The translations under genes were made by a program, and so were the position numbers. From sequence record LR745206.1: a stretch of 64,000 bases of DNA; one strand, written 5' to 3'. Below, piece after piece: positions 1 to 64,000 of this stretch. Positions within the stretch are counted from its first letter, which is position 1, and each line of letters opens with the position of its first letter. The notes below the pieces were generated by a model. The model had not been told where the DNA came from and did no database searches. It saw nothing but the letters and a program-made list of their open reading frames with translations.

Positions 1-747
1 TATATTTTTTGTAAAATCATCAACTTGTTTAATAATTGATAACTGTCTATTATTTTGTTTTATTTCTTCGCTGATATTATTTTCTATTTGACTTCTTATA
101 TTTCTTATGAAGTCATTCAATATTTCATTTATATTTAATTCAGTTCTTCTACTTCTAAGATATTCTTTCTTAGGTATAGAGATATTTCTATAATCATGAT
201 TTTTTATTCCTATACTAGGATTTGAATCTATATTATGTAATGTTTTATAAGTTCTACTAACAATAGTATCCGAAACCTTAACATCATAAAATGTCATATC
301 AGAGTCCCTATTTTCGCTTATTGATAGATTCAAAGTTACACTTTTAACGAATATTCTACTATTATCTATGTTAATAACACCAATTCCATAACCAGGAATA
401 CTATTTGATGTTGTTAAACTTCCCATTGGTTGGAATAAATATGACCCATCGATATTTAAAGCTACTTTATATTCATAACTACTATTCTCATATCTAGAAC
501 GTGTATAATAGCTATCTCTACGATAGGTATCATTATTCCCATAATAATTATCATAATCATTTTCTATTCTAGAGATTCTACACCAATGTGGTGTTTTTAT
601 TGATCTTATTTTATCTCCAAGTGTTTCAACAATAGGTTTTGGTGTTTCAATTTGTTTTGTTGTTTCAATTGGATTTTTATCGCGCGATGTTGTATCCGAA
701 TATAATCCGCCCCATCCTAAATTTTTAAATATATCACGAAATGCCAT
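1..747 (-). CDS. hypothetical protein, 3'-truncated by window edge (MAFRDIFKNLGW...)
   Basis: Manual translation: ATG at 747, frame open to position 1; absent from ORF track; contains RRTELNINEILN variant of the R-D-x-K-I motif. Confidence 0.75.
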   Translation of the reverse strand, partial: MAFRDIFKNLGWGGLYSDTTSRDKNPIETTKQIETPKPIVETLGDKIRSIKTPHWCRISRIENDYDNYYGNNDTYRRDSYYTRSRYENSSYEYKVALNIDGSYLFQPMGSLTTSNSIPGYGIGVINIDNSRIFVKSVTLNLSISENRDSDMTFYDVKVSDTIVSRTYKTLHNIDSNPSIGIKNHDYRNISIPKKEYLRSRRTELNINEILNDFIRNIRSQIENNISEEIKQNNRQLSIIKQVDDFTKNI

Positions 748-807
748 CAATTATCATTTAAAATAAAATACAACCCAAATGGGTTGTATTTTATAAATAT
801 TTTATTA

Positions 808-1059
808 TTACTTAGAAAAAGTACCAGCCACCATTTGTGTTTCAATTTCCTTTGCTCTTAAAATAGCAGCTTCTTTATTTTTGAATCCTGTTTCAATCAT
901 TTTCTTACCAGCAAATATACCGATTGTTGTTGATTGACACTTTCTAATCTTTTCTTTACTACCGACAGCAGTTACATAACCAAATACTAGCTTTTGTCTG
1001 ATTCTTAATCCACCAACTTGAGCAATTACTTTACCAATGTCATTTTTTCCTAGTCCCAT
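808..1059 (-). CDS. hypothetical protein
   Basis: ORF track; TATATTTG box at 1093-1100 upstream on minus strand. Confidence 0.7.
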   Translation of the reverse strand: MGLGKNDIGKVIAQVGGLRIRQKLVFGYVTAVGSKEKIRKCQSTTIGIFAGKKMIETGFKNKEAAILRAKEIETQMVAGTFSK

Positions 1060-1123
1060 TTTTTCTTTTCTTTTTTAAGTGATTAATTTCTACAAATATA
1101 TATAAAGTATTTTAATTAAACTA

Positions 1124-1438
1124 TTATTTTTTCAAAATATTATTAATTAATCTATTTCTTTTTTCTTGTTTTGTTTCTGGTTCACCAATAGCTCTTACAT
1201 TAACATCAACAATATCAGTATCATTTGGTAATTGTTTTGTTGATTTTACCCATTTCCAGTCACCTGGTGTCATTTTAGTTTTTTCTTGTTTATGACATAC
1301 ATTACATTTTCGCCACCTTGGTAGTACCTTCCCTTCTATATTACTTCTATCAGAATGTAATCTAACATTCCAATACCTCCATGTGTGTTTACATGTGAGT
1401 TGTTTAAAGTAGAATTTTATTACTTGTAAAATACCCAT
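1124..1438 (-). CDS. hypothetical protein with CxH/CxxC pairs and C-terminal R-x-x-x-I-x-x-IL tag
   Basis: CKH...CNVC; ends KRNRLINNILKK. Confidence 0.7.
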   Translation of the reverse strand: MGILQVIKFYFKQLTCKHTWRYWNVRLHSDRSNIEGKVLPRWRKCNVCHKQEKTKMTPGDWKWVKSTKQLPNDTDIVDVNVRAIGEPETKQEKRNRLINNILKK

Positions 1439-1719
1439 TAGATATTTATTCTTTTGTATTTATTTGATTCAACCCAACTTATTTTGAATCGAGCTGTTCC
1501 ATAGTATCTATTATTGACGAAGCATTCCAATAGATTGGTTTTTTTATTAAAATTAAATTTAACTTTCTTTTTATCACTAGCACCAACAATTTGTGCTACT
1601 TCTAATACGAATATCTTTTTATGTGGTTGAAATTGTGTTTTGAAATTTCCCATAGTTCCTCTAATAGAAATATAGGTTTGCTCAGATTCATTTTCAATTA
1701 AATTTTTTATAAAATCCAC
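1438..1719 (-). CDS. hypothetical protein
   Basis: ORF track; TATATTTG box at 1740-1747. Confidence 0.7.
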   Translation of the reverse strand: MDFIKNLIENESEQTYISIRGTMGNFKTQFQPHKKIFVLEVAQIVGASDKKKVKFNFNKKTNLLECFVNNRYYGTARFKISWVESNKYKRINI

Positions 1720-1763
1720 ATTTTATGATTTAGTTACTGCAAATATAATAAAAAAAATTCAAT

Positions 1764-2255
1764 TTATAACATATCTTTTAATCCTACTAACATTTCACAA
1801 GAAAGACCAGATCTATCTCTAAGATTTACTTCGGTTGATATGTTTTTACCAAAATAGTTAATATCAACTTTTATATAAGCTCTAACAGAAAATCCAGATG
1901 ATGATTTTGACATCTGAACACTTGTTATCTCAGGAAATTGAATTTTTAAATCATTTGTGTATTTCCTTTCTAAGGATTTTTGCTCAACCCTTGTTATTGA
2001 TTTTGGTACATCTATATGATCTAACTCTCTACACTTATTAATCAATTCTTTTGATAGACCCAATTTAGTACCAACTGAGAAATCTATACTTGATGATCTA
2101 GCACCTGTATCGAACTTTGCTTTTACCTCAACTGTTTTACCTTCTCTAGTTAGAGATATTTTGTGTATACCATAGTAAATTTTATCTTTACTAGTATAAT
2201 CCCACTCAACATCACTTGATGATACCCAATCGTTGAATTTTTCTAAATATATCAT
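1764..2255 (-). CDS. retropepsin-like protease (RimK-associated 'ATP-dependent Zn protease' family)
   Basis: KAKFDTGARSSSID (DTG aspartyl motif) and VNLRDRSGLSCEMLVG; N-terminal MIYLEKFND tag. Confidence 0.8.
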   Translation of the reverse strand: MIYLEKFNDWVSSSDVEWDYTSKDKIYYGIHKISLTREGKTVEVKAKFDTGARSSSIDFSVGTKLGLSKELINKCRELDHIDVPKSITRVEQKSLERKYTNDLKIQFPEITSVQMSKSSSGFSVRAYIKVDINYFGKNISTEVNLRDRSGLSCEMLVGLKDML

Positions 2256-2270
2256 TAAGTATATATTATT

Positions 2271-3137
2271 TTACTTACACCATTTATCCACCATCAAGGT
2301 AACTAACCTAAAGAATTTTTTTCTATATTTTGGTAGCCTTTGGTTTATTTTATTTTCAATCAATTTTTTATTTTTCTCTATATCAGTTAATTCTTCTTCA
2401 TTGTAATTATTGAAAGTTGATCTAAATGCCTTTTTAATATATGATTTGATATATGTGAATATGCTATCATATTCATCTTTATAAAAATCTTTTGTGAAAA
2501 CAAATTGGTGGAATAATCTATTTATTTGGCTCTCAGTAAGATGGTTCTCAAACCTAAATTCTTTATCATAAACATACCAAGTCCAAGAAGTATCTGGTGA
2601 TTGTGATAGGAATTTTTCAAATAGATTATATATGTCACTTGGTGTTGGGTTATCTAAAAGGTTGAAATGTAGATAATCTGATATAAATTTATCAAAACTA
2701 ACATAATATCCGTGATATCTTGATTCAAACTCGTTAGTGTCTAATAAGTAGAATATACTTTGCGCGACAATTAATGGGTCATTCTTTTTAAGAATTTTCA
2801 ATTTACTATTTGAAACATGAAATATATCTTTATAGAAGAATTCTTTAACAATTGAATAATCTAGATGTTTTAATTCATGTAGAAATGTTGAATAATCTCT
2901 TCTATCAGAAAGAAGTATAGTCAACTTCTTTGTTGAAGTGTCTTTTTTGAATTGACCATCCAGTTTCTTCACCTTACCAATCTTTAGTGTGAATGGGAAA
3001 TTACCCTTTTTGTTCTTGTATATAAATATGAACTCATTTTTATCACTTGATGATATCTCATTAAAGTATTTTTTAGCTTGTTCTTCCAAATCAGACTTTA
3101 TTCCAAATTTCTCATTAAATGATTGAATATATTTCAT
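2271..3137 (-). CDS. putative HExxH metallopeptidase-like virion protein
   Basis: Likely start MKYIQSFNE at 3137 (track start extends through promoter); FLHELKH plus downstream NEFESR. Confidence 0.5.
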   Translation of the reverse strand: MKYIQSFNEKFGIKSDLEEQAKKYFNEISSSDKNEFIFIYKNKKGNFPFTLKIGKVKKLDGQFKKDTSTKKLTILLSDRRDYSTFLHELKHLDYSIVKEFFYKDIFHVSNSKLKILKKNDPLIVAQSIFYLLDTNEFESRYHGYYVSFDKFISDYLHFNLLDNPTPSDIYNLFEKFLSQSPDTSWTWYVYDKEFRFENHLTESQINRLFHQFVFTKDFYKDEYDSIFTYIKSYIKKAFRSTFNNYNEEELTDIEKNKKLIENKINQRLPKYRKKFFRLVTLMVDKWCK

Positions 3138-3185
3138 GTAGATATATATTAAATAATTTATTATATTTGTAAAAATAAATTTTAA

Positions 3186-3383
3186 ATGAATAAGTTTAAT
3201 AAAGGACAAAAGATATTCTATTTCTTTATGGATAGTCCTTGTCAATCAACGGTAAGTGATTTTTATATAAAGGACAATGATGTTTTTTATATCGATGCTT
3301 TATTTAATAATATAAAGGAGTGTTATGTTTTCAACACTAAGAAAGAATGTGTTGAATACCACAAGAAAAAGTGGTTAGTCTAA
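3186..3383 (+). CDS. hypothetical protein
   Basis: ORF track; TATATTTG at 3162-3169. Confidence 0.6.
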   Translation: MNKFNKGQKIFYFFMDSPCQSTVSDFYIKDNDVFYIDALFNNIKECYVFNTKKECVEYHKKKWLV

Positions 3384-3692
3384 TAGTCTACCTAATTTAT
3401 ATTCTCTGTTTAATTGTTGGAAGTTTTTAACTTTCTCAAGAAGATCGATACATTTAATATGTTTATCATCCATCTGACACCATTGATATTCATTTGATTC
3501 TGATTCTGTGTGTGAATATCCCAATTCATATTTTGATCCGAACATATTAATAGTGAAGAATTCACCACTCTTGTTATCTACACTATCGAATGCCTCAAAA
3601 TCTATATCAATACCAATTTCTTTACCATCACCACACTTTTCATTAAAGATAACGTCTGATAAGTATTTCCATGTTTTATCAAAATCTAACAT
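3375..3692 (-). CDS. hypothetical protein, C-terminal tag
   Basis: ends NREYKLGRLLD. Confidence 0.7.
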   Translation of the reverse strand: MLDFDKTWKYLSDVIFNEKCGDGKEIGIDIDFEAFDSVDNKSGEFFTINMFGSKYELGYSHTESESNEYQWCQMDDKHIKCIDLLEKVKNFQQLNREYKLGRLLD

Positions 3693-4033
3693 AGTATATT
3701 GTTCAGTTTTTCATCCCGTATAGAAATTGAAATATCAGTGATATCAATTTCCTTAACACTTGTTAATAGATTATATATCTCGTTTCTATCATTTCTTAAT
3801 CTGTTTATAACAGCTTCCTCTCCTAGATGGTTGTACATAGAAACCTCATTCAACGTAAACACATCTTTTTGAAACATTTTACTGTTTATTGTATAATAAT
3901 TTGATAATCGTGTTAATACACTAAGCTTATTGAACTCATCAATCATATAACTAATCTGATTTCTTAGTTTTATCACTTCTTTATATCTATTCTTTCTGAA
4001 TATTTTATCAAGTATTGATTGTTTTAGCTTCAT
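3686..4033 (-). CDS. hypothetical protein, C-terminal tag
   Basis: Likely start MKLKQ at 4033 just after TATATTTG (4038-4045); ends IRDEKLNNILC. Confidence 0.7.
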   Translation of the reverse strand: MKLKQSILDKIFRKNRYKEVIKLRNQISYMIDEFNKLSVLTRLSNYYTINSKMFQKDVFTLNEVSMYNHLGEEAVINRLRNDRNEIYNLLTSVKEIDITDISISIRDEKLNNILC

Positions 4034-4069
4034 CTCACAAATATAATAATTAAAATTAATATATACAAT

Positions 4070-4273
4070 ATGAAAAATTTGAAAACATTTGAAGCATATG
4101 ATTATGAATATGAAAACTTTACACATAGTGATATGGAATATGTTAAAGATTTATATAGTGAAGGTATGACAGATCCAAAAGATATTGCTAGAGAAATGGA
4201 TTGGGATGATAATATTGATGAGCGAACAGTTATTCAGATAATTAAAGCTCTTAAAAATACTGGTGAAATTTAA
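4070..4273 (+). CDS. hypothetical protein, N-terminal tag
   Basis: MKNLKTFEAY; TAATATATA at 4057-4065. Confidence 0.7.
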   Translation: MKNLKTFEAYDYEYENFTHSDMEYVKDLYSEGMTDPKDIAREMDWDDNIDERTVIQIIKALKNTGEI

Positions 4274-4824
4274 TGAAATATTTAAAAAAATTTGATAGTA
4301 TAAATGAATCCATGAGTAGGGATGGTATGATAAATGTTATCAGAAACATTTTAAAGGAGGTTAATTCTAATACAGAATTGGATAGAAAAACAATGGATAC
4401 AGTAGTCCGTGGATTTGCTGATAAGCTATTTCCAAATGAACCAGATAAAGATTCTTTTTATAATAGTATAATTGGTGAAATTGAGTTTGAATCTAGAAGT
4501 GAAGTTGTTATGATAGATGGTAGAAGTGGTGGGCCAGTAATAGCATATAAACATGACGTTGATAATGATAAGATTTCTTTAACCAACGGTTATTTTTCAG
4601 GAACAGCTTATATTGGTGGTGAAGATGATGAGGATAGGGGAGTAGAGGATTATAGCTCACCTTTTCACAAAGGACAAGTTATACCAAATGATAATTTTGA
4701 TGATGTTGAGGAAATGGACTTTCAATATTCTAGATCAATACCAGATAATATAGTTAGAAAAAATTTAGATGATTATGTTAGTAAAAATTATAATGGTAAG
4801 ATAGTTAAGATTATTTACCATTAA
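4273..4824 (+). CDS. hypothetical protein, N-terminal tag
   Basis: MKYLKKFDSINES. Confidence 0.75.
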   Translation: MKYLKKFDSINESMSRDGMINVIRNILKEVNSNTELDRKTMDTVVRGFADKLFPNEPDKDSFYNSIIGEIEFESRSEVVMIDGRSGGPVIAYKHDVDNDKISLTNGYFSGTAYIGGEDDEDRGVEDYSSPFHKGQVIPNDNFDDVEEMDFQYSRSIPDNIVRKNLDDYVSKNYNGKIVKIIYH

Positions 4825-5239
4825 GCAAATCAGCTAATATAAAATCCCTTTGTATTTCTCTAGGGAATAGTTTTATTATATCCATCTTACTCTTTATTTT
4901 ACGAGCATCCCTACTATTTGAATCATGTACTAATCCAATATATTCTTTCAATGAGGATGATTGTAACCAGACCTTTCTTATAATATCTTTTTCCGTTAAC
5001 ATCCAAACTTTTAAGTTTTCATGCATTTCAAGAATATAAAATGTGCTCCATTTTGGATGTTCAATCTTTTTCTCTGTGTATATCCACTTTTTTAGTGTAT
5101 AATCATATTTTGATTTCCTTTCCATTATATCAGGCACCATATTTTTCTTCCGTGTATTAGAGTCATAATCTTCTTTATGGAATTGACATTTACGGAAACC
5201 CATTTCTGATATTTTTCTTTTTAGGTTCATGATATGCAA
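4811..5239 (-). CDS. hypothetical protein, C-terminal tag
   Basis: ends QRDFILADLLNGK. Confidence 0.7.
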   Translation of the reverse strand: MHIMNLKRKISEMGFRKCQFHKEDYDSNTRKKNMVPDIMERKSKYDYTLKKWIYTEKKIEHPKWSTFYILEMHENLKVWMLTEKDIIRKVWLQSSSLKEYIGLVHDSNSRDARKIKSKMDIIKLFPREIQRDFILADLLNGK

Positions 5240-5273
5240 ATTTAACTATTATAATTAATATATACAAAAGGTT

Positions 5274-6287
5274 ATGAAATATTTGAGAACATACGAGGAA
5301 ATAGACTGGGGTAAATTAAACCCATTTAGTAAATCAGAGCCAAAAGTGGTTTTAACAAAGGCTGAAAAAATGTCTGATGAATTGAACAAACTAAAGGAAG
5401 TTATTGAAAATAAAAAACTAACTATACCGAGTGAAATAGATTCATTGAAATTTACTGGTGATATACCAAAGGGTACAAAAGATGAGGATAGATTTTGGCA
5501 CAAACACTCAGTTATAGAAACGCATTTCAAAAGAGAGTTTATAGAAAAATCATTATCCGGAACTGATTTAGATTTAAAAAGTATAGTTGGTGATCATAAA
5601 ATAACATCACAGGTATTGTGGAGTGATGATGATAAAAATATAAGCTATATAGAGTTTAAGATAGAGTTTGAACTAATTGGTAAATTTAAAGATGTTGGTA
5701 CCATGGGTTATAGTTATATCAGGATTTTCAAAAACATGATCAAAGAAAGGAAGGGTGATGAAAACTGCTTCTGTATAAGATTTGAATATGGTAGAAGAGA
5801 TGGTAGATATGAAGGTCAGACATTGAAAGATTATATAAGTAAATCACTATTCTCTTTAAAAAATCATATTATATTTGAGTTGAAAAAATTACACCTTTTA
5901 ATAAACAAGTCACTTGAATCAATAGAGAAGGATAAAAGGAAAGAGGTGTTGATAAGTAAAATAGAATCAATAAAAGAATGTTTCTATGATATAATTGATA
6001 TAAGTGAAAATCATGATATTTTTATTAAAGATTCTGGTGAAATACATTGCGAGTTTAAAATTAAAGGAATTATAGTTAAAAATCAACAAAAATCTAAAAG
6101 CGGTAGTAGCAAAGGATATAGCACTGTTTATATAGATTTTGATGAAGCTAAATTTGATCTGAATGATGTATTATTTAAAGTTTTTGGTAGTTTAATGGAA
6201 GCTAAACCTAGGGTAAATGATATTGTGCCTGGTGCTGAGTTTAAAATAGAATTATCCAAGGATGAAATTAAAGTGTTAATATCCTAA
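5274..6287 (+). CDS. hypothetical protein, N-terminal tag, F-x-[DE]-[LI]-x-D paralog family
   Basis: MKYLRTYEE; IKECFYDIIDIS; TAATATATA at 5256-5264. Confidence 0.75.
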   Translation: MKYLRTYEEIDWGKLNPFSKSEPKVVLTKAEKMSDELNKLKEVIENKKLTIPSEIDSLKFTGDIPKGTKDEDRFWHKHSVIETHFKREFIEKSLSGTDLDLKSIVGDHKITSQVLWSDDDKNISYIEFKIEFELIGKFKDVGTMGYSYIRIFKNMIKERKGDENCFCIRFEYGRRDGRYEGQTLKDYISKSLFSLKNHIIFELKKLHLLINKSLESIEKDKRKEVLISKIESIKECFYDIIDISENHDIFIKDSGEIHCEFKIKGIIVKNQQKSKSGSSKGYSTVYIDFDEAKFDLNDVLFKVFGSLMEAKPRVNDIVPGAEFKIELSKDEIKVLIS

Positions 6288-6302
6288 ATTAATATATAAC
6301 AT

Positions 6303-7235
6303 ATGAAATATCTATTACCGTATAAAATATATGAATCCTATGATGAGGATTGGTCAGGATTGAGTAGGGAGAGAAAAATGGGTAAATTATTACACCTATA
6401 TTCTTCTATCCCATTAAGAAAGGAAAAAGCATCAGAAGTTATTAAATCTATTGTTAAGTACTCAAAAAAGAATTTTAGTATTTATGATAAAAAAGTGATA
6501 ACACCATGGAATAAACTACATGATAGATTAAGATTCAATGATTATTTTAACTCATTATTATCTTCAAAAGATACAAGAGGTCATAATTTCGAAGGATTAA
6601 TCGCCGGGTTATTTGATGGTGAGATACAATCGAGAGGATCTAGAGCTGATATTATTCTTAAAGGTGGTGAAAGGTGTAGTATAAAATTCATTGATAGTAA
6701 ATCAGAAGCACCTGTATTGGGATCAATTTACGCCTCAATAAAAGATAGACCAGATATTTTGGAAAAAATTGGAGATAGAAGTATCTATGAAATATTTAAC
6801 ACAATTTCAGTCGATGAAGAAAAATTTAGAGAAGAGATATTTGATTTAGCATTTGGTGGTGTTGATTTATTCCTAATAGGATATGCTACTAGATCATCCC
6901 AAATAGAGTTACATGTTATTAAATTCGAAAATATGAAAGAAAATGTGTGTGCTGGATTGGTTGTTGCTCCAAAGGTCAAATCAGCAAAATGGAGTGTTAG
7001 AATATCATCATCAGCATATAGAAATGATGATACACTTAAAATTAAAATACCAACGATATCGATGGATCAATTGGATTCACTATGGAGCCAAGGAACTAGA
7101 AAATGGTCAAAAACTATATTCGGTAATAGTATAACAAATAGATTAAGAACTGATGTTATAGAGGACATAATAGATGATAAAGAAGAGATTGTTAATAATC
7201 TGGAAATTGATATATTAAAAACAAATAAAGAATGA
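6303..7235 (+). CDS. putative PD-(D/E)xK restriction-endonuclease-like nuclease
   Basis: GHNFEGLIAG...SRADII...CSIKF arrangement (E, D, x-x-K); N-tag MKYLLPYKIYES. Confidence 0.45.
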   Translation: MKYLLPYKIYESYDEDWSGLSRERKMGKLLHLYSSIPLRKEKASEVIKSIVKYSKKNFSIYDKKVITPWNKLHDRLRFNDYFNSLLSSKDTRGHNFEGLIAGLFDGEIQSRGSRADIILKGGERCSIKFIDSKSEAPVLGSIYASIKDRPDILEKIGDRSIYEIFNTISVDEEKFREEIFDLAFGGVDLFLIGYATRSSQIELHVIKFENMKENVCAGLVVAPKVKSAKWSVRISSSAYRNDDTLKIKIPTISMDQLDSLWSQGTRKWSKTIFGNSITNRLRTDVIEDIIDDKEEIVNNLEIDILKTNKE

Positions 7236-7603
7236 TGAGAAAACTTAAACTTTATAGGGAATTCTTAGGAACACCTACAAAAAATTATTCTTATATGGAA
7301 GCAAAAATGCAAGAATTGTCAGATTTAGTTAATGATGTGCTAAAAAGTGATTATGGGACTGGTGCTAGTTTTGAATATGACTTAACAGATAGTGATTTGG
7401 AAGTAACTCTAGTTTTAGACCATGAGCATGAGGTAGAGGATTCAATAACATTAGAAATACTTTTTGATTTAGACTCTTTAATGTTGGGTATATATCTAGG
7501 TCATGAAGAAGACTTTCACCTCAATTCAATCGAAGAAGGATTGGATATGATTGAGAAGAAAATTTATGATGTTCTTGGTATATCTGAGAAGAAAAAGAAC
7601 TAA
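7232..7603 (+). CDS. hypothetical acidic protein, N-terminal tag
   Basis: MMRKLKLYREF. Confidence 0.7.
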   Translation: MMRKLKLYREFLGTPTKNYSYMEAKMQELSDLVNDVLKSDYGTGASFEYDLTDSDLEVTLVLDHEHEVEDSITLEILFDLDSLMLGIYLGHEEDFHLNSIEEGLDMIEKKIYDVLGISEKKKN

Positions 7604-7604
7604 T

Positions 7605-8492
7605 ATGGAACACTTAGAATCATATAATGAGGGTTTGTTTAATTGGAGAAGAAAAAGTGGTAAAAAACCTTTATTTAGAAAATTTTCCAAAGATGATGTC
7701 TATTTAAAGACTGTGAGTTATACTAAAAGGGTAGGTCCTTCCAAATTGAATGATAATAATACCTTTTATGCTTTAAATTTCCCAGAAATGGGACTTTCTT
7801 TTATTAAAGAACATATAATTAAAAGTAGAAATAATTTCAGATATGGTGATAAAGGTGTGTTTGGTAAATTTGGTGGGTATAGTTGGGATCCAAACGCATT
7901 TAGACCATCTTCTAATGTTGATAGTACATCTACTTGGTATGATGTTGGTAATACATTTATAAATCTCAGAAAGATAAGTGATGAGTTGGGGTATAAGGTA
8001 AACCAAGCTGTTCATATACCATCAAAACAGATAGATAGTAAGATAGTTGAGATAGTAAATGCTGCTTTTTATAACAAAGTTTCTGGATTATCACATTATA
8101 TAGATGAGTGTTTAACACTTCTATATAAAGTGGAAGGTGATGATTCTTATTATCAAATAGGACAAATCGATAAATTGGAAGGTAAGTCTGATAAAAATAT
8201 AGTCGATGAAGTTATTGAGGAGAATTTTTTAGAACTTATGGATGATGGATTAATTAGTTTCTCTTCTCAAAAGTTCACAAATAAGAATAATGTTGCTTAT
8301 AAGTGTTTGGTTAAAGTCTCTAAAGATATGACACCTGAAATTCTATTTAAAATATCAGAATGTTTATTGGTAGCGGCAAGAAGATTAAGTGATATGAATA
8401 TTGATATTGATATAAAATCTATGCAACACACAGAGGATAGAAATACGAAGACAGGAACAACTGATATTGAGTTTACTGCTATTCAGAGATAA
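7605..8492 (+). CDS. hypothetical protein, N-terminal tag, F-x-E-L-x-D-x-G paralog family
   Basis: Likely start MEHLESYNEG at 7605; IEENFLELMDDG. Confidence 0.7.
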   Translation: MEHLESYNEGLFNWRRKSGKKPLFRKFSKDDVYLKTVSYTKRVGPSKLNDNNTFYALNFPEMGLSFIKEHIIKSRNNFRYGDKGVFGKFGGYSWDPNAFRPSSNVDSTSTWYDVGNTFINLRKISDELGYKVNQAVHIPSKQIDSKIVEIVNAAFYNKVSGLSHYIDECLTLLYKVEGDDSYYQIGQIDKLEGKSDKNIVDEVIEENFLELMDDGLISFSSQKFTNKNNVAYKCLVKVSKDMTPEILFKISECLLVAARRLSDMNIDIDIKSMQHTEDRNTKTGTTDIEFTAIQR

Positions 8493-9036
8493 ATCCCAAA
8501 TCTATTAATCTATTAATATGATCGAATCCAAATTCACTAGGATTCATCTGATTCAATTCTTCTATTGTAAACCATTTAGCATCTTGTGCATCATCCATAC
8601 CCTTAACACCATTCCCATATTTACCAGGTATCTCAACAGTGAAAGAATGACTCTTTACCCAAGATGTCTCATCATTTCTTGGATCCCTATTTCTATCATC
8701 ATAAATACCAATTAATTTGAAATCTGAATCTTTAGTAATATTAGATAAGTCTAATCCAGTTTCTTCGAGAACTTCTCTTTTAGCAGCATCCAATTCTGTC
8801 TCTAATCCAGGTTCCCATTTAGAACCTCTTGTTGACTTTGTATCCACAAATCCACCAGGTATACTCCATTTATTTGGCTCTGCTGATGCTAGTTTTGATC
8901 TCTGTACAAGTAAGACTTGTTGAAAACCATCAACTGTCCTAGTCACGATAGTATCAGATGTTGGATTTGGACCAACATATCTTAATTTACTTCTGAAAGT
9001 TTTATCGAATGATTCGAATTTTTTGATAAATACCAT
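8479..9036 (-). CDS. Nudix hydrolase (ADP-ribose pyrophosphatase/NrtR-like)
   Basis: WSIPGGFVD...ETELDAAKREVLEETGL Nudix box; RDPR; GMDDAQDAKWF; N-tag MVFIKKFESF. Confidence 0.9.
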   Translation of the reverse strand: MVFIKKFESFDKTFRSKLRYVGPNPTSDTIVTRTVDGFQQVLLVQRSKLASAEPNKWSIPGGFVDTKSTRGSKWEPGLETELDAAKREVLEETGLDLSNITKDSDFKLIGIYDDRNRDPRNDETSWVKSHSFTVEIPGKYGNGVKGMDDAQDAKWFTIEELNQMNPSEFGFDHINRLIDLGFISE

Positions 9037-9064
9037 ATCATATATATTAAAAATATGGTATAAC

Positions 9065-9391
9065 TTATGAGTAATAATTTGTTACTGGTTTCCCAATCTC
9101 ACGAGCATATTCTAACTCACCTTGTACACCTGTTGAATTCTTAACAGCATCTTCATCAAAGTTTACTAGTATTATTTCATCACACCATCTTATAAATTCT
9201 AAATCTATTTTCTTCCACATTTCCCAATTACCATCTAATCCCCCGATTACTGCTATTGGATGTGACATACTAATAGGTGAAAAAACAATATCACCATTTC
9301 TAATTAAATCAGCAGCAACTTCATTTGCTAATTGAAAACTCTTCTCTTCGTATCTAGAATACGGTATTGCTAAATATATTTTTCTATCCAT
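9065..9391 (-). CDS. DUF1937 / nucleoside 2-deoxyribosyltransferase-like protein
   Basis: KIYLAIPYS...VFSPISMSHP...WCDEII...STGVQGELEYA pattern. Confidence 0.7.
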   Translation of the reverse strand: MDRKIYLAIPYSRYEEKSFQLANEVAADLIRNGDIVFSPISMSHPIAVIGGLDGNWEMWKKIDLEFIRWCDEIILVNFDEDAVKNSTGVQGELEYAREIGKPVTNYYS

Positions 9392-9454
9392 ATCTAATAT
9401 ATCTCTGAAATTAAAAAAGTCTAAACTTTTTAATAAAAAACCGTATATTTGTAA

Positions 9455-9883
9455 ATGGGTAAATTATATAGTGTTTGTTTAATTAGTAGAACACAAATGA
9501 GAGATATGAGATTGGATTCAATTTTGAATGATGGTGTATTCAACTCTGATACTTACATACATAATGGTGATTTTACATACATTTTTGAATTGAACAATAC
9601 ACTTAGTTCGGACATAACTAAGAATACACTTGTTTATAAGACACTAGGTGGTGCGTTAAGACTTAAAAACAAATTGAGTGATGATTGGGTTATGAAGTTA
9701 AGATATGCTGTTAGAGGTGATGATGGCTCTTGGATTAGAAACCTTAAAAATGATGATAATCATGAGATTGTTATTATTGATATAACTGAAAAATGGGATT
9801 CCTTGATCGATAGTAGAATCGAAATAAAAAGACAATTATTCGAAAAGGAAGTTAGTAGATTAAAATCAAAGAAGTCCAAATAA
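9455..9883 (+). CDS. hypothetical protein with R-D-x-R-L-x-x-IL motif near N-terminus
   Basis: MRDMRLDSILND; TATATTTG at 9444-9451. Confidence 0.7.
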   Translation: MGKLYSVCLISRTQMRDMRLDSILNDGVFNSDTYIHNGDFTYIFELNNTLSSDITKNTLVYKTLGGALRLKNKLSDDWVMKLRYAVRGDDGSWIRNLKNDDNHEIVIIDITEKWDSLIDSRIEIKRQLFEKEVSRLKSKKSK

Positions 9884-10291
9884 CAAATAACTTATTTGTA
9901 TAATTACACCAACAATCATAAAAATTGTCCTATTCCTGTACGTCATTATCTTTGTTAATTTAGCTGTTGATGTTGTTGATTGTGATCTCCACTTCATCGG
10001 ATAAATTCTATCATCTAATCTATTTCTAGTATGATAATATGTGCCGTTATGGAAGAAGCTAAAAATAAGAGCCATTCCTAATACATTTAGTAAAGCTATC
10101 CATCCAATTTTACAAAATAAAATTAAACCAATCATAATTAATATAATTCCTCGTTGTGATGCGAATATTGGGTGTATCTCATAATCATTCTTTGACTTTG
10201 AGGTATTTTTAAAATGCCAGTAAAACCCTTCTCTGAATCCTTCTAATACCGAATATAGTATCCAAAGTAAATTTGTTATTAATACAATCAT
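9866..10291 (-). CDS. membrane protein
   Basis: Three to four hydrophobic segments. Confidence 0.65.
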   Translation of the reverse strand: MIVLITNLLWILYSVLEGFREGFYWHFKNTSKSKNDYEIHPIFASQRGIILIMIGLILFCKIGWIALLNVLGMALIFSFFHNGTYYHTRNRLDDRIYPMKWRSQSTTSTAKLTKIMTYRNRTIFMIVGVIIQISYLLFGLL

Positions 10292-10293
10292 AA

Positions 10294-11307
10294 TTATTTA
10301 TTTTCTATTTTTACTCTAAAATAAAGTTCATAAATCTCAAAGTTTTTAGTTTCACTTCTTATGAATCCTTTTTTAGTAACAATCTTTTGTGTTTTTATAT
10401 CTTCATACCAATAAAGAATGGTTATTAGATCCCGTACCGTATCTTGTCCTGGTATCTCTTCCCTTATTTTATAACCATTATCCTTTCTTTGTCCACTTAC
10501 TGGTATTAATTTAACATTTTCTGATTTTATCTTATTAAAAAATTTACCAACCCAGATATTAAATATTGACATTAATTGTTCTTTATTATCAGATTTACCA
10601 TGACTGATGGCTTTTTTAATAACCCACTCTGATGGTAGTAATTCACCATCACTCAATTCAGGAAATATATTTATATCAGTGTGTGTCGGTAGGCTTCTGA
10701 GAGCTATTTTTAGTTCATGTAGGTCTCCTCTCCAAGAATTATCAAAATTAATAGAATATCCTTCTATATTTTGACCATCTAAAGATCTGAATCTCTCAGT
10801 ATCATTTCTTGTTGGTTCAATTTGTAAACCCCCAATAATATTAGCTATATCTTCATAATCAATAGGTGATCCATTATCTTCCTTATCAAAAATAACTCTT
10901 ATTTCGACATGATTAACACTTCGTATTGAGTAATAAACATTAGCCTTATCAGAAAGCATCGATTTCACCCTATGTATAGAATTATAAATGGAATCTATTA
11001 TATCTATATCTGATTCAAAATATATACTACCATCCCAATTTCTAACATCACCTTTCCCACCATTAGATATAGATTCCTCTGTTATTTCTCTATCCAATTC
11101 TATTTCTATACCTGGGTAATAGTTTTTAACATCACTTTTTCTTCTATGTGGATAACCAGTTGATGTTGATATATAAACTTGATCTATTAATAAAGTATAT
11201 CCATTATCTACTAAGTCAATAAATATCTCCTCGATATTATTATCATCAATATTTATTCTTGATAATAATTCTTCCTTACTTTCAACTATCTGTGAAAATT
11301 TTCTCAT
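10294..11307 (-). CDS. hypothetical protein, N-terminal tag, F-x-D-L-x-D-x-G paralog family
   Basis: MRKFSQIVES; IEEIFIDLVDNGY; TAATATATA at 11313-11321. Confidence 0.75.
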   Translation of the reverse strand: MRKFSQIVESKEELLSRINIDDNNIEEIFIDLVDNGYTLLIDQVYISTSTGYPHRRKSDVKNYYPGIEIELDREITEESISNGGKGDVRNWDGSIYFESDIDIIDSIYNSIHRVKSMLSDKANVYYSIRSVNHVEIRVIFDKEDNGSPIDYEDIANIIGGLQIEPTRNDTERFRSLDGQNIEGYSINFDNSWRGDLHELKIALRSLPTHTDINIFPELSDGELLPSEWVIKKAISHGKSDNKEQLMSIFNIWVGKFFNKIKSENVKLIPVSGQRKDNGYKIREEIPGQDTVRDLITILYWYEDIKTQKIVTKKGFIRSETKNFEIYELYFRVKIENK

Positions 11308-11341
11308 AGCTCTATATATTAAAACTATTTGATTTAAAATG

Positions 11342-11368
11342 AAAAACCCACCTTTTGGGTGGGTTTTT
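11342..11368 (-). terminator. intrinsic terminator downstream of RNA ligase
   Basis: AAAAACCCACC-5 nt loop-GGTGGGTTTTT inverted repeat. Confidence 0.85.
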
Positions 11369-11369
11369 C

Positions 11370-12458
11370 TTAGTTAATTTCCTCTCCGGTTTCTTTGTAT
11401 GCTGGATTGATTATTTTCAATCTTAGTTTCGTACCATCTCTAGCATCTCTATCAATGTATGGTCTAAGTACGACACCCTCACGAATATGTACTTCTTTAC
11501 CAGAAACCAATTCTTTACCTTTACAGAACTCAACCACATCTTTTGGAAGGATGTAGTCGATTCTGGACTTACGGATTCCCCTTTCTTCATCTTCAAAGAT
11601 TACCACTTCTTTTTCATCTAAATAAAGAGTACCATCGTATACCACTGGTACCCAGAGTTCACGGAACTCACTTGGTAATTTGTCGTAAGGCATTGATTCA
11701 CCATCAATCCTAACATCAAAGATTCTGACTGTTGGTTTGTCTTGACCATAGTTATATCCCCCTTGAACAGGAATAACTTCACCAAATACTTGAATCACAC
11801 CACTATTAAAGTTTCTTGTGATTCGACCAACAACATCATCATTTTTAGCCGCAATCCAATATGTATTCGTGTCTGTCTCTTCAATTGCTAATCCAGACTT
11901 TAACATACCTTTTGAAGATACGATTGTTTCACAATTTTCTATCTCGTGAGCGAGAATGAATTGAGAACCGTGTACCTTTTCGGTGATTACAACCCTTTCA
12001 TTCTTAACAAGTTCGTTAACATAAACGTTAGCATGTTCACAGTCATGATTACCAATATGTGGCATGTCAAAGCTTTTCACTTTACCTGCTAATTGTGTTG
12101 GGATAGGCGGTTCGTATTTAGTAATTCCTAATTTATCTGAAACATCTTCACCAATGGTGTATGATTCAAAATCAGGTATTAAATGTTTAGGAATGATAAT
12201 ACCACAAGATATTTCATTTCTAAGACGAACTGACTTTACACGATCTTTATCTTGACCAACAAGGTATTTTTCAAATTCAAGTTTGATATCACCACTAAGA
12301 ATTGACTTCTCTGGGGTGAATATTACCTCGTCTCCTGTCTTATAGAGACCTTTTTGTACTACAACTTGATAAGTTCCCACTTTACCAAGTTCAAGAGTGT
12401 CTGCGTTTTGATGAACGAATAACTCTATTTTTTCCTTTGATACTTTCCAATTACTCAT
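11370..12458 (-). CDS. ATP-dependent RNA ligase, DRB0094/Rnl5 family
   Basis: N-terminal OB-like HQNADTLE...VVVQKG; motif I TEKVHGSQ; FGEV, IFDV, REGVVLRP, LKIINPAY. Confidence 0.85.
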   Translation of the reverse strand: MSNWKVSKEKIELFVHQNADTLELGKVGTYQVVVQKGLYKTGDEVIFTPEKSILSGDIKLEFEKYLVGQDKDRVKSVRLRNEISCGIIIPKHLIPDFESYTIGEDVSDKLGITKYEPPIPTQLAGKVKSFDMPHIGNHDCEHANVYVNELVKNERVVITEKVHGSQFILAHEIENCETIVSSKGMLKSGLAIEETDTNTYWIAAKNDDVVGRITRNFNSGVIQVFGEVIPVQGGYNYGQDKPTVRIFDVRIDGESMPYDKLPSEFRELWVPVVYDGTLYLDEKEVVIFEDEERGIRKSRIDYILPKDVVEFCKGKELVSGKEVHIREGVVLRPYIDRDARDGTKLRLKIINPAYKETGEEIN

Positions 12459-12568
12459 AATTAATTATTATTTTTTGTTTAACACTTTTTTCGAGTCCGT
12501 GTCGCACAGTTGGAAAGGTTCGAGCCCTCAGGAAATTAACTAACCCAGATTTGCATCTGAGAAACTTA
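12459..12568 (-). promoter_or_regulatory. structured 5' leader of RNA ligase gene (candidate cis-regulatory RNA)
   Basis: TATATTTG at 12575-12582; GC-enriched leader with CUCAGAU-GCAA-AUCUGGG GNRA hairpin and further stems. Confidence 0.45.
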
Positions 12569-12665
12569 TAAGTACAAATATAGTAAAAGTTTTTAATTAA
12601 ACTAAAAAATATTATTTATTTTTCACAAAGATACAAATCTATTAATTTAATATATACATTTGTAT

Positions 12666-13085
12666 ATGATAGAAAAATTTGATGAATTTGGAGAACCTAA
12701 AAGGGGCAAATTCAATATAAAGGAAATATTATCCAAGGGTAAAGATTTTACCAAAGGTGTTTGGGATGCTGTGAAGAGAGAGAAAAGAGAAACTGCTCAA
12801 GCATTAGGTATCTTACAAAGAATGGTTAAGGGTGAAAAAGTAACAGAGAAGGAAAAATTGTTTCTTAAAAGACAAAGTAAAGATTTAGCAAAGATATTAC
12901 CATTGATAGCCATTCAAGGAATACCTGTTCCAGTTCCTATTACACCATTTTTAATAGCATTAGGTAATAAATATGGATTCTCTATCTTACCTACTTCTCA
13001 AGAAGTTTTAGGTAAAGAGATAGAAAGTGAAAGAAGTGAAAAAGAAAATAAACTAAAAGGATTTGATAATTTTGGAAGTGAATAA
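12666..13085 (+). CDS. LETM1-like domain protein
   Basis: ILQRMVKGEKVTEKEKLFLKRQSKDLAKILPLIAI...LPTS resembles LETM1 core; TAATATATA at 12648-12656. Confidence 0.45.
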   Translation: MIEKFDEFGEPKRGKFNIKEILSKGKDFTKGVWDAVKREKRETAQALGILQRMVKGEKVTEKEKLFLKRQSKDLAKILPLIAIQGIPVPVPITPFLIALGNKYGFSILPTSQEVLGKEIESERSEKENKLKGFDNFGSE

Positions 13086-13116
13086 AAAAGTCCACCAATT
13101 GGTGGACTTTTTTATT
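13081..13116. terminator. bidirectional intrinsic terminator
   Basis: Perfect 16-bp inverted repeat AATAAAAAAGTCCACC-AATT-GGTGGACTTTTTTATT between convergent genes. Confidence 0.9.
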
Positions 13117-13118
13117 CA

Positions 13119-13859
13119 TTACTTTTTCATTACTTCCTTCTTGTAGTAATCATCAAAACCATCCATCAAACCAGTTATTGAAGTACTTTTATCTGTTATG
13201 ATAATTTCATCAATAAATCCAAAGTCTAAAGCTTCTTGTGAGTTTAACCAATGGTCTCTTCTAGCACTTTCTAATACCTCATCGAATGTTTTGCCACTAT
13301 TTTCAGCTAACATCTTAAATAAGATATAATTATATTTCTCAGATTCTAAGTGTGAAATACGATTATCTTCAACGTGTCCTTGTGCACCACTTGATACTTG
13401 GTGTATCATTACCTTTGAAAAATTCAAAGAAGATCTTTTACCTTTTGTACCGGATGATAATAAAATAGACCCCATCGATGCTGCCATCCCTGTATTAACA
13501 GTCATTACATCAGATTTGATATATCTCATAACATCAACCATACTTAAACCACTCTTAACTGATCCACCAGGTGAATCAATGTGCATAGTTATATCTCTTA
13601 CATCATTTTGATCAAGATACATCAATTGAGCTTGTACAACTGTTGACATATTATCATTAACAACACCAGCAACCCATAATAATCTATCTCTCATTAAACG
13701 TGAGAAAATATCCATTTGTGTTACCCTCATTTCTCTTTCTTCGAGAATGTATGGTGTCATACTGTTTGTATTTTCTAATTGTTTTTGGTAGTAGTGTAGA
13801 TTCATTGAAGATAATCCTTCACTCATCGCATACTTTTTAAAGTCTTTTCCGTGATCCAT
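13119..13859 (-). CDS. clpP: ATP-dependent Clp protease proteolytic subunit (paralog 1)
   Basis: DIFSRLMRDR, IDSPGGSV, GMAASMG (Ser), MIHQ (His), RRDHWL (Asp). Confidence 0.95.
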   Translation of the reverse strand: MDHGKDFKKYAMSEGLSSMNLHYYQKQLENTNSMTPYILEEREMRVTQMDIFSRLMRDRLLWVAGVVNDNMSTVVQAQLMYLDQNDVRDITMHIDSPGGSVKSGLSMVDVMRYIKSDVMTVNTGMAASMGSILLSSGTKGKRSSLNFSKVMIHQVSSGAQGHVEDNRISHLESEKYNYILFKMLAENSGKTFDEVLESARRDHWLNSQEALDFGFIDEIIITDKSTSITGLMDGFDDYYKKEVMKK

Positions 13860-13871
13860 ATTTATTTATAT

Positions 13872-14353
13872 TTAATTTAAAATTTCATCGATAGTTTCAT
13901 CTCTTCTATACTTTTTTTCGATAGTTGTTGAGATATCACCAATTATTGATTCCAATGTTTTATTAGTTTCTTCGATCTTTTTGTTTCTTTCTAGATCAAT
14001 TAAGAAATTATATATCTTCTCAATAGTATCTTGATTGGTATCAATTAAAGTTTCGTACTTATCATACCCTCTATCCTTTTCTGATTGGAAAACTAACTCA
14101 TAGTTATAAACACATGGTTTAAACCATCTAGCTTGCTCAAACCTTCTTATTGATACAGAGAAACAATTTATTTTCTCTCCAGATTTTGCGTCTATTGAGT
14201 TTGTTTCGATTAGTTGAAATTTTTACCAGATTTTGTTTCTTCTTGAGAATTGCTTTTTAGTCTAGTTCTTTCTGAACTCTTTATTGATAGAAATATACTA
14301 TCCAATAGCTTTTTTGAATTTTCTTTTGTTATAAAGTCTTTGTTTAATTCCAT
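13872..14353 (-). CDS. frameshifted hypothetical protein (47-aa frame 0 plus 116-codon -1 frame ending in C-terminal tag)
   Basis: ATG at 14353 stops at 14210; ATG-less -1 frame opens at 14222 and ends RRDETIDEILN; junction A_AAT_TTC at 14222-14216. Confidence 0.6.
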
Positions 14354-14443
14354 TTTAGATTATATTAAAATACACTATTCATATTAATAATAGTTTAAAA
14401 AGTTTAATTGTTAATTAATTACTTTATGCTTATATTTGTAATT

Positions 14444-14755
14444 ATGAAAAAAAGTTTAATACTTAAAGGTAAGAAAGAAATAGATATTTTATTTGAAACT
14501 GGTATTCCTGTTTCAAGTGAGTTAGTTTTTGCCAAAGTTTTAAATTCCGACTCTACTAAATTTCTTTTTGCTGTTTCATCCAAGAAGTTCAAAAGAGCTG
14601 TTGATAGAAATAGAATAAAAAGATTGATGCGTGAAGTTTCCCGAAAATTGGTAAGTGTTGGTAATATCAAGATTGCTTTCATCTACACAGGAACAACTTT
14701 ACCAACATATTCAGAAATTGAATCCTCAATAAACACAATAGTTAGTAAGTTATGA
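14444..14755 (+). CDS. rnpA: ribonuclease P protein component
   Basis: LKGKKEIDILF, FAVSSKKFKRAVDRNRIKRLMRE (RNR motif); start after TATATTTG at 14431-14438. Confidence 0.9.
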   Translation: MKKSLILKGKKEIDILFETGIPVSSELVFAKVLNSDSTKFLFAVSSKKFKRAVDRNRIKRLMREVSRKLVSVGNIKIAFIYTGTTLPTYSEIESSINTIVSKL

Positions 14756-15108
14756 TGTTTAGGGTCATAGGTGGTGTATCTTATCATATATTATGTGATA
14801 GGATACCTATACCATTTCCATTCAGTAAAAGAGGTGAACAACCACCAATAATAGTATTACATGATAATGAAGTTTGTTTAATACGTGATATGGATTTCCA
14901 TTATAATGAAAATACCATAATAACTCTATCATGGTTAATAGAGGATACTAATAAAAAATCTAATGTAAATTGGAGGGATTTAATTTACCAAAAACTCTGG
15001 ATAGAATATTACACAGAGGTTATAAAATTAATGACATCCTATCAAAGGGAAGTTACGATTGATAATATCCTTAGAAAAGAAATTGATTATCAGTATTGGG
15101 TATGTTAA
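14752..15108 (+). CDS. hypothetical protein, C-terminal tag
   Basis: QREVTIDNILRKE near C-terminus. Confidence 0.65.
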   Translation: MMFRVIGGVSYHILCDRIPIPFPFSKRGEQPPIIVLHDNEVCLIRDMDFHYNENTIITLSWLIEDTNKKSNVNWRDLIYQKLWIEYYTEVIKLMTSYQREVTIDNILRKEIDYQYWVC

Positions 15109-15128
15109 TTTTTTTGTATATTTGTAAT

Positions 15129-15470
15129 ATGAAATTAGAAAAATTATGGCAATCAGCATCAACGGAAGCTGATTGGTTGCGGTATTATGGACACCGAGAC
15201 ACCAGAATGTCTGAAAAGTTCGAAGATGAAAAATTCTATGATAGAATTATTAGTATTGGATATACTAAAGTAGTAACTCCTATTTGGGAGAGATGTGCTA
15301 TGGGTCATATAAGTTCTGATAAACCTGTTATGGAATCAACAGTAGAAGATTTATTCTTCACATCAGGACCAAGAAATCATTCAAATAATGTTTACACTCC
15401 TTTGGAGTATCTTATCGGGAAAAAAATTGGTACTGAACAATTAGTTAAGATTATTAAAAATTATAGCTAA
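15129..15470 (+). CDS. hypothetical protein
   Basis: Start MKLEK after TATATTTG at 15117-15124. Confidence 0.7.
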   Translation: MKLEKLWQSASTEADWLRYYGHRDTRMSEKFEDEKFYDRIISIGYTKVVTPIWERCAMGHISSDKPVMESTVEDLFFTSGPRNHSNNVYTPLEYLIGKKIGTEQLVKIIKNYS

Positions 15471-17991
15471 TACCCAAACCAATATTCACCCCTATTTTAT
15501 ATTCATTTAGATTGACAGTTTTATCAATCATTCTCTGTGTTGTTTTATAAGTAGGGTTTAGTATATTCTTTACTGATAAATTTATTCCAAATTTATCATT
15601 TATTGTATTTATAACTGTTAAATTCATAGTATTAACTGTATTTTCATAAACATCACCCATTTCTTGTATACCAACACTCCACAATCTAGGACCATATAAG
15701 TTATATGATAGTGTTATAATTGTTTCAGTATTTTTCCAATTCTTAACATAAGAAACATCTAAGTTAAATAATATTGGAGATGCTCCTTGTAAAGGTCTTA
15801 TTGTATTGGTTTGTATAGTACCTGATGTTGTATCTATTTTAGCTACTGATTGTAAAAGTGTTAAGTTAGCACCTAATCTAAAATCACTAGTTGAATCAAT
15901 TTTGAATAGTTTTTTATATTCGAGTTCTAAACCATAGATATAAGCATAATCAGCATTCATAAAACTTTGTAACTGACCAGATGCAGTAGCTAACATTGTT
16001 TTCTCTATTGGGTTTTTAATATACTTACCAAAAACAGTCACACCAATTAAATCAGAAGATTTATTATATCTCTCATATCTTAAATCAGCATTATAGTTAT
16101 CACTATTTCTTAAATTAGGATTTCCTATTGTTTTCATACCAGCAAAAACCTCTGTGTATTCAAATGGAGCAACTTCTCTAAATCCAGGTCTTGATAGTGT
16201 CTTACTAGTTGTAAATCTTAATATATCATTTTTACTCAAATTGAATTTGAAATTAGCGGATGGTAAAATTGAGATACTATCTAATAGATTACCTCTGAGA
16301 TAAATAGGTTGTTGTTGATCTCTATAAGTTATAGATTGTAATGACTTTTCCATTCTAGCACCTATATTAAAAATAAATTTATCAGATTTATATCCAAGTA
16401 AAAGGTATGTAGAGTGTATTTTAACACTAGCATCATACTTAGAGGCTGGGTTAATAATCTTAATAGATTGTGAGTTACTTTCTAAGTTATAATCCGGGTT
16501 ATTAATATCATTCATTAAGTTAGCATTATCAAAATTATAAATTGTTTGTTCATAATCGAAATTCCTAACCTTGTTTTTATAATCATAACCAACATCAAAT
16601 CTAACTTTTTTTAGGGTATAATTTAGATTTAATCTAGTAGCCAATTCTGTTTCATTCAAAGAGGAACTAAATCTATGGTTGTCTAATATATCAATATCAT
16701 TTATTCTATATTCACCCACATCATTATAAAGATACACTAACTGTCTTCTGTTGTCTTCTGTGCTTTTTATTTTGGCATATGAAACTCCCCAATCAACACC
16801 GAAATTATTGAATTTACTTTCACCGGATAATTGATTTATAAAAAGTGATCTTTTAGTTGGTGTATATCTTCTCGTATAAATACTATCTAAATAATCAAAA
16901 TGATAACCATCTGTTTCTCTAAAAGAGTTTGAATTTGATTGTATGAATAAACTATTGAATCTGATATCATGCTCTTTATAACCATAATATAAAGATGCTA
17001 ATCCTGAATAGTCTTGTCTTTGAGTATAGTTTTTATAACCATAATCTATCCTTTCAATACCTTGCGCATTAGCAGTTCTTATCTTACCATATTCATAAGC
17101 AAACTTATTTTTTTGATAAGCGTTTAATAAGAATCCAAATTTATGAGAATTTTTTTTATAATAATTACCAAACAATATATTACTATTGTAATTAATTGGT
17201 GTCTTTTGTATTGGGTTAAAGTTAACATCATCAAAAGATCCAAATTTTCTAAAACTTTGTGAGTTACCTTCTGTTCCTAAGTTAATCTTTAATAAAAATT
17301 CATTTGGATAATCTTTTGTTCTTATATCAAGTGAGCCCCCAGCAAAATCACCATAAGTATTACTACTATAAGACTTTGTGACATTTAAATTTTTAATTAT
17401 CTGTGTAGGAAATATATCCATTGGCATCATTTTACTATCTGGATCAATTGATGGTAATGGAAGTGAATTAAGATATGATGTATTATATCTATCACCCATA
17501 CCTCTTATAAATATGTAATTTGATTGTGTTGATATACCGGTAACTTTAGTTAATCCTTCAGCAACATTTGAACTTCCACTCTTCTGTAATTCTTTTGAAC
17601 CTATATTTTGTGTGACTTCTGTTGTATTTTTTCTATCCATTAGAAGTATATTTTCAGATTCTCTATTCACTTTAAACTCAACAGAAACTTCTCCTAGATT
17701 AAGTGATTGTGACATCATCATATGATTATATGTAGTTTCACCACTAACAACTAAATGTATAGTATCGGTTTTATACGATATAAAACTAAAGATTAAATCA
17801 TATTCACCATTTTCTAATTGTAGTTTATAATTACCATCAAAGTCAGAAGTGGTACCGGTATTGGTACCACTTACTCTGACATTAACTACTGGTAATCCAG
17901 ATGGTTCATCATCTGATGTTATTTTCCCAACTACTTGTGAGTGAGAAAATAGATATGTTATTGATAATAGTAAAGTTATTAAGTATTTCAT
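15454..17991 (-). CDS. TonB-dependent outer-membrane receptor (Bacteroidota type, N-terminal carboxypeptidase-regulatory-like domain)
   Basis: Signal peptide MKYLITLLLS; GTTSDFDGNY domain; plug SNVAEGLTKVTGIS...IRGMGDRYN; barrel TLSRPGFRE, GNPNL, NYNADLRYE, VKNILN; terminal Phe (YNF). Confidence 0.92.
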   Translation of the reverse strand: MKYLITLLLSITYLFSHSQVVGKITSDDEPSGLPVVNVRVSGTNTGTTSDFDGNYKLQLENGEYDLIFSFISYKTDTIHLVVSGETTYNHMMMSQSLNLGEVSVEFKVNRESENILLMDRKNTTEVTQNIGSKELQKSGSSNVAEGLTKVTGISTQSNYIFIRGMGDRYNTSYLNSLPLPSIDPDSKMMPMDIFPTQIIKNLNVTKSYSSNTYGDFAGGSLDIRTKDYPNEFLLKINLGTEGNSQSFRKFGSFDDVNFNPIQKTPINYNSNILFGNYYKKNSHKFGFLLNAYQKNKFAYEYGKIRTANAQGIERIDYGYKNYTQRQDYSGLASLYYGYKEHDIRFNSLFIQSNSNSFRETDGYHFDYLDSIYTRRYTPTKRSLFINQLSGESKFNNFGVDWGVSYAKIKSTEDNRRQLVYLYNDVGEYRINDIDILDNHRFSSSLNETELATRLNLNYTLKKVRFDVGYDYKNKVRNFDYEQTIYNFDNANLMNDINNPDYNLESNSQSIKIINPASKYDASVKIHSTYLLLGYKSDKFIFNIGARMEKSLQSITYRDQQQPIYLRGNLLDSISILPSANFKFNLSKNDILRFTTSKTLSRPGFREVAPFEYTEVFAGMKTIGNPNLRNSDNYNADLRYERYNKSSDLIGVTVFGKYIKNPIEKTMLATASGQLQSFMNADYAYIYGLELEYKKLFKIDSTSDFRLGANLTLLQSVAKIDTTSGTIQTNTIRPLQGASPILFNLDVSYVKNWKNTETIITLSYNLYGPRLWSVGIQEMGDVYENTVNTMNLTVINTINDKFGINLSVKNILNPTYKTTQRMIDKTVNLNEYKIGVNIGLGISYNF

Positions 17992-17998
17992 ATTTTTA

Positions 17999-19294
17999 TT
18001 ATTTTGTCCAATTTTGTAACCAATTTGTTTCAACAGCTCCGATATAATTTGTTGATGTAAACCAAGAGTCTGATGTTGATACATCATACCCACTATAAAC
18101 AACTCCTATCTTACCAATTAGGTTAGGGTTATTTGTACTATTAGTAACATCATTTTCAAATAGTGAACAAGAGTTAAAGTTAACACCATTATTATAAACA
18201 ATTGAGTTTTTCAATACCAATTCACCATTTGTCATATTATCTATTGTGATTGCTTCTGAAACATTTATTCCTTTGTTAGGAAAGTTAACAACAATAGCGT
18301 TGTATATTTTACCCTTTGTACCTTCTCTTAGTCTCATACCTGAGTTAGCATTATCACCATCATTGGCTCCAATTAAAGTTAGATTTGATAGTGTCGGGTT
18401 TGAGAAAGGTGATACTGAGTTATTATCTCCATTATTATCTGCCTCAATTCCTCTATCACCAGATAATCCATCTTGTTCAGCTACCCAGAATTGTCCTTTG
18501 CCTCTCCATCCATGTGTCCAGTCAAAAGAATCATCACCATTCCCGGTTGAAACAGCATATTTGATATTTACTGTTCCACCAAAGAATTCAATTCCATCAT
18601 CAGCTCCTTTATAAGCTTGTATGTATTCAACTGTTGTTCCTGACCCAACACCGTTGAAAGAAAATCCATTTAATTCATTATCAGTACCGAGTATTTTACC
18701 AGCATATTCTACTCTAACATATCTTAATACTCCTGAGTTATCAGAATCATTAGTACCTCCATAAGTTCCTGTACCACCCTCACCTTCGGCAGTAGATCCT
18801 GTGTTTATTTGTGCGTATCCATTTAATATTATACCACCCCAATCACCAGGATTTGGATTTGATTTTATAGTTGTAAAAACAATTGGTGAATTCTGTGTAC
18901 CATTTGCGTTTATTTTACCACCTCTTAATATAGATAAAAATGGTGTAGTTCCATCATCAGCAGCCCATATAGTTGTACCAGATTCGATTGTTAATTCAGC
19001 ACCACTTGATACAAAAACTCCACCTGATAGTAACCATTTAGTGTCACTTGTTAGTGTGTAATTTTCATTAATTGTTCCTTGTATTTGTTTATAAACATCA
19101 CCACCAATAACAACATCAGTTATTGTATAAGGTGCGTATTGACAACTACCATCATCTGTTGTTGCATCTTGGTTATAATTTAGTGATTGTGGATCCGTAC
19201 ATCCATATTTTTCTTTATGACAGGATGTAACTCCAAAAATTATTATTAATCCTAATATCATTGATAAAATTGTTTTCATTTTTCTCATTTTCAT
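17999..19294 (-). CDS. lipoprotein with GCTD...DDGSC repeat and right-handed beta-helix (TBDR partner)
   Basis: Lipobox VTSC; GCTDPQSLNYNQDATTDDGSC; WGGIILNG, LRYVRVEYAG, DDGIEFFGG, GDDSFDWTHG. Confidence 0.8.
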   Translation of the reverse strand: MKMRKMKTILSMILGLIIIFGVTSCHKEKYGCTDPQSLNYNQDATTDDGSCQYAPYTITDVVIGGDVYKQIQGTINENYTLTSDTKWLLSGGVFVSSGAELTIESGTTIWAADDGTTPFLSILRGGKINANGTQNSPIVFTTIKSNPNPGDWGGIILNGYAQINTGSTAEGEGGTGTYGGTNDSDNSGVLRYVRVEYAGKILGTDNELNGFSFNGVGSGTTVEYIQAYKGADDGIEFFGGTVNIKYAVSTGNGDDSFDWTHGWRGKGQFWVAEQDGLSGDRGIEADNNGDNNSVSPFSNPTLSNLTLIGANDGDNANSGMRLREGTKGKIYNAIVVNFPNKGINVSEAITIDNMTNGELVLKNSIVYNNGVNFNSCSLFENDVTNSTNNPNLIGKIGVVYSGYDVSTSDSWFTSTNYIGAVETNWLQNWTK

Positions 19295-19343
19295 TTTTTT
19301 GTTTTATGATTTATATATTCACAAAGGTCTAAAAATATACCTA

Positions 19344-19390
19344 TTTTCATGTCATGAAAATGCTAACAAATTAACTGTATTTGTTAGCAT
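19344..19390. promoter_or_regulatory. two adjacent palindromic operator candidates upstream of the lipoprotein-TBDR operon
   Basis: TTTTCATG-T-CATGAAAA (19344-19360) and ATGCTAACAAAT-7 nt-ATTTGTTAGCAT (19360-19390), both perfect. Confidence 0.5.
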
Positions 19391-19421
19391 ATATTTAACA
19401 TTAAATTTGTATATTTATACA

Positions 19422-19775
19422 ATGAAAAAAATGATTCAGTGTGCCAAAATATTTTTTTTTGGGGAGTTAAATAGATGTGATTATAATATTCCGGTTATTG
19501 GTGAATTTGTAGTTGTTAAAAAGTTATTTTATTGGAATGGTTCATTCCATAAACATTGCCCTAGAAAAGATCCTATGAGTAAGCCTTGGTTCTTCACAAT
19601 AAAAAAAGGAGATATATTTGAAATAATTGATATTGAAGAAATAGATGGTGATTGGTTGATATATATGATAGATAAATCTGGTGATCAAATAAATATAAAA
19701 TATTTTGAATCTAGAAAATATTGGCAAACAAAATCCGATATTAGGAATAATATATTAAATAAATTAGGAATATGA
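19422..19775 (+). CDS. hypothetical protein, C-terminal tag
   Basis: Likely start MKKMIQ at 19422; ends IRNNILNKLGI. Confidence 0.7.
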   Translation: MKKMIQCAKIFFFGELNRCDYNIPVIGEFVVVKKLFYWNGSFHKHCPRKDPMSKPWFFTIKKGDIFEIIDIEEIDGDWLIYMIDKSGDQINIKYFESRKYWQTKSDIRNNILNKLGI

Positions 19776-20179
19776 GTCCAGGTAGAAATAATAATGATAT
19801 ATTAACTATTGGTTCTACACAAGCTGTAGGAAGTTACATTGAGGATAAGGAGACAAATTATGAATGGATGGATTACCTTTGTATTTTACTCAAAAGTGGT
19901 AACTATATAACTATTGATGTTGATAATACTGTTGAGTTGAAAAAACCAGATAGGGTATTCGGTCAAAAGTTTGAAAATAGATTCTTCAAATTGAGAGTTG
20001 GTATTAAACCAGGTACTATGTGGACAAAAACATTTGATTATGAGGTTGAGGATTATCAACGTATATTAGTAGATGATGATATAATTTATCGACTAGAGAA
20101 TACAATTGAACCAAACCCAACCTATATAAATGAAATGAAAGCTGAGTTAAGATCATTACAAATTAATAAAATAGTATGA
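19772..20179 (+). CDS. hypothetical protein, C-terminal tag
   Basis: ends LRSLQINKIV. Confidence 0.7.
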   Translation: MSPGRNNNDILTIGSTQAVGSYIEDKETNYEWMDYLCILLKSGNYITIDVDNTVELKKPDRVFGQKFENRFFKLRVGIKPGTMWTKTFDYEVEDYQRILVDDDIIYRLENTIEPNPTYINEMKAELRSLQINKIV

Positions 20180-20400
20180 AGATAGGAGATAGAGTTGTTT
20201 TAAAAGAAAGAGTTGAAATGCACAACATAACATATGAAATTGGTCACCAATTTATAATAGTCGGTTCTGATGATATGCGTGGGTTTGATTTAAGGGATGA
20301 TGATGGTAATATGCTATGTGAAACTAGATTTGTTAAAATGGGATTATTACCTTTATCTGAAATAAGAGATAGAAAAATTGATAAAATATTAAAAAAATGA
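20176..20400 (+). CDS. small SH3-like hypothetical protein, C-terminal tag
   Basis: MKIGDRVVL...; ends IRDRKIDKILKK. Confidence 0.7.
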   Translation: MKIGDRVVLKERVEMHNITYEIGHQFIIVGSDDMRGFDLRDDDGNMLCETRFVKMGLLPLSEIRDRKIDKILKK

Positions 20401-21035
20401 TACCAAGTTTAGAAACTATTATAGAAAGATCTGGAATACACCCAAGTCGTGTGTTTAACGTCTATATCTTTGGATCCCAGGTATATGGGACTGCTAATAA
20501 AGATTCCGACTGGGATATAATTATGGTTGCTAATAACTCAGTGGAATCAACCGAGATAAGGAGAGGATTATTCAATATTCATGTCTATACACCAAATAAA
20601 TTTCAAGCTGATTTGGACTGGCATCGTATAAATAATTTAGAGTGTATTTTCGCACCAGATTGGGCTAAATTAAAAGAAAGTATTAAGTATAATTTTAAAT
20701 TAGATACACCTAAACTTAGACATGCAACATCACATATAAGCTCAAATTCTTGGGTAAAATGTAAAAAGAAATTATTAGTCGCTGATGATTATTACACAGG
20801 AATTAAATCCTTATTTCATTCAATAAGAATACCGATGTTCGCCACACAAATCATGCAACATGGGAAGATAGTTGATTTTTCTTGTGCTAACTGGATTTGG
20901 GACAAAATAACATTCCAAGATAAACCAATTTATATGAGGAATAAATTGAAGTGGACTTGGGATGAATTAGATAAAGAGTTCAGAGAAGTAAGAAACAATA
21001 TACTAACTGATTTCAGATCGGTAACTACAAAATGA
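20397..21035 (+). CDS. DNA polymerase beta-superfamily nucleotidyltransferase
   Basis: YIFGSQVYGTANKDSDWDII (GS..DxD) plus helical C-terminal region. Confidence 0.85.
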   Translation: MIPSLETIIERSGIHPSRVFNVYIFGSQVYGTANKDSDWDIIMVANNSVESTEIRRGLFNIHVYTPNKFQADLDWHRINNLECIFAPDWAKLKESIKYNFKLDTPKLRHATSHISSNSWVKCKKKLLVADDYYTGIKSLFHSIRIPMFATQIMQHGKIVDFSCANWIWDKITFQDKPIYMRNKLKWTWDELDKEFREVRNNILTDFRSVTTK

Positions 21036-21157
21036 TTATAAGTATTAATAGACTACCATCAGATGGTAAATTTTATAAGTTTAATAAATTAAAGGTTAGA
21101 CATATTATGTCTAAAAGATCTAAACGTATGAATAAAATAATTGGTATGTTTCTATGA
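21032..21157 (+). CDS. 41-aa hypothetical protein
   Basis: Manual ORF; ATGA overlaps with both neighbours; ends KRSKRMNKIIGMFL. Confidence 0.55.
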   Translation: MIISINRLPSDGKFYKFNKLKVRHIMSKRSKRMNKIIGMFL

Positions 21158-21393
21158 GTGAGGAAGAATATAAGAAAATGTTAGAAGAGTTATCTAATAA
21201 AAGGTTTTCTAATAAAAGAATGGTTACTATTAAACCAAGTGGATCCGTTTCCTTATCTGGTCATATATCTGGTGGTATAAATATGGATTTTGCTAGCTTA
21301 TACCCATCAACACAAAGAATGCACTTCCCTACTAAACAAAGTCGGAGAAAGAAGAAAATTCAGAAAGTATTTGATTTAGATAATCCGGTTTAA
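21154..21393 (+). CDS. hypothetical protein
   Basis: ORF track; RRKKKIQKVFD tag variant. Confidence 0.6.
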   Translation: MSEEEYKKMLEELSNKRFSNKRMVTIKPSGSVSLSGHISGGINMDFASLYPSTQRMHFPTKQSRRKKKIQKVFDLDNPV

Positions 21394-21732
21394 TTTGGAT
21401 TCTCTTTTTATTTTGATTATATCATCAGGTGATATTACCAACCTAACGGGATTTATTGTTTCTATCTTCTTGTCAAATGTGTCAAATGTTTGAATCTTAA
21501 TAATATGATTATCACAATATGTATTTCTTTTATCATATCCTATTATTTCATAAGTGAATTTTTTATTACCTGACCAACTTCTATAAATATAACATTTTGA
21601 TCCTATTGGATACCATTTTTCTAATATTGATAATTGGATATTTGTTGGTGTGTGATTGAATCTTAAAGCAGATTCTCTTGAGTGGTCTTCATAATTCCAC
21701 CAAATCAATGATTTTTTACCAAAAGTACTCAT
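21376..21732 (-). CDS. hypothetical protein, C-terminal tag
   Basis: ends KRESKLNRII. Confidence 0.7.
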   Translation of the reverse strand: MSTFGKKSLIWWNYEDHSRESALRFNHTPTNIQLSILEKWYPIGSKCYIYRSWSGNKKFTYEIIGYDKRNTYCDNHIIKIQTFDTFDKKIETINPVRLVISPDDIIKIKRESKLNRII

Positions 21733-21985
21733 TAAATTTATTTATTTTATATTTTCTAATTTCTCTTCTTTTCTCAATATCATACCAACACATTGATATG
21801 CTATCGGATTCCGTTGTTGTAAAATGTTCACCACATTCACAAGAATAAGCAAGTGATTTGTAAAAAAATGATATTTTAGGTGATGTTGAAAACCCAGACC
21901 ATGAATTGATATTTAGATTAGATACACAACCACAAACTGGACAATCTATACTATCTTTTAACATACATTTGACAGTCATTACCAC
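21716..21985 (-). CDS. zinc-ribbon protein
   Basis: CPVC...CECG; IRKYKINKF near end. Confidence 0.6.
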   Translation of the reverse strand: MVMTVKCMLKDSIDCPVCGCVSNLNINSWSGFSTSPKISFFYKSLAYSCECGEHFTTTESDSISMCWYDIEKRREIRKYKINKFNEYFW

Positions 21986-22268
21986 AAAGTGTTACTACAC
22001 CTATACGTTTATATTCTTTACCCTCATATTCATCAACCTTATCGAGTAATTCTTCTGGTATATGTACGATTGCTCCCATTAAAGTACAACCTTTATCACC
22101 CTCTACAGCAACATTATAATAATTACCATTCATTTTAATTCTTATAATATCCCAACCACCAACATAATCTAAATCTAGATCAACATCAAATCGTTGACCA
22201 AATTCAACTACTTGGATACCACTTTGATAAAGTGTACCATATGAAAATAATTTAACAGTTTTACTCAT
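21951..22268 (-). CDS. gamma-glutamylcyclotransferase (GGACT/AIG2-like)
   Basis: LFSYGTL and VDEYEGKEYKR motifs; start after TATATTTG at 22273-22280. Confidence 0.8.
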   Translation of the reverse strand: MSKTVKLFSYGTLYQSGIQVVEFGQRFDVDLDLDYVGGWDIIRIKMNGNYYNVAVEGDKGCTLMGAIVHIPEELLDKVDEYEGKEYKRIGVVTLCGNDCQMYVKR

Positions 22269-22286
22269 TTCACAAATATACAAAAA

Positions 22287-22310
22287 AAAGAGGACTTTTA
22301 CATCCTCTTT
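22287..22310 (-). terminator. intrinsic terminator after NAMPT
   Basis: AAAGAGGA-8 nt-TCCTCTTT followed by a T run on the minus strand. Confidence 0.7.
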
Positions 22311-22330
22311 ATCTTATATTTATTTTCTCT

Positions 22331-23992
22331 TTATGCTTTTAATGGTGCATATTTAGTTAATAACTCTTGTTTAATTTTGATGATTCTATCACTAGCTGGA
22401 TAATTGTGATTATCTGGTGTTTTAAGTGATAATGGCATTTTCTTCATCTGGTCTTTAATTCTATCTTTGATAGTAATAAAGTTATCATCTTGTCCTTCAC
22501 CAAATGGTTTGTAAATATTCTCACCATTAAAATACTCAACCATCATATCAACACCATCCTCATTATTAAACACAATAGTTTGTTTTTTATCCAATGCTTC
22601 CTTTGTTCTTAGTAATTTGAATGGTCCTGGTAGTGTACCTTTACCCAAACTCTCACTAAATTTAACAACTGGTTTATCTTCATGTCCAACAGATGATAAC
22701 GCGTATTTAGCAGATAAGTTATCACGTTTTAATTCATTACGTAAACCACCACCTTGTCCAAATAATCCCCAAGTATAGAAGGCGTACCCATGGTCGATTA
22801 GGAAATCAATTTCATCTAAAATATCCTCAAAATTCTTACCATCACCATCAAGAAAATGTAATAATGTACCACATTTCCAAGTACCGGTTCTTGTTGTCAT
22901 TTCTGTATATAATCCAGATTCAACACCGATTTCACAAACTTCCAGAATTTGATCTTTAGTTGTATATCCTTCCTTTGAAGAATCTGGTCTAGCAACAATT
23001 ACTTTGTTACTTCCATCTTCTTTACTTTTTATTGCTAGTGGTAGTAGATAGTTTCTAACTGCAAATTTAGCGTCATAACAATCATCAACCATTGAGATAA
23101 TCTCACCATCTTTGCAACTATCATAAATTGCTTTATAACAATCGAATTCCTTTTCAAATGATTGTACATTTCTATGAGCCAATGCGTTAACTGATGAAAA
23201 TATACCTGGTACTTCACCAGCATTTTTCCAAGCTTGGTAAGCTCCTGAGAATGTATCTGTTCCACCAAATGTATATAAGTGAACCATTCCTAATTCTTCT
23301 GATTCATTTGATGTCATACCAGCTCTGTCTCCAAAATCAGTAATCATAATAGATGCGTAGAAATTTAAGTCGGCTTCTGACATATCAGGATCAACTTTAA
23401 GAATTCTTTCTTTAATTCTGTTTAAGAAGTGTTCGTCTTGAGTAACTCTTTCGGTTCTGGACCAAACTTGTAGAATTTTAGATTCGAACCAAGCTCCTAA
23501 TACACCCATACCATCAACACTTGATGTTATCTCGATAGCTGGTTCATTTGGATATAGAACGGATCCTTCTTTGACAGCTCTAATTTGAATTGGTGGTCTT
23601 CCATTGAATTCATCAACAACTCTTCTCCAAATTTCTTCCGGAAATTCATATTCTTTGAATCCATTTGTTGTTACTTTAGCGTGTGCTAAAAAACGTTTAG
23701 TTTCATCAATTTCATCATGAGTGATTGGTTCGTAGAATAGTTCTTCTAGAATTCTTTGTAACCCAATAAAGACAATTCTATTATCATCTTCTTTGAATAT
23801 TACTGGGTTAATTTTATTTAATTCTCTTCTGAAAGTTACGTAATAAACAGACTTCTCTTTTGCTTCAACACTTTCAAATTTATTAGAACCTATTGTGTAG
23901 GCATCACCCAATAGTAATCTTGGTGTTTTGTATATTTTTCGACCAGGTAAAGTAACCTCTCTATTTTCAACTTTTTCTTGTAAATAATCCAT
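22331..23992 (-). CDS. nadV: nicotinamide phosphoribosyltransferase
   Basis: LLLGDAY, ITDFGDR, FGGTDT, ALAH, VVDC-like MVDDCYD, VARPDS, GDG, GQGGGL, KGTLPG motifs of the NAMPT family. Confidence 0.85.
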   Translation of the reverse strand: MDYLQEKVENREVTLPGRKIYKTPRLLLGDAYTIGSNKFESVEAKEKSVYYVTFRRELNKINPVIFKEDDNRIVFIGLQRILEELFYEPITHDEIDETKRFLAHAKVTTNGFKEYEFPEEIWRRVVDEFNGRPPIQIRAVKEGSVLYPNEPAIEITSSVDGMGVLGAWFESKILQVWSRTERVTQDEHFLNRIKERILKVDPDMSEADLNFYASIMITDFGDRAGMTSNESEELGMVHLYTFGGTDTFSGAYQAWKNAGEVPGIFSSVNALAHRNVQSFEKEFDCYKAIYDSCKDGEIISMVDDCYDAKFAVRNYLLPLAIKSKEDGSNKVIVARPDSSKEGYTTKDQILEVCEIGVESGLYTEMTTRTGTWKCGTLLHFLDGDGKNFEDILDEIDFLIDHGYAFYTWGLFGQGGGLRNELKRDNLSAKYALSSVGHEDKPVVKFSESLGKGTLPGPFKLLRTKEALDKKQTIVFNNEDGVDMMVEYFNGENIYKPFGEGQDDNFITIKDRIKDQMKKMPLSLKTPDNHNYPASDRIIKIKQELLTKYAPLKA

Positions 23993-24002
23993 AATATATT
24001 TT

Positions 24003-24980
24003 TTAATTTAATTCTTTCTCGAAATATTTCATCAGTTTACCAAAGAAATCTAGATGTTCTGATATAATTACCTTAGAATATTTTTCTTCACTTGATAATT
24101 CATCAATAGATACCCATTTAACTTCTTCGATATCATCAGCAGCTTTAGCGTGACCCCACTTTTTCTCAAATAGGAATAGTGTACTGAATATTTCACTATC
24201 TTCTTTAAGATGTCTCCAATCCTTTATTTTACCACTACAAATGTACTTAGCATCTTTTGATTGACCAACTTCAAGACCTCTACCAGTTTCTTCTCCTAGT
24301 TCTCTGATAGCAGCAGATTCATAATCTTTATCAGTTACATCAACATGACCACCAACAAATCTTAATTTATCTTCTCCTGGTTTACGACCTAAAAGTATTG
24401 TATTATTTGATTTATCAAATACAACAACATCTACACAAGGCATTATAACCGGAAATCTACCAAAGTTTGCGTATATAACACCCTTTCTGAAATCTTCTGT
24501 ATGTCCAACTTCTCTAGCTACCTCTTCACGTATTGAGCTACCTGAGATTTTATCTTGATCATTATTACCAACCAACTCTACTGTTTGGTAACGACCATGA
24601 TAAAATGGAACAAACGAATCCCTAGCACCATATAATAGTGTACTTCTATTCCCGAAAGGTTCTGATATTTTACCATCTAAAATGGTTGACCAAGTTTTAT
24701 TATCTCTTTGGTCTCTAAGTGGGAGGATTGTAACGTCCGGATATTCTTGTTGAATCATTGATTTCCTGGTAGCGAAATCTAATGGGTTTCTTTTAGTTTG
24801 TTCCACAACAGGAACTCCTAAAAATATAATAACTTTTTTGTGATTATCACAAACTTTGTCTATCAAATGTCTATGAACATCATGTAGTTTTGGAACTTGC
24901 ATCCTAGCTACAAGAACACCTACTTCATAATCAGAAACATTAATCACAGACGGTATATTTAATTCTATCTTCTCTACCAT
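24003..24980 (-). CDS. nadM: bifunctional NMN adenylyltransferase / Nudix hydrolase (NadM-Nudix, NatV-like)
   Basis: ARMQVPKLHDVH, RNPLDFATRK, ISGSSIRE; C-terminal FVGGHVD...AAIRELGEETG. Confidence 0.88.
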   Translation of the reverse strand: MVEKIELNIPSVINVSDYEVGVLVARMQVPKLHDVHRHLIDKVCDNHKKVIIFLGVPVVEQTKRNPLDFATRKSMIQQEYPDVTILPLRDQRDNKTWSTILDGKISEPFGNRSTLLYGARDSFVPFYHGRYQTVELVGNNDQDKISGSSIREEVAREVGHTEDFRKGVIYANFGRFPVIMPCVDVVVFDKSNNTILLGRKPGEDKLRFVGGHVDVTDKDYESAAIRELGEETGRGLEVGQSKDAKYICSGKIKDWRHLKEDSEIFSTLFLFEKKWGHAKAADDIEEVKWVSIDELSSEEKYSKVIISEHLDFFGKLMKYFEKELN

Positions 24981-25063
24981 AATGATTTAATTTAGTTTAA
25001 ATACAAATATAATAATTTTTAATGGTTTTTCACATATAATATATAAATTAAATTAAAATAGTA

Positions 25064-26059
25064 ATGAAAAAATCAATTAATGTCTTAAGCATAGATGGTG
25101 GTGGTATAAGAGGTGTTTTACCTGCTGAGATATTAATATATGTTGAGAAGAAATTATCAGAATTATATGGTAAAGAAACCAGACTATCAGATCACTTTGA
25201 TTATATAGCTGGTACATCAACGGGTGGTATTCTAGCGTCATTGTATTGTTTTCCTGATGAAGATGGTAATCCAAAATACTCAGCTATTGATGCTTCAAAT
25301 CTTTATATGGATCATGGTAATTATATTTTTAAGAAAGAATTTCGTTGGTTTTTCACTCTCGGTGGACTTATTGGACCAAGATATAGACCAAATAATTTAG
25401 AGAAATTATTTAAGGTTTATTTCGGTGATGTTAGAATTAAAGAATCAACTACCAATCTTATGTTACCATCAATTGATACTACACAAAGAGATATTTATTT
25501 TTTCAAAAGTTATAAAGGTAAATTAAATGAGAATCATAATATGATGTTTAGAGAAGCTGTTAGATCAACATCAGCAGCTCCTACTTATTTTAGACCGAAT
25601 CATTTAATGGTTGATGGTGATGATAGAAGTTTAATTGATGGTGGTATGGGAGTAAATAATCCAACAGTATCAGCTTATATCGAGGTTAAGAAAATATATC
25701 CTGATGCTAAAATAATAAATGTTTTATCTATTGGTACAGGACCATTGGAATTACCATTTAAATATAAAGTTGCTAAGAGGTGGGGTGTTATTAGTGCTGG
25801 TAAAATATTTGATATAAATTTAAATAGTATGTCAGACGCAGTTGATTATCAAATGAATACATTATATGAAAAAGGTGATTTAGTTGGTGATTATTTGAGA
25901 ATAAATCCGGAATTATTCGGTGCTAAATCAAAGATGGATGGAGCTTCAAAGAAAAATTTAAATATGTTAAAAGAAGCTGGGAAGAAATCATTAGAATTAT
26001 ATAAAAATGACATAGATGAATTCTTAAAAAGGACTACAATTAAGAAGAAGAAAAACTAA
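25064..26059 (+). CDS. patatin-like phospholipase
   Basis: DGGGIRG, GTSTG (GxSxG), DGG; TAATATATA at 25037-25045. Confidence 0.93.
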   Translation: MKKSINVLSIDGGGIRGVLPAEILIYVEKKLSELYGKETRLSDHFDYIAGTSTGGILASLYCFPDEDGNPKYSAIDASNLYMDHGNYIFKKEFRWFFTLGGLIGPRYRPNNLEKLFKVYFGDVRIKESTTNLMLPSIDTTQRDIYFFKSYKGKLNENHNMMFREAVRSTSAAPTYFRPNHLMVDGDDRSLIDGGMGVNNPTVSAYIEVKKIYPDAKIINVLSIGTGPLELPFKYKVAKRWGVISAGKIFDINLNSMSDAVDYQMNTLYEKGDLVGDYLRINPELFGAKSKMDGASKKNLNMLKEAGKKSLELYKNDIDEFLKRTTIKKKKN

Positions 26060-26295
26060 TCTAATATCTTCCTCAATTTCCATTCTCGATAAACATCTAA
26101 TGTAATAAATAATCTATCTGAATGTATTCCAACTGGTGAGTTGGTATCAACATGAATCAATTCCAAAACAATTCTATCATCAGACATTTCAATAGCATCA
26201 TTGACACTATACTTATCACCAATAATAAGGTTATATTTTTGCCCATATAGTTCATCCTTTGAACAAATTAGAATATCTCCCTTATTATATTTCAT
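26056..26295 (-). CDS. hypothetical protein, C-terminal tag
   Basis: ends YREWKLRKILD; TATATTTG at 26300-26307. Confidence 0.7.
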   Translation of the reverse strand: MKYNKGDILICSKDELYGQKYNLIIGDKYSVNDAIEMSDDRIVLELIHVDTNSPVGIHSDRLFITLDVYREWKLRKILD

Positions 26296-26350
26296 TTTAC
26301 AAATATAACAATTTTAAAATAAAAAAACCTCAAATTTTGAGGTCTTTTTT

Positions 26351-26521
26351 TTAGTTTTCTAATACCTTATCGATATTTGATTCCCTAACCTTAGATTTAA
26401 TCCAAGAAGGTTCATTTTCCAAATCTTCTTCTGTGATTCCCAATTGGTTCATAAATACCTCTAATAGATATTTTTTGTTTTCCCAATTATAAGATGGTCT
26501 TGATTCTGATACTTCGTCCAT
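26351..26521 (-). CDS. 56-aa hypothetical protein, C-terminal tag
   Basis: Manual ORF MDEVSESR...VRESNIDKVLEN, below track cutoff. Confidence 0.7.
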   Translation of the reverse strand: MDEVSESRPSYNWENKKYLLEVFMNQLGITEEDLENEPSWIKSKVRESNIDKVLEN

Positions 26522-26586
26522 AATTAATAAATTTATTTTTTATTTATATTTGGTTAAACCAAAAAGTTTTATATTATATAACTTAC

Positions 26587-27294
26587 ATGAGTAAAAAAGT
26601 TCCGGTTATAAATCAAGTGATATTACCAAATGGTCAAATAGGCATAACAGTTGATGATGGTAGTAGATTACCTGGTGATATAAAAGATGTTTCGGAAATT
26701 AAATATGAGAGATCCGAAATACCAAAAGAATTAATAAATGAGTGTGAGTTGTTATCAGTTGATGGTGAAACACATTTTATCTTTGATAATAAAGTAACGT
26801 CTAATATAAAATCACAATATCTGGATAGTACAGAAGAGATAAGAGATTTCAATCTAACTGAAATACTATCAAATGATGATAAATATCATGTTGGTTCAGA
26901 GTTATATTTTCGTGAATTACCATCTAGGTTTTCATATTATGATACCGAAACTAAACTAATAGGTAGATATAATAGGTATAATTACATTATAAACTTTATA
27001 AAAAATATTGGATTTGAACCATCTCAATCTAATTTTGGTCCAGAATTTGAACAATCATTTATTTTAGAGATATTCGATTCTGGTGAGTTATATAAATATA
27101 TAATTAGAATAAGACCTAATTTATTTATTAAAATATTGTATTTACCAAATGGTGGTAACCAGACGATATCATATGATGGCTTCTTCAAAAAGAATAAAAT
27201 ATTTGAATCCATAGAAAAAACTTGCCCAAGTGGGTATAAGTCAATAATAAGAGATGAAAAGATAAAAGTTATATTAAATGAAAAAGAGGACTAA
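26587..27294 (+). CDS. hypothetical protein with two tag copies
   Basis: Internal IRDFNLTEILS and C-terminal IRDEKIKVILNE. Confidence 0.7.
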   Translation: MSKKVPVINQVILPNGQIGITVDDGSRLPGDIKDVSEIKYERSEIPKELINECELLSVDGETHFIFDNKVTSNIKSQYLDSTEEIRDFNLTEILSNDDKYHVGSELYFRELPSRFSYYDTETKLIGRYNRYNYIINFIKNIGFEPSQSNFGPEFEQSFILEIFDSGELYKYIIRIRPNLFIKILYLPNGGNQTISYDGFFKKNKIFESIEKTCPSGYKSIIRDEKIKVILNEKED

Positions 27295-27306
27295 AGTCCT
27301 CTTTTT
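27281..27306. terminator. bidirectional intrinsic terminator
   Basis: AAAAAGAGGAC-TAAA-GTCCTCTTTTT between convergent genes. Confidence 0.85.
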
Positions 27307-27308
27307 TT

Positions 27309-28112
27309 TTATTTAAGTAAATTCCAAAATTCTTTGAAATGTTTAATTCTATCATCAATTCCATTATAACCACCATTAACTCTTTTGGTTACTTGTTTAA
27401 CAACATCATCACTTGATCCTTTATCACAAGTTGACCAAAGGTTGTTATTGTTGAAAAAGAATGCTGCTGATGCTAATGGATATTTAGTAGCTACTGTATC
27501 TGGATTTGATATTATATCTTCTCCTATAAATGATCCAAATTTCGTATAATTACTTTTACCAGTTAATTGTATATATCCTCTACCTCTAAATTTATATCCT
27601 TCTTTAGTTGATTCATCACCATTACCCATCCTATTCCCATAAACTCTTGATGCTATTTTTTCTGGATTTTTTGCATAATCATTAGCTAAATCATTTGGGA
27701 AATATTTACCGAATGTTTTTTTAAGACCATTTACTGAATAATTCAAATTTTCGGAAACTGCTCTAAAATTACCTGACTCATGAGCACATTGTGATAAAAA
27801 GTGAGATAATCTAAGTGGTGTTGTTATATTAAAAGCAGCACACACTGATGGTATTTGATCATAAACAACATCAGGTATATGACCTTTTAATTTTTTTATA
27901 TCTAAAATAACATTCACATCATTTGATACAACCTCAAAAAGTTTTGACCAAGTACCATTACCAACTATACCATCTGATACAAGTCCGTTATCTTTTTGAA
28001 ATTTAACAACTGCTGATTCAGTTGCTGGTCCAAAATCACCATCACTATTCAAACCTAATTTAGATTGAATCTTTTTAACCTCTTCTCCTTTACTACCTAT
28101 TTTTAAAAGCAT
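27309..28112 (-). CDS. endolysin: peptidoglycan-binding domain + GH19 lysozyme
   Basis: DGDFGPATESAV/DGIVGNGTW; HFLSQCAHESGNF, ENLNYS, FRGRGYIQLTGKSNY, VNGGYNGIDDR. Confidence 0.93.
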   Translation of the reverse strand: MLLKIGSKGEEVKKIQSKLGLNSDGDFGPATESAVVKFQKDNGLVSDGIVGNGTWSKLFEVVSNDVNVILDIKKLKGHIPDVVYDQIPSVCAAFNITTPLRLSHFLSQCAHESGNFRAVSENLNYSVNGLKKTFGKYFPNDLANDYAKNPEKIASRVYGNRMGNGDESTKEGYKFRGRGYIQLTGKSNYTKFGSFIGEDIISNPDTVATKYPLASAAFFFNNNNLWSTCDKGSSDDVVKQVTKRVNGGYNGIDDRIKHFKEFWNLLK

Positions 28113-28141
28113 AACACCATTTTTATTTTTATATATTTATA

Positions 28142-28867
28142 TCATCTCTTTTTCCTATATTCGATTAAGTTTTTAGCCCCTAAATAAGCGGCTATAATTG
28201 CACCAAATACAATTAGATAGTTACTTGTTATATGACCTTGTGTGAATAGATTATAGTCAAATAATCCATGTATTATAGTTGCACAAACAACACCTAATAT
28301 AGTATATGATATGATTTTTAATTTTGGCTTCTTTATAAAAATTAGCTCTAATAAGGATCTGTTTTCTAGTTTTGAAGGTATTCTACCTTTTGATATCCAA
28401 TAACCCATTATTAACCCACATAAAAAGTGCAAAACCATACATAAGGTGCTTCTTATTAATAATACTTCACCACCATACATAATAGCGTATGTTATATTTT
28501 CTATAAAAGCGAATCCGAGAGCTGATATACCACAATATATCATTGTTGATATTGGTAAATCCCTTTCTTTATTAACTACTCTATTACCTAAATTAAAAGA
28601 TCCCCATTTAACCAATTCTTCAAGAAGTGCTATTTGTATAAATGATAGAATGAAAAAGCTCATATCATCAAAACCCATTGGATTCGTTATACCAGGAAAC
28701 ACTCTGTGTATTGTGAATAACATACCAACACTTATCATACCTATTCCGAAGTAAGTAAATGATTTTTTTAAACTTATTGATCTTAATGGAGTTGTTGACC
28801 ATATTACTAATATGTAAAATACAACTGGTAAAAAAGCAAGTAAGATATAAAGAAGAGATAACATCAT
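28142..28867 (-). CDS. PrsW-family intramembrane metalloprotease
   Basis: Multiple TMs; LEELVK, LGFAFIEN, LHFLC, IHGLFD motifs. Confidence 0.88.
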   Translation of the reverse strand: MMLSLLYILLAFLPVVFYILVIWSTTPLRSISLKKSFTYFGIGMISVGMLFTIHRVFPGITNPMGFDDMSFFILSFIQIALLEELVKWGSFNLGNRVVNKERDLPISTMIYCGISALGFAFIENITYAIMYGGEVLLIRSTLCMVLHFLCGLIMGYWISKGRIPSKLENRSLLELIFIKKPKLKIISYTILGVVCATIIHGLFDYNLFTQGHITSNYLIVFGAIIAAYLGAKNLIEYRKKR

Positions 28868-28897
28868 ATATTATATATCAAAATATAATTTGTACTT

Positions 28898-30298
28898 TTA
28901 GGTACATTCTGGACAATCTGTTACACCACTACCACCACAATCATCACACTCTCTTGTACCGTCACCATCACATCTAGGACAATCTTCCTTATCATCGCCC
29001 TTACCAACTGTACCGTCACCATCACAATTTGAGCAAGTATAACTACCATCACCATCACACTCGTAACAACTTCTTCTACCACTACCATCACAAGAATCAC
29101 AAGAAATATAGTCACCTCCAGTTGATTCTAAAACATATGCACCTGAGCTGTTATTAATTGATAAGGTACCACTTTTGTTCCAAAACTTCAAAGTATCTAA
29201 ATAAGGATATCCTTCATATGTTCCTGGTTTTATATCAACTGTTAGATCTAAATTAACATTTGATCCATCAGGAGATACTACTGCTCCGCTCCCTGCTGAT
29301 CCATTTGTTCTTTTTGTATACCACCCATTTTCTTTAGCATAATCTCTAAATAATTGAACATCAGAATCTTTTGTTGTGTAGATTCTATCCATGAATTTTT
29401 TACCATCTCTTAATTTCCAAAGTAAAGCTCTACCAATTATTTTAGTAGGGTCATCTTCTGATTTAAATATAACAAGAGTACAAACTTCTGGATTTGACAT
29501 ATAAATATCAAAATAGTCTTCATTCACATCAGACATACAAGAACTACCAAGTGTACCATTTCTATTATAGTAGTTTCTATAACTATACCAGTATCCGATT
29601 TTATCACCTGTTATTTCTTCAAATAGTGTGAATTTATCATTGAATTTATCAATAGTTGCTTTGTATAGATTAACAAAATCCTCTATTTCTTTATCAGCGA
29701 ATTTTATATCAGCTGATCCTAATAAGGCTCTTATTGCTCTACCTATTCGTATTTCTTGTCTATTTGTTGACCATACTAATTTTGTTGTCTCATCAACGGC
29801 TCTCAATTTCTCAACATTAATAACCAGGTCTGTATTTGTAAATTTAACCCAAGCAAATGTTTTATTTGACTTTTCAGAAACTACTTTTTTGATAACTTCA
29901 CCAATTTCGTTTTCCTCTGGTTGTACTATTTCTTCGGTTGTTGGTGTAAATCCTAACTCATCGAAAAGCTTTTTATTCTTATATTCACCAGCTTCATTTT
30001 TATTATATGTTAGCCACCCACCGTTTCTACCAACAAATCTAACCGTTTCTTTTCTATCATTTAATATTTGTTGTGCTCTTCTGTCTGGTATAAATGATAC
30101 TGTATCATTTTTATCCATTAATAAATCGAAGTAATTAGATCTAACATCCAAGTCTTTATTTTCTATACCTAGTAGTGATTTTGATATTGGATTTTCTATT
30201 TTTGATAATGCTAATCTGAATTTATCAGAATAAACAACATCAGATTCTAGAATTAAATCCATTGATTCTTTTATAAAGTCTAAATACTTCTTTATCAT
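28898..30298 (-). CDS. N-tagged phage protein with C-terminal DnaJ-type CxxCxGxG zinc-finger array
   Basis: MIKKYLDFIKES; GTLGSSCM, IIGRALLW, FMDRIYT core; six CxxC pairs at C-terminus. Confidence 0.7.
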   Translation of the reverse strand: MIKKYLDFIKESMDLILESDVVYSDKFRLALSKIENPISKSLLGIENKDLDVRSNYFDLLMDKNDTVSFIPDRRAQQILNDRKETVRFVGRNGGWLTYNKNEAGEYKNKKLFDELGFTPTTEEIVQPEENEIGEVIKKVVSEKSNKTFAWVKFTNTDLVINVEKLRAVDETTKLVWSTNRQEIRIGRAIRALLGSADIKFADKEIEDFVNLYKATIDKFNDKFTLFEEITGDKIGYWYSYRNYYNRNGTLGSSCMSDVNEDYFDIYMSNPEVCTLVIFKSEDDPTKIIGRALLWKLRDGKKFMDRIYTTKDSDVQLFRDYAKENGWYTKRTNGSAGSGAVVSPDGSNVNLDLTVDIKPGTYEGYPYLDTLKFWNKSGTLSINNSSGAYVLESTGGDYISCDSCDGSGRRSCYECDGDGSYTCSNCDGDGTVGKGDDKEDCPRCDGDGTRECDDCGGSGVTDCPECT

Positions 30299-30347
30299 CT
30301 TAGTTATTTTTCAGTTTTTATATATATTAAATAATAATTTTTAATTT

Positions 30348-30626
30348 ATGAAATATATTAAATCCTATAAAATATTCGAATCCACTTATAGTATTGATGA
30401 ATACATCTTATCAATTTCAAGTGAGTTAGGTAAATATAATATAACACCAGTTGCTATTAGAACACTATTAGATAATTACTCTGATATAATACAAAATAGT
30501 ATGGAAAATGAGGTAACTCCACATAATTTTGTAAAAAATATTATCAAGGATATGGATTTAAGTAGTGGTGGATTTATATCACAAATGTCACCACCTAGTC
30601 AACCAACCGAGATTAAATATCTATAA
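30348..30626 (+). CDS. hypothetical protein, N-terminal tag
   Basis: MKYIKSYKIFES. Confidence 0.7.
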   Translation: MKYIKSYKIFESTYSIDEYILSISSELGKYNITPVAIRTLLDNYSDIIQNSMENEVTPHNFVKNIIKDMDLSSGGFISQMSPPSQPTEIKYL

Positions 30627-30673
30627 ATAAAACGATATATCTTTTTAATATATACAAAAAGCCAAAGTCTAGG

Positions 30674-31045
30674 ATGAAGATTAAAAGATTTAATGAAATA
30701 TCAGAAGAAGTAAAGATTTCAGAGAATATAGATACTGATATTATGGGTATAACAACTGTTTCTGGGAGAAGAATTCCAACTAATCCAAATAGGAGAACTC
30801 AATATTTTTATGATTATTATACTGGTAAAAGAATAACTGGTAAATCTAAATATGAATTAAACTCAAAAATATTTGATTTGGCTAAAAGGGATGATGAAAT
30901 TGGACTTATCGCTCAATTCTGTTTACAAGTGGAGAGAGATAGTATGAGTATAGATTATAGTATGAGTGGTCAAATGGATAATAAACTAACTAAACTAACC
31001 ACTACACCGGAAAAGGATCAAGAAGATACTAAACCAATTGAATAA
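30674..31045 (+). CDS. hypothetical protein, N-terminal tag
   Basis: MKIKRFNEISEE; TAATATATA upstream. Confidence 0.7.
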   Translation: MKIKRFNEISEEVKISENIDTDIMGITTVSGRRIPTNPNRRTQYFYDYYTGKRITGKSKYELNSKIFDLAKRDDEIGLIAQFCLQVERDSMSIDYSMSGQMDNKLTKLTTTPEKDQEDTKPIE

Positions 31046-31250
31046 TCAAACATCCCATGTTTGTTGGGTGTTCATTCACCATAAAGTCATAATCAATACA
31101 AGCTTCCTTAACTATTTCCTTCATTCTATCACTTAATCCGGTTATAACTTCAATACTATTTCCGTTTTTTTGCATAACTTCCCAGAAGAACGAGTCGAGT
31201 CTTCTAATAACATCTTCATGTCTAACACCGTGTAAGTCTATTTTTTCCAT
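31029..31250 (-). CDS. stand-alone Smr-domain protein
   Basis: KIDLHG...LDSFF...IEVITG signature. Confidence 0.7.
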   Translation of the reverse strand: MEKIDLHGVRHEDVIRRLDSFFWEVMQKNGNSIEVITGLSDRMKEIVKEACIDYDFMVNEHPTNMGCLIIQLV

Positions 31251-31265
31251 TTAATATATATCTAT

Positions 31266-31520
31266 ATGAGATATCTAAAACCATATAAAAAGTTTATAGA
31301 AAATGCTGATGGATCATCAACATCAGGAATGGGTGCTGTTTCTTCTGCTCAACCTGGTGGATTAGCTGGTACAACTGGAACTGATGGATCTGGTGATTTA
31401 GGATTTGTTTTCAAGAAGGAGAAAAGAAAGAAGGGTGATGCTAGTGAGGTTACTGATATAAGAGATCTTGAAAAAGTTGATGTTGAAAAAGTTGATGATA
31501 TAGGATTAAATAAAAACTAA
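31266..31520 (+). CDS. small Gly/Ser-rich protein, N-terminal tag
   Basis: MRYLKPYKKFIEN then low-complexity segment. Confidence 0.7.
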   Translation: MRYLKPYKKFIENADGSSTSGMGAVSSAQPGGLAGTTGTDGSGDLGFVFKKEKRKKGDASEVTDIRDLEKVDVEKVDDIGLNKN

Positions 31521-31546
31521 TATCATTAAGTCAATATATATTATAT

Positions 31547-31867
31547 ATGCTTGATTTAGATAAATATAAAAATAAGAGGTTCAGTAAGGACAAATTCATT
31601 GATAAACGAATAAAAGCTCTCTTTTTATTCTATGATAAAAGGGTCGGTGAATTGAAATTGGGATATAGACAAAGTATAGAACTTCTAAACCACATGATTT
31701 CTGTTTTAGTTGATAGTGAGGAATATGAGTTAGCAGCAGCTTTCAAAAAAAGGAAATTTAGAAAGTGGAGAAAGTGGAGAAAGATTAAAAGACTTTGGTC
31801 ATTTAAATTATTCTATCGTGTTTGGAGATTTAGATTATATAAAATATTTAAAATAAAAATAGACTGA
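31547..31867 (+). CDS. basic hypothetical protein with possible UVR-like motif
   Basis: LVDSEEYELAAAFKKR; weak similarity only. Confidence 0.5.
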   Translation: MLDLDKYKNKRFSKDKFIDKRIKALFLFYDKRVGELKLGYRQSIELLNHMISVLVDSEEYELAAAFKKRKFRKWRKWRKIKRLWSFKLFYRVWRFRLYKIFKIKID

Positions 31868-32114
31868 TTTACATTTGTGTGATCAAATATAATTTCAGTC
31901 TAACTTCTACGAGTTTCAGAACTTCACAATTTCATTCACTCTATCACACATCTTTTAGTTCGGAGTGTTAGTATGATAAACACTTACCTACTGCGGGACC
32001 AACAGATTTATTATCCCATAACCTCGGTAAAGGTTATCCTATTTTTCAGCACGAGTTACCGCAAGTGATTTATATAGGTATATTTTTTATTGATTTCGGT
32101 ATACTTAAACACCT
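31861..32114 (-). ncRNA. candidate structured non-coding RNA
   Basis: ~260-nt gap between convergent genes; own TATATTTG box at 32120-32127; several stems, an 8-bp loop-loop pairing, and a terminal hairpin followed by a U-rich tract. Confidence 0.6.
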
Positions 32115-32132
32115 TACTACAAATATAAGGAA

Positions 32133-32399
32133 TTATTTTGACTTATCCTTACTTTTTGATTTTTTATATTTCTCAGCTTTTTCTGTTATTTCACTAAGAG
32201 ACATACCAAATATCAAAGCAACCATTACTATTAAAAAGGCTATTACACCCACAGCGATAGCAGAAACTGGTATCATCCATATTGGACAAGTTACCCACCA
32301 CCAACTCCAAGAAGCAACAACTCCAATTTCTGCTAATTTTAATACTAGAAATATCAAAAATACAATTATTGGTAAACTCAATGTGTTTTTATTTGTCAT
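32133..32399 (-). CDS. small membrane protein
   Basis: Two hydrophobic helices, WSWWWVTCPIW, basic tail. Confidence 0.75.
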   Translation of the reverse strand: MTNKNTLSLPIIVFLIFLVLKLAEIGVVASWSWWWVTCPIWMIPVSAIAVGVIAFLIVMVALIFGMSLSEITEKAEKYKKSKSKDKSK

Positions 32400-33023
32400 T
32401 TATTTTATACCAATTTTGTTTAAGAAGTTTTCTCTTTTACTAGATTTTGTTTGAAATTTTGGGCAAAAATAGATATCTCGTAATGATTTTATACCAATCT
32501 CACTACAAGCATAACGTCTAGATAGTATATTATCTCTTTTGGATAATAATCTACCAAGAGACATATAATAAAAAATACCATCTTCTTCAACACAATAGAT
32601 TATAGATGAAACTGCCTCTTTATAAGAATCATCTAGCTCCCAACCAGATTCCTCCTCACCAAACCAACCAGCAATTGTTGATATAGTTACTACCAAACCA
32701 GATATAACAAAAATTACCCAAAATGTTACATTAAACCCTGAATAATCATATTGAATGAGTTTATTATCTTCTAGTTTTTGAACTTCATCAAATTGCTTCA
32801 TACCATATACAATTTCATCATTTTTAACTTCTTCGTAGATATAAAGATAATCATTACCCATCTTTATTTCAGTAGAAATATCATAAGTGGTTTTAGTATC
32901 TTCGAAAGAACCGATATATTGGTATGAAATTATGGCTAATGTTAAAAATACAGTCTTCGCTGGGTTTGATTTAATAATATCAAGTAATAATACTGAGATA
33001 AATTTTAAATAGGTTAATATCAT
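32400..33023 (-). CDS. membrane-anchored hypothetical protein, C-terminal tag
   Basis: Two TMs; ends KRENFLNKIGIK; start after TATATTTG at 33045-33052. Confidence 0.7.
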   Translation of the reverse strand: MILTYLKFISVLLLDIIKSNPAKTVFLTLAIISYQYIGSFEDTKTTYDISTEIKMGNDYLYIYEEVKNDEIVYGMKQFDEVQKLEDNKLIQYDYSGFNVTFWVIFVISGLVVTISTIAGWFGEEESGWELDDSYKEAVSSIIYCVEEDGIFYYMSLGRLLSKRDNILSRRYACSEIGIKSLRDIYFCPKFQTKSSKRENFLNKIGIK

Positions 33024-33060
33024 GTGTTTATTTTTGGATAAACACAAATATACTAAAAAT

Positions 33061-33318
33061 TTATATGACTAACAAATCAATTTCAAATTCTGATATACTA
33101 AATTCTTTTTTAAGTATAATATTGTTAAAAAGAGAAAATACTGATTCATACCTTTCATCATTGAGCAGTATATCACATTCTGTGCATTTTAGTTCAGCAC
33201 AATAAGCATCCATGTAGTATATAAACCTACCAACAACTTTTTCATACCTACTATCTATTGGTTCACCTTTTAATTCATTAATAACACATTTTCTAATATC
33301 ATTAGCTAAGTTTTTCAT
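33061..33318 (-). CDS. hypothetical protein
   Basis: ORF track. Confidence 0.6.
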   Translation of the reverse strand: MKNLANDIRKCVINELKGEPIDSRYEKVVGRFIYYMDAYCAELKCTECDILLNDERYESVFSLFNNIILKKEFSISEFEIDLLVI

Positions 33319-33450
33319 AATTAATAAGGTTAAGTTTTTATTAAGTATTTATTAAATTAATATTATGACTTGTTTCTTAATTGAAACAAACAATTAACAA
33401 AAACCCTTTGTTTATCTATTATTGGTTGGTTTATAATTTTTAAAATAAAA

Positions 33451-33918
33451 TTAAAAAATTTCATCAAATTTATTTTTATCCTTCTTTGATATCTTATTTA
33501 CCCTATCCTCATGTCTACCACCTTCAAATTCCGTTTTTAGAAATTCATTCACACAATCAATAGCTTCTTCTACTGAAATATATCTACCTGGTAGTGTTAG
33601 TACATTAGCATCATTGTGTAGTCTTGCCATATTAGCTATTTCAGAGTTCCAACATAGAGCCGCTCTAATACCTTGCCATTTATTAGCTGTCATATTTATT
33701 CCATTACCAGATCCACACACCAATATACCAAAATCACATCTATTCTTCTCAACATCCTCTGCTACTTTATGAGCATAATCTGGATAATCACATCTTTCTT
33801 CTATAAAACATCCTCTATCAAAAATTTCAATTTTATTTTTCTTTGTGTAAAGGTACTTTTTAATTTCCTGTTTTAGTTCAAATCCAGCATGGTCAGAACC
33901 CATAGATATTTTAATCAT
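33451..33918 (-). CDS. rpiB: ribose-5-phosphate isomerase B
   Basis: GSDHAGFELK, DYPD, GILVCGSGNGI, ARLHNDANVL, FEGGRH. Confidence 0.95.
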   Translation of the reverse strand: MIKISMGSDHAGFELKQEIKKYLYTKKNKIEIFDRGCFIEERCDYPDYAHKVAEDVEKNRCDFGILVCGSGNGINMTANKWQGIRAALCWNSEIANMARLHNDANVLTLPGRYISVEEAIDCVNEFLKTEFEGGRHEDRVNKISKKDKNKFDEIF

Positions 33919-33929
33919 AGTATTAGTTT

Positions 33930-34499
33930 TTATTTTATCATTATAGTGAGTGAATACATATTTAAGTTAGTTATCTTATCTATATCACTTATGTTGATGC
34001 TATTTCTATCAAATTGATCAAAAAGTGTCATTCCATCTTTTTTAATTTCTCTTGGAGTATCAGCATTTGTCATATATGATATACTACTTATTGTGTAATT
34101 ATGTTCTGTAAATTCAGGTCCATTGAATTCATCACCAATATGTTTGATAAATCTAATCACATCACCATCAATTTCTGAAAAATTAAACTCCGTTAGATTA
34201 GTATATGCGTAAAAATCACCATATTTTGGCTTGAATATTCTAACATAATCATCTTTTTGTTCAATAATAAAACCATCATCTATTAGATGTGATAAGTAAT
34301 CGGTGATATCTTCTTCAAAACTCTCTTTTATTATCCTAAATTTAAGTAGAGGTTTACCATTAATAGTAACATCACCTTTTGCATTTTTACCTATTTTTTT
34401 AACAACTATCTTCTTGTTCTTGAATCTCCCACCAAGAACGGTATCACCAACCTTAATAGGTATTTTAATCATTTCATCAAATCTATTTAAATGTTTCAT
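33930..34499 (-). CDS. hypothetical protein, N-terminal tag, paralog family
   Basis: MKHLNRFDEM; second IIKESFEE; DYLSHLIDDGF. Confidence 0.7.
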   Translation of the reverse strand: MKHLNRFDEMIKIPIKVGDTVLGGRFKNKKIVVKKIGKNAKGDVTINGKPLLKFRIIKESFEEDITDYLSHLIDDGFIIEQKDDYVRIFKPKYGDFYAYTNLTEFNFSEIDGDVIRFIKHIGDEFNGPEFTEHNYTISSISYMTNADTPREIKKDGMTLFDQFDRNSINISDIDKITNLNMYSLTIMIK

Positions 34500-35470
34500 G
34501 TTCGTATTTTATTTTCTTCTGGATATTCAAATGAGCTAAGTCTATCTAACCAACCATCACCATGTCTTTTAAATGTTGCTGCTTCTTTATATCTTTCTTC
34601 TCTAAATCTTTTTATGGAATTAAATAATGATTTTTGGTCTAATTTATTGGATTTTCTTATCCATCTTTTATTAAACGGGTTATCACTATCACTTATACTG
34701 AGCCCATTATCGTTTAGAGCCTTCCTAAGAACATCTTTCATACCAGTCTTACCTTGATTAACCGAACCATCATAAAGTATGTTAGAAACAGATTGATTAC
34801 TGAATTCACTTAAATTTTGAGCATCCCAATAATTCTTTTTATATATCTTTAATGCTGTTTCGTATGAAAGATTCTCCATATCTTCTTTTGATGGTAACCT
34901 ACCTAAATATTCCATTAATATAGGAGCTGATATTCCGTGGTTAGTACCAACAAATCTTTTACCACCTGATACTTTTATCCAATTTCCGGTATCTCCACGA
35001 TCATTTGAATATCCAGCTTCTACTTGTTTAACAATTCCTTGTGCTTTCTCAAAAGATGATTTTTTATTTCTTTGATTTTGTATATCTCTCAATGTTGAGA
35101 TAACTTCTGTTTTAATATCTGATGATAGATTTTCAGCTTCTACTGAATTACCAGGTATTAAGTATCCAACTGAAGCGAATGCTAGAAAAATAGTTGCGTA
35201 ATTTACTATTAATTTCTTTCTTATATTTTTTGGTAATAATTTAATCTTATCGACTAACTTATAGAAGTATTTTTTAATTTCTTCTTTTGGTAATTTAGAT
35301 ATAAATTTTCTAAGCTTACTCTTTATGGAATTATCTTTAGTTATATCCCACTCATAAGTATTATCACCTGTCCATTTACCCTCTGATTCAACTAATCTAA
35401 AAATATCATCTATAATAGATTGGAACCTCTTCTCTAATAAGAATATATTATAATTACTTAACTTATCCAT
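34496..35470 (-). CDS. GH108 lysozyme fused to N-terminal tagged domain
   Basis: VEAGYSNDRGDTG, GTNHGIS, IYKKNYWD, YDGSVNQG, GWLDR; TAATATATA at 35477-35485. Confidence 0.8.
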   Translation of the reverse strand: MDKLSNYNIFLLEKRFQSIIDDIFRLVESEGKWTGDNTYEWDITKDNSIKSKLRKFISKLPKEEIKKYFYKLVDKIKLLPKNIRKKLIVNYATIFLAFASVGYLIPGNSVEAENLSSDIKTEVISTLRDIQNQRNKKSSFEKAQGIVKQVEAGYSNDRGDTGNWIKVSGGKRFVGTNHGISAPILMEYLGRLPSKEDMENLSYETALKIYKKNYWDAQNLSEFSNQSVSNILYDGSVNQGKTGMKDVLRKALNDNGLSISDSDNPFNKRWIRKSNKLDQKSLFNSIKRFREERYKEAATFKRHGDGWLDRLSSFEYPEENKIRT

Positions 35471-35503
35471 TAAAATTATATATTAATTTCGTATATTTGT
35501 ATT

Positions 35504-36043
35504 ATGACTACATTTATTATAATATTGCTAAGTATCTCACAGATTGTGAGTTTCTATTTGATATTTAAGAAAATTAAACCAATAATTAAACCAGATGGTA
35601 TTCTATTAAAACCAATATCTAAGGAGTTTGTTTATAGTGATATAGATCCTAACTTTAATATAGTTTATGATGTTCTTGAATCTATTAAGATAGAGTGTTG
35701 GGCACTTGAGTTTGAAAAAGAACTTTCAGTGGGTGGTAGTCATGATTACTCATTGAAATTCAAATCACATGATGATACTATAAGAGTAAGAGGAAGGATA
35801 TGTGTTTATGAGGATGGTGATCCTTATTTATCATTTTATATAAATTCTGATGGTTGTTCAATAAGTATTGATAGAAATTCACCAATAAAAGATGATATTA
35901 TTTTATTCTTATGGGATTATATACTTGAGTATCATGAAGGTAAAAGATCAGAGAGTAAAAAATATTATGAGGATGGGTTGAAAAAAATATCATCTAAGTT
36001 GAAAACTCTCAATAGAAGTAGAAGATTGAATGAGATATTATGA
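35504..36043 (+). CDS. hypothetical protein with N-terminal TM, C-terminal tag
   Basis: ends NRSRRLNEIL; TATATTTG at 35492-35499. Confidence 0.7.
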   Translation: MTTFIIILLSISQIVSFYLIFKKIKPIIKPDGILLKPISKEFVYSDIDPNFNIVYDVLESIKIECWALEFEKELSVGGSHDYSLKFKSHDDTIRVRGRICVYEDGDPYLSFYINSDGCSISIDRNSPIKDDIILFLWDYILEYHEGKRSESKKYYEDGLKKISSKLKTLNRSRRLNEIL

Positions 36044-36438
36044 TAAATGGTAAAATATATTTAGTTCAAGCGAATTATGATGATTATGAATCATCATGGT
36101 CTAAGATAATAGGTATTTTTGATAGTATTGACGTTGCTGAAAAACATAAACAAAAATGGGATAATTTTTATAATATAAATAAATCTATTTTTGATGAGCC
36201 TAAAAATTGGAAACCAAATTTAACAGATGGTGATGAAGATGATGATGAATGGATGGAATCAAGAGAATATTGGTCATTAAAATCAAAGTATGATGATATA
36301 TTTCAGTTTAATTCGGTTAGTATAGATGAATTATCAACCAATATTGATTTATTTTTGGATAATGAATTTATAACTGATGCAATGAAAGAATTGTTAATTC
36401 AGTATAATAGAGATTATAAAATAAAAGAAATATTATGA
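36040..36438 (+). CDS. hypothetical protein, C-terminal tag
   Basis: ends NRDYKIKEIL. Confidence 0.7.
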   Translation: MINGKIYLVQANYDDYESSWSKIIGIFDSIDVAEKHKQKWDNFYNINKSIFDEPKNWKPNLTDGDEDDDEWMESREYWSLKSKYDDIFQFNSVSIDELSTNIDLFLDNEFITDAMKELLIQYNRDYKIKEIL

Positions 36439-36878
36439 AAAGAAAGAAAGTATATGTAGATATGGATGGTGTCCTTTGTGACTTCTTCAAAGCTGCGTTA
36501 GAAGCCCTTAGAAAATATCCAGAGCAAAAATATCCACAATCACAATGGGGATTCTTTTTAAAGTTGAAAGAAATACCGGATGCTATTGAATCATTTAGAA
36601 AGTTGGAAGAAAAATATGATGTTTGGATTTTAACAAGACCTTCTTTTAGAAATGTTAACTGTTTTACAGAAAAGGCTCAATGGATTTGGGATCATTTGGG
36701 ATTCGATGTTGTTCAGAGAATGATTCTATGTGGTGATAAATCTCTATTAAAAGGTGATTTTCTAATTGATGATACAAATACAGCTGGTCAATCAGATTTT
36801 GAGGGTGAGTGGATTCATTTTGGATCTGATAAATTCCCAAATTGGAATTCTGTCGTAGAATATTTAATGAAAGATTAA
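36435..36878 (+). CDS. 5'(3')-deoxyribonucleotidase (NT5C-like HAD)
   Basis: VYVDMDGVLCDF, WILT, EKAQWI, KSLLKGDFLIDD. Confidence 0.88.
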   Translation: MKRKKVYVDMDGVLCDFFKAALEALRKYPEQKYPQSQWGFFLKLKEIPDAIESFRKLEEKYDVWILTRPSFRNVNCFTEKAQWIWDHLGFDVVQRMILCGDKSLLKGDFLIDDTNTAGQSDFEGEWIHFGSDKFPNWNSVVEYLMKD

Positions 36879-36908
36879 AACTTTCTAGAATTTCTATATA
36901 TTATTTAT

Positions 36909-37139
36909 ATGGAAAAATTAAATTACCCTGAGCCTGGTAAATTATACAGGCATTATAAAGGTGGTGTGTATGAATTTCTTTTTATGGCACCGCATAGTGA
37001 AACTGGTGATAAATTAGTAATTTATAAATCAGTTTTATTTGGATCCTATCATGCTAGACCTCTTGATAGTTGGAATTCTGATTTAGAAGCAAAAAATGGT
37101 CTAATAACCGGCCAAAAAAGATTTGAAGTTATTAATTAA
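36909..37139 (+). CDS. DUF1653 domain protein
   Basis: YRHYKGGVY...HSET...LVIYK...ARP. Confidence 0.85.
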   Translation: MEKLNYPEPGKLYRHYKGGVYEFLFMAPHSETGDKLVIYKSVLFGSYHARPLDSWNSDLEAKNGLITGQKRFEVIN

Positions 37140-37209
37140 TATCATGTAACATCATGATATACTATTATATAATTTTGCAAAGTCTGAAAATATTCATATA
37201 TTTGTAGTT

Positions 37210-37989
37210 ATGAGAAATAGAATCCTATATTTAGGGGACATACACGGAAATTTTAATTTGATTAGTCAGTATATCAAACACTATGGTATTGAGAATGCTT
37301 ATATAATTCAAGTTGGTGATTTTGGTGTAGGTTTTGCTACTCTAGAAAAAGAAAAAAGAGCTCTAGATTATATCAATCAGGTTCTTGTGAGGAATAATGT
37401 TATGTTGTATGCTATTCGTGGTAATCATGACTTTAAACCTTATTTTGATAATGATCCATTCATGTTCAGTAATATTAAACTTGTAGCAGACTATACTATT
37501 CTAAATCTGGAATTGGATATACTAGGATTAACTGAGGTTAAAAATATTCTTTGTATCGGTGGTGCTGTGAGTGTTGATAGAAAACTTAGACAAACAAAAA
37601 GTCAAAGAGAAGGTAATTATCAAGTTCAACCAGGTCAAAGTTGGTGGGATGATGAAATATTTTTATTGGATAATGAAAAATTAGCAGCAATGAGAAATAT
37701 TGATATTGCTGTTACTCATACCGCACCTGATTATTGTATACCTGATAATAGTAATGGGTTAGGATTCTTTGTTGATAATATTATCAGACAAACTAATGAT
37801 ATGGAATTGAAAACTGATCTATTATTTGAAAGAAGACAAGTAACTGATGCCTTTCATACTCTTAGATTGAATGGTAATGATATCAAACACCATTACTATG
37901 GACATTTTCATAAAAGTGACTTCATAACTATGTATGGTACTAAACATCGATTACTTGGTATCGGTGAACTTTGGGAAGAGAGAGATTAA
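37210..37989 (+). CDS. calcineurin-like metallophosphoesterase
   Basis: GDIHG, GDFG, GNHD, THT, GHFH; TATATTTG at 37197-37204. Confidence 0.9.
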   Translation: MRNRILYLGDIHGNFNLISQYIKHYGIENAYIIQVGDFGVGFATLEKEKRALDYINQVLVRNNVMLYAIRGNHDFKPYFDNDPFMFSNIKLVADYTILNLELDILGLTEVKNILCIGGAVSVDRKLRQTKSQREGNYQVQPGQSWWDDEIFLLDNEKLAAMRNIDIAVTHTAPDYCIPDNSNGLGFFVDNIIRQTNDMELKTDLLFERRQVTDAFHTLRLNGNDIKHHYYGHFHKSDFITMYGTKHRLLGIGELWEERD

Positions 37990-38017
37990 CTTTTCTCTCT
38001 TTTTATTTATAACTAAT

Positions 38018-38212
38018 ATGAGGAGTCAAACTATAATTTATATACGTTGGAAATTAACAGATAGGGTAGAAGTATTTGTTAACTTAGGAAAACTATATCA
38101 TCATTATAATAATGATGAATTGGGTGTGAGTAGGTGGACTCTAGATAGAAAGGATTTGTATGATGGTTATGAGAGTGATATTATAGAGATAAAAAAAATG
38201 TTTGTTAGATAA
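38018..38212 (+). CDS. hypothetical protein
   Basis: Likely start MRSQT within track ORF 37934..38212. Confidence 0.5.
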   Translation: MRSQTIIYIRWKLTDRVEVFVNLGKLYHHYNNDELGVSRWTLDRKDLYDGYESDIIEIKKMFVR

Positions 38213-38695
38213 TTATTCTTTGGTGAAGATTTTTTCCCAAGGAACAATATCATCTGGGTGATATACAATAACATCTACCATAATTTCACTATCTAAATCG
38301 AAAGATATTTTTCTTAATTTAAATTTATATCCGAAATTTTTCATTTTATAGAATGAATCATCCAATTCATTAAAAAAGTCAATTGTTTTTTCCATCTCAA
38401 AATCAGAATCACCAGCCTTTATTATATTTAATAACTGTTCAAATCTAATACGTATTAGATAAGATTGGTATAGTGGATCAGTAATATAATTAATTCTATC
38501 CAATAATTTGAAATTCTTATCAATCAATGTGTGTGAAGAATTCTTCACAGATTTAAACTCACCACCAATATCTACCAACTCCAAGAAGAATTCTCTTATC
38601 TCATCATCTCTATCATAGGATGATTTCATAACAGCATTTGCTACCCAATTTTCGTTTAATTGTTCCAAATCACTATATCTATTTAAATGTTTCAT
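38213..38695 (-). CDS. hypothetical protein, N-terminal tag, paralog family
   Basis: MKHLNRYSDLEQLNEN; IREFFLELVDIGG. Confidence 0.7.
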   Translation of the reverse strand: MKHLNRYSDLEQLNENWVANAVMKSSYDRDDEIREFFLELVDIGGEFKSVKNSSHTLIDKNFKLLDRINYITDPLYQSYLIRIRFEQLLNIIKAGDSDFEMEKTIDFFNELDDSFYKMKNFGYKFKLRKISFDLDSEIMVDVIVYHPDDIVPWEKIFTKE

Positions 38696-39378
38696 AGAAT
38701 TCCTATAAATGTTTTTTCATCATACGTTGTAAATGTTATAAAATTAACACCTACTGATATTTCAACTGATCTATCTATACCTCCGGAGACTCTATCAGAA
38801 TTGTAATCGATTCTATCAATAGTTTTAGATTTTGCCTCAGAATCAAACATTGATTTTAATTCTGTTCTTATATCAGGTGAAATTTCCGTAGTATCTAACT
38901 GAACTGATGATGTTTCAGCATATTCTTCATATTTATTATCAGTTTTTTTAATATCAATAGATTTGGACTTTAAATATCTCTCAACATCTGTTATATTTAT
39001 GAAAATTTCTCTCCATTTTTGACCTCCTATAAATTCATATTTGGAATCACCAACTTCATTTGGTATAGCAACAACAATTAATGATGTATTACTAATAGCC
39101 ATTTTTATTTCATAGTTCTCAATTCTTTCTTTAGCTGATATTATATCTTCAAAATCTTCTATAATAGATTTTAATCTAGTTATTATATTAGATGGGTCTT
39201 GTAAATTATCCAGTATAACACCAAGTCCCCAGGTAAATTTCCATTTTTTATATAAACCGGACCACTTATTACTTTCGACCTTAGGTTCACCCAATACATC
39301 ACAGATATAGGCAAAATTATCCATTATATCTTGGTATTCTGTATCTACGGACTCTAAAAAATTTTTTAAATGCTTCAC
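38692..39378 (-). CDS. hypothetical protein, N-terminal tag, paralog family
   Basis: GTG start MKHLKNFLES; IMDNFAYICDVLG. Confidence 0.7.
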   Translation of the reverse strand: MKHLKNFLESVDTEYQDIMDNFAYICDVLGEPKVESNKWSGLYKKWKFTWGLGVILDNLQDPSNIITRLKSIIEDFEDIISAKERIENYEIKMAISNTSLIVVAIPNEVGDSKYEFIGGQKWREIFINITDVERYLKSKSIDIKKTDNKYEEYAETSSVQLDTTEISPDIRTELKSMFDSEAKSKTIDRIDYNSDRVSGGIDRSVEISVGVNFITFTTYDEKTFIGIL

Positions 39379-39388
39379 AATCTATATA

Positions 39389-40765
39389 TTACTTTTTCTT
39401 AAAGAAATCCCAAAATCCTCTTACCTTCTTTTCTTCTGGTTTCTTTTCTTCTGGTTTTGGTTGATTCTTTTTATTTATCTTCTTCAAAAGATTTATAACA
39501 CCATTTGAATACTTATCACTAACAGATTTGTCAGTATTGTAAATTCTATAATCTTCTTTACTCACATAAAAATATAATGGATTATCCATATCATATTTTC
39601 TATCATTTATAGTATATACTGGTAGTTGATATGTTGGTATTTGTGTGTTTACTACCAAATACCAGTTATCATTTCTATCGAATACCAACCATTTATCTAC
39701 TTTACCAATAAACTGTTTACTTTTAACTATCTCTTCCTCTGTTATTTTACCCTTTTTTAATTTTATACCAACATATAAAATATCATCACTCTTTAAAGCA
39801 TATTCATCTAATATATTTTGTGAAAATCCTGTTAAGTTAACAAAGGTTAGATCATAATTTTTTCTCGTAGCATACATAGCCTTTGGTAAAGAATCACCCA
39901 GTAAAAGCATACCAACATTAGATGAGTAAGTCTTTGAGAAGAAAAGATATATCTCACTCTCATCATCCAAATGCCCATCTGGTAAATTTAAATTATTACA
40001 AACTCTTTCTTTATCAACAACCTTTACCCATGATTTACTAGTACCGATACTTTCACATCCAGGAAATCTCTCATAGAAAGATTTCTTTATACCTTTTATT
40101 AGGTTCAAAATTGTAAAAAGTACACCAAGGAATGTATGATTGTCACTATGTCTTACTTTATCATTATTATCAGAAAAGGCTACATATGATAGATCTTCCG
40201 TATTTAGACTTATACCAAATCTAACCCAACCTTTAGAACTTCTATAATGGTCTAAATAATTATTATCAGGTGTTATTATATTTTTAACATATCTATTATC
40301 AATAACCACCCATTGTTCTGGGTATTTTGAATGATAATTATCCCAATGGCTTTTTGTTTTCAAACACCATGATGGAGAAGCTATCTTTAATATACCTTTA
40401 TGTGTGAAAACTTTGTAATAAGAATATTGTGAATCTTTGTAATATAGTTCTAAATCTTCATCTTTGTCTTTGTCTTCTGCTAGTTCAGTATAGAACATAT
40501 CCAATATTTGATCATAAGATAGTTTGTTTAGTTTATTAACATCAATTTTAGAATTTTTCAAAACATCAAATATAGATTGTATTTCCTCCATATCTTCTAT
40601 CTTATCAACAAACCTAATCTTTGTTAAAATACCGACATATCCATTATTCCCACCACAAATTTCTCTTATTTTAAGATAGTCTTGGTATTCTGGTGAATCT
40701 TGATTTATACCATTTTTATTTAATACAGATTTAGCGTATGCTATGTTTTCATTAATTGATTTCAT
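39389..40765 (-). CDS. hypothetical protein, N-terminal tag
   Basis: Likely start MKSINEN at 40765 after TAATATATA; SWCL...WDNY motif; ends VRGFWDFFKKK. Confidence 0.7.
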   Translation of the reverse strand: MKSINENIAYAKSVLNKNGINQDSPEYQDYLKIREICGGNNGYVGILTKIRFVDKIEDMEEIQSIFDVLKNSKIDVNKLNKLSYDQILDMFYTELAEDKDKDEDLELYYKDSQYSYYKVFTHKGILKIASPSWCLKTKSHWDNYHSKYPEQWVVIDNRYVKNIITPDNNYLDHYRSSKGWVRFGISLNTEDLSYVAFSDNNDKVRHSDNHTFLGVLFTILNLIKGIKKSFYERFPGCESIGTSKSWVKVVDKERVCNNLNLPDGHLDDESEIYLFFSKTYSSNVGMLLLGDSLPKAMYATRKNYDLTFVNLTGFSQNILDEYALKSDDILYVGIKLKKGKITEEEIVKSKQFIGKVDKWLVFDRNDNWYLVVNTQIPTYQLPVYTINDRKYDMDNPLYFYVSKEDYRIYNTDKSVSDKYSNGVINLLKKINKKNQPKPEEKKPEEKKVRGFWDFFKKK

Positions 40766-40831
40766 TATGTATATATTAATAAACAATCGCTAATTATTGT
40801 GTTGGATATTAATATATAAAAATAAAAAGAA

Positions 40832-40975
40832 ATGGCGAAAAAAACCACTACAACAACATCACACAAATTATCTTCTATTAGAAGAAAGAGAAAAGGCGTA
40901 CACTCAAAAAAGAAAAATTCTAAGAGTAAAGGAGCTAAAAACTATAAGAAATCTTACAGAGGACAAGGTAGATAA
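40832..40975 (+). CDS. 47-aa highly basic protein ending YRGQGR
   Basis: Manual ORF MAKKTTTTTSHKLSSIRRKRKGVHSKKKNSKSKGAKNYKKSYRGQGR; TAATATATA at 40810-40818; own terminator. Confidence 0.75.
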   Translation: MAKKTTTTTSHKLSSIRRKRKGVHSKKKNSKSKGAKNYKKSYRGQGR

Positions 40976-40980
40976 TAAAA

Positions 40981-41008
40981 AAAACCCAATCAAAAATGAT
41001 TGGGTTTT
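40981..41008. terminator. bidirectional intrinsic terminator
   Basis: AAAACCCAATCA-AAAA-TGATTGGGTTTT. Confidence 0.85.
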
Positions 41009-41030
41009 TTTATTCAATGATTAAAATCTA

Positions 41031-41462
41031 TTAAGATTCAAGAACTTGAATATCAACGATTTCAATATCAAATTGAATTTCTTTACCAGCTAAAGGATGA
41101 TTACCATCTATAACTACATGAGTCTCTTTTACTTCTTTAACCTTTACAGGTATAGCTTGTCCGTTATCACCAGATGCCTCAAGTGTAAGACCAACCTCAA
41201 CTTCTCCAGGCATTTGCTCTTTTGGTACTTCAACAACCAAATCTTCTCTAAACTCACCATAAGCATCCTCTGGTTTTATAGGCCCAGAAGATATTTTATC
41301 TCCTACATTCTTACCTTCTATGGCTTTTTCGAAGCCAGGTATCATCTGACCAGAACCGAACTGCCAAGTTAATGGATCTCTACCTTCTGAACTATCAAAT
41401 GTTGTACCATCAGTTAATTTGCCTGTATAATGAACACTAACTACATTTCCTTTTTGTATCAT
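41031..41462 (-). CDS. slyD: FKBP-type peptidyl-prolyl isomerase, SlyD-like (no His tail)
   Basis: VSVHYTGKLTDGTTFDSS, GQMIPGFE, IF domain, DGNHPLAGK. Confidence 0.9.
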   Translation of the reverse strand: MIQKGNVVSVHYTGKLTDGTTFDSSEGRDPLTWQFGSGQMIPGFEKAIEGKNVGDKISSGPIKPEDAYGEFREDLVVEVPKEQMPGEVEVGLTLEASGDNGQAIPVKVKEVKETHVVIDGNHPLAGKEIQFDIEIVDIQVLES

Positions 41463-41511
41463 AATATAATTTGTTTTTTATTTGTATTAATAATAAACGA
41501 ATAGTTGTAAA

Positions 41512-41790
41512 TTATTTTACTTTTATTAACAACCATTTCTTTTTATTATCTAGATTTAGATCTATAATATTATTATTCTCTAGTAATCCTATTACCTCCA
41601 AATTATCATCAGGTAGCTTTGTTAAAGTATCATATATCCATTTCTCACCAATTTTATATTGTAATGTATTTCCTAAAAAATCATCAATCTCAAATTCTGA
41701 TGAATATTTTGGTACCTCTATTATTATAATGTCTTTGTATCTAGTCATATTAATTAAATTTTTTAAATGATTTAATATACCTTTTTTCAT
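41512..41790 (-). CDS. hypothetical protein
   Basis: ORF track; true start probably MTRYKD downstream. Confidence 0.5.
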   Translation of the reverse strand: MKKGILNHLKNLINMTRYKDIIIIEVPKYSSEFEIDDFLGNTLQYKIGEKWIYDTLTKLPDDNLEVIGLLENNNIIDLNLDNKKKWLLIKVK

Positions 41791-42229
41791 TAATTATATC
41801 AATACAATTATCTAGATTTATATGTTGAAATTCATGTAACATAGATTTTGATTCATCTATTGTTACCCACTTGAAATCATCAAACTCTGGGAAAGCAGGT
41901 GATACATTTCTATAAACCATAGAATCACATTTTATATCAACATTTTTAAAATCATCATTGACCTTGATATAGAATCCCTTTAGGTACTTATTAGTCTCTC
42001 TGTAACGAACCATTTCCAATTCTTCGACCCTAACCACATTCATTTTATTTAAATCGATATTAGTCTCTTCTAACAATTCTCTTTTAGCTACTTCTAAGTA
42101 GTTATTTTCACCTAAATCCATTCTACCTTTTGGTATTGCCCATATATGATTTTTGAATCCGGTTGGGTGACCAACTAAGAATTTATTATCATTTCTAAAT
42201 AGGTATATTCCACAAGATATTTTCATCAT
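41750..42229 (-). CDS. Nudix hydrolase
   Basis: FLVGHP, WAIPKG...AKRELLEETNI, FPEFDDFKW. Confidence 0.85.
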   Translation of the reverse strand: MMKISCGIYLFRNDNKFLVGHPTGFKNHIWAIPKGRMDLGENNYLEVAKRELLEETNIDLNKMNVVRVEELEMVRYRETNKYLKGFYIKVNDDFKNVDIKCDSMVYRNVSPAFPEFDDFKWVTIDESKSMLHEFQHINLDNCIDIINEKRYIKSFKKFN

Positions 42230-42267
42230 TTATATATAAACTTTTCGTTTTTATTAATTAGAATAGT

Positions 42268-42963
42268 GTGAGAGAATCATTTGATGAATATAAGAAAACA
42301 ATAGAGAATAATTTCTCTAATTTTACATATTTATATGATGGTGATGTTAAATCATCATCAGATGAGTCATATTCTGAAATTGTAACTCATAAAAATACAT
42401 CACCTACTGTTATAATAAATTGTATTATTGATATTTATAATTTAAGTATAAATAATATGATTGGAAACTCAAGTGACTATATAATATCGGATGATTTAAA
42501 GTCACTTAAATCGAATGCTATAAATCATCAAGGTAGTATTTTACACCATCTTGATAATTTACATAAAGAATTAAAATTTGACCCAACTTATATTTTTACT
42601 TCTGTTAATGGTAGGTCTATGTTTTTACCAATAAGAAGTCTACCGACAAATAAACCATTTCCTGATTATTTCTATGAATTACAGAGATATAACAATAAGG
42701 GTTATGATTTATACCTTTGTCCTGTTATTGAAGATTCGGAGGATGAAGTTTCTGTTTATGTAACTGATAAATCCATACAAAGTTTGGTCTATTCAATCCA
42801 AAATATGGATTATGTTGTTGAAGAATATAATGGTTTGTATAGACATACAATAAATTATAATTTTTATGATTGTGATTTTAAGTGTTATAGGTTATTAGTA
42901 AAAGATTTATTGAAAATAAGGGATGATAAAATTAATCAGATATTAGATGATAATAAATTGTAA
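42268..42963 (+). CDS. hypothetical protein, C-terminal tag
   Basis: GTG start; ends IRDDKINQILDDNKL. Confidence 0.7.
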   Translation: MRESFDEYKKTIENNFSNFTYLYDGDVKSSSDESYSEIVTHKNTSPTVIINCIIDIYNLSINNMIGNSSDYIISDDLKSLKSNAINHQGSILHHLDNLHKELKFDPTYIFTSVNGRSMFLPIRSLPTNKPFPDYFYELQRYNNKGYDLYLCPVIEDSEDEVSVYVTDKSIQSLVYSIQNMDYVVEEYNGLYRHTINYNFYDCDFKCYRLLVKDLLKIRDDKINQILDDNKL

Positions 42964-43339
42964 TGATATAGATATTGGAATATCTAAGAGTTTAAATGGG
43001 TTACATAAGTTGAAATCCAATAAATTAGTAAAAGATTTAGTTGAAATTAGTAATATGGAACCTAAAAGAAGCTATATGGTAACATCGATGAATGTTTTTA
43101 ATATAATAGAAAATCATAATAATTTCGAGCCTAGATATTTAGATAAGAAGAATGAACTAACATCTATAAATTTAGTTGGTAGTATATTGGGTATTGATTG
43201 TTATGTAGATCTATACATGAAAGATGATAATATATTACTATATTATGACAAACAATATGCTCGTGATCTAAAGATAGAATCTATATTAGATGGTGTTCCT
43301 GTTAAGGATGAAAAAATTGAAATTAAGGTATATCTTTAA
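42947..43339 (+). CDS. hypothetical protein, possible capsid-fold fragment, with tag
   Basis: YMVTSMNVFNIIE...LVGSILGIDCYVDLYM resembles a gp23 segment; ARDLKIESILDG. Confidence 0.45.
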   Translation: MIINCNDIDIGISKSLNGLHKLKSNKLVKDLVEISNMEPKRSYMVTSMNVFNIIENHNNFEPRYLDKKNELTSINLVGSILGIDCYVDLYMKDDNILLYYDKQYARDLKIESILDGVPVKDEKIEIKVYL

Positions 43340-43624
43340 TTATCTACTTGTATGATTTTTCAAATCATTCCAATGTTGTAATGTTTTGAAAGTAAATAAT
43401 ATTATTATAGCAATGAAAAATCCTATTGCTCCGTAATACCAACCTATTTCAGCGAATCCTTCTTTACCACTAACCAAAACAGCAGTTAACATACCGATAA
43501 TAGCGAAAAGTGGAAACATTCTTTTTAAAGACATAATGAATTTCTTAAATGTGTAACCATCTTGGTGACCACCTTTTACTGGACTAAAGAAGTTTGATAG
43601 TTTGTTTTTAATTTTACCTAGCAT
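43340..43624 (-). CDS. small two-TM membrane protein
   Basis: Two hydrophobic helices. Confidence 0.65.
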   Translation of the reverse strand: MLGKIKNKLSNFFSPVKGGHQDGYTFKKFIMSLKRMFPLFAIIGMLTAVLVSGKEGFAEIGWYYGAIGFFIAIIILFTFKTLQHWNDLKNHTSR

Positions 43625-43633
43625 AATATTTAA

Positions 43634-45625
43634 TTATTTTTTAAATTTAAATTTCTCGAATTTGGCAATAATTTTCTTATTTGTTTTATCAATTATCATT
43701 GAGTCTGCTTTCATTGCCTTACTTAGACCAGCTTCAACAAACTCATCTCTTGTTACTGTTTTTTTATCACCATCTTTATTTAAAAGTTGATATTCAAAGC
43801 TCTCATTCGTGTCTTGTCCTAATAATTCAACACCTTTCGTATCATATTTAACATCACTTCCTGAATTAACAGCATCAATTTTCTCCTTCAAAACATTTAC
43901 AAAATCTCTTGCTATCTTTTTAAGAACATCTACATACTTTTCAGTATCATATGCTATTTTCATCATTCTACTATTATATTTAAGGAAATTAAGACCTGAT
44001 ATATTAGTAATTGATGGGTGACCACCACTGTTTCTTATTATAAGTTCCCAAACTGGTATTTTATTTTCATTTAGTAACTTTTTTTGTTCATCTGTAAGAT
44101 CCTTATATAAAGTATTCATTGCATTTTTCATTTTCTCCTCAGAGATATCAACTTGAACAATTATAGATCCTTCTTTTTTATAAACACAATCTTTATAGAA
44201 AGCTTCTAAATCAGAATATTTAAATCCAACACCTTCGTAACCTTCACCCTCAGCTTTTAACATTTGTTTCCAGTCTTGTGATGTTTCAAATTCTTTTTTG
44301 ATAGATTCTAGAGAAATATAATACTTACTCATCATTGGCTCATATTTAGCTAATACTTCTTTAGCTATCTCACCTAGATTAACGTCTTTAAGTTTTTTCT
44401 CCTTAAATGGGTTACAAGAAACTTGTATAAGACCCATTGGCCAAACTATACAAATAAATTCAGCATCAGGAAAATTCTTAAATGGTGTATACCTATCATA
44501 AGAACCTGGTTTTATCATACTACCACCTCCATATTGCATAAGTATTTTATATTCCTCATCAATATGAATACCCTTAATAGATTTCTTACCAGTAAGTGCT
44601 TTTCTACCTAACCAGGTAACACTATAAACATTCTTTGGTTTTTCTTCTAGATAGTTCTTATCGAATAATCTATCAATATATTTTACATATTCTTCTGTTG
44701 TAATATTCAACCTTTTAGCTAGTTCCTCATCTTGTGAGGCTGGCATATTATTTATACTTTTTAAGATAGCTAATTCTGTTCTACCAACTTCCATAACATC
44801 CCCATCATTACCTTCAACAAATCCATAATCTTTCATTCTTTCGATATAGTTAGTAAGGTTTACTTTTATTTCTTCTGGTGTTGCTAATCTACCAAGTTTA
44901 TCACTTGTTTTTGCGTTATTTATGTAGTTTCTTATGTTATTAAACATTGAGTATAAACTAGGTGTTGAATCTAATACCAAACATTCTAGTATATTTCTAT
45001 TAATGTGATCTCTTTTACTATCCAAAGATGTAACAGTTATTCTTTTATTCTTATATGCTAATAATAACCTATTAACAACAAAACCCATCATATATCTATT
45101 TTTCTGTGGTGTATCACCTTTCTTATAATTGAATATTGAGTTTTGAACATCTTCTGGTTTTATATCATTTCTCAAGAAATCCGCTGAGTCAACTGTTTGT
45201 ATTAACTTTATATCTTGAGCGGTGAATATATCTGAATAAGATACTTCTCCTGATATTATTTCAACATTTGATCTAGCTGATTTGAAATATGTTGATTCGG
45301 TATCCTCAGCACCAACTTGTTTATCATGATGATCGGACTGTATGTGAAACATTGGTTTACCATGAGCAAAATCAACCAATACAGAAAGATTTTCTGGTTT
45401 GTGATTTTTAATAGCATATTCCAATCCACCATATTGTATAATATGACAATCAACTGTTTCTATTTGATAATAATTTTTCAAAAACTCTTTCATAGCTAGA
45501 GCAGATGTAACACCATCAAGATCCTTGTGAAAGTAAATCTCTGCTGTTTTGTGTAATTTAGCTATCTTTGAGATATTTCTCAAACCAACTTCTTCGTTTA
45601 TGAATTGATTATACTTTGATATCAT
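43634..45625 (-). CDS. DHH-superfamily phosphoesterase-like protein with inserted winged helix, N-terminal tag
   Basis: FHKDLDGVTSA, VDFA, SDHHD, GGHPSI; wHTH-like ELAKRLNIT...YIDRLFDKNYL...VTWLGR; MISKYNQFINEE. Confidence 0.7.
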   Translation of the reverse strand: MISKYNQFINEEVGLRNISKIAKLHKTAEIYFHKDLDGVTSALAMKEFLKNYYQIETVDCHIIQYGGLEYAIKNHKPENLSVLVDFAHGKPMFHIQSDHHDKQVGAEDTESTYFKSARSNVEIISGEVSYSDIFTAQDIKLIQTVDSADFLRNDIKPEDVQNSIFNYKKGDTPQKNRYMMGFVVNRLLLAYKNKRITVTSLDSKRDHINRNILECLVLDSTPSLYSMFNNIRNYINNAKTSDKLGRLATPEEIKVNLTNYIERMKDYGFVEGNDGDVMEVGRTELAILKSINNMPASQDEELAKRLNITTEEYVKYIDRLFDKNYLEEKPKNVYSVTWLGRKALTGKKSIKGIHIDEEYKILMQYGGGSMIKPGSYDRYTPFKNFPDAEFICIVWPMGLIQVSCNPFKEKKLKDVNLGEIAKEVLAKYEPMMSKYYISLESIKKEFETSQDWKQMLKAEGEGYEGVGFKYSDLEAFYKDCVYKKEGSIIVQVDISEEKMKNAMNTLYKDLTDEQKKLLNENKIPVWELIIRNSGGHPSITNISGLNFLKYNSRMMKIAYDTEKYVDVLKKIARDFVNVLKEKIDAVNSGSDVKYDTKGVELLGQDTNESFEYQLLNKDGDKKTVTRDEFVEAGLSKAMKADSMIIDKTNKKIIAKFEKFKFKK

Positions 45626-45657
45626 ATTTATTTTTAGTTTGTTTCTTATATATTAAA

Positions 45658-46086
45658 TTAGACAACGTATTTTTTGTCTTGTTTTCTGTGTAAAAATATT
45701 TTAAGGAATGTTCCATTAATTAACTCTTCTGAAATATACCAGCCATATCCATCTAATCTATCATTAGCCACATCAATCAATTCTCTAAATAGTTCAGAAT
45801 CTTTAATATTCTTTAGTTTATGATCATTATCAATGAGTTGGTTCCTGGATCCATCATATAGAGTTGATTTGATTCTTATTTCCATATATGGTATTATTCC
45901 GATTTCAGTCTTTATTCCGCTTCTTTCCACTGAATGTGGATTAATAACAACTGATCTTTCATATTTAAATGTGTTTACATCAAATCCCATATCGGATATA
46001 TCAACAAACATATCATTAACAAAATCTGTGGTTAATCCATTATAATGATCTATTTCATCCGATTCAAAATATTTTAAATATTTCAT
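45658..46086 (-). CDS. hypothetical protein, N-terminal tag, paralog family
   Basis: MKYLKYFES; VNDMFVDISDMGF. Confidence 0.7.
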   Translation of the reverse strand: MKYLKYFESDEIDHYNGLTTDFVNDMFVDISDMGFDVNTFKYERSVVINPHSVERSGIKTEIGIIPYMEIRIKSTLYDGSRNQLIDNDHKLKNIKDSELFRELIDVANDRLDGYGWYISEELINGTFLKIFLHRKQDKKYVV

Positions 46087-47477
46087 TTTTTGATAAATTG
46101 TTGTTTTCCATATCCTTTCATTATTCCTTTTTGATCTCCTTTTTCTTCTGTATCAAATTTAGTATCAAAGAAGTTATCATAATCAGTAACAATTTTAACC
46201 TCAGAATCCATTGCTGCATAAGGTCCTAATTTACCAGAACGATAAACACCACCAAACATATCACCATTTAAATAACCCTCCATAAAATAACAATTATTCA
46301 AGGTACTACCATCAACATTACAATTTAGAACTTTTGAATCATCAGCATCACAATGTTGTAGTTTTGATTTAGTTAGTTGTGACTTAACTATATTACATCC
46401 TATTAGTAAACAGTCATCGAATATACCTTCAACATTACAATTTACCAAATCATATCCTTTTATAGTGGATGTTGATTTTATATTAGCATCAACCACTTCC
46501 ATTGTTTGTGTGGTTGTTACATAATTTATTATACATTCACTCAAACTACTTGAACTATCTACTATATTATGTAATTTATTATAAATCTTATCATAATAAG
46601 CAGATACAACATCATAATTATGATCTTGATCTATTTGTATTTGTATAGTTGGGAAATCAATTATAAAATTATCATAGTTTGATAGGTTTTTATAATTTAG
46701 AATATTTTCTTCTAAATACTCTTCTAGTTTATTTATATCCTCTGATGTAAAATCAGCATCTACTGAATCATACACATTTATTATAAACCTTTCTAGAAAG
46801 TAAATCAACTGACCTAAATTCTTTTCATAATCTTTCCCACCAATATATCTAAACTCCAATCGTTGGCTTTTCTTATCCTCACTCATATGTGTAAAGTTTA
46901 CACCATAATATTTATCATTAGGTAACCTCATGTTGTTTTTAACAACACCAATCGGTATATTAAAGAAATCATATTCTTTATAAGGAATCATCTTCTTTAT
47001 ACTCTTCGCATAAACATTTTCTTTTCTTGATGGGTATGCTCTGTATATTTCATCCTCATCTGTGCTTAATAATAATTTCAAAATATTTAAATCATTCAAA
47101 TCCATATCATCAGCATCAAATGATAAATTGAAGTGTATGGATGATTTCTCATTAGTATATCCATAATTTTGGATAAATTTTATTATCTTAATAAGATAAT
47201 ATTTAGCATCATAAAAAGATAAAGGTCCTGTAACTAACTCAACCATGTTTGATCCACCAGATAAATCTGGTTCAATCTTGAAATTGCTTTCATCAGGTGT
47301 GAAGTTTGAGTGGTACTGTCTAAAACCCCATACTTTAACCGGGTCTAATTCTTGATTTAACATCTCCAATGTTTTATAATAAGATAAATCCTTTAGGTAG
47401 AATTCGAATTCGAATCCAACTTTGGCATACTTAAGCTTATTTGCCTGACTTAGAAATTTATCGGAGTACTTTCTCAT
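46083..47477 (-). CDS. putative amidoligase (COOH-NH2 ligase, Amidoligase_2-like) with C-terminal beta-helix repeats
   Basis: VGFEFEF, IEPDLS, ELVTGPL, SSIHFN, KYYGVNF, RLEFRYIGG; TAATATATA at 47483-47491. Confidence 0.78.
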   Translation of the reverse strand: MRKYSDKFLSQANKLKYAKVGFEFEFYLKDLSYYKTLEMLNQELDPVKVWGFRQYHSNFTPDESNFKIEPDLSGGSNMVELVTGPLSFYDAKYYLIKIIKFIQNYGYTNEKSSIHFNLSFDADDMDLNDLNILKLLLSTDEDEIYRAYPSRKENVYAKSIKKMIPYKEYDFFNIPIGVVKNNMRLPNDKYYGVNFTHMSEDKKSQRLEFRYIGGKDYEKNLGQLIYFLERFIINVYDSVDADFTSEDINKLEEYLEENILNYKNLSNYDNFIIDFPTIQIQIDQDHNYDVVSAYYDKIYNKLHNIVDSSSSLSECIINYVTTTQTMEVVDANIKSTSTIKGYDLVNCNVEGIFDDCLLIGCNIVKSQLTKSKLQHCDADDSKVLNCNVDGSTLNNCYFMEGYLNGDMFGGVYRSGKLGPYAAMDSEVKIVTDYDNFFDTKFDTEEKGDQKGIMKGYGKQQFIKK

Positions 47478-47553
47478 AATGATATATATTAAAAAAGGGG
47501 ATCTATTTTATATTATATATAAAATCGTTAAGAAATCAAAATAAAATTAATCA

Positions 47554-47943
47554 ATGGAATTCTTTTGTGTTTATTGTAGAACTAGAAAAAAGTTCGATAA
47601 GTTTGTAAAAGTTAATCGAATAAAAAATAAATATATTATAGATATAAAGAGGATTGTTGATGAAGAAGAGGTTGACTTCACGGATGATAAAACTTATCTC
47701 AAAATTCTAATCTTTAATAAGATACAGCAAGCTATTGATAAGAAAAAGGATATTTATTATATTCCTGACTTTGATTCAGACTTTTCAATCGAAAAATTAT
47801 TAAACCTCAAAAAGATATTAGGTGATAATAATTTCAATGTACTCATTTTCTATAATGAGTTTAGAAGAAATCCAGAAATAATGGATGATGTTCTTTCAAA
47901 CCTTTCAAAATTTTCAAACAGTCAAATCATTAGAGATTACTAA
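47554..47943 (+). CDS. hypothetical protein
   Basis: ORF track. Confidence 0.65.
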   Translation: MEFFCVYCRTRKKFDKFVKVNRIKNKYIIDIKRIVDEEEVDFTDDKTYLKILIFNKIQQAIDKKKDIYYIPDFDSDFSIEKLLNLKKILGDNNFNVLIFYNEFRRNPEIMDDVLSNLSKFSNSQIIRDY

Positions 47944-47974
47944 TAATTAATATATACTAAAAAAGTATATCATT

Positions 47975-49792
47975 ATGGCTATATTAGGCGGATCACCACT
48001 AGGTCTTATCGGAGTTAGAAGTACACCAAGTAGGGATGGTATGTCAACTTTTAATGGTGGTAAATCACGTAATGTTAATATAAATAGATATAATTCTGGT
48101 AAACCTAATGAAGGTGATGCTAAAGGTGGTATGGTATCACTTTTCACTGGTGGTAGTCGGGTTAAGGCTTGGCCTAACATAGGAAGTATTGGTACTGATA
48201 AAGATTCAACAGGATTAAAAGATGATTATAAAGGAACTACCAGATCAACCTTACATAATAATGATATTTATGATACTAGTGTTTTGAATGTTATTGAAAA
48301 GTTAGCAGGTACATCTGCTGCTTTAAGACCTTCTGATTTCGCTTACTTAAAGGACTTGGGAGTTTTCCCAAATAATAGATTGTTGATTGCTAGAAGATTC
48401 TCCGGTCCTAGACCTGATAATATTTTTAGAAAAAGTACATTACCATTAGCTGTTATGATGTCTTGGAAACCAGAAGGTGAAGATTTTTTTACTATAAGTT
48501 TTGGTGAGCATTGGGAAGATTCAAAAGCAGATTTTACTAGTATATTAACTAGTATGGGTGAAGACTTTATGGGTAAAAATGTTGGTGGTGCTGTTGGTGG
48601 TGCTCTTGGTACCATACCTCTACCTGGATTCACCGAACAGCTACAAAGAAGTGTTTTAACAAAACTAGGTGTCCTTAAAGAAGGATCTGATGCTGATATA
48701 CTACCAGCTGGAAATCCAAATTTAATAAAAATAGCTAAGAAGAGAAAAACTATACCTTATGGTGAAGCTGGTAGTGGATTAAAATGTGATTTTAGTGTTT
48801 CTATGATTTGTGTATATGAGCAAAAATTTATATCAGGTATTGATCCGACAATAGTTTGGCAAGATTTATTAAGTACTATTTTGAAATTTGGTACTTCTGT
48901 TAGTTCTGATTATGGTCTTAGTGATTCATTTGGAGCGAAGATAAATTCTTGGGCTAGAAACCCAAGACAAATGGTTAAGGATTTTGCAGTGGCTCTAAAA
49001 GAAGGGTTGAGTAGTGCTAAAAAAGCATTATTGGACCTATTAGACGCTGATTATCAGAAAAAAATAGATGAAGCTGCTAGTGATTCTGGTGAGGAAGACG
49101 AAAGAACACAATCCCAGAAATTAGAGGATGAGAGAAATGTTGAAAGGGGTAATTTAGAATCTCTTATAGATGGTATAGTTGGTGCTAGTATTGAGACTAT
49201 ATCCGCCACTGTTCGTAAGTATGAACAAGAAATAAGAGGGGTTGTCGGTGCATTAACAGGTGCTCCTACCACACCATGGCACATAACAATTGGAAACCCA
49301 TTGAGGCCTATATTTTGTGCTGGTGATATGTTGGTTGAGGATGTTAAGTTAACAACTGGTCCTGATTTAGCATTTAATGATCTACCAATGAGAGTGACAG
49401 TTGAATTTACGATGAAAAATGCTAGACCTTGGGGTTTACAAGAAATAGCTTCTAAATTTAATACTGGTAATATAAGAGTTGTTAATACTATAAGAGATTT
49501 TGCATCATTAACACCAGAACAAACACTATTTGGTGATCCACTTGAATATGTTGGTGAGACACCAACTGAGATTCAGAGTAATGGTAATTCTGGTGTTAGT
49601 AATAACGTTGCTGGTAATAATAACTTTAATAGTGGTGTGACATCAGAAAATGCTCAAACCGAAGTTATAAATCCGGATGCTGGTTCTGGATCAACCCCAG
49701 ATCCTACAATAAAAGAAGGTACTAATACAATAACACCAGCTCAACAACAAGCAATAAATCAAAATAATGCTCTAAATAATAATACACCATAA
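47975..49792 (+). CDS. baseplate/tail-tube initiator-like structural protein (gp48/gp54-like)
   Basis: PWHITIGNPLRPIFCAGDMLVEDVKL...DLPMRVTVEFTMK tube-like fold; precedes gp53-like gene; TAATATATA at 47948-47956. Confidence 0.55.
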   Translation: MAILGGSPLGLIGVRSTPSRDGMSTFNGGKSRNVNINRYNSGKPNEGDAKGGMVSLFTGGSRVKAWPNIGSIGTDKDSTGLKDDYKGTTRSTLHNNDIYDTSVLNVIEKLAGTSAALRPSDFAYLKDLGVFPNNRLLIARRFSGPRPDNIFRKSTLPLAVMMSWKPEGEDFFTISFGEHWEDSKADFTSILTSMGEDFMGKNVGGAVGGALGTIPLPGFTEQLQRSVLTKLGVLKEGSDADILPAGNPNLIKIAKKRKTIPYGEAGSGLKCDFSVSMICVYEQKFISGIDPTIVWQDLLSTILKFGTSVSSDYGLSDSFGAKINSWARNPRQMVKDFAVALKEGLSSAKKALLDLLDADYQKKIDEAASDSGEEDERTQSQKLEDERNVERGNLESLIDGIVGASIETISATVRKYEQEIRGVVGALTGAPTTPWHITIGNPLRPIFCAGDMLVEDVKLTTGPDLAFNDLPMRVTVEFTMKNARPWGLQEIASKFNTGNIRVVNTIRDFASLTPEQTLFGDPLEYVGETPTEIQSNGNSGVSNNVAGNNNFNSGVTSENAQTEVINPDAGSGSTPDPTIKEGTNTITPAQQQAINQNNALNNNTP

Positions 49793-50298
49793 TGGATATA
49801 AAGTCATTGAATGAATATTTAAAATTTGATAATAATAATGGTCTTTTTGACCTATTTACTTCCACATTTGTTTATAAAAGGAATATACAATTATCTGAGT
49901 ATATAGTGGAAAGGGATAATGAGATGAGACTTGATTTAATATTTCAAAGAATATATAATTTAGAAAGTAATGAAGTGGGTTTATATTTAGGTGAGCTTGA
50001 TGTTTTATTATTTATAAATGGTATAAGCAATCCACTAAATATAAGAGAGGGTATGGTTATAAAATATCCTACTGAAATGGGTGATATACAAGAATTTAGA
50101 GTTGTTAATACGGATGATGATATTAATAACAAAGGTAAGATTAAAGAGAGACTTTCATTCCCTAATAAATCAACAAGAAAAGATAAATCAAGAGAGACCT
50201 TTGTAAAAGATGGATTTTCTTTACCACCGGTTGTTTTAGAAACACCGAGATCTCCAGTTAGTATAAAGAATGGTAAATTCTCTATTGGTGGACTTTGA
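49792..50298 (+). CDS. baseplate wedge protein, gp53/LysM-like
   Basis: YIVERDNEMRLDLIFQRIY...LLFINGISNPLNIREGMVIKYP. Confidence 0.7.
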   Translation: MDIKSLNEYLKFDNNNGLFDLFTSTFVYKRNIQLSEYIVERDNEMRLDLIFQRIYNLESNEVGLYLGELDVLLFINGISNPLNIREGMVIKYPTEMGDIQEFRVVNTDDDINNKGKIKERLSFPNKSTRKDKSRETFVKDGFSLPPVVLETPRSPVSIKNGKFSIGGL

Positions 50299-50317
50299 TA
50301 ATTTTTATAAATAGTCT

Positions 50318-51931
50318 ATGGAAGAAATTAAATCCGTAAGAGTTAGGACTAGTGAATCTAATGATATAAAGGTAACAATATATAAATCCGGTAACAAGAG
50401 AAAGGTTAGTGGGTATAGTTCTGTTAATACGTTAGGTGATAGTGAATATGGTGGTAGTAGATATAGAGATTTGAGTGATGATGAAATCATACAAGACTTT
50501 TTATCTGTTGTATCTAAGAGAGAGAATAAATCATTAGATTTTTATAAAATAGTCCAAAATCCTTGGATGGAAAACCCACCAATGTGGAGAAGTTATGGTA
50601 CTGATCCTTACTATCTAAATAATGGAACAAAGGTTTTTATAAATTGGTTAAATGATGATGATATCAATGCTGGTGGTAAAGAATGGAGTGATGAAAGTGG
50701 TAATGAATTGGATATTAAAAGAGGATTGACATCAAGTACTAAAGGTTTGATTACAAAAACAGTTACTATAAGACCTCCTTCTGGTTCCGGTGATAATGCT
50801 TTAATTGTTAAAGATTCTAATATTAGTGATCTATTCGAAACTGGTCAAAAATTCATAGGTAATACCGTAGATTTAAGTATAATAACACAAGTTATATCAT
50901 ATTGGAAGAATAAAGTTCCTAATTATGAACTTAGTCTATGTAGTCCAAATAATGAATTTTGTAATACCATACCTTATAAAAGTCCTGTTAAGGAAAATTC
51001 ACCAGATGATCCAGAACCTATACCAACGGAAGAATCCACACAAAATGAAAAAAAGATTAAGTTGAATGTTGTTTTACCAACAGAATTATCACTTAGGGTT
51101 AAGGATGACTTGAATGGTTTGAAGGTTTATGTTGGTGATATACCACCTCTTGTTGTTGATGGGTTTGTATTTCAGGATGATTTTAAAAACTTAGACGAAT
51201 TAGATCCAGAGTTCACTGAAAGTGGGTTTGTTGGTGAAGAAGAAACAAATGCGGTTGCTGATGAACCAGATCCACAACAGTTAGAAGAAGAACAGGAAGT
51301 AGGTACACCAACAAGTCCTGTTAGTGGGGCTCCTTTGTCCAATTCTAAATTATTGATATCATCAAAGAGTGGTAGATATTATGTCTTATCAACTAATAAT
51401 GGTGTTGCTGGTCATCGACTTAAAAATGTAATAACCGATTTAGAAAATTATCTAAATAGTAATGGGTTTTCTGGTACTAAATTGGCTAGTAATGGTATAA
51501 TGAGAGATTTAGAATCATCTGCTGTTCCTAGTAACCCAGCCAGAGCCAAGGGTTCATTACATGGAGCTGGATTAGCGATAGATTTAAAATTTACAATACC
51601 AGGTAAGAGTTGGAGTGGTATAGGTGATAATGGTAATTTGTCTAAAGATAGTAAGTTAAATAAAGCTATTTATAATTGGGTAAAATCACAAGGTGATATA
51701 ACTTGGGGTGGTCAATGGGGTAAATCAAAACCAGAAAGTGGTATGGTGCAAGGTTGGGGTATAACTGAATATCACCATTTTGAAATAAAATCATCAAAAA
51801 TAGTCGAATATTGGAAACCATTTAGTGATGAATTATCATCAATTGGATTTGATTATAAAAAGTTAAACACAACAACAAATTTACAAAGTTTATATTTGAA
51901 ATTGTTAGGAAAGGGTGGAGGTTTAGCTTAA
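50318..51931 (+). CDS. baseplate-region protein with C-terminal M15-family Zn peptidase
   Basis: SLHGAGLAIDL (H, D) ...WGGQW...EYHHFE (H); acidic FVFQDDF..LDELDPEF linker. Confidence 0.75.
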   Translation: MEEIKSVRVRTSESNDIKVTIYKSGNKRKVSGYSSVNTLGDSEYGGSRYRDLSDDEIIQDFLSVVSKRENKSLDFYKIVQNPWMENPPMWRSYGTDPYYLNNGTKVFINWLNDDDINAGGKEWSDESGNELDIKRGLTSSTKGLITKTVTIRPPSGSGDNALIVKDSNISDLFETGQKFIGNTVDLSIITQVISYWKNKVPNYELSLCSPNNEFCNTIPYKSPVKENSPDDPEPIPTEESTQNEKKIKLNVVLPTELSLRVKDDLNGLKVYVGDIPPLVVDGFVFQDDFKNLDELDPEFTESGFVGEEETNAVADEPDPQQLEEEQEVGTPTSPVSGAPLSNSKLLISSKSGRYYVLSTNNGVAGHRLKNVITDLENYLNSNGFSGTKLASNGIMRDLESSAVPSNPARAKGSLHGAGLAIDLKFTIPGKSWSGIGDNGNLSKDSKLNKAIYNWVKSQGDITWGGQWGKSKPESGMVQGWGITEYHHFEIKSSKIVEYWKPFSDELSSIGFDYKKLNTTTNLQSLYLKLLGKGGGLA

Positions 51932-51935
51932 CTTA

Positions 51936-52193
51936 TTACCAAGTTCTAGTATTATTAAGTGGTGGATTTACTGGTTGTGGTACAGTTGCAGCAACTATCA
52001 ATAGATTATCTAAAGCTTCCTCGTATGTTGATCCAGTTGCAGATATTTTTACCTCTGGCATAGTAGCCACAAATGAAGCAGTTGCGTATGTAGGCATTGA
52101 AGCTGTTATGCCAGGTCCAATCGAAACCTCTTGTTGACCATTAACATGTGCCGGGTTATAAGATATATTTATAAGATATTTAGGATCTGTCAT
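51936..52193 (-). CDS. small protein with HicB-like motif
   Basis: FVATMPEV...ATGSTYEEALDNL; weak. Confidence 0.4.
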   Translation of the reverse strand: MTDPKYLINISYNPAHVNGQQEVSIGPGITASMPTYATASFVATMPEVKISATGSTYEEALDNLLIVAATVPQPVNPPLNNTRTW

Positions 52194-52230
52194 TTTCTTT
52201 AGTAATTTTTATTTATATATTAATTTCAAA

Positions 52231-53757
52231 TTATATAAAATTATCAAAATCGCTTTTTCTAGCAAGTGTATAAGTGAATGTATCTTTTTCTGTGTTATTT
52301 ATTTGACTATCACATAACATTATAAATTGTTTATATTGTGTGACACTTTTAAATACTTGAGAACCCTCAGAGTAGTTATAAACATTTTCAGAAGTTCCTA
52401 TTTCACTAGATCTTATTATGCTTATAGCAAAATTACCTGTTTCGATTGGTGATTTATAATTGTATCTTTCTACACCTTGATTCCTATGAACTGATGAATT
52501 ATTAAATTTCAAACATTTATAGTTTTTATCATCTTTATGGTATCCTATTTTACACTGATCAACATATTGACCAAGTGATAATATTGCTACATTTTCTGGT
52601 AATAACTCAGTTTTTGGTATAAATCCAGGTGTTGTTGTTATTGAATATTCTGTTAAATCCCAGTTACCATTTTTATTTCTAAAAAATACATATAAAACAT
52701 CATCAAATTTATTAGTAACAACACCATTATCCTTTGTCCTAAGTGATACGATATTTAATGTATAAATATCATTATATATTTTATACCCTTTTGATTCCAT
52801 AAATCTCACCAACTTCTCTATTGTTGGATTAGACTCAACTGTTTTTAAATCTTCTTTAACTGGGATGTTATTTTCCTTTTCTGGATTAGGAACATTATCA
52901 GGTTCTCCATTGGTAGCTGGTGCGACATAAGTATCATCATAGTCAGATTTTGGACCATCCTGTGGTTTGAAATCTTCATCAGTTTTTGTTGTCATGTCAT
53001 TATCACCCTTTGTTGAGTTCCAAGCATCTCCAACTTGTGGATCATCCTCTCTATCAGTCATTTTAACAGTGGTTACTTGGTTATTATCAACTATATTAAC
53101 ATGATGTGAAAGAAATACAGGGTCTCTTAATGCTTTATATTTTAATAATACTGATATGAATGCTGGATTAGGAACAACTGGTGCTGATAAATTACCTAAA
53201 AATGGACCTGCTTGATTACCTAATAGATTATCAACGAATTCATCAAACCAGTCCATCCAATGATTACCTAATATTGCTTGTTGAGCCGCAGTCGCGTCTC
53301 CTATATTAACATTCCTATTATTATCTTTAAGATTTAGATCGATTGTGTTTTCTGTTATATTGATGTTGTTGTACTTATGGTCTATTTTAAGACCTTCTTC
53401 CTCATTAACATATATTTGTGTTTTGTGATCAAATATTAATGATTTCATTGATTTGTAATTATCACCATCTAATGTTTCTAACTTCTTTTCTAAGTTTATA
53501 TTATAATGATCTGAGAATATAAACTCTGGTTTATAGGTATCTCCTTGATCAAATACAACAATTAAAACTTTACCTTTTTCTGGAACATTGAATGTGTTTC
53601 CATTTAAATCTTTCCAAGGAGTTGCCCATGGTAGATCTTCTACTGGTATTTCATCAAAAATATCCAATACTCTAACCTTAACTCTTCCGAGTTTTTTAGG
53701 ATCTGTGTTATCCTCAACAACACCTATATAAGTTTTATTAGGTTCTACTTTATTCAT
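52231..53757 (-). CDS. gp5-like baseplate hub/spike protein (OB-fold) with degenerate YkuD-like C-terminal domain
   Basis: YIGVVEDNTDPKKLGRVKVRV...DLPWATP, VPEKGKVLIVVFDQGD; C-terminal LNIVSLR, NKFDD, TTTPG, GQY, FTYTL. Confidence 0.8.
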   Translation of the reverse strand: MNKVEPNKTYIGVVEDNTDPKKLGRVKVRVLDIFDEIPVEDLPWATPWKDLNGNTFNVPEKGKVLIVVFDQGDTYKPEFIFSDHYNINLEKKLETLDGDNYKSMKSLIFDHKTQIYVNEEEGLKIDHKYNNINITENTIDLNLKDNNRNVNIGDATAAQQAILGNHWMDWFDEFVDNLLGNQAGPFLGNLSAPVVPNPAFISVLLKYKALRDPVFLSHHVNIVDNNQVTTVKMTDREDDPQVGDAWNSTKGDNDMTTKTDEDFKPQDGPKSDYDDTYVAPATNGEPDNVPNPEKENNIPVKEDLKTVESNPTIEKLVRFMESKGYKIYNDIYTLNIVSLRTKDNGVVTNKFDDVLYVFFRNKNGNWDLTEYSITTTPGFIPKTELLPENVAILSLGQYVDQCKIGYHKDDKNYKCLKFNNSSVHRNQGVERYNYKSPIETGNFAISIIRSSEIGTSENVYNYSEGSQVFKSVTQYKQFIMLCDSQINNTEKDTFTYTLARKSDFDNFI

Positions 53758-53763
53758 TAGTTA

Positions 53764-55680
53764 TTATCTTCTTTGTCCACCAGAGAATCCACCACTACCT
53801 CTACCTAGTGCTCCACCAAGTGCTCCTCCTAAAAACCCAACTAAATCTCCTCTCAGATCATAGAAAAATCTATTAGCAAAATTACCAACAGTTCCGGGTT
53901 GAGCATCTGTATATATGTTTTTTGGTGGTGATATAGTACCACCTTGTATAGCTATAAATGTTTTATTCAATGTTCTAGCTAATAATTGGGTTCTTGTATT
54001 GATAGCTGTTTGTAATTCCTTTTTAGCGGAAGCTACAGTTCTATTTAATAGTGTCTTAGCGAATATTTTTGCTTTACTTTTGGAAGATTTCTTCTCATCT
54101 TGTAAATTACCACTATCTAATCCAGTAACATAACTACTTTCTAAGTTATCAGATTCACCATCTATTGGTTCGATTATCTCATTTGTTCCTAAGTTATTTA
54201 TACTATTGAAAATAAATGGTTTAGTTACACCATTCTCTCTTAATTTATTATCACCCACGGTGAAGAAGCTAGGAACTGATGTATCTGATACTGATTGTGT
54301 ACCTCTGGCTCCTGGATTACCTATTTTCCAAATAGATCCTGAATCATAACCTACATATTTACCAAATCCATCACCAGTAGGTATAAATCTCTCAAATTTA
54401 ACACTTGAATATTTATAATCGAATGTTATTGTTGTTTTATCATGTACTGATATATTACCCATATCTATATCACCAGGGTGTGATGTTTGATCAAAAAAGA
54501 ACTGACACTCTCTAAGTGAATAGACATGTCTGGAAACATTATCCTTTATTATTTCTAAATTACCATTACTAACAGCCTTTCTAACTCTATTAAAATTTCT
54601 ACATTCTGATACTATTATATCACAATTAAATCTTAGTAGGTTTTCTGGAACCATTCCTTTACCATTTGGTTTAGACCAATATAATAACTTATATAAGTGT
54701 GATAAAGTACCGACACTTAATGAGACATCTTCTAAAAAATCCAATGTTATAACATCTTTTCTATAATCAGCTAAATATTTAAATGTTCCCGGTTTATTAG
54801 TTTCTATTAAATTTTGCAATCCTGTTATTTTTTGAATATAGTAACTCATATAAGCCTTTTTACCAAGTTGGTATATTGATTTTTGGTTTTCAACACTTGC
54901 TGAGTTTGTATTTGTTCTACTCATTGTTGTTTGTTCTGTATCAATACCAATTGTTCCCTTTGTTTTGAAGAATTTAGTGAATTGTTGTTTAAAATCCTCA
55001 TATACTGGTATACGAGCTGCTAATTCATTAACAGATGTATATTGATTAAGAAAGTCTATAACAGATCCATTCAATAGTGGTGATGAAATACCATCTATCA
55101 CGACCTCAAATCCGAATATAACAGGATCGTTTTGTTCAAATGGTGTTGATGTAAATTGACTCAATCTTAAATCAGATTCACCGTTTAATGGATTCTCTAT
55201 TGGATTAAGACCATCAATAGCTTGTAGTCCGTGTTTGAAATAATCAGTTGATGTATCACCAAATATCATATAGTGATCTCTCATGGAGTATGGTGAGTCT
55301 TTCAATTCTGTACTTGACTTTGGTAAATTAATACTTTCATTAAATCTATCTTTGGTATCTATCTCTATTAAACCATTTGGTGTTATTTTTTGACCCATCC
55401 AATCTTCATATTCATAATTACCAACTTTTATCTTACTTGATATAGCTGTAGATCCATCATCTATTATACCTAAACTTGGTTGTATTAGAACAGGAGGTAA
55501 GAACCCAGTAGTTTTTGAGAAATCTGGATTAATTTGTGTTTGTGGCCAAGGATTATTAGCTATCTTTAAGGCATCATCTCTAACTCCGAATAATTTATCT
55601 TTTATATTACCGAATTTTTCCTTTATTGATGAACCACCTGCCTGTCCACCGAATTTATCTTTTAATGATTTAAATGCCAT
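53764..55680 (-). CDS. putative tail/baseplate structural protein
   Basis: Position in baseplate cluster; YYIQKITGL, ITLDFLEDV, VPENLLRFNCDIIVSE; TAATATATA at 55685-55693. Confidence 0.5.
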   Translation of the reverse strand: MAFKSLKDKFGGQAGGSSIKEKFGNIKDKLFGVRDDALKIANNPWPQTQINPDFSKTTGFLPPVLIQPSLGIIDDGSTAISSKIKVGNYEYEDWMGQKITPNGLIEIDTKDRFNESINLPKSSTELKDSPYSMRDHYMIFGDTSTDYFKHGLQAIDGLNPIENPLNGESDLRLSQFTSTPFEQNDPVIFGFEVVIDGISSPLLNGSVIDFLNQYTSVNELAARIPVYEDFKQQFTKFFKTKGTIGIDTEQTTMSRTNTNSASVENQKSIYQLGKKAYMSYYIQKITGLQNLIETNKPGTFKYLADYRKDVITLDFLEDVSLSVGTLSHLYKLLYWSKPNGKGMVPENLLRFNCDIIVSECRNFNRVRKAVSNGNLEIIKDNVSRHVYSLRECQFFFDQTSHPGDIDMGNISVHDKTTITFDYKYSSVKFERFIPTGDGFGKYVGYDSGSIWKIGNPGARGTQSVSDTSVPSFFTVGDNKLRENGVTKPFIFNSINNLGTNEIIEPIDGESDNLESSYVTGLDSGNLQDEKKSSKSKAKIFAKTLLNRTVASAKKELQTAINTRTQLLARTLNKTFIAIQGGTISPPKNIYTDAQPGTVGNFANRFFYDLRGDLVGFLGGALGGALGRGSGGFSGGQRR

Positions 55681-55705
55681 AAACTATATATTAAATTCTT
55701 TAGCT

Positions 55706-57001
55706 CTAAGACAATGTTCCCCCAATATTACCAGATTGTGCCTTAACTGCTGCTATACCTTTTTCGCTAAGTCTCCACAAAGCCACCGTATTTGGATCAA
55801 CATGATTCTGTTGTATAGCATTTTGTTTAAAATCACTCATCCATTTAACACCTGTCCATATTTGAATATGTCCATATTTCTTACCACCTGTATAACCCAT
55901 AACTATAATATCCCCTATTTGCCACTGGTTTGGGTCTTGTATATATGTACCTTTCCAAGATCCATTTTTTTGTGTTATTCTAACTTTATCTTTGTAGTGT
56001 CCAGTTTTACTAAATGAGGCATTTCCACCACCAGTACCAGGACTTTTGAATGAGAACCAATCAGCATTACCACTTATTTTACCTAAATCTTTTATACCGG
56101 TAAGAGCATATAGAACAGCCTGTGTTCCTTGTGGACAAAGACCATGTATTCCTTTTGTATATCCCTTATTTAAATTTTCATATTTAACCCTAGCGTTCTT
56201 ACCGAGAGTTCTAGCTAATTTACCAGCTAATCTTAATAATTCATCAAAACTACTAACTGGTTTTATATCAACAACTTCTCCTGTGTCGGTATCTTGTAGA
56301 TTTTCAGATTGTTCTTGATCATTTATATTATTACTTATCTCATCTTGTAAAACAAACTCCTGTTCATCCAATCCATCAAAATCTGTTTCTAAAAATTCAG
56401 GATCTAGTTCATCAAGACTTTCAAAATCATCTTGGAATATAAATGAATTAGATTCATCTACTAACACCAATTCTCCAATGTTTGATGGTATATCATTTGT
56501 GTTTGAGGATATTGGAATAAATATTCCATCTCTTTCAACATTGAATGTGAATATTGAATCTTTTGGTGTGCTAGCTGTCGCTGTGTTTATTGGTGTACTA
56601 GATGTTCCTGATCCGTTATTTGGTGTACTAGCAGTAGGATTTGATGTTTGTGTTATAGGTTCTTGTGTGATATTTTCCGTTACTACTCTTGTCCCTAAAT
56701 CAACATTATAAATATTACCAATAACATCAACAATATCTTCAACAATCTCATCAACTAAATCACTTATATGTTCAGCAAATCCCTCATCCCCTTCCACGGT
56801 AAATTCACCAAGTGATGCTATTTCTAATGCGGTTTTTCCATTAACCACATACGTACTTGTTGTTGTGAATGGTTTTGGTAATCCTTTAACCGTAGCAACT
56901 GCTGTATATTTCGGTCCAAGTGTTTTGAATATAATTTCTCCTGTGATATTTCTTTCATTATCACTATTTGGATCTTTTACTGATATTTTATAAACTGACA
57001 T
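55706..57001 (-). CDS. baseplate-region protein with C-terminal CHAP/NlpC-P60-like amidase
   Basis: GLCPQGTQAVL (Cys), GNADWF, QIGDIIV, YGHIQIW (His), WMSDFKQ; acidic FIFQDDF..LDELDPEF linker. Confidence 0.72.
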   Translation of the reverse strand: MSVYKISVKDPNSDNERNITGEIIFKTLGPKYTAVATVKGLPKPFTTTSTYVVNGKTALEIASLGEFTVEGDEGFAEHISDLVDEIVEDIVDVIGNIYNVDLGTRVVTENITQEPITQTSNPTASTPNNGSGTSSTPINTATASTPKDSIFTFNVERDGIFIPISSNTNDIPSNIGELVLVDESNSFIFQDDFESLDELDPEFLETDFDGLDEQEFVLQDEISNNINDQEQSENLQDTDTGEVVDIKPVSSFDELLRLAGKLARTLGKNARVKYENLNKGYTKGIHGLCPQGTQAVLYALTGIKDLGKISGNADWFSFKSPGTGGGNASFSKTGHYKDKVRITQKNGSWKGTYIQDPNQWQIGDIIVMGYTGGKKYGHIQIWTGVKWMSDFKQNAIQQNHVDPNTVALWRLSEKGIAAVKAQSGNIGGTLS

Positions 57002-57002
57002 A

Positions 57003-58796
57003 TTATATTTCTTTTAATTGTGCTACTACTTCTTTACCATTTTCTGATAACTTACTAATGATAATACTATATAATTTACCATTTTTATCAGAGACAGTAT
57101 ATGATTCACCTACATTATATACACTGTTTGGTGGTGTATCATTTGTTATTGGATTTTCATTTATCTCAGAATTATTAACATTATTCTCTTTTGATTTAGT
57201 TGGTATATCCAATTCTTCTGATAATTTATTTAATTCTTTTCTAGCAGCTTTAACCTTTTGTGATAAACTACCTCTTTTCCAAACATATCTAATATCAATT
57301 ATTATCCACTCACCACTTATTCTTTCATTTAGAATACTTGGACTACCAGGTGTTCTTTTAAGATTCTGGAAGTTTATTTTAACCTTTTGGTATTTATATA
57401 AATTATAATTAGCTTGTGGTAATTCTAAATCTACTGTTATTCTAACTAGGTTATCTAAATTAACCCTATTTTGTGTTTCTGAATAATGGTAGTTTTTATG
57501 TATGTTCTCCATATCAGCTCTACCTAGATAATTGGTTGAATAATTATTTTCGAATGACTTTTCATCACCAGGAGCACCTTTTAATGATATAACTTCATCT
57601 TTATTTGTCGTTAATGAATCGACTTTGAATATTAAAAATGATTTTGTGTTACTATCATAATACTTAGTTGTTGTATAGTGTCCTTTGTCAAGTGATTGAT
57701 GTGTTGAATTATTATTTACAACATGTGAGCTAAAATAAAAACTTGTGTTATTCTCTGCTGGATCATTAGTTAATACCAATGGTAATATTTTTTCAGATTC
57801 ACTTTTTGCATCACTTATCTGTGACATACCTTGTGAGTTAATACCAACATCACCAGAAATATCTCTATTCCATTCCTTTTCTATATCAACATAATTAAAG
57901 CACCAATAATGATCAATATAACCTAACATAAATGATGAATCTGAGATATAAGAATGTCCTATTATACTAGATACAAAATCTTTAAATTCCATCCCAGTGT
58001 TTGTCCATTTCATACTATCAGTCGTATTTGTTATATTTGAATTAAATCCTATTTTTAATTCCTTTGATATTGTTTTCAATACTTCAAATGATGTTCCTGT
58101 GTATGATTTATACACAATATTATAAAAGTCTGATAAATCAATGGTTCCTATTATTGTATAAGTCTTATTTTTATTTTCTTGGAAATTTTTTAATTTAAAT
58201 CTCAAATGAATAGATTTTAAATTTTCTGATCCTGAACTTAGAAATATTTCAAATCTAGTATCATCCAAAGGAGCTCCTTCTTTCCTCATCACATCTAATG
58301 TATCAACAAAAGTTATACTAACCATAGGAACAATACCTTCATGAAACAACTCTAGAGATCTAATATCTCTTTCTGGTATTTGAACAGTATTATACCAAAA
58401 GAATGGTGTAAATCCTAATCCAAATCCTATTTCTTTATTATCTTGTTTACTTGTTGTTATATCAAACTCAATTGGTGGTAAAGTTATTGATGGTTTGTCT
58501 ATTTGTGCAATTATTGGTCGATCACCCTCGACTGGTTTTTGCTCTTGTCCCCTAGAGTCTTCCTGTGGTATTATATCCTCTTGTGGTGCTACTTTTATTG
58601 AGAATTCTGTTCCTTGTAACTCATCTGATGATGGTGTTACTGATATAACATAATCACCAGGGGTATCAAATTGTAATCCGGAAAAATCAATTTCACCATT
58701 AACAATATCTTTCTCAGTAATACCAATTATTACACCTGGGCCGCTTTTAACAGTTAGTGTAACTTTTGTATTTATAGACTTTGGTTCTGTTGCCAT
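57003..58796 (-). CDS. baseplate hub protein (gp27/gpD-like)
   Basis: Position next to gp5-like gene; LELPQANYNL..QKVKINF...ISGEWIIIDIRYVW C-terminal hub pattern. Confidence 0.55.
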   Translation of the reverse strand: MATEPKSINTKVTLTVKSGPGVIIGITEKDIVNGEIDFSGLQFDTPGDYVISVTPSSDELQGTEFSIKVAPQEDIIPQEDSRGQEQKPVEGDRPIIAQIDKPSITLPPIEFDITTSKQDNKEIGFGLGFTPFFWYNTVQIPERDIRSLELFHEGIVPMVSITFVDTLDVMRKEGAPLDDTRFEIFLSSGSENLKSIHLRFKLKNFQENKNKTYTIIGTIDLSDFYNIVYKSYTGTSFEVLKTISKELKIGFNSNITNTTDSMKWTNTGMEFKDFVSSIIGHSYISDSSFMLGYIDHYWCFNYVDIEKEWNRDISGDVGINSQGMSQISDAKSESEKILPLVLTNDPAENNTSFYFSSHVVNNNSTHQSLDKGHYTTTKYYDSNTKSFLIFKVDSLTTNKDEVISLKGAPGDEKSFENNYSTNYLGRADMENIHKNYHYSETQNRVNLDNLVRITVDLELPQANYNLYKYQKVKINFQNLKRTPGSPSILNERISGEWIIIDIRYVWKRGSLSQKVKAARKELNKLSEELDIPTKSKENNVNNSEINENPITNDTPPNSVYNVGESYTVSDKNGKLYSIIISKLSENGKEVVAQLKEI

Positions 58797-58829
58797 AATC
58801 TATATATTTGACATCAGTCCTTCTGTAAA

Positions 58830-60440
58830 TTATAAATTTATTTTGATTACTTTATAAGGGTATTTTCTCTTATTGTAGAATTTTTCTCTTTCCTTGAAAT
58901 GTCTATAAAGTATATTATTCATGTTATTGGGATCATAAATATCAACTAGGTCAAATATCATAGCTTTTTCTTTATCACTATGTAAACGAAGAGCTCTACC
59001 GATTGATTGTATTATAATTTGTTCCGACTTAAAAGAATCTGTGAATATAACATTAAATATTGCATTTATCGAAACACCTGTTGATAATGTACCATAAGAT
59101 GCGATTAATACCTTAACATTATCACCGGTATTCTCCATTTCTTTCTTAATGATCTCTCTCTTTTTACCACTAACTCCACCATCAATATAGTAGAAATCTT
59201 TATTTGTTAGTTCTTTTTGTAATTTATTAAATATTTTTTGACCATACTCAATTGTGTGGAATAATAGTAAGGTATTTGTATCACACTTCTCAACTATCTT
59301 TTTTATAAAATCTAACCTTTTATCAGATATGTGTATATAATCCTTTTCTATTTCAAAAGCCTCTTTACCATATCCACCTTTCCTTATTTGTTCCATCCTA
59401 TCCGCAAATTCCAGGTCATTGTGGTTCATTATAACAGCCTTTATCTCCATTGGTGATATAATACCCTTTTTCTTCAATTCATCAGCAGAAACTTCTGTTA
59501 TCTTTGGGCCAAGAACTGCTTGTATTGTTAGTATCTCACACCCTTCATCATCCGGGAAAGTACCAGATACTCCAAATCTAGAATAAGCTTTACCAAAAGT
59601 CTTTTGTAGTATAGTTGTTATTGTCTTGGCTTTTGCTCCGTGTGCTTCATCAGTAACAACCGTGTGAAATTGTTGGAAGAATTCTTTTGGCCATTTTTCC
59701 AAAGATTGATATGTTCCTATATAGATATTAGCATCTTGTTGACCTGAATACTTTCTTGGCCTTTCTGACATTACTTCTTCAACTCTAACATCACAAGGTA
59801 CATGAGTTCCATTTAGTATATGATCTATCTTTTTATCCCTCATCTCATCTAAATTATTAGCACCATTATTATATTCGATGATATTATCATAGAATTGTGT
59901 TACTAATGTTATTGATGGTACAATTATTAAGAATTTAGCCTTAGGATCCATATTCTTTAATGTATAGAACATCACAATTGATATGATTAATGATTTACCA
60001 CCTGATGTAGCAACCTCAGCCATACAATATCTATTTTTTAGAATTTTAAAAGCTGATTCTACTTGATGATCATATGGTTTGAATGGTATCCATTTACCTT
60101 CTTTGGTTTTAACCTTATGTTCTTTGAAGAATTCATCACAGAAACTTTTAACCTTTTCTAGTGTAACATCTCTATTTAAAGGAAAGTCTTCTTTATTTTC
60201 TAATATGAATGGTGCTTCTATTTCTTGGCATCCCCTCATTGCTTCTTTCCAAAGTCCAATATTTATTCTACCATTTCTAAAGTATGTTTGTTGTCCATTC
60301 CACACACCTAATTTAAATGCTGGCATATATCTATAACCTTTAACATGTCTAGTTAGCCACAAACTTAATTGATGGTATTCTATTCTAGTAGCTTCGGTTA
60401 CAACAATTTCCTCTGTTTCCTTTTCATATCTAAACTTCAT
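58830..60440 (-). CDS. uvsW: UvsW-like SF2 DNA helicase
   Basis: ATSGGKS (Walker A), IVPSITLVTQ, TYQSL, TDEAH, GVSGT, YIDGGV, STGVSI, QSIGRALR. Confidence 0.9.
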   Translation of the reverse strand: MKFRYEKETEEIVVTEATRIEYHQLSLWLTRHVKGYRYMPAFKLGVWNGQQTYFRNGRINIGLWKEAMRGCQEIEAPFILENKEDFPLNRDVTLEKVKSFCDEFFKEHKVKTKEGKWIPFKPYDHQVESAFKILKNRYCMAEVATSGGKSLIISIVMFYTLKNMDPKAKFLIIVPSITLVTQFYDNIIEYNNGANNLDEMRDKKIDHILNGTHVPCDVRVEEVMSERPRKYSGQQDANIYIGTYQSLEKWPKEFFQQFHTVVTDEAHGAKAKTITTILQKTFGKAYSRFGVSGTFPDDEGCEILTIQAVLGPKITEVSADELKKKGIISPMEIKAVIMNHNDLEFADRMEQIRKGGYGKEAFEIEKDYIHISDKRLDFIKKIVEKCDTNTLLLFHTIEYGQKIFNKLQKELTNKDFYYIDGGVSGKKREIIKKEMENTGDNVKVLIASYGTLSTGVSINAIFNVIFTDSFKSEQIIIQSIGRALRLHSDKEKAMIFDLVDIYDPNNMNNILYRHFKEREKFYNKRKYPYKVIKINL

Positions 60441-60552
60441 CTCATGTTTATATATAAAATAAGTTTGTTTGTTTATTTTTGTGTTTTTTCGAGGTTTTTT
60501 ATAAGAGGGAGGGCAGAAATAAAGATATATAATTAAAAATTAATTAAAAATC

Positions 60553-60888
60553 ATGGGTATAATATCTTTTTTTAGAAGAATATTTGGTAAAAAGAAAGCT
60601 CCTATAGCTTTAAAGGCTGAGGTTAAAATAGAAACTGTTAAACCAGTGGAAAAGCCAATAGTTAAGGAACAACCAATAGTTAAACAAGTGGAAAAGCCAG
60701 TTGAAGTGAAAACTGAAACAAAAAAAGTAACAGCTAAGGAAATAAAAGCTAAAGTTACTAAGGTTAATACTGATAAACCAGCTACTCCAAAAAAACCAAA
60801 GAATAAACCTAAGGTTAATAACGGTGAAAATAAATCAGCTCCTAAGAAAAAGAGAGCACCGAGGAAACAATCACCAAAAAAGGATTAA
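60553..60888 (+). CDS. Lys/Pro-rich basic low-complexity protein (histone H1-like composition)
   Basis: Amphipathic MGIISFFRRIFG then KPVEKPIV repeats and PKK runs. Confidence 0.65.
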   Translation: MGIISFFRRIFGKKKAPIALKAEVKIETVKPVEKPIVKEQPIVKQVEKPVEVKTETKKVTAKEIKAKVTKVNTDKPATPKKPKNKPKVNNGENKSAPKKKRAPRKQSPKKD

Positions 60889-60891
60889 AAT

Positions 60892-60918
60892 AAAAAACCA
60901 CTCAATGAGTGGTTTTTT
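60892..60918. terminator. bidirectional intrinsic terminator
   Basis: AAAAAACCACTC-AAT-GAGTGGTTTTTT. Confidence 0.85.
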
Positions 60919-61550
60919 TATTCCATTATTTTCTGAATCTTATAATCTCTTAGGTATGATCTAAACTTACCTTCAAAATATTCCTTACCTTTCTCATTAT
61001 CCTTACCCATTCTCTCTATCATCTTATTTAAGAATCTATCAAGTGGTTGATTTGTGTGTAAGTTATTTATATTTAAACCAGGTCCTAAATATCGATTAAA
61101 TATCTTTAGTAGTTTAGTTGAGTTTTGTGTATTTGATTTTTCACTATTATATAATTCTCTTTCTATTTCACAATATAAGTGTTTTATTGCATTAACAGTA
61201 TCCTCATTAGATGTTACCAATTCCATATCCATCTCATTACATTCATGTAATTTTACCCAAAATTTAGCACCACCCAATTCAATGTTATGTTCTCTTTCAA
61301 CCTTCTCAGCTTTTGTTTTAGCCTTTGGTACGGAAAATGTTATTGAACTAAACTGTGATAGACCTTTTCTTATATAAACTCTATCAATTTTAATTACTAA
61401 TCCCTTTGGTAGTTCTATTACTGTTGCGTTATTAAACGGAATATTCATTTTATTGAACATTTCTCTATTTCGGTATTCACCATATAATGTTATTGTCCAA
61501 TTTTCTTCTAACCTTATTAGTGTTCCTATATCTGGGATAAATAGTTTCAT
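60918..61550 (-). CDS. hypothetical protein, C-terminal tag
   Basis: MKLFIPDIGT...; ends LRDYKIQKIME. Confidence 0.75.
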   Translation of the reverse strand: MKLFIPDIGTLIRLEENWTITLYGEYRNREMFNKMNIPFNNATVIELPKGLVIKIDRVYIRKGLSQFSSITFSVPKAKTKAEKVEREHNIELGGAKFWVKLHECNEMDMELVTSNEDTVNAIKHLYCEIERELYNSEKSNTQNSTKLLKIFNRYLGPGLNINNLHTNQPLDRFLNKMIERMGKDNEKGKEYFEGKFRSYLRDYKIQKIME

Positions 61551-61555
61551 ATTTT

Positions 61556-62221
61556 TTATTTTCTTTTTATTAAGATTTCATCAATCATACCATATCTTTT
61601 AGCATCCTGTGCATTCATCCAATAATCTCTATCTCCGTCTTTTTGTACTTTATTATATGTTTGACCAGTTCTATCTGATATTATATCATATAATTCTTTT
61701 TTTAATGAGTTTATTTCTTTGGCTTCTATCTCTATATCGGATGCTTGTTGCATCCACCCACCACCAATAGGTTGGTGTATCATTGTTCTGCTTCTTTTCA
61801 AAGCTTTTCTCTTACCTTTCTCACCAGAACAGAGTATTATAGCACCCATTGATGCTGCTAATCCAGTATTAACTGTAGCTATATCTGGTTTTATGAAATC
61901 CATAACATCAAGTAATCCAAGTCCAGAATAAACTGATCCTCCCGGACTATCAATATAAATTGATATATCATCATCACTTTCTGATTCTAAATAGAGTAAT
62001 TGAGCTTTTATTATATTACAGATGTAATCATCTATCTCAGTTGATAGGAATATTATTCTCTCATCTAATAATTTAGAAAAAACATCAATAGGCATATCAT
62101 TATCACTTAGTACATTTGGTGTGTTATTTTTCTTCTGTATATGTTTGAAATAGTCATTGGTGTATAAACTACCTATTGATTTACTAAGTAGGTAATTTTG
62201 AAAGTCTTTAGATTGATTCAT
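61556..62221 (-). CDS. clpP: ATP-dependent Clp protease proteolytic subunit (paralog 2)
   Basis: DVFSKLLDERIIF, IDSPGGSVY, GLAASMG, MIHQP, GDRDYWM. Confidence 0.95.
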   Translation of the reverse strand: MNQSKDFQNYLLSKSIGSLYTNDYFKHIQKKNNTPNVLSDNDMPIDVFSKLLDERIIFLSTEIDDYICNIIKAQLLYLESESDDDISIYIDSPGGSVYSGLGLLDVMDFIKPDIATVNTGLAASMGAIILCSGEKGKRKALKRSRTMIHQPIGGGWMQQASDIEIEAKEINSLKKELYDIISDRTGQTYNKVQKDGDRDYWMNAQDAKRYGMIDEILIKRK

Positions 62222-62318
62222 TTATCAAAGTTATTTTTTAGTTTTATGTATTTATTATATGAATGTTTATTAAAAGTGGGTTTATGTTTTTAATATATAA
62301 TAAAAAAATAAGTATTAT

Positions 62319-62606
62319 ATGAAAACTAAAGTTGAAATTAATGGATACGAAATCGAGATCGAAGAAAAAGATGGTCTTATTATCGTAAAAGCTGAGAAAG
62401 ACGAAGAAATTGTTGAAGAATTCACAATTGAAATGGAAGAAGGTGAAGAAGGACAAGATGAGGTTCAAGGATTTGAAGACTTCGAAGGTGGTGAAGAAGA
62501 AGGTGACTTTGACGGAGACGACTCAGAAGGTGAAGAATTTGGAGACGAAGACGAATCTAAATTAGAGTCTTTCCAATCTTTTGTTAACAAGAACATAAAA
62601 AAATAA
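62319..62606 (+). CDS. highly acidic small protein
   Basis: E/D-rich tract; ends KLESFQSFVNK; TAATATATA at 62291-62299. Confidence 0.75.
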   Translation: MKTKVEINGYEIEIEEKDGLIIVKAEKDEEIVEEFTIEMEEGEEGQDEVQGFEDFEGGEEEGDFDGDDSEGEEFGDEDESKLESFQSFVNKNIKK

Positions 62607-62616
62607 ATCTTAATTA

Positions 62617-63672
62617 ATGATTAAGAAATTTAATCAATTTCTAGAAAATAACAATTCTAGATACCTGCTATACTATGCTTTCGACTGGGATGATAATATA
62701 TTAAACATGCCGACTGTAATACATATGGATAAGAGGGTTGGTGAATCTTGGGTACCTACTGATGTATCAACTGCTGAATTTGCAGAAGTTCGTGGGTCTG
62801 ATGATTATAGGATATTAAATAACAACCCTGATGAAGCATTCTCTGAATTTAGAGATTTTGGTCCAAGAGGTATGGAAGCGTTTTTGATAGATGTGAAATC
62901 AGCTATTAAACAAAAAAGATTTGGTCCTGCTTGGGATGATTTCATTGAATGTTTGAGTAATGGTTGTGTATTTGCTATAATAACAGCTAGAGGTCATGAG
63001 CCAGAAGCTATTAGATTAGGTATAGAGTGGATAATAGACAATGTTATGACTGAGGAAGAGGTTTATGAAATGTATAATAACCTATTAAAATTTGAATATG
63101 TATTTGATAGAGAAGAGGGTGATAAAATACTTAGAGGTAAACCCTCTGAGAATGTATCATTCCGTAAATACTTAGATCAATGTGATTTGGTTGGGGTTTC
63201 ATCACCATCAAGAGGTGGTGCTCCGGATAATCCAGAAAAGTCCAAAGAAGAAGCTTTGTTGGAATTTAAAGAAAAGGTTAATAATTATGCGTCTAGAATC
63301 GGTGTTAAAGCTAAAGTTGGATTTTCTGATGATGATTTGAAAAATGTTAAACACATCGAAGACCTAATTGATAATTTAAATCATGAACAATTCCCAAATA
63401 TAATTGAATATGTTGTTAAGGGAACAAAAGATCCATCATCTATAACTAAAAAGGTTAGAACTATGAGTGAAGGATCACAAACTACTGGGTTAGAATCGTC
63501 TGTTTTACCGTTTACACAATTTAATAATATGACAAATAAATTGTACCCAAAGGGTCCGGATAATAGGCAAGATGATTTTGCTAATGAGTTTAGAAGACAA
63601 TCTGAGTATTTAGCAAAAACTTCAAAAGAAACTTTAGATAAAAAAAATATTAAAAATAAAAAATCCTCTTAA
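62617..63672 (+). CDS. HAD-superfamily-like protein, N-terminal tag
   Basis: AFDWDDNIL, IITARGH, GFSDDD; MIKKFNQFLEN. Confidence 0.65.
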   Translation: MIKKFNQFLENNNSRYLLYYAFDWDDNILNMPTVIHMDKRVGESWVPTDVSTAEFAEVRGSDDYRILNNNPDEAFSEFRDFGPRGMEAFLIDVKSAIKQKRFGPAWDDFIECLSNGCVFAIITARGHEPEAIRLGIEWIIDNVMTEEEVYEMYNNLLKFEYVFDREEGDKILRGKPSENVSFRKYLDQCDLVGVSSPSRGGAPDNPEKSKEEALLEFKEKVNNYASRIGVKAKVGFSDDDLKNVKHIEDLIDNLNHEQFPNIIEYVVKGTKDPSSITKKVRTMSEGSQTTGLESSVLPFTQFNNMTNKLYPKGPDNRQDDFANEFRRQSEYLAKTSKETLDKKNIKNKKSS

Positions 63673-63684
63673 AGAGGATTTTTT
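63658..63684. terminator. bidirectional intrinsic terminator
   Basis: AAAAAATCCTCT-TAA-AGAGGATTTTTT. Confidence 0.85.
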
Positions 63685-63917
63685 TTATCTATAATTTTAT
63701 TTAATTTCTCATCTCTCACTATTTGCTTCTCATTTAGATGATACCATCCTCTAAAATCATGTATATAATAAACATAATTAATTACTTTACCATTCTCATC
63801 AACATCAGCGGTACAAGTTGAACCAAACATAAATTTTTTAAAACTTTCAAACCATTCAGTAGGTATTTCATAGTCCCTAACATCAGTTCCTCTGTCATAT
63901 AACTCTTTTGCTGTCAT
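63669..63917 (-). CDS. hypothetical protein, C-terminal tag
   Basis: ends VRDEKLNKIIDKK; TATATTTG at 63923-63930. Confidence 0.7.
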   Translation of the reverse strand: MTAKELYDRGTDVRDYEIPTEWFESFKKFMFGSTCTADVDENGKVINYVYYIHDFRGWYHLNEKQIVRDEKLNKIIDKKNPL

Positions 63918-64000
63918 AAGTACAAATATAGTAAACTTAGATGTTATTTCCTAATATATCATGTGATGGATAAGTCTTATATAAAAAATATGATGCAGAA

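What the first reader, a model, noticed from the sequence alone, without database searches (positions are those of the whole stretch)
1093..63930. Two promoter classes that track the two protein tags (TATATTTG vs TAATATATA), often back-to-back
Seen: TATATTTG lies a short distance upstream of starts at 1093, 1740, 3162, 4038, 9444, 12575, 14431, 15117, 22273, 25004, 26300, 32120, 33045, 35492, 37197 and 63923. TAATATATA lies upstream of N-tagged and structural genes at 2260, 3143, 4057, 5256, 6290, 9041, 11313, 12648, 25037, 35477, 40810, 47483, 47948, 55685 and 62291. At 3143/3162, 4038/4057 and 35477/35492 the two form divergent pairs within about 30 bp. Established: TAnnTTTG is the Bacteroidota -7 housekeeping element, and T4 late promoters are a single TATAAATA box read by gp55. 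Inference: TAATATATA is this phage's late promoter, so early genes carry the C-tag and late genes the N-tag. Both motifs are AT-rich and occur by chance, so only the positional and strand bias is evidence.
Basis: partly seen in the sequence, partly recalled or inferred. Interest (0 to 1): 0.65.

Follow-up and report, generated by a model that had tools for sequence, protein, structure and literature searches.

The report
Early and late promoters of a huge phage
A 635-kb phage of Bacteroidota marks its genes with two short promoter boxes, a host-type one and a phage-specific T4-late-like one; both often sit right against the start codon, and they sort almost perfectly with two unexplained peptide tags on the proteins.

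Summary
The window is bases 62001-126000 of LR745206.1, a 634,780-bp uncultured "Mahaphage".

- **Enrichment.** Across the genome, TAATATATA is the most enriched 9-mer upstream of gene starts (141 of 191 copies). TATATTTG(T) comes second.
- **Strand bias.** In co-directional gaps the counts are 76 sense to 6 antisense for TAATATATA, and 54 to 5 for TATATTTG.
- **Spacing.** Both boxes have a sharp peak 4-5 nt before ATG.
- **TATATTTG** fits the Bacteroidota sigma-A -7 element. It has a -33 TTG at a 19-20 nt spacer in 41% of sites. It heads metabolic and small genes.
- **TAATATATA** has no upstream box and keeps an A five bases downstream. It heads the portal, head, sheath, fibre and baseplate genes and all four large tRNA clusters. 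It is kept at orthologous genes in diverged relatives, while Lak phages use AATAAATA instead.
- **Sigma factor.** The genome encodes a gp55-family late sigma. No RNA polymerase was detected in it.
- **Tags.** Host-type units hold 69 C-tagged and 1 N-tagged protein. Phage-type units hold 13 and 62.

The timing, the transcription start sites and which sigma reads the box are inferred; no RNA data exist. Replication genes carry neither box, so there are probably more than two classes. About half of the promoter-proximal genes look leaderless, which is unusual for Bacteroidota.

The parts
3143..3169 (.). Tight back-to-back module: phage-type box 3143-3151 (-) and host-type box 3162-3169 (+)
   Evidence: Gap of 10 nt. 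The (-) box is 5 nt from ATG 3137 (N-tagged, 288 aa). The (+) box is 16 nt from ATG 3186.
4038..4065 (.). Tight back-to-back module: host-type box 4038-4045 (-) and phage-type box 4057-4065 (+)
   Evidence: Gap of 11 nt. Both boxes are 4 nt from their ATG (4033, C-tagged product; 4070, N-tagged product), so both look leaderless.
35477..35499 (.). Tight back-to-back module: phage-type box 35477-35485 (-) and host-type box 35492-35499 (+)
   Evidence: Gap of 6 nt. ATG 35470 lies 6 nt away. ATG 35504 lies 4 nt away and heads a run of C-tagged genes.
25004..25045 (.). Wider divergent pair: host-type box 25004-25011 (-) and phage-type box 25037-25045 (+)
   Evidence: Leadered on both sides (23 nt and 18 nt). 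The (-) unit contains a nicotinamide phosphoribosyltransferase gene.
2260..2268 (-). Phage-type box, leaderless geometry
   Evidence: 4 nt before ATG 2255. The product starts MIYLEKFND (N-tag).
5256..5264 (+). Phage-type box
   Evidence: 9 nt before ATG 5274. N-tagged 337-aa product.
6290..6298 (+). Phage-type box, leaderless geometry
   Evidence: 4 nt before ATG 6303. The box overlaps the stop region of the preceding gene.
9041..9049 (-). Phage-type box, leaderless geometry
   Evidence: 4 nt before ATG 9036. The product is an N-tagged NUDIX hydrolase.
11313..11321 (-). Phage-type box placed just after a terminator hairpin
   Evidence: A terminator-like hairpin at 11369-11341 is followed by the box, then 5 nt, then ATG 11307.
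12648..12656 (+). Phage-type box
   Evidence: 9 nt before ATG 12666. It diverges from the host-type box at 12575.
30321..30329 (-). Phage-type box, leadered
   Evidence: 22 nt before ATG 30298 (466 aa).
30646..30654 (+). Phage-type box, leadered
   Evidence: 19 nt before ATG 30674. N-tagged product.
31252..31260 (+). Phage-type box, leaderless geometry
   Evidence: 5 nt before ATG 31266. The orthologue in LR756502 keeps the box.
40770..40818 (.). Two diverging phage-type boxes: 40770-40778 (-) and 40810-40818 (+)
   Evidence: 4 nt before ATG 40765 and 13 nt before ATG 40832.
45647..45655 (-). Phage-type box, leadered
   Evidence: 21 nt before ATG 45625 (663 aa).
47483..47491 (-). Phage-type box, leaderless geometry
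   Evidence: 5 nt before ATG 47477. The box is conserved at the orthologue.
47948..47956 (+). Phage-type box heading the operon 47975-51931
   Evidence: 18 nt before ATG 47975 (605 aa). The orthologue in LR756502 has the box at 19 nt.
52214..52222 (-). Phage-type box, leadered
   Evidence: 20 nt before ATG 52193. The spacing is the same in the relative.
55685..55693 (-). Phage-type box heading the baseplate-hub operon
   Evidence: 4 nt before ATG 55680. The next gene, 52231-53757, is a gp5-like baseplate hub.
62291..62299 (+). Phage-type box, leadered
   Evidence: 19 nt before ATG 62319. The box is conserved in the relative at 20 nt.
1093..1100 (-). Host-type -7 box, leadered
   Evidence: 33 nt before ATG 1059.
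1740..1747 (-). Host-type -7 box
   Evidence: 20 nt before the GTG at 1719 that opens ORF 1438-1719.
9444..9451 (+). Host-type -7 box, leaderless geometry
   Evidence: 3 nt before ATG 9455.
14431..14438 (+). Host-type -7 box, leaderless geometry
   Evidence: 5 nt before ATG 14444. TTG sits upstream at the -33 position.
15117..15124 (+). Host-type -7 box, leaderless geometry
   Evidence: 4 nt before ATG 15129.
22273..22280 (-). Host-type -7 box just after a terminator hairpin
   Evidence: A hairpin at 22310-22287 is followed by the box, then 4 nt, then ATG 22268.
26300..26307 (-). Host-type -7 box, leaderless geometry, single-gene unit
   Evidence: 4 nt before ATG 26295. The 79-aa product is C-tagged and the gene converges on its neighbour.
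26545..26552 (+).
   Evidence: 34 nt before ATG 26587. C-tagged 235-aa product.
33045..33052 (-). Host-type -7 box, leadered
   Evidence: 21 nt before ATG 33023. C-tagged product.
37197..37204 (+). Host-type -7 box, leaderless geometry
   Evidence: 5 nt before ATG 37210 (259 aa).
63923..63930 (-). Host-type -7 box, leaderless geometry
   Evidence: 5 nt before ATG 63917. C-tagged 82-aa product.
12575..12582 (-). Host-type -7 box with a long leader
   Evidence: 116 nt before ATG 12458. The leader is richer in G+C.
32120..32127 (-). Host-type -7 box in front of a non-coding stretch
   Evidence: About 230 nt follow with no ORF, no tRNA and no Rfam match.

Best explanation
The phage uses the host RNA polymerase with at least two promoter types.

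**Class A.** TATATTTG(T) is a strong version of the Bacteroidota sigma-A -7 element TAnnTTTG, usually with TTG 19-20 nt upstream. The unmodified host holoenzyme can read it as soon as the DNA enters the cell. It heads units rich in small C-tagged proteins and in metabolic or translation genes.

**Class B.** (T)TAATATATA is a single-box promoter with no -35-like partner. It is most likely read by host core polymerase carrying the phage's gp55-family sigma, as T4 late promoters are. It heads the virion genes, most N-tagged proteins and the tRNA clusters.

**Start point.** In both classes transcription is inferred to start about 5 nt after the box. Where the ATG sits 4-5 nt after the box, the mRNA would be leaderless. 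Otherwise a 13-25 nt A-rich leader follows.

**Back-to-back pairs.** These are compact bidirectional modules. The class A -33 TTG lies in the 4-nt spacer between the class B box and the ATG of the gene on the other strand.

**Shown:** motif enrichment, strand bias, spacing, conservation, gene content, the tag association and the presence of the sigma gene.
**Inferred:** transcription start sites, timing, and which sigma reads which box.
For: **Unbiased enrichment.** TAATATATA is the top 9-mer in the 40 nt upstream of starts (141 of 191 copies, 31-fold). TATATTTGT is the next distinct motif (56 of 114).

**Strand.** In co-directional gaps the counts are 76 sense to 6 antisense, and 54 to 5. Convergent gaps hold 0 and 2 copies.

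**Spacing.** Class B spacing is bimodal: 4-6 nt in 73 sites, 17-29 nt in about 65, and almost none at 7-16. Class A peaks at 4-5 nt. In Flavobacterium johnsoniae the -7 element spans -12 to -5 with 4-5 nt to the transcription start (PMC6847099), which puts the A of the ATG at +1.

**Fixed start point.** Leadered class B sites keep an A at +5 in 87% of cases. Orphan copies do so in 37%.

**Upstream element.** TTG sits at a 19-20 nt spacer in 28 of 68 class A sites but in only 4 of 149 class B sites. Class B has no conserved upstream element.

**Non-coding targets.** All four large tRNA clusters have an exact class B box 18-204 nt upstream. Three also have a class A box 42-43 nt before the class B box.

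**Gene content.** Class B units hold the portal, major head, head decoration, sheath, fibre and baseplate hub genes. Class A units hold EF-G-like, NAMPT, NAD-dependent ligase and CCA-adding enzyme genes, plus peptidases.

**Sigma factor.** A 121-aa protein matches PHROG 234, 'late sigma transcription factor' (E 2e-7). A profile of the clade's copies hits PDB 7d7c_F, gp55, as best match (E 8e-5). hhalign against T4 gp55 gives 92.8% probability. No RNA polymerase beta, beta-prime or T7-type hits were found.

**Conservation.** The same box and the same bimodal spacing appear in LR756502, LR756504 and LR756501. At 17 of 22 orthologues of class B genes the exact box is kept while the flanks have diverged. 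Lak-A1 uses AATAAATA, one base from the T4 box TATAAATA, at 21-32 nt.

**Tags at transcription-unit level.** Class A units hold 69 C-tagged and 1 N-tagged protein. Class B units hold 13 and 62 (p 1e-26). The result is unchanged after collapsing paralogues.
Against: - No RNA data exist. No RNA run holds this phage, so the transcription start sites and the timing are unmeasured.
- The gp55-like protein is 121 aa against T4's 185 aa and lacks T4's C-terminal part. No gp45-type clamp was found by Pfam, and gp33 was not searched.
- The phage also encodes an ECF-like sigma that could read either class B or a third class.
- With the start at +5, the class B box spans -13 to -5, one base nearer the start than T4's -13 to -6 (PMC1524935).
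- Class B precedes many non-structural genes, including a NUDIX hydrolase and the tRNAs, and covers 37-53% of genes by unit. 'Late' may therefore mean 'middle plus late'.
- Tenacibaculum phage pT24, which has a gp55-like gene, shows no TAATATATA enrichment.
- Divergent RNA polymerases could escape Pfam models.
Confidence: 0.72

Rival explanations
1. TAATATATA is a translation-initiation signal. It would be an A/T-rich ribosome or S1 binding site standing in for a Shine-Dalgarno sequence, which Bacteroidota lack. It would not be a promoter.
For: In half of the sites its centre lies about 9 nt before the ATG, where a ribosome-binding site would sit. Huge phages of this kind lack Shine-Dalgarno motifs (PMC7162821).
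Against: - The spacing is bimodal (4-6 or 17-29 nt) rather than single.
- A conserved A at +5 is kept in leadered sites.
- The bona fide promoter element TATATTTG shows the same 4-5 nt peak.
- The box precedes tRNA clusters, one directly at 18 nt with no ORF in between.
- It is present at only 16-26% of genes, mainly at the first gene after a gap or a terminator.
- In Lak-A1 the related box lies only 21-32 nt upstream.
Confidence: 0.08
2. TAATATATA is a real phage-specific promoter, but something other than the gp55-like sigma reads it. The reader could be the phage's ECF-like sigma (genome 330037-330642), sigma-A remodelled by a phage factor, or an undetected phage polymerase.
For: A second sigma with regions 2 and 4 is encoded and lies in a class A (early) unit. 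The gp55-like protein is short. No clamp or gp33 partner was identified.
Against: - ECF sigmas normally need a -35 element, and none is conserved in 191 sites.
- The box family (TAATATATA here, AATAAATA in Lak) resembles the T4 late consensus.
- The box co-occurs with the gp55-like gene across the clade.
- No polymerase genes were detected.
Confidence: 0.15
3. The motifs are by-products of A/T-rich intergenic composition and of recently duplicated gene cassettes, without regulatory meaning.
For: Both motifs are A/T-rich in a 29% G+C genome. About ten of the 27 TATATTTG copies in the window are chance copies inside genes.
Against: - No shuffle reaches the observed counts.
- The strand bias inside the same A/T-rich gaps is 76 to 6 and 54 to 5.
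- The spacing peaks are sharp.
- The tagged genes fall into 69 and 141 separate sequence clusters.
- The box is conserved at orthologues whose flanks have diverged.
Confidence: 0.02

Closest known systems
T4-type late transcription (gp55 sigma, single TATAAATA box at -13 to -6)
   Same: A single short A/T-rich box with no -35 partner sits in front of virion genes. A gp55-family sigma is encoded. Host-type promoters serve the other genes. Aligned with the last A at -6, AATATATA differs from TATAAATA at one conserved position, and the Lak variant AATAAATA differs only at the poorly conserved -13.
   Different: The box sequence differs. The inferred start lies one base closer to the box. About half of the sites abut the ATG. 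The sigma is 121 aa and lacks T4's C-terminal region. No gp45 homologue was detected, and gp33 was not searched. The host is Bacteroidota, so the early promoters are TAnnTTTG and not -35/-10.
Bacteroidota sigma-A promoters (-33 TTTG / -7 TAnnTTTG)
   Same: TATATTTG fits the -7 consensus. TTG lies 19-20 nt upstream. The box-to-start spacing is the published 4-5 nt.
   Different: The phage uses one nearly invariant version, TATATTTGT. About 45% of its sites are leaderless by geometry, against 3.7-5.5% leaderless mRNAs in Bacteroides thetaiotaomicron and Flavobacterium psychrophilum (PMC7366714, PMC9723704).
Early-promoter plus stem-loop cassettes of T4-type phages (recalled from memory, not checked here)
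   Same: Many small early genes each carry their own host-type promoter just after a terminator hairpin.
   Different: Here the early proteins also share a C-terminal peptide motif. No evidence for cassette shuffling was sought.

Membership tests
Bacteroidota sigma-A promoter | A -7 element matching TAnnTTTG (TAHHTTTG) | tested here: met
   TATATTTG matches exactly. There are 216 copies, 67 of them within 30 nt upstream of gene starts.
Bacteroidota sigma-A promoter | A -33 TTTG or TTG element about 20 nt upstream of the -7 box | tested here: met
   TTG lies at a 19-20 nt spacer in 28 of 68 sites, against 4 of 149 in the class B control.
Bacteroidota sigma-A promoter | Transcription start 4-5 nt after the box | not testable with these tools
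   No RNA runs are available. The ATG peak at 4-5 nt is consistent with this start point (PMC6847099).
T4-type late promoter system | A single conserved A/T-rich box near -10 and no -35 element | tested here: met
   The logo of 191 sites shows conservation only in TTAATATATA plus an A at +5.
T4-type late promoter system | The box precedes virion structural genes | tested here: met
   The portal, head decoration, fibre and baseplate-hub units have the exact box. The major head and sheath genes have a one-mismatch box and lie in class B units.
T4-type late promoter system | A phage-encoded gp55-family sigma | tested here: met
   PHROG 234 at E 2e-7. The clade profile hits PDB 7d7c_F, gp55, at E 8e-5. 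hhalign gives 92.8% probability.
T4-type late promoter system | Co-activator gp33 and sliding clamp gp45 | tested here: inconclusive
   Pfam gp45 domains gave no hit, although a clamp loader is present. gp33 was not searched.
T4-type late promoter system | Expression late in infection and dependent on the phage sigma | not testable with these tools
   There is no cultured host and no transcriptome.
Leaderless mRNA | The transcript 5' end lies at or within a few bases of the start codon | not testable with these tools
   Only geometry is available. The spacing is 4-6 nt in 73 of 147 class B sites and 3-6 nt in 30 of 67 class A sites. Spacings of 7-16 nt are avoided.

The most novel reading that the evidence does not exclude
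The two promoter classes may be the transcriptional half of a proteome-wide addressing code.

About 15% of the proteins carry a C-terminal R-[DE]-x-K-[IL]-x-x-[IL]-L motif. These proteins are early, small and mutually unrelated. About 8% carry an N-terminal M-K-Y-L-K-x-F-E motif. These proteins are late and mutually unrelated.

The tags would be sorting or fate signals. The N-tag could work like the T4 capsid-targeting sequence and load dozens of proteins into the huge head. The C-tag could mark early proteins for localisation or timed removal. The programme would be delivered largely through leaderless mRNAs, which is rare in Bacteroidota.
Probability: 0.3. Interest if true: 0.85.

Novelty: new variant of a known kind. 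Interest (0 to 1): 0.62.

Why it matters
Mahaphages are the largest known phages. They have no cultured host, no public annotation and no described regulatory signals.

- A nine-base late box and a host-type early box give a sequence-only way to split about 930 mostly unknown genes into temporal classes.
- The boxes help to place start codons correctly.
- They make lake metatranscriptomes easier to read.
- The scheme extends the T4 gp55 late-transcription logic to Bacteroidota phages. It shows the box drifting from AATAAATA in Lak phages to TAATATATA in the lake clade.
- The apparent mass use of leaderless mRNAs, and the near-perfect coupling to two terminal peptide tags, are the unexpected parts. 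They point to testable biology in protein sorting, packaging or turnover.

Tried and rejected
- **Third promoter class for the replication genes.** k-mer enrichment in box-less upstream regions gave nothing decisive. Inspection of TAAACT, TATAAT and TATAAATA contexts did not help either. Strand tests of TAAACT[AT] (49 to 18) and of extended -10-like TG-n-TATAAT patterns (21 to 17) were weak or null.
- **E. coli-type -35/-10 promoters.** They are not enriched: 122 found against 130 expected.
- **PDB search with the single gp55-like sequence.** It found nothing meaningful. The profile of four clade members did.
- **Tenacibaculum phage pT24.** This cultured phage carries a gp55-like gene, but 100 kb of it show TATATTTG enrichment and no TAATATATA. 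A possible GTTATATTA motif rests on 4 of 7 copies, too few to judge.
- **Pfam scan of tagged proteins.** Ten tagged or neighbouring proteins gave one NUDIX domain and otherwise nothing.
- **C-tag as a nucleotide-level signal.** Rejected. Its codon usage equals genome usage, it occurs on single-gene units that end at convergent genes, and it is kept in 10 of 13 orthologues.
- **Literature.** No paper in the library links TAATATATA to a phage promoter. The Mahaphage paper reports no promoter analysis.

Full report
**Identity of the sequence**

The window is identical to bases 62001-126000 of LR745206.1, an unannotated 634,780-bp 'uncultured phage' genome. Its only near relative in the phage collection is LR756502.1, at 642 kb. 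The paper that defined the Mahaphage clade states that the genomes above 634 kb are predicted to replicate in Bacteroidetes (PMC7162821). I fetched the whole genome and called 931 genes with a codon-usage score; they cover 92% of the sequence. Window coordinate equals genome coordinate minus 62000.

**Check of the observation**

Counts in the window exceed all dinucleotide shuffles: TATATTTG 27 against 12.9, and TAATATATA 24 against 8.4.

- TAATATATA: 21 of 24 boxes lie 4-22 nt before a same-strand ATG gene start.
- TATATTTG: 15 of 27 boxes lie 3-34 nt before a start. Two more precede a long leader or a non-coding stretch. About ten are chance copies inside genes.
- The three tight divergent pairs have gaps of 10, 11 and 6 nt.

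**Genome-wide statistics**

An unbiased k-mer count in the 40 nt before all called starts puts TAATATATA first among 9-mers: 141 of 191 copies, 31-fold. TATATTTGT is the next distinct motif, with 56 of 114 copies.

The cleanest strand test uses gaps between co-directional genes, where composition is the same for both orientations. There TAATATATA is 76 sense to 6 antisense, and TATATTTG is 54 to 5. Convergent gaps hold 0 and 2 copies.

Divergent pairs of the two boxes number 23, with a modal gap of 10-12 nt. Tandem pairs number 8.

**Geometry**

Both boxes show a sharp peak 4-5 nt before the ATG. TAATATATA has a second broad mode at 17-29 nt and almost nothing at 7-16 nt.

For Flavobacterium johnsoniae the -7 element is reported as T-12 ... 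G-5, with 4-5 nt to the transcription start (PMC6847099). For F. psychrophilum the box lies at -12 to -5 (PMC9723704). TATATTTG followed by 4 nt and ATG therefore places the A of the start codon at +1, which gives a leaderless mRNA.

The phage-type box behaves the same way. Its leadered sites keep an A exactly five bases after the box in 87% of cases, against 37% in orphan copies. I read that A as the initiating nucleotide. The avoidance of 2-12 nt leaders is what one expects if the box fixes the 5' end. It is not expected of a ribosome-binding signal.

By this geometry about half of the promoter-proximal genes are leaderless: 73 of 147 for class B and 30 of 67 for class A. Only 3.7% and 5.5% of mRNAs are leaderless or nearly so in B. 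thetaiotaomicron and F. psychrophilum.

**Class A anatomy**

TTG lies 19-20 nt upstream of TATATTTG in 28 of 68 sites, against 4 of 149 class B sites. This matches the -33/-7 architecture of sigma-A. In the tight divergent modules this TTG sits in the 4-nt spacer between the class B box and the ATG of the gene on the other strand.

**Class B anatomy**

Only TTAATATATA and the +5 A are conserved. Nothing is conserved upstream within 45 nt. E. coli-type promoters are not enriched, but terminator hairpins are (14 against 5.1 expected). Several hairpins stand immediately before a box.

**What the classes control**

- Class B units contain the portal, major head, head decoration, tail sheath and tail fibre genes. 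In the window they contain the gp5-like baseplate hub.
- Class A units contain an EF-G-like factor, nicotinamide phosphoribosyltransferase, NAD-dependent ligase, a CCA-adding enzyme and peptidases.
- The four large tRNA clusters (51 of 59 tRNAs) each have an exact class B box 18-204 nt upstream. One has the box 18 nt before tRNA-Met with no ORF in between. Three also have a class A box 42-43 nt before the class B box. Boxes in front of untranslated genes argue for a transcriptional role.
- The DNA polymerase pieces, helicase, SbcC-like nuclease, ribonucleotide reductase and clamp loader carry neither exact box. I could not define a third motif.

**The sigma factor**

A Pfam Sigma70_r2 search of the genome found two genes.

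The first is a 201-aa ECF-like sigma with regions 2 and 4. It lies in a class A unit.

The second is a 121-aa protein at genome 189151-189516:
- It matches PHROG 234, 'late sigma transcription factor' (E 2e-7).
- Homologues occur in all Mahaphage genomes, in Lak phages, and in jumbo phages where the gene is annotated as the late sigma.
- The clade's copies are 121-134 aa long, so the short length is native.
- Their profile finds T4 gp55 (PDB 7d7c_F) as the best solved match (E 8e-5). hhalign against T4 gp55 gives 92.8% probability.
- The gene has its own terminator and a conserved upstream region that is neither A nor B.

No RNA polymerase beta, beta-prime or T7-type gene was detected.

**Conservation**

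- In 200 kb of LR756502, TAATATATA is again the top 9-mer (67 of 83 copies), with the same bimodal spacing.
- Among 124 reciprocal-best orthologues (median 56% amino-acid identity), 17 of 22 class B genes keep the exact box although the flanking sequence has diverged (odds ratio 20).
- LR756504 and LR756501, whose gp55-like proteins are 59% and 48% identical, show the same box.
- Lak-A1, read with TAG as a sense codon, instead shows AATAAATA. There, 17 of 31 copies lie 21-32 nt before starts, and there is no leaderless class.
- T4's late box is TATAAATA at -13 to -6, with a weak -13 (PMC1524935). The Lak box is thus essentially the T4 box, and the lake clade differs from it by one base.

**The tags**

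- A C-terminal motif R-[DENSQ]-x-x-[IL]-x-x-[ILVF]-[LIG] within the last 22 residues occurs in 143 proteins, against 2 of 781 mid-protein control windows. It usually ends 0-2 residues before the C-terminus.
- A strict N-terminal motif of the M-K-Y-L-K-x-F-E type occurs in 71 proteins.
- Only one protein has both.
- The tagged proteins are not paralogues: they fall into 141 and 69 sequence clusters.
- By transcription unit, class A holds 69 C-tagged and 1 N-tagged protein, and class B holds 13 and 62 (p 1e-26). The result is the same after collapsing clusters.
- Codon usage in the C-tag equals genome usage, and the tag is kept in 10 of 13 orthologues, so it is a peptide-level feature.
- Its function is unknown. 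The resemblance of the N-tag to the T4 capsid-targeting sequence is recalled from memory and untested.

**Verdict**

1. geometry;
2. the upstream element;
3. gene content;
4. the tRNA clusters;
5. the gp55 homologue;
6. conservation at orthologues;
7. the Lak variant of the box.

It still rests on inference for start sites, timing and sigma assignment. It should be widened to at least three classes, and it should include the leaderless arrangement.

Noticed in passing
window 31880-32115 (-): About 230 nt of non-coding sequence, richer in G+C, lie directly behind a host-type box (32120-32127). There is no ORF, no tRNA and no Rfam match. This is a candidate phage non-coding RNA.
   Followed up: partly
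window 12459-12574 (-): A 116-nt leader, richer in G+C, lies between a host-type box and the ATG of a 362-aa gene. It may be a structured regulatory 5' UTR.
   Followed up: no
genome-wide; in the window e.g. 26056-26295 (-), 35504-36438 (+), 63669-63917 (-): The C-terminal motif R-[DE]-x-K-[IL]-x-x-[IL]-L sits on 143 unrelated, mostly small proteins (15% of the proteome). The N-terminal motif M-K-Y-L-K-x-F-E sits on 71 unrelated proteins. The two are mutually exclusive, act at peptide level and are conserved in orthologues. Their function is unknown.
   Followed up: partly
L007:42364-42420, L008:37685-37740, L009:6687-6740 (genome 342364, 387685, 406687): Three tRNA clusters are preceded by a repeated module: a host-type box, then 42-43 nt, then a phage-type box with a shared GGGA-rich, T-run prefix, then a short ORF starting 6-7 nt after the box. 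This may be a leader peptide or a conserved control element.
   Followed up: partly
leaders of class B and box-less genes, e.g. window 62300-62318: An A-rich block (AAAAAATAA) lies 8-20 nt before the ATG of leadered genes. It is the third enriched k-mer here and in the relatives. It is probably the translation-initiation region that replaces a Shine-Dalgarno sequence.
   Followed up: partly
L015:1384-1749 and L004:39488-39649 (genome 189151-189649): All clade copies of the gp55-like sigma end in a conserved tail of the form S-N-D-G-x-G-[IMF]-[HY]-[SN]-[LIF]. This may be a partner-binding tail. A 53-aa C-tagged ORF overlaps the gene's 3' end.
   Followed up: no
genome 232803-234344 and 130568-131992: Family-B DNA polymerase matches are split between two distant genes. 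A few replication genes share a TG-n-TATAA(T/A) box 20-25 nt before the ATG. The cases are too few for statistics.
   Followed up: partly
window 39383-39391 (-): A phage-type box overlaps the stop codon of gene 39389-40765 and lies 4 nt before a GTG that opens ORF 38692-39378. This may be a leaderless GTG start, or the real start may be the ATG at 39324.
   Followed up: no
L026-L105 (IMG/VR contigs): 272 viral contigs encode a relative of this gp55-like sigma, and the best 80 are 88-100% identical to it. This phage group is therefore widespread in metagenomes.
   Followed up: no

Follow-up and report, generated by a model that had tools for sequence, protein, structure and literature searches.

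A predicted C-terminal helix recurs on otherwise unrelated proteins of a 635-kb phage and resembles an address label

Results

Instances of the motif in the window

The window analysed here corresponds to bases 62001-126000 (64,000 nucleotides) of the uncultured 634,780-bp phage LR745206.1. Examination of its coding capacity revealed 24 copies of the motif R-[DEN]-x-K-[IL]-x-x-[IL]-[ILG], of which 19 lie within 10 residues of a stop codon. The preliminary description had claimed a shared C-terminal peptide on about 24 otherwise unrelated proteins, and every instance that it listed is present at the end of its ORF; the observation is therefore confirmed, and it is much larger than first reported. 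The strict pattern R[DE].K[IL]..[IL][ILM] gave 12 hits in the six-frame translation of the window, all of them in long ORFs and 10 of them within 6 residues of the stop, whereas none was found in a non-coding frame and about 0.05 hits are predicted from residue composition for the coding residues of the window. A position matrix trained on the whole genome, with a threshold of about 1 false hit per genome, returned 23 hits in the window which, together with the ORF ending at 13872, make 24 instances in 23 ORFs.

In the first part of the window, the tag is carried on the minus strand by ORF 1124-1438 (104 aa; RNRLINNIL at 1133..1159, 2 aa before the stop, matrix score 23.4), ORF 3375-3692 (105 aa; REYKLGRLL at 3381..3407, 1 aa before the stop, strict pattern, score 18.9), ORF 3686-4126 (146 aa; RDEKLNNIL at 3692..3718, 1 aa before the stop, strict pattern, score 17.7) and ORF 4811-5239 (142 aa; RDFILADLL at 4823..4849, 3 aa before the stop, core pattern, score 14.4). 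The plus-strand ORF 9455-9883 (142 aa) has an N-terminal copy, RDMRLDSIL, at 9500..9526 (residues 16-24, score 18.9). RDETIDEIL (13878..13904, minus strand, score 18.4) lies 1 aa before the stop of the open frame 13872-14222, directly upstream of ClpP2, although this frame has no canonical start codon over most of its length. On the plus strand, REVTIDNIL (15046..15072, score 16.0) lies 11 aa before the stop of ORF 14752-15108 (118 aa).

A group of plus-strand instances follows, with the variant RNNILNKLG-I ('LGI' ending; 19743..19769, score 19.2) at the end of ORF 19299-19775, the weak variant RSLQINKIV (20150..20176, score 16.5) at the very end of ORF 19772-20179 (135 aa), RDRKIDKIL (20365..20391, score 28.5) 2 aa before the stop of ORF 20176-20400 (74 aa) and the variant RKKKIQKVF (21346..21372, score 17.0) 6 aa before the stop of ORF 21154-21393 (79 aa). 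On the minus strand, RESKLNRII (21379..21405, strict pattern) is at the very end of ORF 21376-21732 (118 aa), REWKLRKIL (26062..26088, strict pattern) lies 1 aa before the stop of ORF 26056-26295 (79 aa), and RESNIDKVL (26360..26386, score 17.4), which is kept in the LR756502 orthologue, lies 2 aa before the stop of ORF 26351-26521 (56 aa). The plus-strand ORF 26587-27294 (235 aa) has two copies, an internal RDFNLTEIL (26842..26868, score 18.6) and RDEKIKVIL (27250..27276, strict pattern) 5 aa before the stop.

The minus-strand ORF 32400-33047 (215 aa, with membrane segments) ends in the variant RENFLNKIG-IK (32409..32435, score 18.0), also kept in the LR756502 orthologue. On the plus strand, RSRRLNEIL (36014..36040, score 17.4) is at the very end of ORF 35504-36043 (179 aa, with an N-terminal membrane helix), RDYKIKEIL (36409..36435, strict pattern) at the very end of ORF 36040-36438 (132 aa), and RDDKINQIL (42919..42945) 5 aa before the stop of ORF 42268-42963 (231 aa). 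The latter gene is overlapped at its end by ORF 42947-43339 (130 aa, plus strand), in which RDLKIESIL (43262..43288, strict pattern) lies 16 aa before the stop and is kept in LR756502 and in IMG/VR relatives. A further internal copy, RDKKIDHIL (59814..59840, minus strand, strict pattern), to which we assign no clear meaning, lies inside the DEAD-box helicase 58830-60440 (536 aa), identified by its helicase domains. Finally, also on the minus strand, RDYKIQKIM (60924..60950) lies 1 aa before the stop of ORF 60918-61550 (210 aa), directly downstream of ClpP1, and RDEKLNKII (63690..63716, strict pattern) 6 aa before the stop of ORF 63669-63917 (82 aa).

The two ClpP genes noted in the preliminary description are indeed present, both on the minus strand: ClpP2 at 13119..13859 (246 aa, PF00574 E=6.6e-54, 39.6% identity to ClpP1) and ClpP1 at 61556..62221 (221 aa, PF00574 E=8.4e-68).

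Genome-wide distribution and relatives

Enrichment at C-termini had been proposed beforehand as a touchstone for the motif, and it was examined in the whole genome (13 pieces, 923 genes in our own gene call) as well as in other phages. The strict pattern gave 65 hits against 0.52 in residue shuffles; 54 of these lie within 8 aa of the C-terminus against 0.015 expected, none lies at an N-terminus and none appears in reversed sequences. The matrix gave 171 hits in 168 proteins, 143 of them within 10 aa of the end, and twelve more hits, all C-terminal, fall in ORFs that the gene call had dropped. In total, about 170-185 of about 920-980 predicted proteins, or about one in five, carry the motif against roughly 1 expected by chance, which amounts to 29% of all proteins of 60-160 aa. 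Tagged genes cluster, with 55 adjacent pairs against 29.3 +/- 4.4 expected.

Two relatives, LR756502 and LR756504, have the tag. A loose template was found near the C-termini of 185/983, 52/208 and 60/360 proteins in the three tag-bearing genomes, against 14.5, 3.7 and 5.4 in shuffles, while a third Mahaphage, Lak-A1 and PTm1 lack the tag, with only background levels in LR756501 (3/236), PTm1 (1/85) and Lak-A1 (0/136). LR745206 and LR756502 have D/E/N at position 2 and K at position 4, followed by 1-2 further residues. In LR756504 the consensus has shifted in concert, with K at position 2 (29/60, D/E only 3/60) and E/D at position 7, and 42/60 copies end exactly at position 9; this shift spans 40 independent clusters.

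Selection at the protein level and modularity of the carriers

Conservation at the DNA level only was the alternative set out in advance, and codon use speaks against it. Arg codon use in the tag (AGA 0.69, AGG 0.19, CGN 0.12) mirrors that of the genome (0.77, 0.12, 0.11), nine different codons occur at each I/L position, and what follows the tag varies from an overlapping start to a terminator or a convergent gene.

The carriers are otherwise unrelated, as had been claimed. An all-against-all BLASTP found nothing shared except the motif and, with the tag removed, 139 carriers form 137 clusters at E<0.01 with both BLASTP and phmmer. Pfam hits were obtained for 6 of 142 carriers and PHROG hits for 12 of 142, every hit to a different family. 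Carrier lengths run from 35 to 731 aa. Homologous domains exist without the tag in LR756504 and in unrelated phages such as Xanthomonas phage XaC1, whose 108-aa protein matches residues 1-112 of the 210-aa carrier 60918-61550.

Two different folds were predicted, each followed by a terminal helix of lower confidence than the core and directly abutting the last strand of the domain. In ORF 20176-20400, whose orthologues keep the tag while residues after the motif are free to vary, the AF2 model shows an SH3-like barrel (supported by SH3 matches) followed by helix 60-73. The conserved protein 42268-42963 is predicted to adopt an HK97 (capsid/encapsulin-like) fold (AF2 pLDDT 90.2) with a terminal helix at 214-228, and its Foldseek hits are only capsid or encapsulin proteins. 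The tag is kept in 120/120 of its homologues and in 47/52 diverged cluster representatives, R218 and I222 being invariant.

Only 6% of carriers have a membrane segment; most of these segments are N-terminal and, in the cases inspected, followed by basic residues, which points to the cytoplasmic side.

Promoter classes and the N-terminal label

The claim that carriers are early proteins behind host-type promoters is partly supported. In total, 47/168 carriers lie in transcription units with the Bacteroidota-type TAnnTTTG box, against 129/755 other genes (p=0.002), and carriers are depleted behind the phage-specific ATATATA motif that precedes structural genes (36/168 against 147/398 other small genes, p=3e-4). 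However, 46% of carriers have no recognisable promoter, our gene calls and promoter classes are home-made, and one conserved carrier, the capsid-fold protein, lies behind the ATATATA motif. A second, N-terminal label occurs on 57 proteins; as had been noted, it never shares a protein with the C-terminal tag (0/57, p=1e-5). It has the same phylogenetic distribution and sits behind a different, late-type promoter.

Discussion

The motif is the core of a predicted free-standing helix of about 14 residues, preceded by a capping box ([ST]-x-x-[ED]-hydrophobic) and ending either in a polar residue or in a Gly-hydrophobic cap (the 'LGI' variant). On a helical wheel, the invariant Arg and the frequent Lys at +3 sit in the middle of the hydrophobic face (positions -1, 5, 8, 9), an arrangement that fits a specific protein-protein docking surface but neither a membrane anchor nor a plain coiled coil. 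We read this element as a modular docking or address helix, appended mostly at the C-terminus to about 170-185 otherwise unrelated small cytoplasmic proteins, that binds one common receptor which co-evolves with it and is therefore probably phage-encoded (probability about 0.65). Protein-level selection, modularity, the concerted shift by lineage, the distribution among genomes, the expression class and the exclusion of the N-terminal label are results of the present analysis, whereas the docking function and the identity of the receptor are inferred, no interaction having been tested or modelled. The interpretation in the preliminary description is thus partly supported: selection at the protein level on what is predicted to be a helix, its phage-wide occurrence and its presence on unrelated proteins all hold, but the sequence evidence, which supports a common co-evolving partner, does not name that partner nor choose between a degron, a docking helix and a localisation signal. 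We found no published description of such a proteome-wide label in a phage, in agreement with the preliminary description.

The main rival is that the helix is a cargo-loading peptide which docks its carrier onto a capsid-fold assembly, either the prohead or a separate shell built from the small HK97-fold protein, so that tagged small proteins would be enclosed and possibly delivered with the DNA. The architecture is that of known loading peptides, namely a short terminal helix on unrelated cargo, occasionally at the N-terminus, and the conserved HK97-fold protein carries this helix and is translationally coupled to a second tagged gene next to the baseplate genes. Carriers are small, fast-evolving orphans, as expected of injected counter-defence proteins, and large enzymes and tail or baseplate proteins are not tagged. 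We nevertheless consider this reading doubtful, since the shell-like protein itself bears the tag instead of only receiving it, carriers show the promoter bias described above, and the N-terminal label with its late-type promoters is the more natural head-targeting signal. Moreover, tblastn did not detect the HK97-fold protein in tag-bearing LR756504, the neighbouring small genes are untagged in a distant relative that has the protein, and about 170 different cargo species would be without precedent. Docking to some other hub, such as the phage Hsp70 (full-length, E=3.4e-250), a polymerase, the ribosome or translation factors the phage encodes, an unknown phage scaffold or a host protein, would concentrate or regulate the accessory proteins and is equally tentative. 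All the evidence for a common partner applies to it and the genome also encodes elongation-factor-like proteins and many tRNA synthetases, but no candidate stands out. Replication proteins (two family-B polymerases, ligase, topoisomerase) are not carriers, which argues against a sliding clamp, and a highly conserved host hub would not explain the acid-to-base flip at position 2 between related phages, unless their hosts differ.

It is less likely that there is no common partner and that the helix is a generic self-association or fold-stabilising element reused by this lineage, for example for dimerisation of small proteins or pairing among tagged proteins. The capped, autonomous helix, the clustering of tagged genes and the presence of the tag on a self-assembling capsid-fold protein are compatible with this view, but an invariant Arg and a Lys in the middle of a hydrophobic face of only three or four residues are atypical for a coiled coil, a purely structural element would not shift its charged positions in concert across 40 unrelated families in one lineage, and homologous domains fold without it. 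Common descent of all carriers from one very old paralogous family is close to refuted by the clustering, the range of lengths, the two predicted folds, the different families hit and the tag-free homologues, although some local arrays look like diverged paralogues: one LR756502 protein matches two members of the run 374589-376200, and LR756504 has clusters of 7, 5, 4 and 3 carriers. A nucleic-acid signal (promoter, translational coupling or termination element) that only happens to be translated, as could be suspected from the several tags lying just before overlapping start codons of the next gene, is refuted by the codon data; the in-frame position of all strict hits in the window, the heterogeneous downstream context, the variable distance to the stop (0 to 10 codons) and the N-terminal and internal copies also speak against it.

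As to the receptor, our preferred candidate, which is inferred and to which we give a probability of only about 0.3, is the phage's own Clp machine, consisting of a two-ring ClpC-like unfoldase that lacks the usual N-domain and the ClpP1/ClpP2 pair. The genome encodes, in addition to both ClpP proteins, a 701-aa ClpC-like protein with AAA, lid, UVR, AAA_2 and D2-small domains, no Clp_N domain and a VGF tripeptide taken, without a test, to be the ClpP-docking loop. Each of the three tag-bearing genomes has two ClpP places, while LR756501 appears to have none and Lak has one. All three Clp genes have a carrier as a direct neighbour (about p=0.04 by our estimate) and one carrier shares the UVR motif of the ClpC-like middle region. 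In contrast, classical Clp recognition signals are unstructured and depend on the extreme terminus, whereas here 0-10 variable residues follow the motif, N-terminal and internal copies exist and the element is a capped helix, which argues against a degron in its classical form. The Clp link is not specific either, as ClpA/C-like genes are common in jumbo phages that lack the tag, including tag-free LR756501/3, and Lak has a ClpP but no tag. The N-domain missing from the ClpC-like protein is the one that normally receives adaptors and substrates, ClpP1 itself sits behind a host-type box, which does not suit late-onset clearance, and a capsid-fold protein behind the late-type motif, one of the best-conserved carriers, is an odd substrate for a protease. 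On this reading, the tag would mark a whole class of mostly early accessory proteins for collective turnover or sequestration, and the mutually exclusive N-terminal label would mark a different, late class.

Occurrence of the tag in the window and in the whole genome

LR745206.1 is an unannotated 634,780-bp assembly of an uncultured phage, which we infer to be among the largest phage genomes of the 'Mahaphage' group (Al-Shayeb et al. 2020, PMC7162821). The G+C content is 27-33%. A SusC-like TonB-dependent receptor gene in the window and two proteins with type IX secretion CHU_C domains elsewhere point to a Bacteroidota host. A 10-kb stretch of the window is 100% identical to the record; the window corresponds to record bases 62001-126000, and the rest of the genome was analysed in 13 separate pieces.

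Examination of the six-frame translation of the window revealed 12 occurrences of the strict pattern R[DE].K[IL]..[IL][ILM], whereas residue composition predicts about 0.05. All 12 are in frame in long ORFs and 10 lie within 6 residues of the stop. A position matrix with a threshold of about one false hit per genome allowed us to identify 24 instances in 23 ORFs, nineteen of them within 10 residues of the stop. The observation made in the preliminary description, a C-terminal motif shared by about 24 otherwise unrelated proteins, holds: every ORF that it named is confirmed, as are the N-terminal copy in ORF 9455 and the internal copies in ORFs 26587 and 42947. One tagged open frame of 116 codons, 13872-14222 (-), has no canonical start codon over most of its length and a short ORF in another frame lies just upstream; it may use an unusual start or be broken once, and the frames were not joined. 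A perfect copy of the motif at 59814-59840 lies inside the DEAD-box helicase domain of 58830-60440 (-), far from either terminus, and could be due to chance, since about 0.5 strict hits are expected genome-wide, or could be a functional insertion.

A gene call made for this work yielded 923 genes covering 92% of the sequence. Enrichment at C-termini over shuffled sequences had been proposed in advance as a test of the tag, and it was found: the strict pattern gives 65 hits against 0.52 in shuffles, of which 54 lie within 8 residues of the C-terminus against 0.015 expected. The iterated matrix gives 171 hits in 168 proteins, 143 of them within 10 aa of the C-terminus, 7 within the first 35 residues and 21 internal. 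Twelve more hits, all C-terminal, fall in ORFs which the gene call had dropped and which are probably real genes. The carriers are small proteins; they make up 29% of all proteins of 60-160 aa but only 5 of 208 proteins of 250 aa or more. They are spread over the whole genome, with the highest density at both ends of the record, and are adjacent to each other more often than expected by chance (55 adjacent pairs against 29.3 +/- 4.4).

Structure of the tag and level of selection

Column counts for the 185 hits of a loose template (see below) are R 185 at position 1 (fixed by the template), D 76, E 35 and N 30 at position 2, K 117 at position 4, I 89 and L 87 at position 5, N 57, K 34 and D 29 at position 6, I 92 and L 68 at position 8, L 97, G 33, I 26 and F 21 at position 9, and K, I, D or N at position 10. 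Most chains end by position 11 (83 of 185 have no residue there). Upstream of the motif, T/S are favoured at position -5, K or an aliphatic residue at -4, S/Q at -3, E at -2 and I/L/Y at -1, which we read as a helix N-capping box. The 'LGI' ending corresponds to a Gly-hydrophobic helix cap, and since orthologues switch between '...IL' and '...LGI', the two endings are equivalent. On a helical wheel, Arg1 and Lys4 lie inside the arc formed by the hydrophobic positions -1, 5, 8 and 9. As there are only three or four hydrophobic positions and charged residues lie inside the hydrophobic face, a membrane anchor was rejected. A protease site of the L/I-x-E type before the tag was also considered, but Glu is found at position -2 in only 21% of the LR745206 tags and a helix capping box explains the pattern better. 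A subfamily of mini-proteins of 35-75 aa carries the variant R-K-x-K-I-x-x-I-F and consists of little more than this tag variant, for example at record positions 255010-255367, 261394-261501, 482039-482179, 598645-598758 and 608315-608455. These mini-ORFs could be real competitor or regulator peptides, or artefacts of gene calling.

Conservation at the DNA level only had been named beforehand as an outcome that would count against the tag, and the codon data rule it out. Arg codons in the tag are AGA 0.69, AGG 0.19 and CGN 0.12, compared with 0.77, 0.12 and 0.11 genome-wide, and the I/L positions use nine different codons. Downstream of the tag there may be an overlapping start, a hairpin terminator or a convergent gene.

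Tag-bearing proteins are otherwise unrelated

With the tag removed, 139 C-terminal carriers form 137 clusters at E<0.01. Pfam and PHROG searches of 142 carriers, and of 10 of the larger ones, gave almost nothing: only 6 of 142 hit any Pfam family and 12 of 142 any PHROG, every hit being to a different family. A weak hit to Gp23 (E=2e-4) was not traced to its carrier among these results. A database search with the last 40 residues of the 74-aa carrier 20176-20400 returned only 7 orthologues and says nothing about the distribution of the tag, because the motif carries too few bits for a billion-sequence search. This carrier is predicted as an SH3-like barrel followed by helix 60-73, and its orthologues keep the tag and vary freely after it. 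The 231-aa carrier 42268-42963 is predicted with high confidence (pLDDT 90.2) as an alpha/beta core followed by helix 214-228, which has lower confidence than the core. Three carriers have homologues in LR756504 that end without a tag. Moreover, the 210-aa carrier 60918-61550 shares residues 1-112 with a complete 108-aa protein of Xanthomonas phage XaC1 and with rhizobial phage proteins, none of which extends into the tag.

Distribution among related phages and concerted change

Relatives were found with a conserved 605-aa protein, and a loose template, R-x3-h-x2-h-(h or G-h), was scored within 10 aa of the end of their proteins. The template is present in 185/983 proteins of LR745206 (14.5 expected from shuffles), 52/208 of LR756502 (3.7 expected) and 60/360 of LR756504 (5.4 expected). 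In contrast, it is found in 3/236 proteins of LR756501 (3.7 expected), 1/85 of Tenacibaculum phage PTm1 (1.6 expected) and 0/136 of Prevotella phage Lak-A1 (1.4 expected), with TAG read as sense or as stop in the latter. The loci of more distant relatives (L030, L032-L034) cover structural regions with few small genes, so that they test the spread of the tag poorly. In LR756504 the consensus is shifted as a whole: position 2 is K in 29/60 (D/E in only 3/60), position 4 is K in 29 or I in 21, position 5 is I in 55, position 7 is E/D in 31, position 8 is L in 48, and forty-two of the 60 end exactly at position 9. These 60 carriers fall into 40 clusters. A simultaneous shift across unrelated families is what a shared, co-evolving partner predicts, whereas a merely structural helix does not predict it.

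A tag-bearing protein with a predicted capsid-like fold

The model of 42268-42963 (+) matches only HK97-fold major capsid, vertex and encapsulin shell proteins, with 17 PDB hits at E<1e-3 and 41 BFVD hits, and TM 0.37-0.51 overall. This assignment rests on fold comparison alone, since the protein has no Pfam match at E<=0.01 and no PHROG or PDB sequence match, and a sequence search of the family against solved structures returned only chance hits. All 120 listed homologues (41-94% identity) keep the tag; in an alignment of 63 sequences R218 and I222 are invariant, and K221 and L226 reach 98%. A scan of 1.84 billion proteins showed that at least 97 clusters at 50% identity exist in metagenomes, and 47 of 52 full-length cluster representatives keep the tag. 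A tblastn search did not find the protein in LR756504. The gene lies beside baseplate genes, behind the ATATATA motif described below, and its end overlaps a second tagged gene. We have no explanation for the presence of the same helix on a protein of this predicted fold.

Promoter classes and a second, N-terminal label

An upstream motif specific to the phage, ATATATA in the context TTTA-ATATATA-A, occurs in 164 of 370 upstream regions against 12.9 expected. It mostly lies 20-30 nt or 0-10 nt before the start codon, precedes the baseplate and other structural genes (for example upstream of window positions 42268, 47554 and 60440), and is probably the late or phage-polymerase promoter. The Bacteroidota-type box TAnnTTTG is also enriched. 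Carriers are depleted in ATATATA units (36/168 against 147/398 other small genes, p=3e-4) and enriched in host-type units (47/168 against 129/755, p=0.002).

Independently, 57 of the 923 proteins begin with M-K-[YH]-[LI]-K-x-[FY]-x-E, against 0.5 expected; in the window they are encoded at 4070-4273(+), 4273-4824(+), 30348-30626(+), 38692-39378(-) and 45658-46086(-). None of these 57 proteins is a C-tag carrier (p=1e-5), and thirty of the 42 with an assignable transcription unit are in ATATATA units. This label has the same phylogenetic distribution as the C-terminal tag, being found in 32/208 proteins of LR756502 and 16/360 of LR756504, but in 0/236 of LR756501, 0/136 of Lak and 1/85 of PTm1.

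Clp genes and other gene content

The window holds ClpP1 (61556-62221) and ClpP2 (13119-13859), which match PF00574 (E=8e-68 and 7e-54) and are 39.6% identical. Elsewhere (record 423224-425329, L009:31224-33329, where L009 is a piece of the record), the genome encodes a 701-aa ClpC-like two-ring protein with AAA and AAA_2 domains, a UVR motif and a VGF tripeptide, which we take to be the ClpP-docking loop, but without a Clp_N domain. A full-length Hsp70 and a PrkA/DUF444 pair are also encoded. Each of the three Clp genes has a carrier as a direct neighbour, and a 99-aa carrier (record 296085-296384, L007:2085-2384) contains a UVR motif that is 71% identical over 21 residues to the middle region of the ClpC-like protein. 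LR756502 and LR756504 also show two ClpP places each. As a co-occurrence marker, however, the Clp genes are weak: the ClpA/C-like gene is widespread in jumbo phages and present in tag-free LR756501/3, Lak has a ClpP without the tag, and the absence of ClpP from LR756501 is inferred only from organism counts in the search results.

The phage also carries host-like envelope genes (window 15454-18102 (-); L001:15115-17613), one coding for an 882-aa SusC-type TonB-dependent receptor-like protein with CarboxypepD_reg and Plug domains and two for PKD/CHU_C type IX secretion cargo proteins. A run of metabolic and lipid genes at window 22331-26059 codes for an NAMPT-like protein, a NUDIX hydrolase and a patatin-like phospholipase. 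Nearby are a PrsW-family membrane protease (28142-28867) and two lysozyme-type genes, GH19 with a peptidoglycan-binding domain (27309-28112) and GH108 (34496-35470).

Comparison with known terminal signals

Encapsulin cargo-loading peptides are short C-terminal peptides on unrelated cargo proteins that bind an HK97-fold shell. The tag shares the short C-terminal position on otherwise unrelated proteins, and this genome does have a small protein of predicted HK97 fold with fold-level matches to encapsulin shells. However, the tag is a predicted capped amphipathic helix with an invariant Arg, about 170 carriers are scattered over 635 kb instead of one to a few cargo genes beside the shell gene, and the capsid-fold protein, which could not be assigned to the encapsulin families, itself carries the tag. 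The encapsulation peptides of bacterial microcompartments are short amphipathic helices at either terminus of unrelated cargo, attached by a short linker, and pair with a terminal helix of a shell protein, which would parallel the tag on the capsid-fold protein. In agreement with this architecture, the predicted helices 60-73 and 214-228 follow the last strand after 1-2 residues, and N-terminal copies of the tag exist. In a scan that was not exhaustive, no microcompartment shell genes were seen among the window proteins or the 88 large proteins, small proteins outside the window not being scanned; the number of carriers is far larger, and the setting is a virus.

The capsid targeting leader of T4-type internal head proteins and the coat-binding helices of scaffolds also direct otherwise unrelated small proteins to one phage assembly, and this phage has a T4-type portal. 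The T4-type leader is N-terminal and removed by the prohead protease, whereas the tag is C-terminal in 143 of 171 cases (its cleavage was not examined) and a separate N-terminal label exists on other proteins. PIP-box and bacterial clamp-binding motifs have the same spacing (polar, two free residues, aliphatic, two free residues, two hydrophobic residues), prefer protein termini and occur on many unrelated partners of one hub. The tag nevertheless has an invariant Arg and no conserved Gln, with I/L/V at positions 8-9 where the PIP box has an aromatic pair. Its carriers are orphan small proteins rather than replication or repair enzymes, the polymerases, ligase, topoisomerase and recombinase of this genome having been found in the non-carrier set. 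The type IX secretion C-terminal domain of Bacteroidota is a folded domain of about 80-100 aa matching the CHU_C or Por_Secre_tail profiles, while the tag is about 14 aa and has no Pfam hit, and the two CHU_C proteins of the genome are large non-carriers. Host-targeting motifs of eukaryotic pathogens and dockerin modules of cellulosomes are conceptual parallels, in which one short shared element marks a large, fast-evolving and otherwise unrelated repertoire for one destination; organisms, positions, sequences and machineries are all different and the likeness lies in the logic only.

The recognition signals (degrons) of Clp proteases and their adaptors are short terminal labels, mostly C-terminal and sometimes N-terminal, on unrelated proteins, and a cognate unfoldase and peptidase set is encoded by the phage. 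In these signals the extreme terminus and its free carboxylate are decisive, whereas 0-10 variable residues follow the motif, orthologues differ in tail length, and 7 N-terminal and 21 internal copies exist. Degrons are also unstructured; here AF2 predicts a helix in two carriers at pLDDT 66-77 and the capping-box and Gly-cap patterns suggest a stable helix, but these are predictions and not measurements, and they do not settle whether the peptide is folded. Protein stability and binding were not measured, and no phage-encoded degron acting on a whole class of proteins is known to us.

Interpretation

The preliminary description had interpreted the motif as a phage-wide addressing label on early proteins, such as a degron, a docking helix or a localisation signal, and this interpretation is partly supported. 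The sequence data demonstrate a protein-level, modular and lineage-specific terminal element, predicted to be helical, on about a fifth of the proteome. That it is a docking label for one co-evolving partner goes beyond these data but is a strong inference, to which we give a probability of about 0.65. A phage Clp machine is our preferred receptor because of the gene set and the neighbouring carriers, but only tentatively, as ClpA/C-like genes occur in many tag-free jumbo phages and the tag does not look like a classical degron. A capsid-type shell, mainly supported by the tag on the protein of predicted HK97 fold, and some other hub are both possible but somewhat less likely still. No description of such a label was found in the literature searched, and the preliminary description likewise knew of none.

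A bolder hypothesis, which is compatible with the data but doubtful at present, is that a clade of huge Bacteroidota phages runs its own two-label protein-sorting code. One label would be the N-terminal M-K-[YH]-[LI]-K-x-[FY] leader on about 6% of proteins, which are late and structural-type, and the other the C-terminal capped helix on about 18-20% of proteins, mostly early accessory proteins. Each label would be read by a dedicated, co-evolving and phage-encoded receptor, and the virus would then partition a quarter of its proteome between destinations such as particle, protease or compartment, much as a cell sorts proteins with signal sequences.

Short terminal address peptides are known for a handful of cargo proteins in encapsulins, microcompartments, T4 internal proteins and degrons, but none is known to mark a fifth of a viral proteome. 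If the tag is what it appears to be, it gives a sequence-only handle on about 170 orphan proteins per genome which share a fate and a partner, it turns the question of what the hundreds of small genes of huge phages are for into a tractable search for one receptor, and it offers a natural, portable 14-residue docking helix with lineage-specific variants. It also shows that these phages have a class structure in their proteome, with two mutually exclusive labels tied to two promoter types, which gene-by-gene annotation misses entirely.

Follow-up and report, generated by a model that had tools for sequence, protein, structure and literature searches.

The 64,000-nt window comprises bases 62001-126000 of LR745206.1, the 634,780-bp genome of an uncultured Mahaphage (Al-Shayeb et al. 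2020). A preliminary description listed 23 genes of this window, and spoke of about 24, whose products share an N-terminal capsid-targeting-like tag. We found all 23 N-termini at the expected starts. ORF 38692-39378 uses a GTG start. The gene at 7605 begins at an internal ATG of the longest ORF, but independent gene calls use that start (295 aa) and also give 228 aa for the gene starting at 39378 and 458 aa for the gene starting at 40765. The genes are listed below with window coordinates, strand and score in bits from position matrices trained only on genes outside the window (held-out score). Distances refer to a promoter-like motif, TAATATATA, upstream of the start codon.

1764-2255 (-), tagged, 163 aa, RimB-like/Zn_protease (PF05618), MIYLEKFND; 6.6 bits; motif 13 nt upstream of the ATG; nearly all of 99 database relatives carry the tag.
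2271-3137 (-), tagged orphan, 288 aa, MKYIQSFNE; 19.7 bits; motif 14 nt upstream; no Pfam or PHROG family.
4070-4273 (+), tagged orphan, 67 aa, MKNLKTFE; 9.2 bits; motif 13 nt upstream.
4273-4824 (+), tagged orphan, 183 aa, MKYLKKFDSINES; 18.3 bits; no promoter of its own, and its start abuts the upstream stop, so the tag is not simply part of the promoter.
5274-6287 (+), tagged, 337 aa, MKYLRTYEE; 22.4 bits; motif 18 nt upstream; a paralogue at record positions 17926-18765 is also tagged.
6303-7235 (+), tagged orphan, 310 aa, MKYLLPYKIYES; 27.7 bits; motif 13 nt upstream.
7232-7603 (+), tagged orphan, 123 aa, MMRKLKLYREF; 12.0 bits, counted from the second Met.
7605-8492 (+), tagged orphan, 295 aa, MEHLESYNE; 18.1 bits.
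8479-9036 (-), NUDIX hydrolase (Pfam, 6e-16), 185 aa, MVFIKKFES; borderline by its own score of 4.1 bits, but counted as tagged on the evidence of its homologues (see below); an untagged paralogue lies at 41750-42229.
10294-11307 (-), not supported as tagged, 337 aa, MRKFSQIVES; -7.7 bits; motif 14 nt upstream.
12666-13085 (+), borderline tag, 139 aa, MIEKFDEF; 3.7 bits, between the 95th and 99th percentile of the null; motif 18 nt upstream.
28898-30298 (-), tagged, 466 aa, MIKKYLDFIKES, a long form with the T4-like core aromatic-x-x-F-[ILV]-x-E; 28.5 bits; motif 31 nt upstream.
30348-30626 (+), tagged orphan, 92 aa, MKYIKSYKIFES; 37.6 bits, the best in the window.
30674-31045 (+), borderline tag, 123 aa, MKIKRFNE; 1.2 bits; motif 28 nt upstream.
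31266-31520 (+), tagged, 84 aa, with a body resembling the first mature residues of the major capsid protein; 18.2 bits; an orthologue is present in LR756502.1.
33930-34499 (-), tagged orphan, 189 aa, MKHLNRFDE; 21.6 bits; second in an operon behind 34496-35470.
34496-35470 (-), borderline tag, GH108 lysozyme-domain protein (Pfam Glyco_hydro_108, 4e-15, residues 147-240), 324 aa with a 130-aa N-terminal extension, MDKLSNYNIFLLE; 5.1 bits; contains the T4-like core; endolysins of other phages align only from about residue 134; motif 15 nt upstream.
38213-38695 (-), tagged orphan, 160 aa, MKHLNRY; 11.4 bits.
38692-39378 (-), tagged orphan, 228 aa, GTG start, (M)KHLKNFLES; 26.9 bits; motif 13 nt upstream.
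39389-40765 (-), not supported as tagged, 458 aa, MKSINEN; -7.3 bits; motif 13 nt upstream.
43634-45625 (-), tagged, 663 aa, weak DHH and winged-helix matches below the curated Pfam cut-offs, MISKYNQFINEE with the T4-like core; 29.9 bits; the LR756502.1 orthologue keeps the tag; motif 30 nt upstream.
45658-46086 (-), tagged orphan, 142 aa, MKYLKYFES; 13.5 bits; the LR756502.1 orthologue is only 28% identical overall yet keeps the tag.
62617-63672 (+), tagged, 351 aa, MIKKFNQFLEN; 19.7 bits; no family beyond a weak MazE-like match.
47975-57001 (strand not assigned), untagged tail/baseplate block with Phage_base_V and baseplate-hub PHROGs (52231-53757) and a sheath-like PHROG (49792-50298); three of its genes (starts 47975, 52193, 55680) have TAATATATA upstream.

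Specificity and modularity of the N-terminal peptide

The shared peptide, 9-12 residues long, is real. Of the 23 N-termini, 17 exceed the 99th percentile of an internal-Met null in the held-out test, four are borderline (starts 35470, 9036, 12666 and 30674), and two do not fit the motif (11307 and 40765). The expression ^M{1,2}.{1,3}[LIFY]..[FY].{0,3}E hits 17 of 89 ORF N-termini in the window, compared with 1.8% of internal Met sites, 1.6% of all positions and 2.5% of spurious ORFs. Shuffled N-termini gave a mean of 2.3 hits and a maximum of 8 in 2000 trials. The window holds only a share of the tagged genes. Genome-wide, 117 of 921 ORFs, about one in eight, score at least 10 bits, against 5 of 3193 internal Met sites (0.16%), an enrichment of about 80-fold. 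The union with the regular expression gives 151 and includes a few false positives.

The genome is 29% GC and the tag residues have AT-rich codons, so we considered whether the pattern is a chance or compositional artefact. This explanation is refuted. Besides the enrichment and the shuffling result, two equally AT-rich relatives lack the tag: it occurs in 1 of 53 ORFs of Tenacibaculum phage PTm1 (31% GC), and in 1 of 56 and 0 of 76 ORFs of Lak-A1 (27% GC). In 121 independent IMG/VR matches to a pattern that left position 7 free, this position is F/Y in 88%.

The conserved first codons could instead act at the RNA level, as an initiation feature of near-leaderless transcripts starting just downstream of TAATATATA. 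In 68 genes the motif lies only 13-15 nt upstream of the ATG, so many transcripts may have almost no leader. The predicted hosts are Bacteroidetes (PMC7162821). Members of this phylum make little use of Shine-Dalgarno pairing. However, synonymous codon use inside the tag equals genome-wide use, with Ser encoded by both TCN and AGT and Leu by TTA, TTG and CTN, which shows that selection acts on the peptide. Furthermore, 60% of tagged genes have no promoter of their own, some overlap the upstream stop, and tail, portal and capsid genes with the same promoter lack the tag. We consider an RNA-level role very unlikely and largely refuted by the codon analysis.

The tag is a modular addition to unrelated, mostly orphan and fast-evolving proteins. 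Only 22 of 151 tagged proteins have any paralogue once the tag is removed. Most of the 18 closest database homologues of the NUDIX protein carry clear tags, whereas the next clade starts without a tag exactly at the conserved core, and untagged bacterial homologues, found in a bacterial gene context, start exactly where the tag ends. AlphaFold2 places the NUDIX tag outside the fold as a short, detached predicted helix, with low confidence, a pLDDT of 48, for residues 1-10 and at least 96 after residue 20. Tagged genes turn over fast between LR745206.1 and LR756502.1 while the tag is kept, paralleling the T-even internal proteins, in which only the capsid-targeting sequence is conserved (PMC3012670).

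The putative cargo does not form a defined enzyme set. The preliminary description had proposed an anti-defence and takeover kit of a Nudix hydrolase, a nuclease-like protein, a DHH phosphoesterase, a HAD protein, an aspartyl protease and a GH108 lysozyme. Only about 12 of 150 tagged proteins match any Pfam family, and in the window only NUDIX, GH108, a RimB-like protease and a weak DHH match were confirmed. No tagged HAD protein or nuclease was found there, and the HAD-type NT5C gene at 36435-36878 is untagged. Tagged proteins are mostly acidic (median pI 4.9, 78% below 6) and are depleted in membrane-like segments (3 of 117 against 69 of 804).

Head-assembly genes and the motif that ends the tag

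The genome encodes a T4-type head module. It includes a portal (Portal_T4, 3e-57), a capsid protein (Gp23, 2e-26) with an N-terminal extension of about 85 aa, and a gp21-family protease (phrog_207, 4e-30). A profile of four Mahaphage proteases finds T4 gp21 (5JBL) as the best solved structure (E 9e-4), although structure prediction could not confirm the protease fold (pLDDT 25-45 for the N-domain). The protease is fused to about 13 repeats of 14 aa that are predicted to form one helix spanning residues 236-451.

The tag ends in hydrophobic-x-Glu-Ser/Asn/Ala, and this motif recurs in the head proteins. Defined after seeing the tags as [LIFYVM]-x-E-[SNA], it averages 0.43 per 100 aa in the proteome. 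The protease-repeat protein is the densest of all proteins of at least 120 aa, with 4.3 per 100 aa in its C-terminal part, and the capsid protein has 2.35 per 100 aa in residues 1-85 and 0.21 in the rest. A Glu-Asn junction at about residue 44 of the capsid protein is invariant in four Mahaphages that are 35-53% identical, and is followed by 70-90 Glu-free residues. The tagged 84-aa protein (31266-31520) aligns with the capsid protein (record 200752-202434) by BLASTP at 21 of 36 identical residues, and the homology begins directly after its own ..IE|NA and the capsid protein's ..NE|NA.

Tagged genes also share TAATATATA with structural genes. It directly precedes 40% of tagged genes, against 10% of untagged genes (odds ratio 5.8, p 4e-17), and 75% against 25% lie in promoter-headed same-strand runs. 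The same motif precedes the portal gene, the protease-capsid operon and tail genes, but also a UvsX-like recombinase and a tRNA-synthetase-like gene, so calling it late is an inference.

A putative capsid-targeting signal

We propose, with moderate confidence, that the peptide is a capsid-targeting sequence of the phage T4 type used on a far larger scale. In T4 the signal is a 10-19-residue N-terminal propeptide with targeting residues 4 and 7 and processing residues 8 and 10, cut after Glu by gp21 (PMC9026906, PMC5694885). In the Mahaphage, position 4 is L/I in 84%, position 7 is F/Y in 81%, the first Glu is at position 8, 9 or 11, giving three length forms, and the next residue is S/N/A in about 64%. 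As in T4, the terminal Glu has a hydrophobic residue two positions earlier. The core aromatic-x-x-F-[ILV]-x-E, taken from the printed T4 sequence, occurs in the first 16 residues of 20 proteins, against 0.12 per 1000 internal residues. No tag sits in the exact register of the T4 signal, however, and the T4-like core is shifted by one or more residues.

In this view, the short amphipathic segment, with hydrophobic residues at positions 4 and 7 (and 10), would dock the newly made protein onto the scaffolding core of the prohead, which is probably the long helical repeat domain fused to the protease. After shell assembly the gp21-family protease would cut after the Glu that ends the tag, and the freed protein would stay in the head and enter the host with the DNA. 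Our analysis establishes the motif and its specificity, its modularity, the T4-type head genes, and the recurrence of the terminal motif in the scaffold-like domain and at the capsid-protein propeptide junction. Docking, cleavage, packaging and injection are inferred from sequence alone, without proteomic, structural or expression data. The earlier proposal that the tagged proteins are packaged and injected is thus partly supported, by indirect evidence. Some observations sit uneasily with it: 13-16% of all ORFs has no precedent among known packaged proteomes, and the acidic cargo contrasts with the highly basic T4 internal proteins. The tag is also sparse near the portal of other Mahaphages and, apart from the single ORF above, lacking from Lak-A1, although a portal search shows at least a T4-type portal in those phages. 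A T4-type head therefore does not require this tag.

The tag could alternatively be a sorting or docking signal for another destination, a shared amphipathic N-terminal helix that binds a common phage or host partner such as a hub protein, a compartment or a chaperone, without being packaged. Its modularity, the detached predicted helix, the large number of tagged proteins and their acidity are compatible with this reading. It is nevertheless unlikely, as it does not predict the conserved terminal Glu followed by S/N/A, the enrichment of that motif in the protease's repeat domain and the capsid-protein propeptide, or the homology break at the capsid protein's Glu|Asn junction. A third possibility is an N-terminal degron, recognized by a Clp-type or other AAA+ protease of host or phage to limit the lifetime of a class of phage proteins. 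Two ClpP-family genes lie in the window (13119-13859 and 61556-62221), and some N-terminal ClpX recognition signals begin Met-basic-hydrophobic. The same three observations argue against a degron, and co-regulation with structural genes fits poorly with proteins meant to be removed. We regard this reading as improbable.

Other phages offer partial parallels. In the giant phages phiKZ, 201phi2-1 and SPN3US, many internal head proteins are processed after Glu by a distant gp21 homologue, and their propeptides are thought to target the proteins to the prohead (PMC5694885, PMC10052503). Their cleavage motif is Ser/Ala/Gly-x-Glu, their propeptides are mostly longer than 100 residues and are not a shared short sequence, and about 8-19 proteins are processed, against more than 100 candidates here. 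In phage P1, an N-terminal segment of DarB of 30 residues or fewer is sufficient to load a foreign protein into the capsid, and the cargo is anti-restriction (PMC9024508). No shared consensus was found among the P1 Dar proteins, and the P1 head system is not of the T4 type. T4 itself offers the closest parallel, since its signal is attached to diverse, fast-evolving proteins that share only the tag, but it marks a handful of proteins that are small, basic and DNA-binding, whereas 117-151 mostly acidic and orphan proteins are tagged here and the protease is fused to the putative scaffold. If the capsid-targeting reading is correct, this phage may carry more than 100 ready-made proteins into its host.

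A shared N-terminal peptide

LR745206.1 ("uncultured phage", 634,780 bp; the window is record positions 62001-126000) is the 634-kb genome of the Mahaphage clade of Al-Shayeb et al. 2020, whose predicted host is Bacteroidetes (PMC7162821). The window is 27-33% GC and contains no tRNA genes and no N stretches. The only close relative in the phage collection is LR756502.1 (642 kb).

The preliminary description listed 23 proteins with similar N-termini in this region, and the observation holds: all 23 peptides are present at the starts that it listed. The gene at 39378 uses a GTG start and the start at 7605 is an internal ATG of the longest ORF, but independent gene calls in the public collection use exactly these starts. 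A regular expression written from the list hits 17 of 89 window ORF N-termini, compared with 1.8% of internal Met sites, 1.6% of all positions and 2.5% of spurious ORFs, and shuffled N-termini reach at most 8. To avoid circularity, the rest of the genome was read as 13 separate, unjoined pieces, and position matrices were trained only on genes outside the window. Of the 23 listed peptides, 17 exceed the 99th percentile of the internal-Met null, four are borderline (35470, 9036, 12666 and 30674) and two do not fit (11307 and 40765). Genome-wide, 117 of 921 simple ORFs score at least 10 bits (the strict set), against 5 of 3193 internal Met sites (0.16%). The union with the regular expression is 151, which includes a few false positives such as a D12 methyltransferase and a PolB-like exonuclease.

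The motif starts at Met1, and the first Glu is at position 8, 9 or 11 in 99 of 117 proteins. Position 4 is L/I in 84% and position 7 is F/Y in 81% of the strict set, whereas in untagged proteins the figures are 23% and about 7% or more.

Residue shares in the strict set of tagged N-termini
Position 2: K 64%, I 19%
Position 3: Y 53%, H 27%
Position 4: L 59%, I 25%
Position 5: K 56%, R 14%
Position 7: F 44%, Y 37%
First Glu: position 8 in 27 proteins, 9 in 35, 11 in 37
Residue after that Glu (counts): S 47, N 15, A 11, E 10

An origin by chance or AT bias is rejected by the internal-Met, shuffled and spurious-ORF controls and by two AT-rich relatives. Tenacibaculum phage PTm1, which has 31% GC, a Bacteroidetes host and a T4-like portal, has 1 marginal case in 53-55 ORFs, and Lak-A1 (27% GC) shows 1 of 56 and 0 of 76. 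PTm1 was the nearest annotated isolate in a search for a cultured relative with a virion proteome, and since it lacks the tag it served only as a control; no proteome or cultured isolate of this clade was found. A signal at the RNA level is rejected by codon analysis. Inside the tag, synonymous codon use equals genome-wide use: AAA is 75% of Lys codons, Ser is encoded by both TCN and AGT, and Leu by TTA, TTG and CTN. Selection is therefore on the peptide.

The tagged proteins

The tag is a modular add-on and the only conserved part of otherwise diverse proteins. All-against-all BLAST, run on the window and on the genome, rejects a paralogous gene family: with the first 15 residues removed, only 22 of 151 tagged proteins have any paralogue in the genome, and 129 have none. 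In the Nudix family of gene 8479-9036, most of the 18 closest database homologues (60-74% identical) carry the tag, in both the short and the long form, whereas the next clade (48-54% identical) begins directly at the conserved core with no tag. One of the latter sits beside a bacterial alpha-2-macroglobulin gene, which is a cellular context. An untagged Nudix paralogue in the window aligns from residue 57 of the tagged one, for which AlphaFold2 gives pLDDT 48 for residues 1-10, 71 for 11-20 and at least 96 afterwards. The GH108 domain of 34496-35470 aligns to the endolysins of other phages only from about residue 134. In the RimB-like protease family of 1764-2255, nearly all of 99 relatives are tagged. 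In a 42-kb stretch of LR756502.1, 15 of 64 ORFs are tagged; many have no detectable homologue in LR745206.1, and orthologues as low as 28% identity keep the tag.

Only about 12 of 150 tagged proteins match any Pfam family at 1e-4, including Sa_NUDIX, PolyA_pol, an Rnl1-type RNA ligase, NFACT-R, NUDIX, M15_4, radical SAM and methyltransferases. A PHROG search of ten tagged window orphans returned no family. The HAD and nuclease cargo proposed in the preliminary description could not be confirmed. Tagged proteins are acidic, with a median pI of 4.9 (78% below 6) against 5.6 for untagged proteins, and in this respect the cargo, as distinct from the tag, does not resemble the small, highly basic internal proteins of T4. 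They are slightly longer than average, clustered (48 adjacent pairs against 24.5 expected) and poor in membrane-like segments (3 of 117 against 69 of 804).

Untagged window genes with clear families are metabolic, replicative or tail genes: two ClpP, RNA ligase, RNase P protein, NAMPT, two NUDIX, patatin, GH19, PrsW, RpiB, NT5C, metallophosphatase, FKBP, a helicase and Phage_base_V. Features of the window include:
13119-13859 (-) and 61556-62221 (-), two ClpP-family genes, 40% identical to each other; the one at 61556-62221 has an orthologue (67% identical) in LR756502.1
22331-23992, 24003-24980 and 25064-26059, three neighboring genes, all untagged: a weak match to the NAMPT N-terminal domain, a second NUDIX gene and a patatin-like phospholipase gene
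15454-18102 (-) and 17999-19294 (-), two large ORFs matching Plug/CarboxypepD_reg (TonB-receptor-like) and a beta-helix family, an unusual outer-membrane-type protein in a phage

The presence of the two ClpP-family genes in the window is all that was seen in favor of an alternative in which the tag would be an N-terminal ClpX-type degron, recognized and degraded by a Clp unfoldase-protease.

Head assembly, promoter-like motif and distribution

The genome encodes a T4-type head-assembly set (record coordinates):
193127-194860, portal: Portal_T4, 3e-57
198546-200669 (locus L004, 27546-29669), protease, 707 aa: phrog_207 "head maturation protease", 4e-30 over residues 2-265
200752-202434, major capsid protein, 560 aa: Gp23, 2e-26, aligned from residue 86
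291407-291880 and 207176-207907, extra partial copies of the major capsid protein; one resembles its propeptide plus first mature residues, with the same H-S-I-N-E-N stretch, and the other its C-terminal part

None of the portal, protease and major capsid proteins, nor the tail proteins, carries the tag. Homology of the protease to T4 gp21 is supported, although its Pfam Peptidase_S77 match reaches only 0.005, below the cut-off, and a single-sequence search against solved structures found nothing. A profile of four Mahaphage protease N-domains finds T4 gp21 (5JBL_A) as the best solved structure (E 9e-4), aligning the invariant D-H-P and S-S-R-A-A-G stretches. The AlphaFold2 model of the protease was too poor for a fold search (mean pLDDT 52; N-domain 25-45). 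The C-terminal part of the protein holds about 13 repeats of 14 residues, predicted as one 215-residue helix spanning residues 236-451 (pLDDT 70-84) and followed by an acidic low-complexity stretch. We infer that this is a protease-scaffold fusion. More than 1800 metagenome proteins match the protease N-domain.

In T4, the signal is a 10-19-residue N-terminal propeptide in which residues 4 and 7 decide targeting and residues 8 and 10 decide processing, and gp21 cuts after Glu; T-even internal proteins are diverse, with only the signal conserved (PMC9026906; PMC5694885; PMC3012670). The Mahaphage tag corresponds to this signal in its location and at positions 4 and 7, a correspondence of sequence only. 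The ten-residue T4 signal printed in bioRxiv 10.1101/2021.01.19.427310 has an aromatic residue at 4, Phe at 7, Ile at 8 and Glu at 10. The pattern aromatic-x-x-F-[ILV]-x-E occurs in the first 16 residues of 20 of 921 proteins here, against 0.12 per 1000 internal residues (about 18-fold over expectation), but none is in the exact T4 register, the shift being at least one residue, and ten residues cannot prove common descent.

The terminal motif of the tag, a putative gp21-type cleavage site ([LIFYVM]-x-E-[SNA]), averages 0.43 per 100 aa in the proteome. The protease-repeat protein is the densest of all proteins of at least 120 aa, with 21 sites and 4.3 per 100 aa in its C-terminal part, and three other Mahaphage proteases show 2.2-3.3 per 100 aa in their C-terminal parts. 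The capsid protein has 2.35 per 100 aa in residues 1-85 and 0.21 in the rest. In four Mahaphage capsid proteins (35-53% identical), the Glu-Asn at about residue 44 is invariant and is the last Glu before a Glu-free stretch of 70-90 residues. The alignment of the capsid protein to T4 gp23 covers only the C-terminal half (E 1e-3), so the propeptide boundary could not be transferred from T4 and was inferred from conservation and Glu distribution. The tagged 84-aa protein at 31266-31520 matches the capsid protein (21 of 36 identical), and the match starts immediately after its own tag-end Glu|Asn and the Glu|Asn of the capsid protein. The N-terminus of the protease itself has invariant L5, I6 and E8, which recalls the site noted near the N-terminus of T4 gp21 (PMC9026906).

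The 9-mer TAATATATA lies within 45 nt upstream of 141 genes genome-wide, with bimodal spacing of 13-15 nt and 26-38 nt from the start codon; the window has 24 sites (e.g., 4057+, 5256+, 6290+, 9049-, 47948+ and 55693-). The motif precedes 40% of tagged genes against 10% of untagged genes (odds ratio 5.8, p 4e-17), and 75% of tagged genes, against 25% of untagged, lie in same-strand runs that it heads. It also precedes the portal gene, the protease-capsid operon, and tail and fiber-like genes, but a UvsX-like and a tRNA-synthetase-like gene as well. We infer that it is probably a late-type, single-element phage promoter, of which the 13-15-nt class would give nearly leaderless mRNAs.

An exact pattern (the 9-mer, four free bases, then five constrained codons) found at least 120 IMG/VR loci, on contigs of up to 597 kb. 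In these loci position 7, which the pattern did not constrain, is F/Y in 88%, and a form with Glu at position 8 and an aromatic residue at position 10 is the commonest in the 121 pattern-matched peptides. Pooled, 283 of 1303 ORFs (21.7%) are tagged, against 2.5% of internal Met sites. LR756501.1 (735 kb) has 7 of 55 tagged ORFs in one sampled region and LR756504.1 has 3-5 of 72. The same pattern gave only 14 hits in 596 Gb of cellular genomes, most of them chance. Two Chitinophagaceae isolates, Taibaiella lutea (NZ_VWSH01000001.1; locus L155, 2148-2384) and Edaphocola flava (NZ_SAIQ01000001.1; locus L150, about 3080-3301), each have a single small gene with the same promoter-like motif and tag, a possible clue to the hosts of this phage clade. 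The Taibaiella gene lies beside transposase-like genes. Eight tagged ORFs lie within 8 kb of a "bacterial" MAG scaffold (Candidatus Muiribacterium halophilum, JALOAD010000028.1; locus L158), which is probably a mis-binned phage contig.

A putative capsid-targeting tag

The best-supported reading, which we hold with moderate confidence, is a T4-type capsid-targeting and cleavage tag used on an unprecedented scale. The proposal in the preliminary description, that the tagged proteins, enzymes among them, are packaged and injected with the DNA, is partly supported, and only indirectly. The analysis establishes the motif and its specificity, its modularity, the T4-type head genes and the recurrence of the terminal motif in the protease repeats and the capsid-protein propeptide, whereas cleavage, packaging and injection, like the scaffold and promoter roles, are inferred from sequence. 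Against this reading, there is no direct evidence for packaging, the cargo is acidic, the register is shifted relative to T4, the cleavage motif was defined post hoc, and Lak phages, in which a portal search found a T4-type portal, lack the tag. A different destination for the tagged proteins is an alternative. Capacity is not an obstacle: one copy of every tagged protein is about 3.6 MDa (33,080 residues), and SPN3US is reported to pack more than 40 MDa of ejection proteins (PMC7411985).

The principle of such a tag is known from T4, whereas the scale, the three length forms, the clade and the protease-repeat fusion are new. A search of the literature on capsid targeting sequences, jumbo phages, Mahaphages, megaphages and prohead proteases found no description of this motif. 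A more far-reaching possibility, which remains tentative, is that a whole clade of uncultured huge phages loads more than 100 different proteins, about one eighth of the coding repertoire and mostly fast-evolving orphans, into the capsid through one short N-terminal address tag. The phages would inject them with the DNA, so infection would begin with a pre-made, highly variable proteome rather than with gene expression.

If the tag is a packaging address, it would mark by sequence alone the injected "first-strike" proteins of megaphages that cannot be cultured, giving function-class labels to more than 100 orphan genes per genome and to thousands across metagenomes. It would extend the T4 principle of a conserved address on variable anti-defense cargo by more than an order of magnitude, and would partly explain what very large phage genomes spend their coding capacity on. 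Even if the destination differs, a proteome-wide sorting signal in a phage is unusual.
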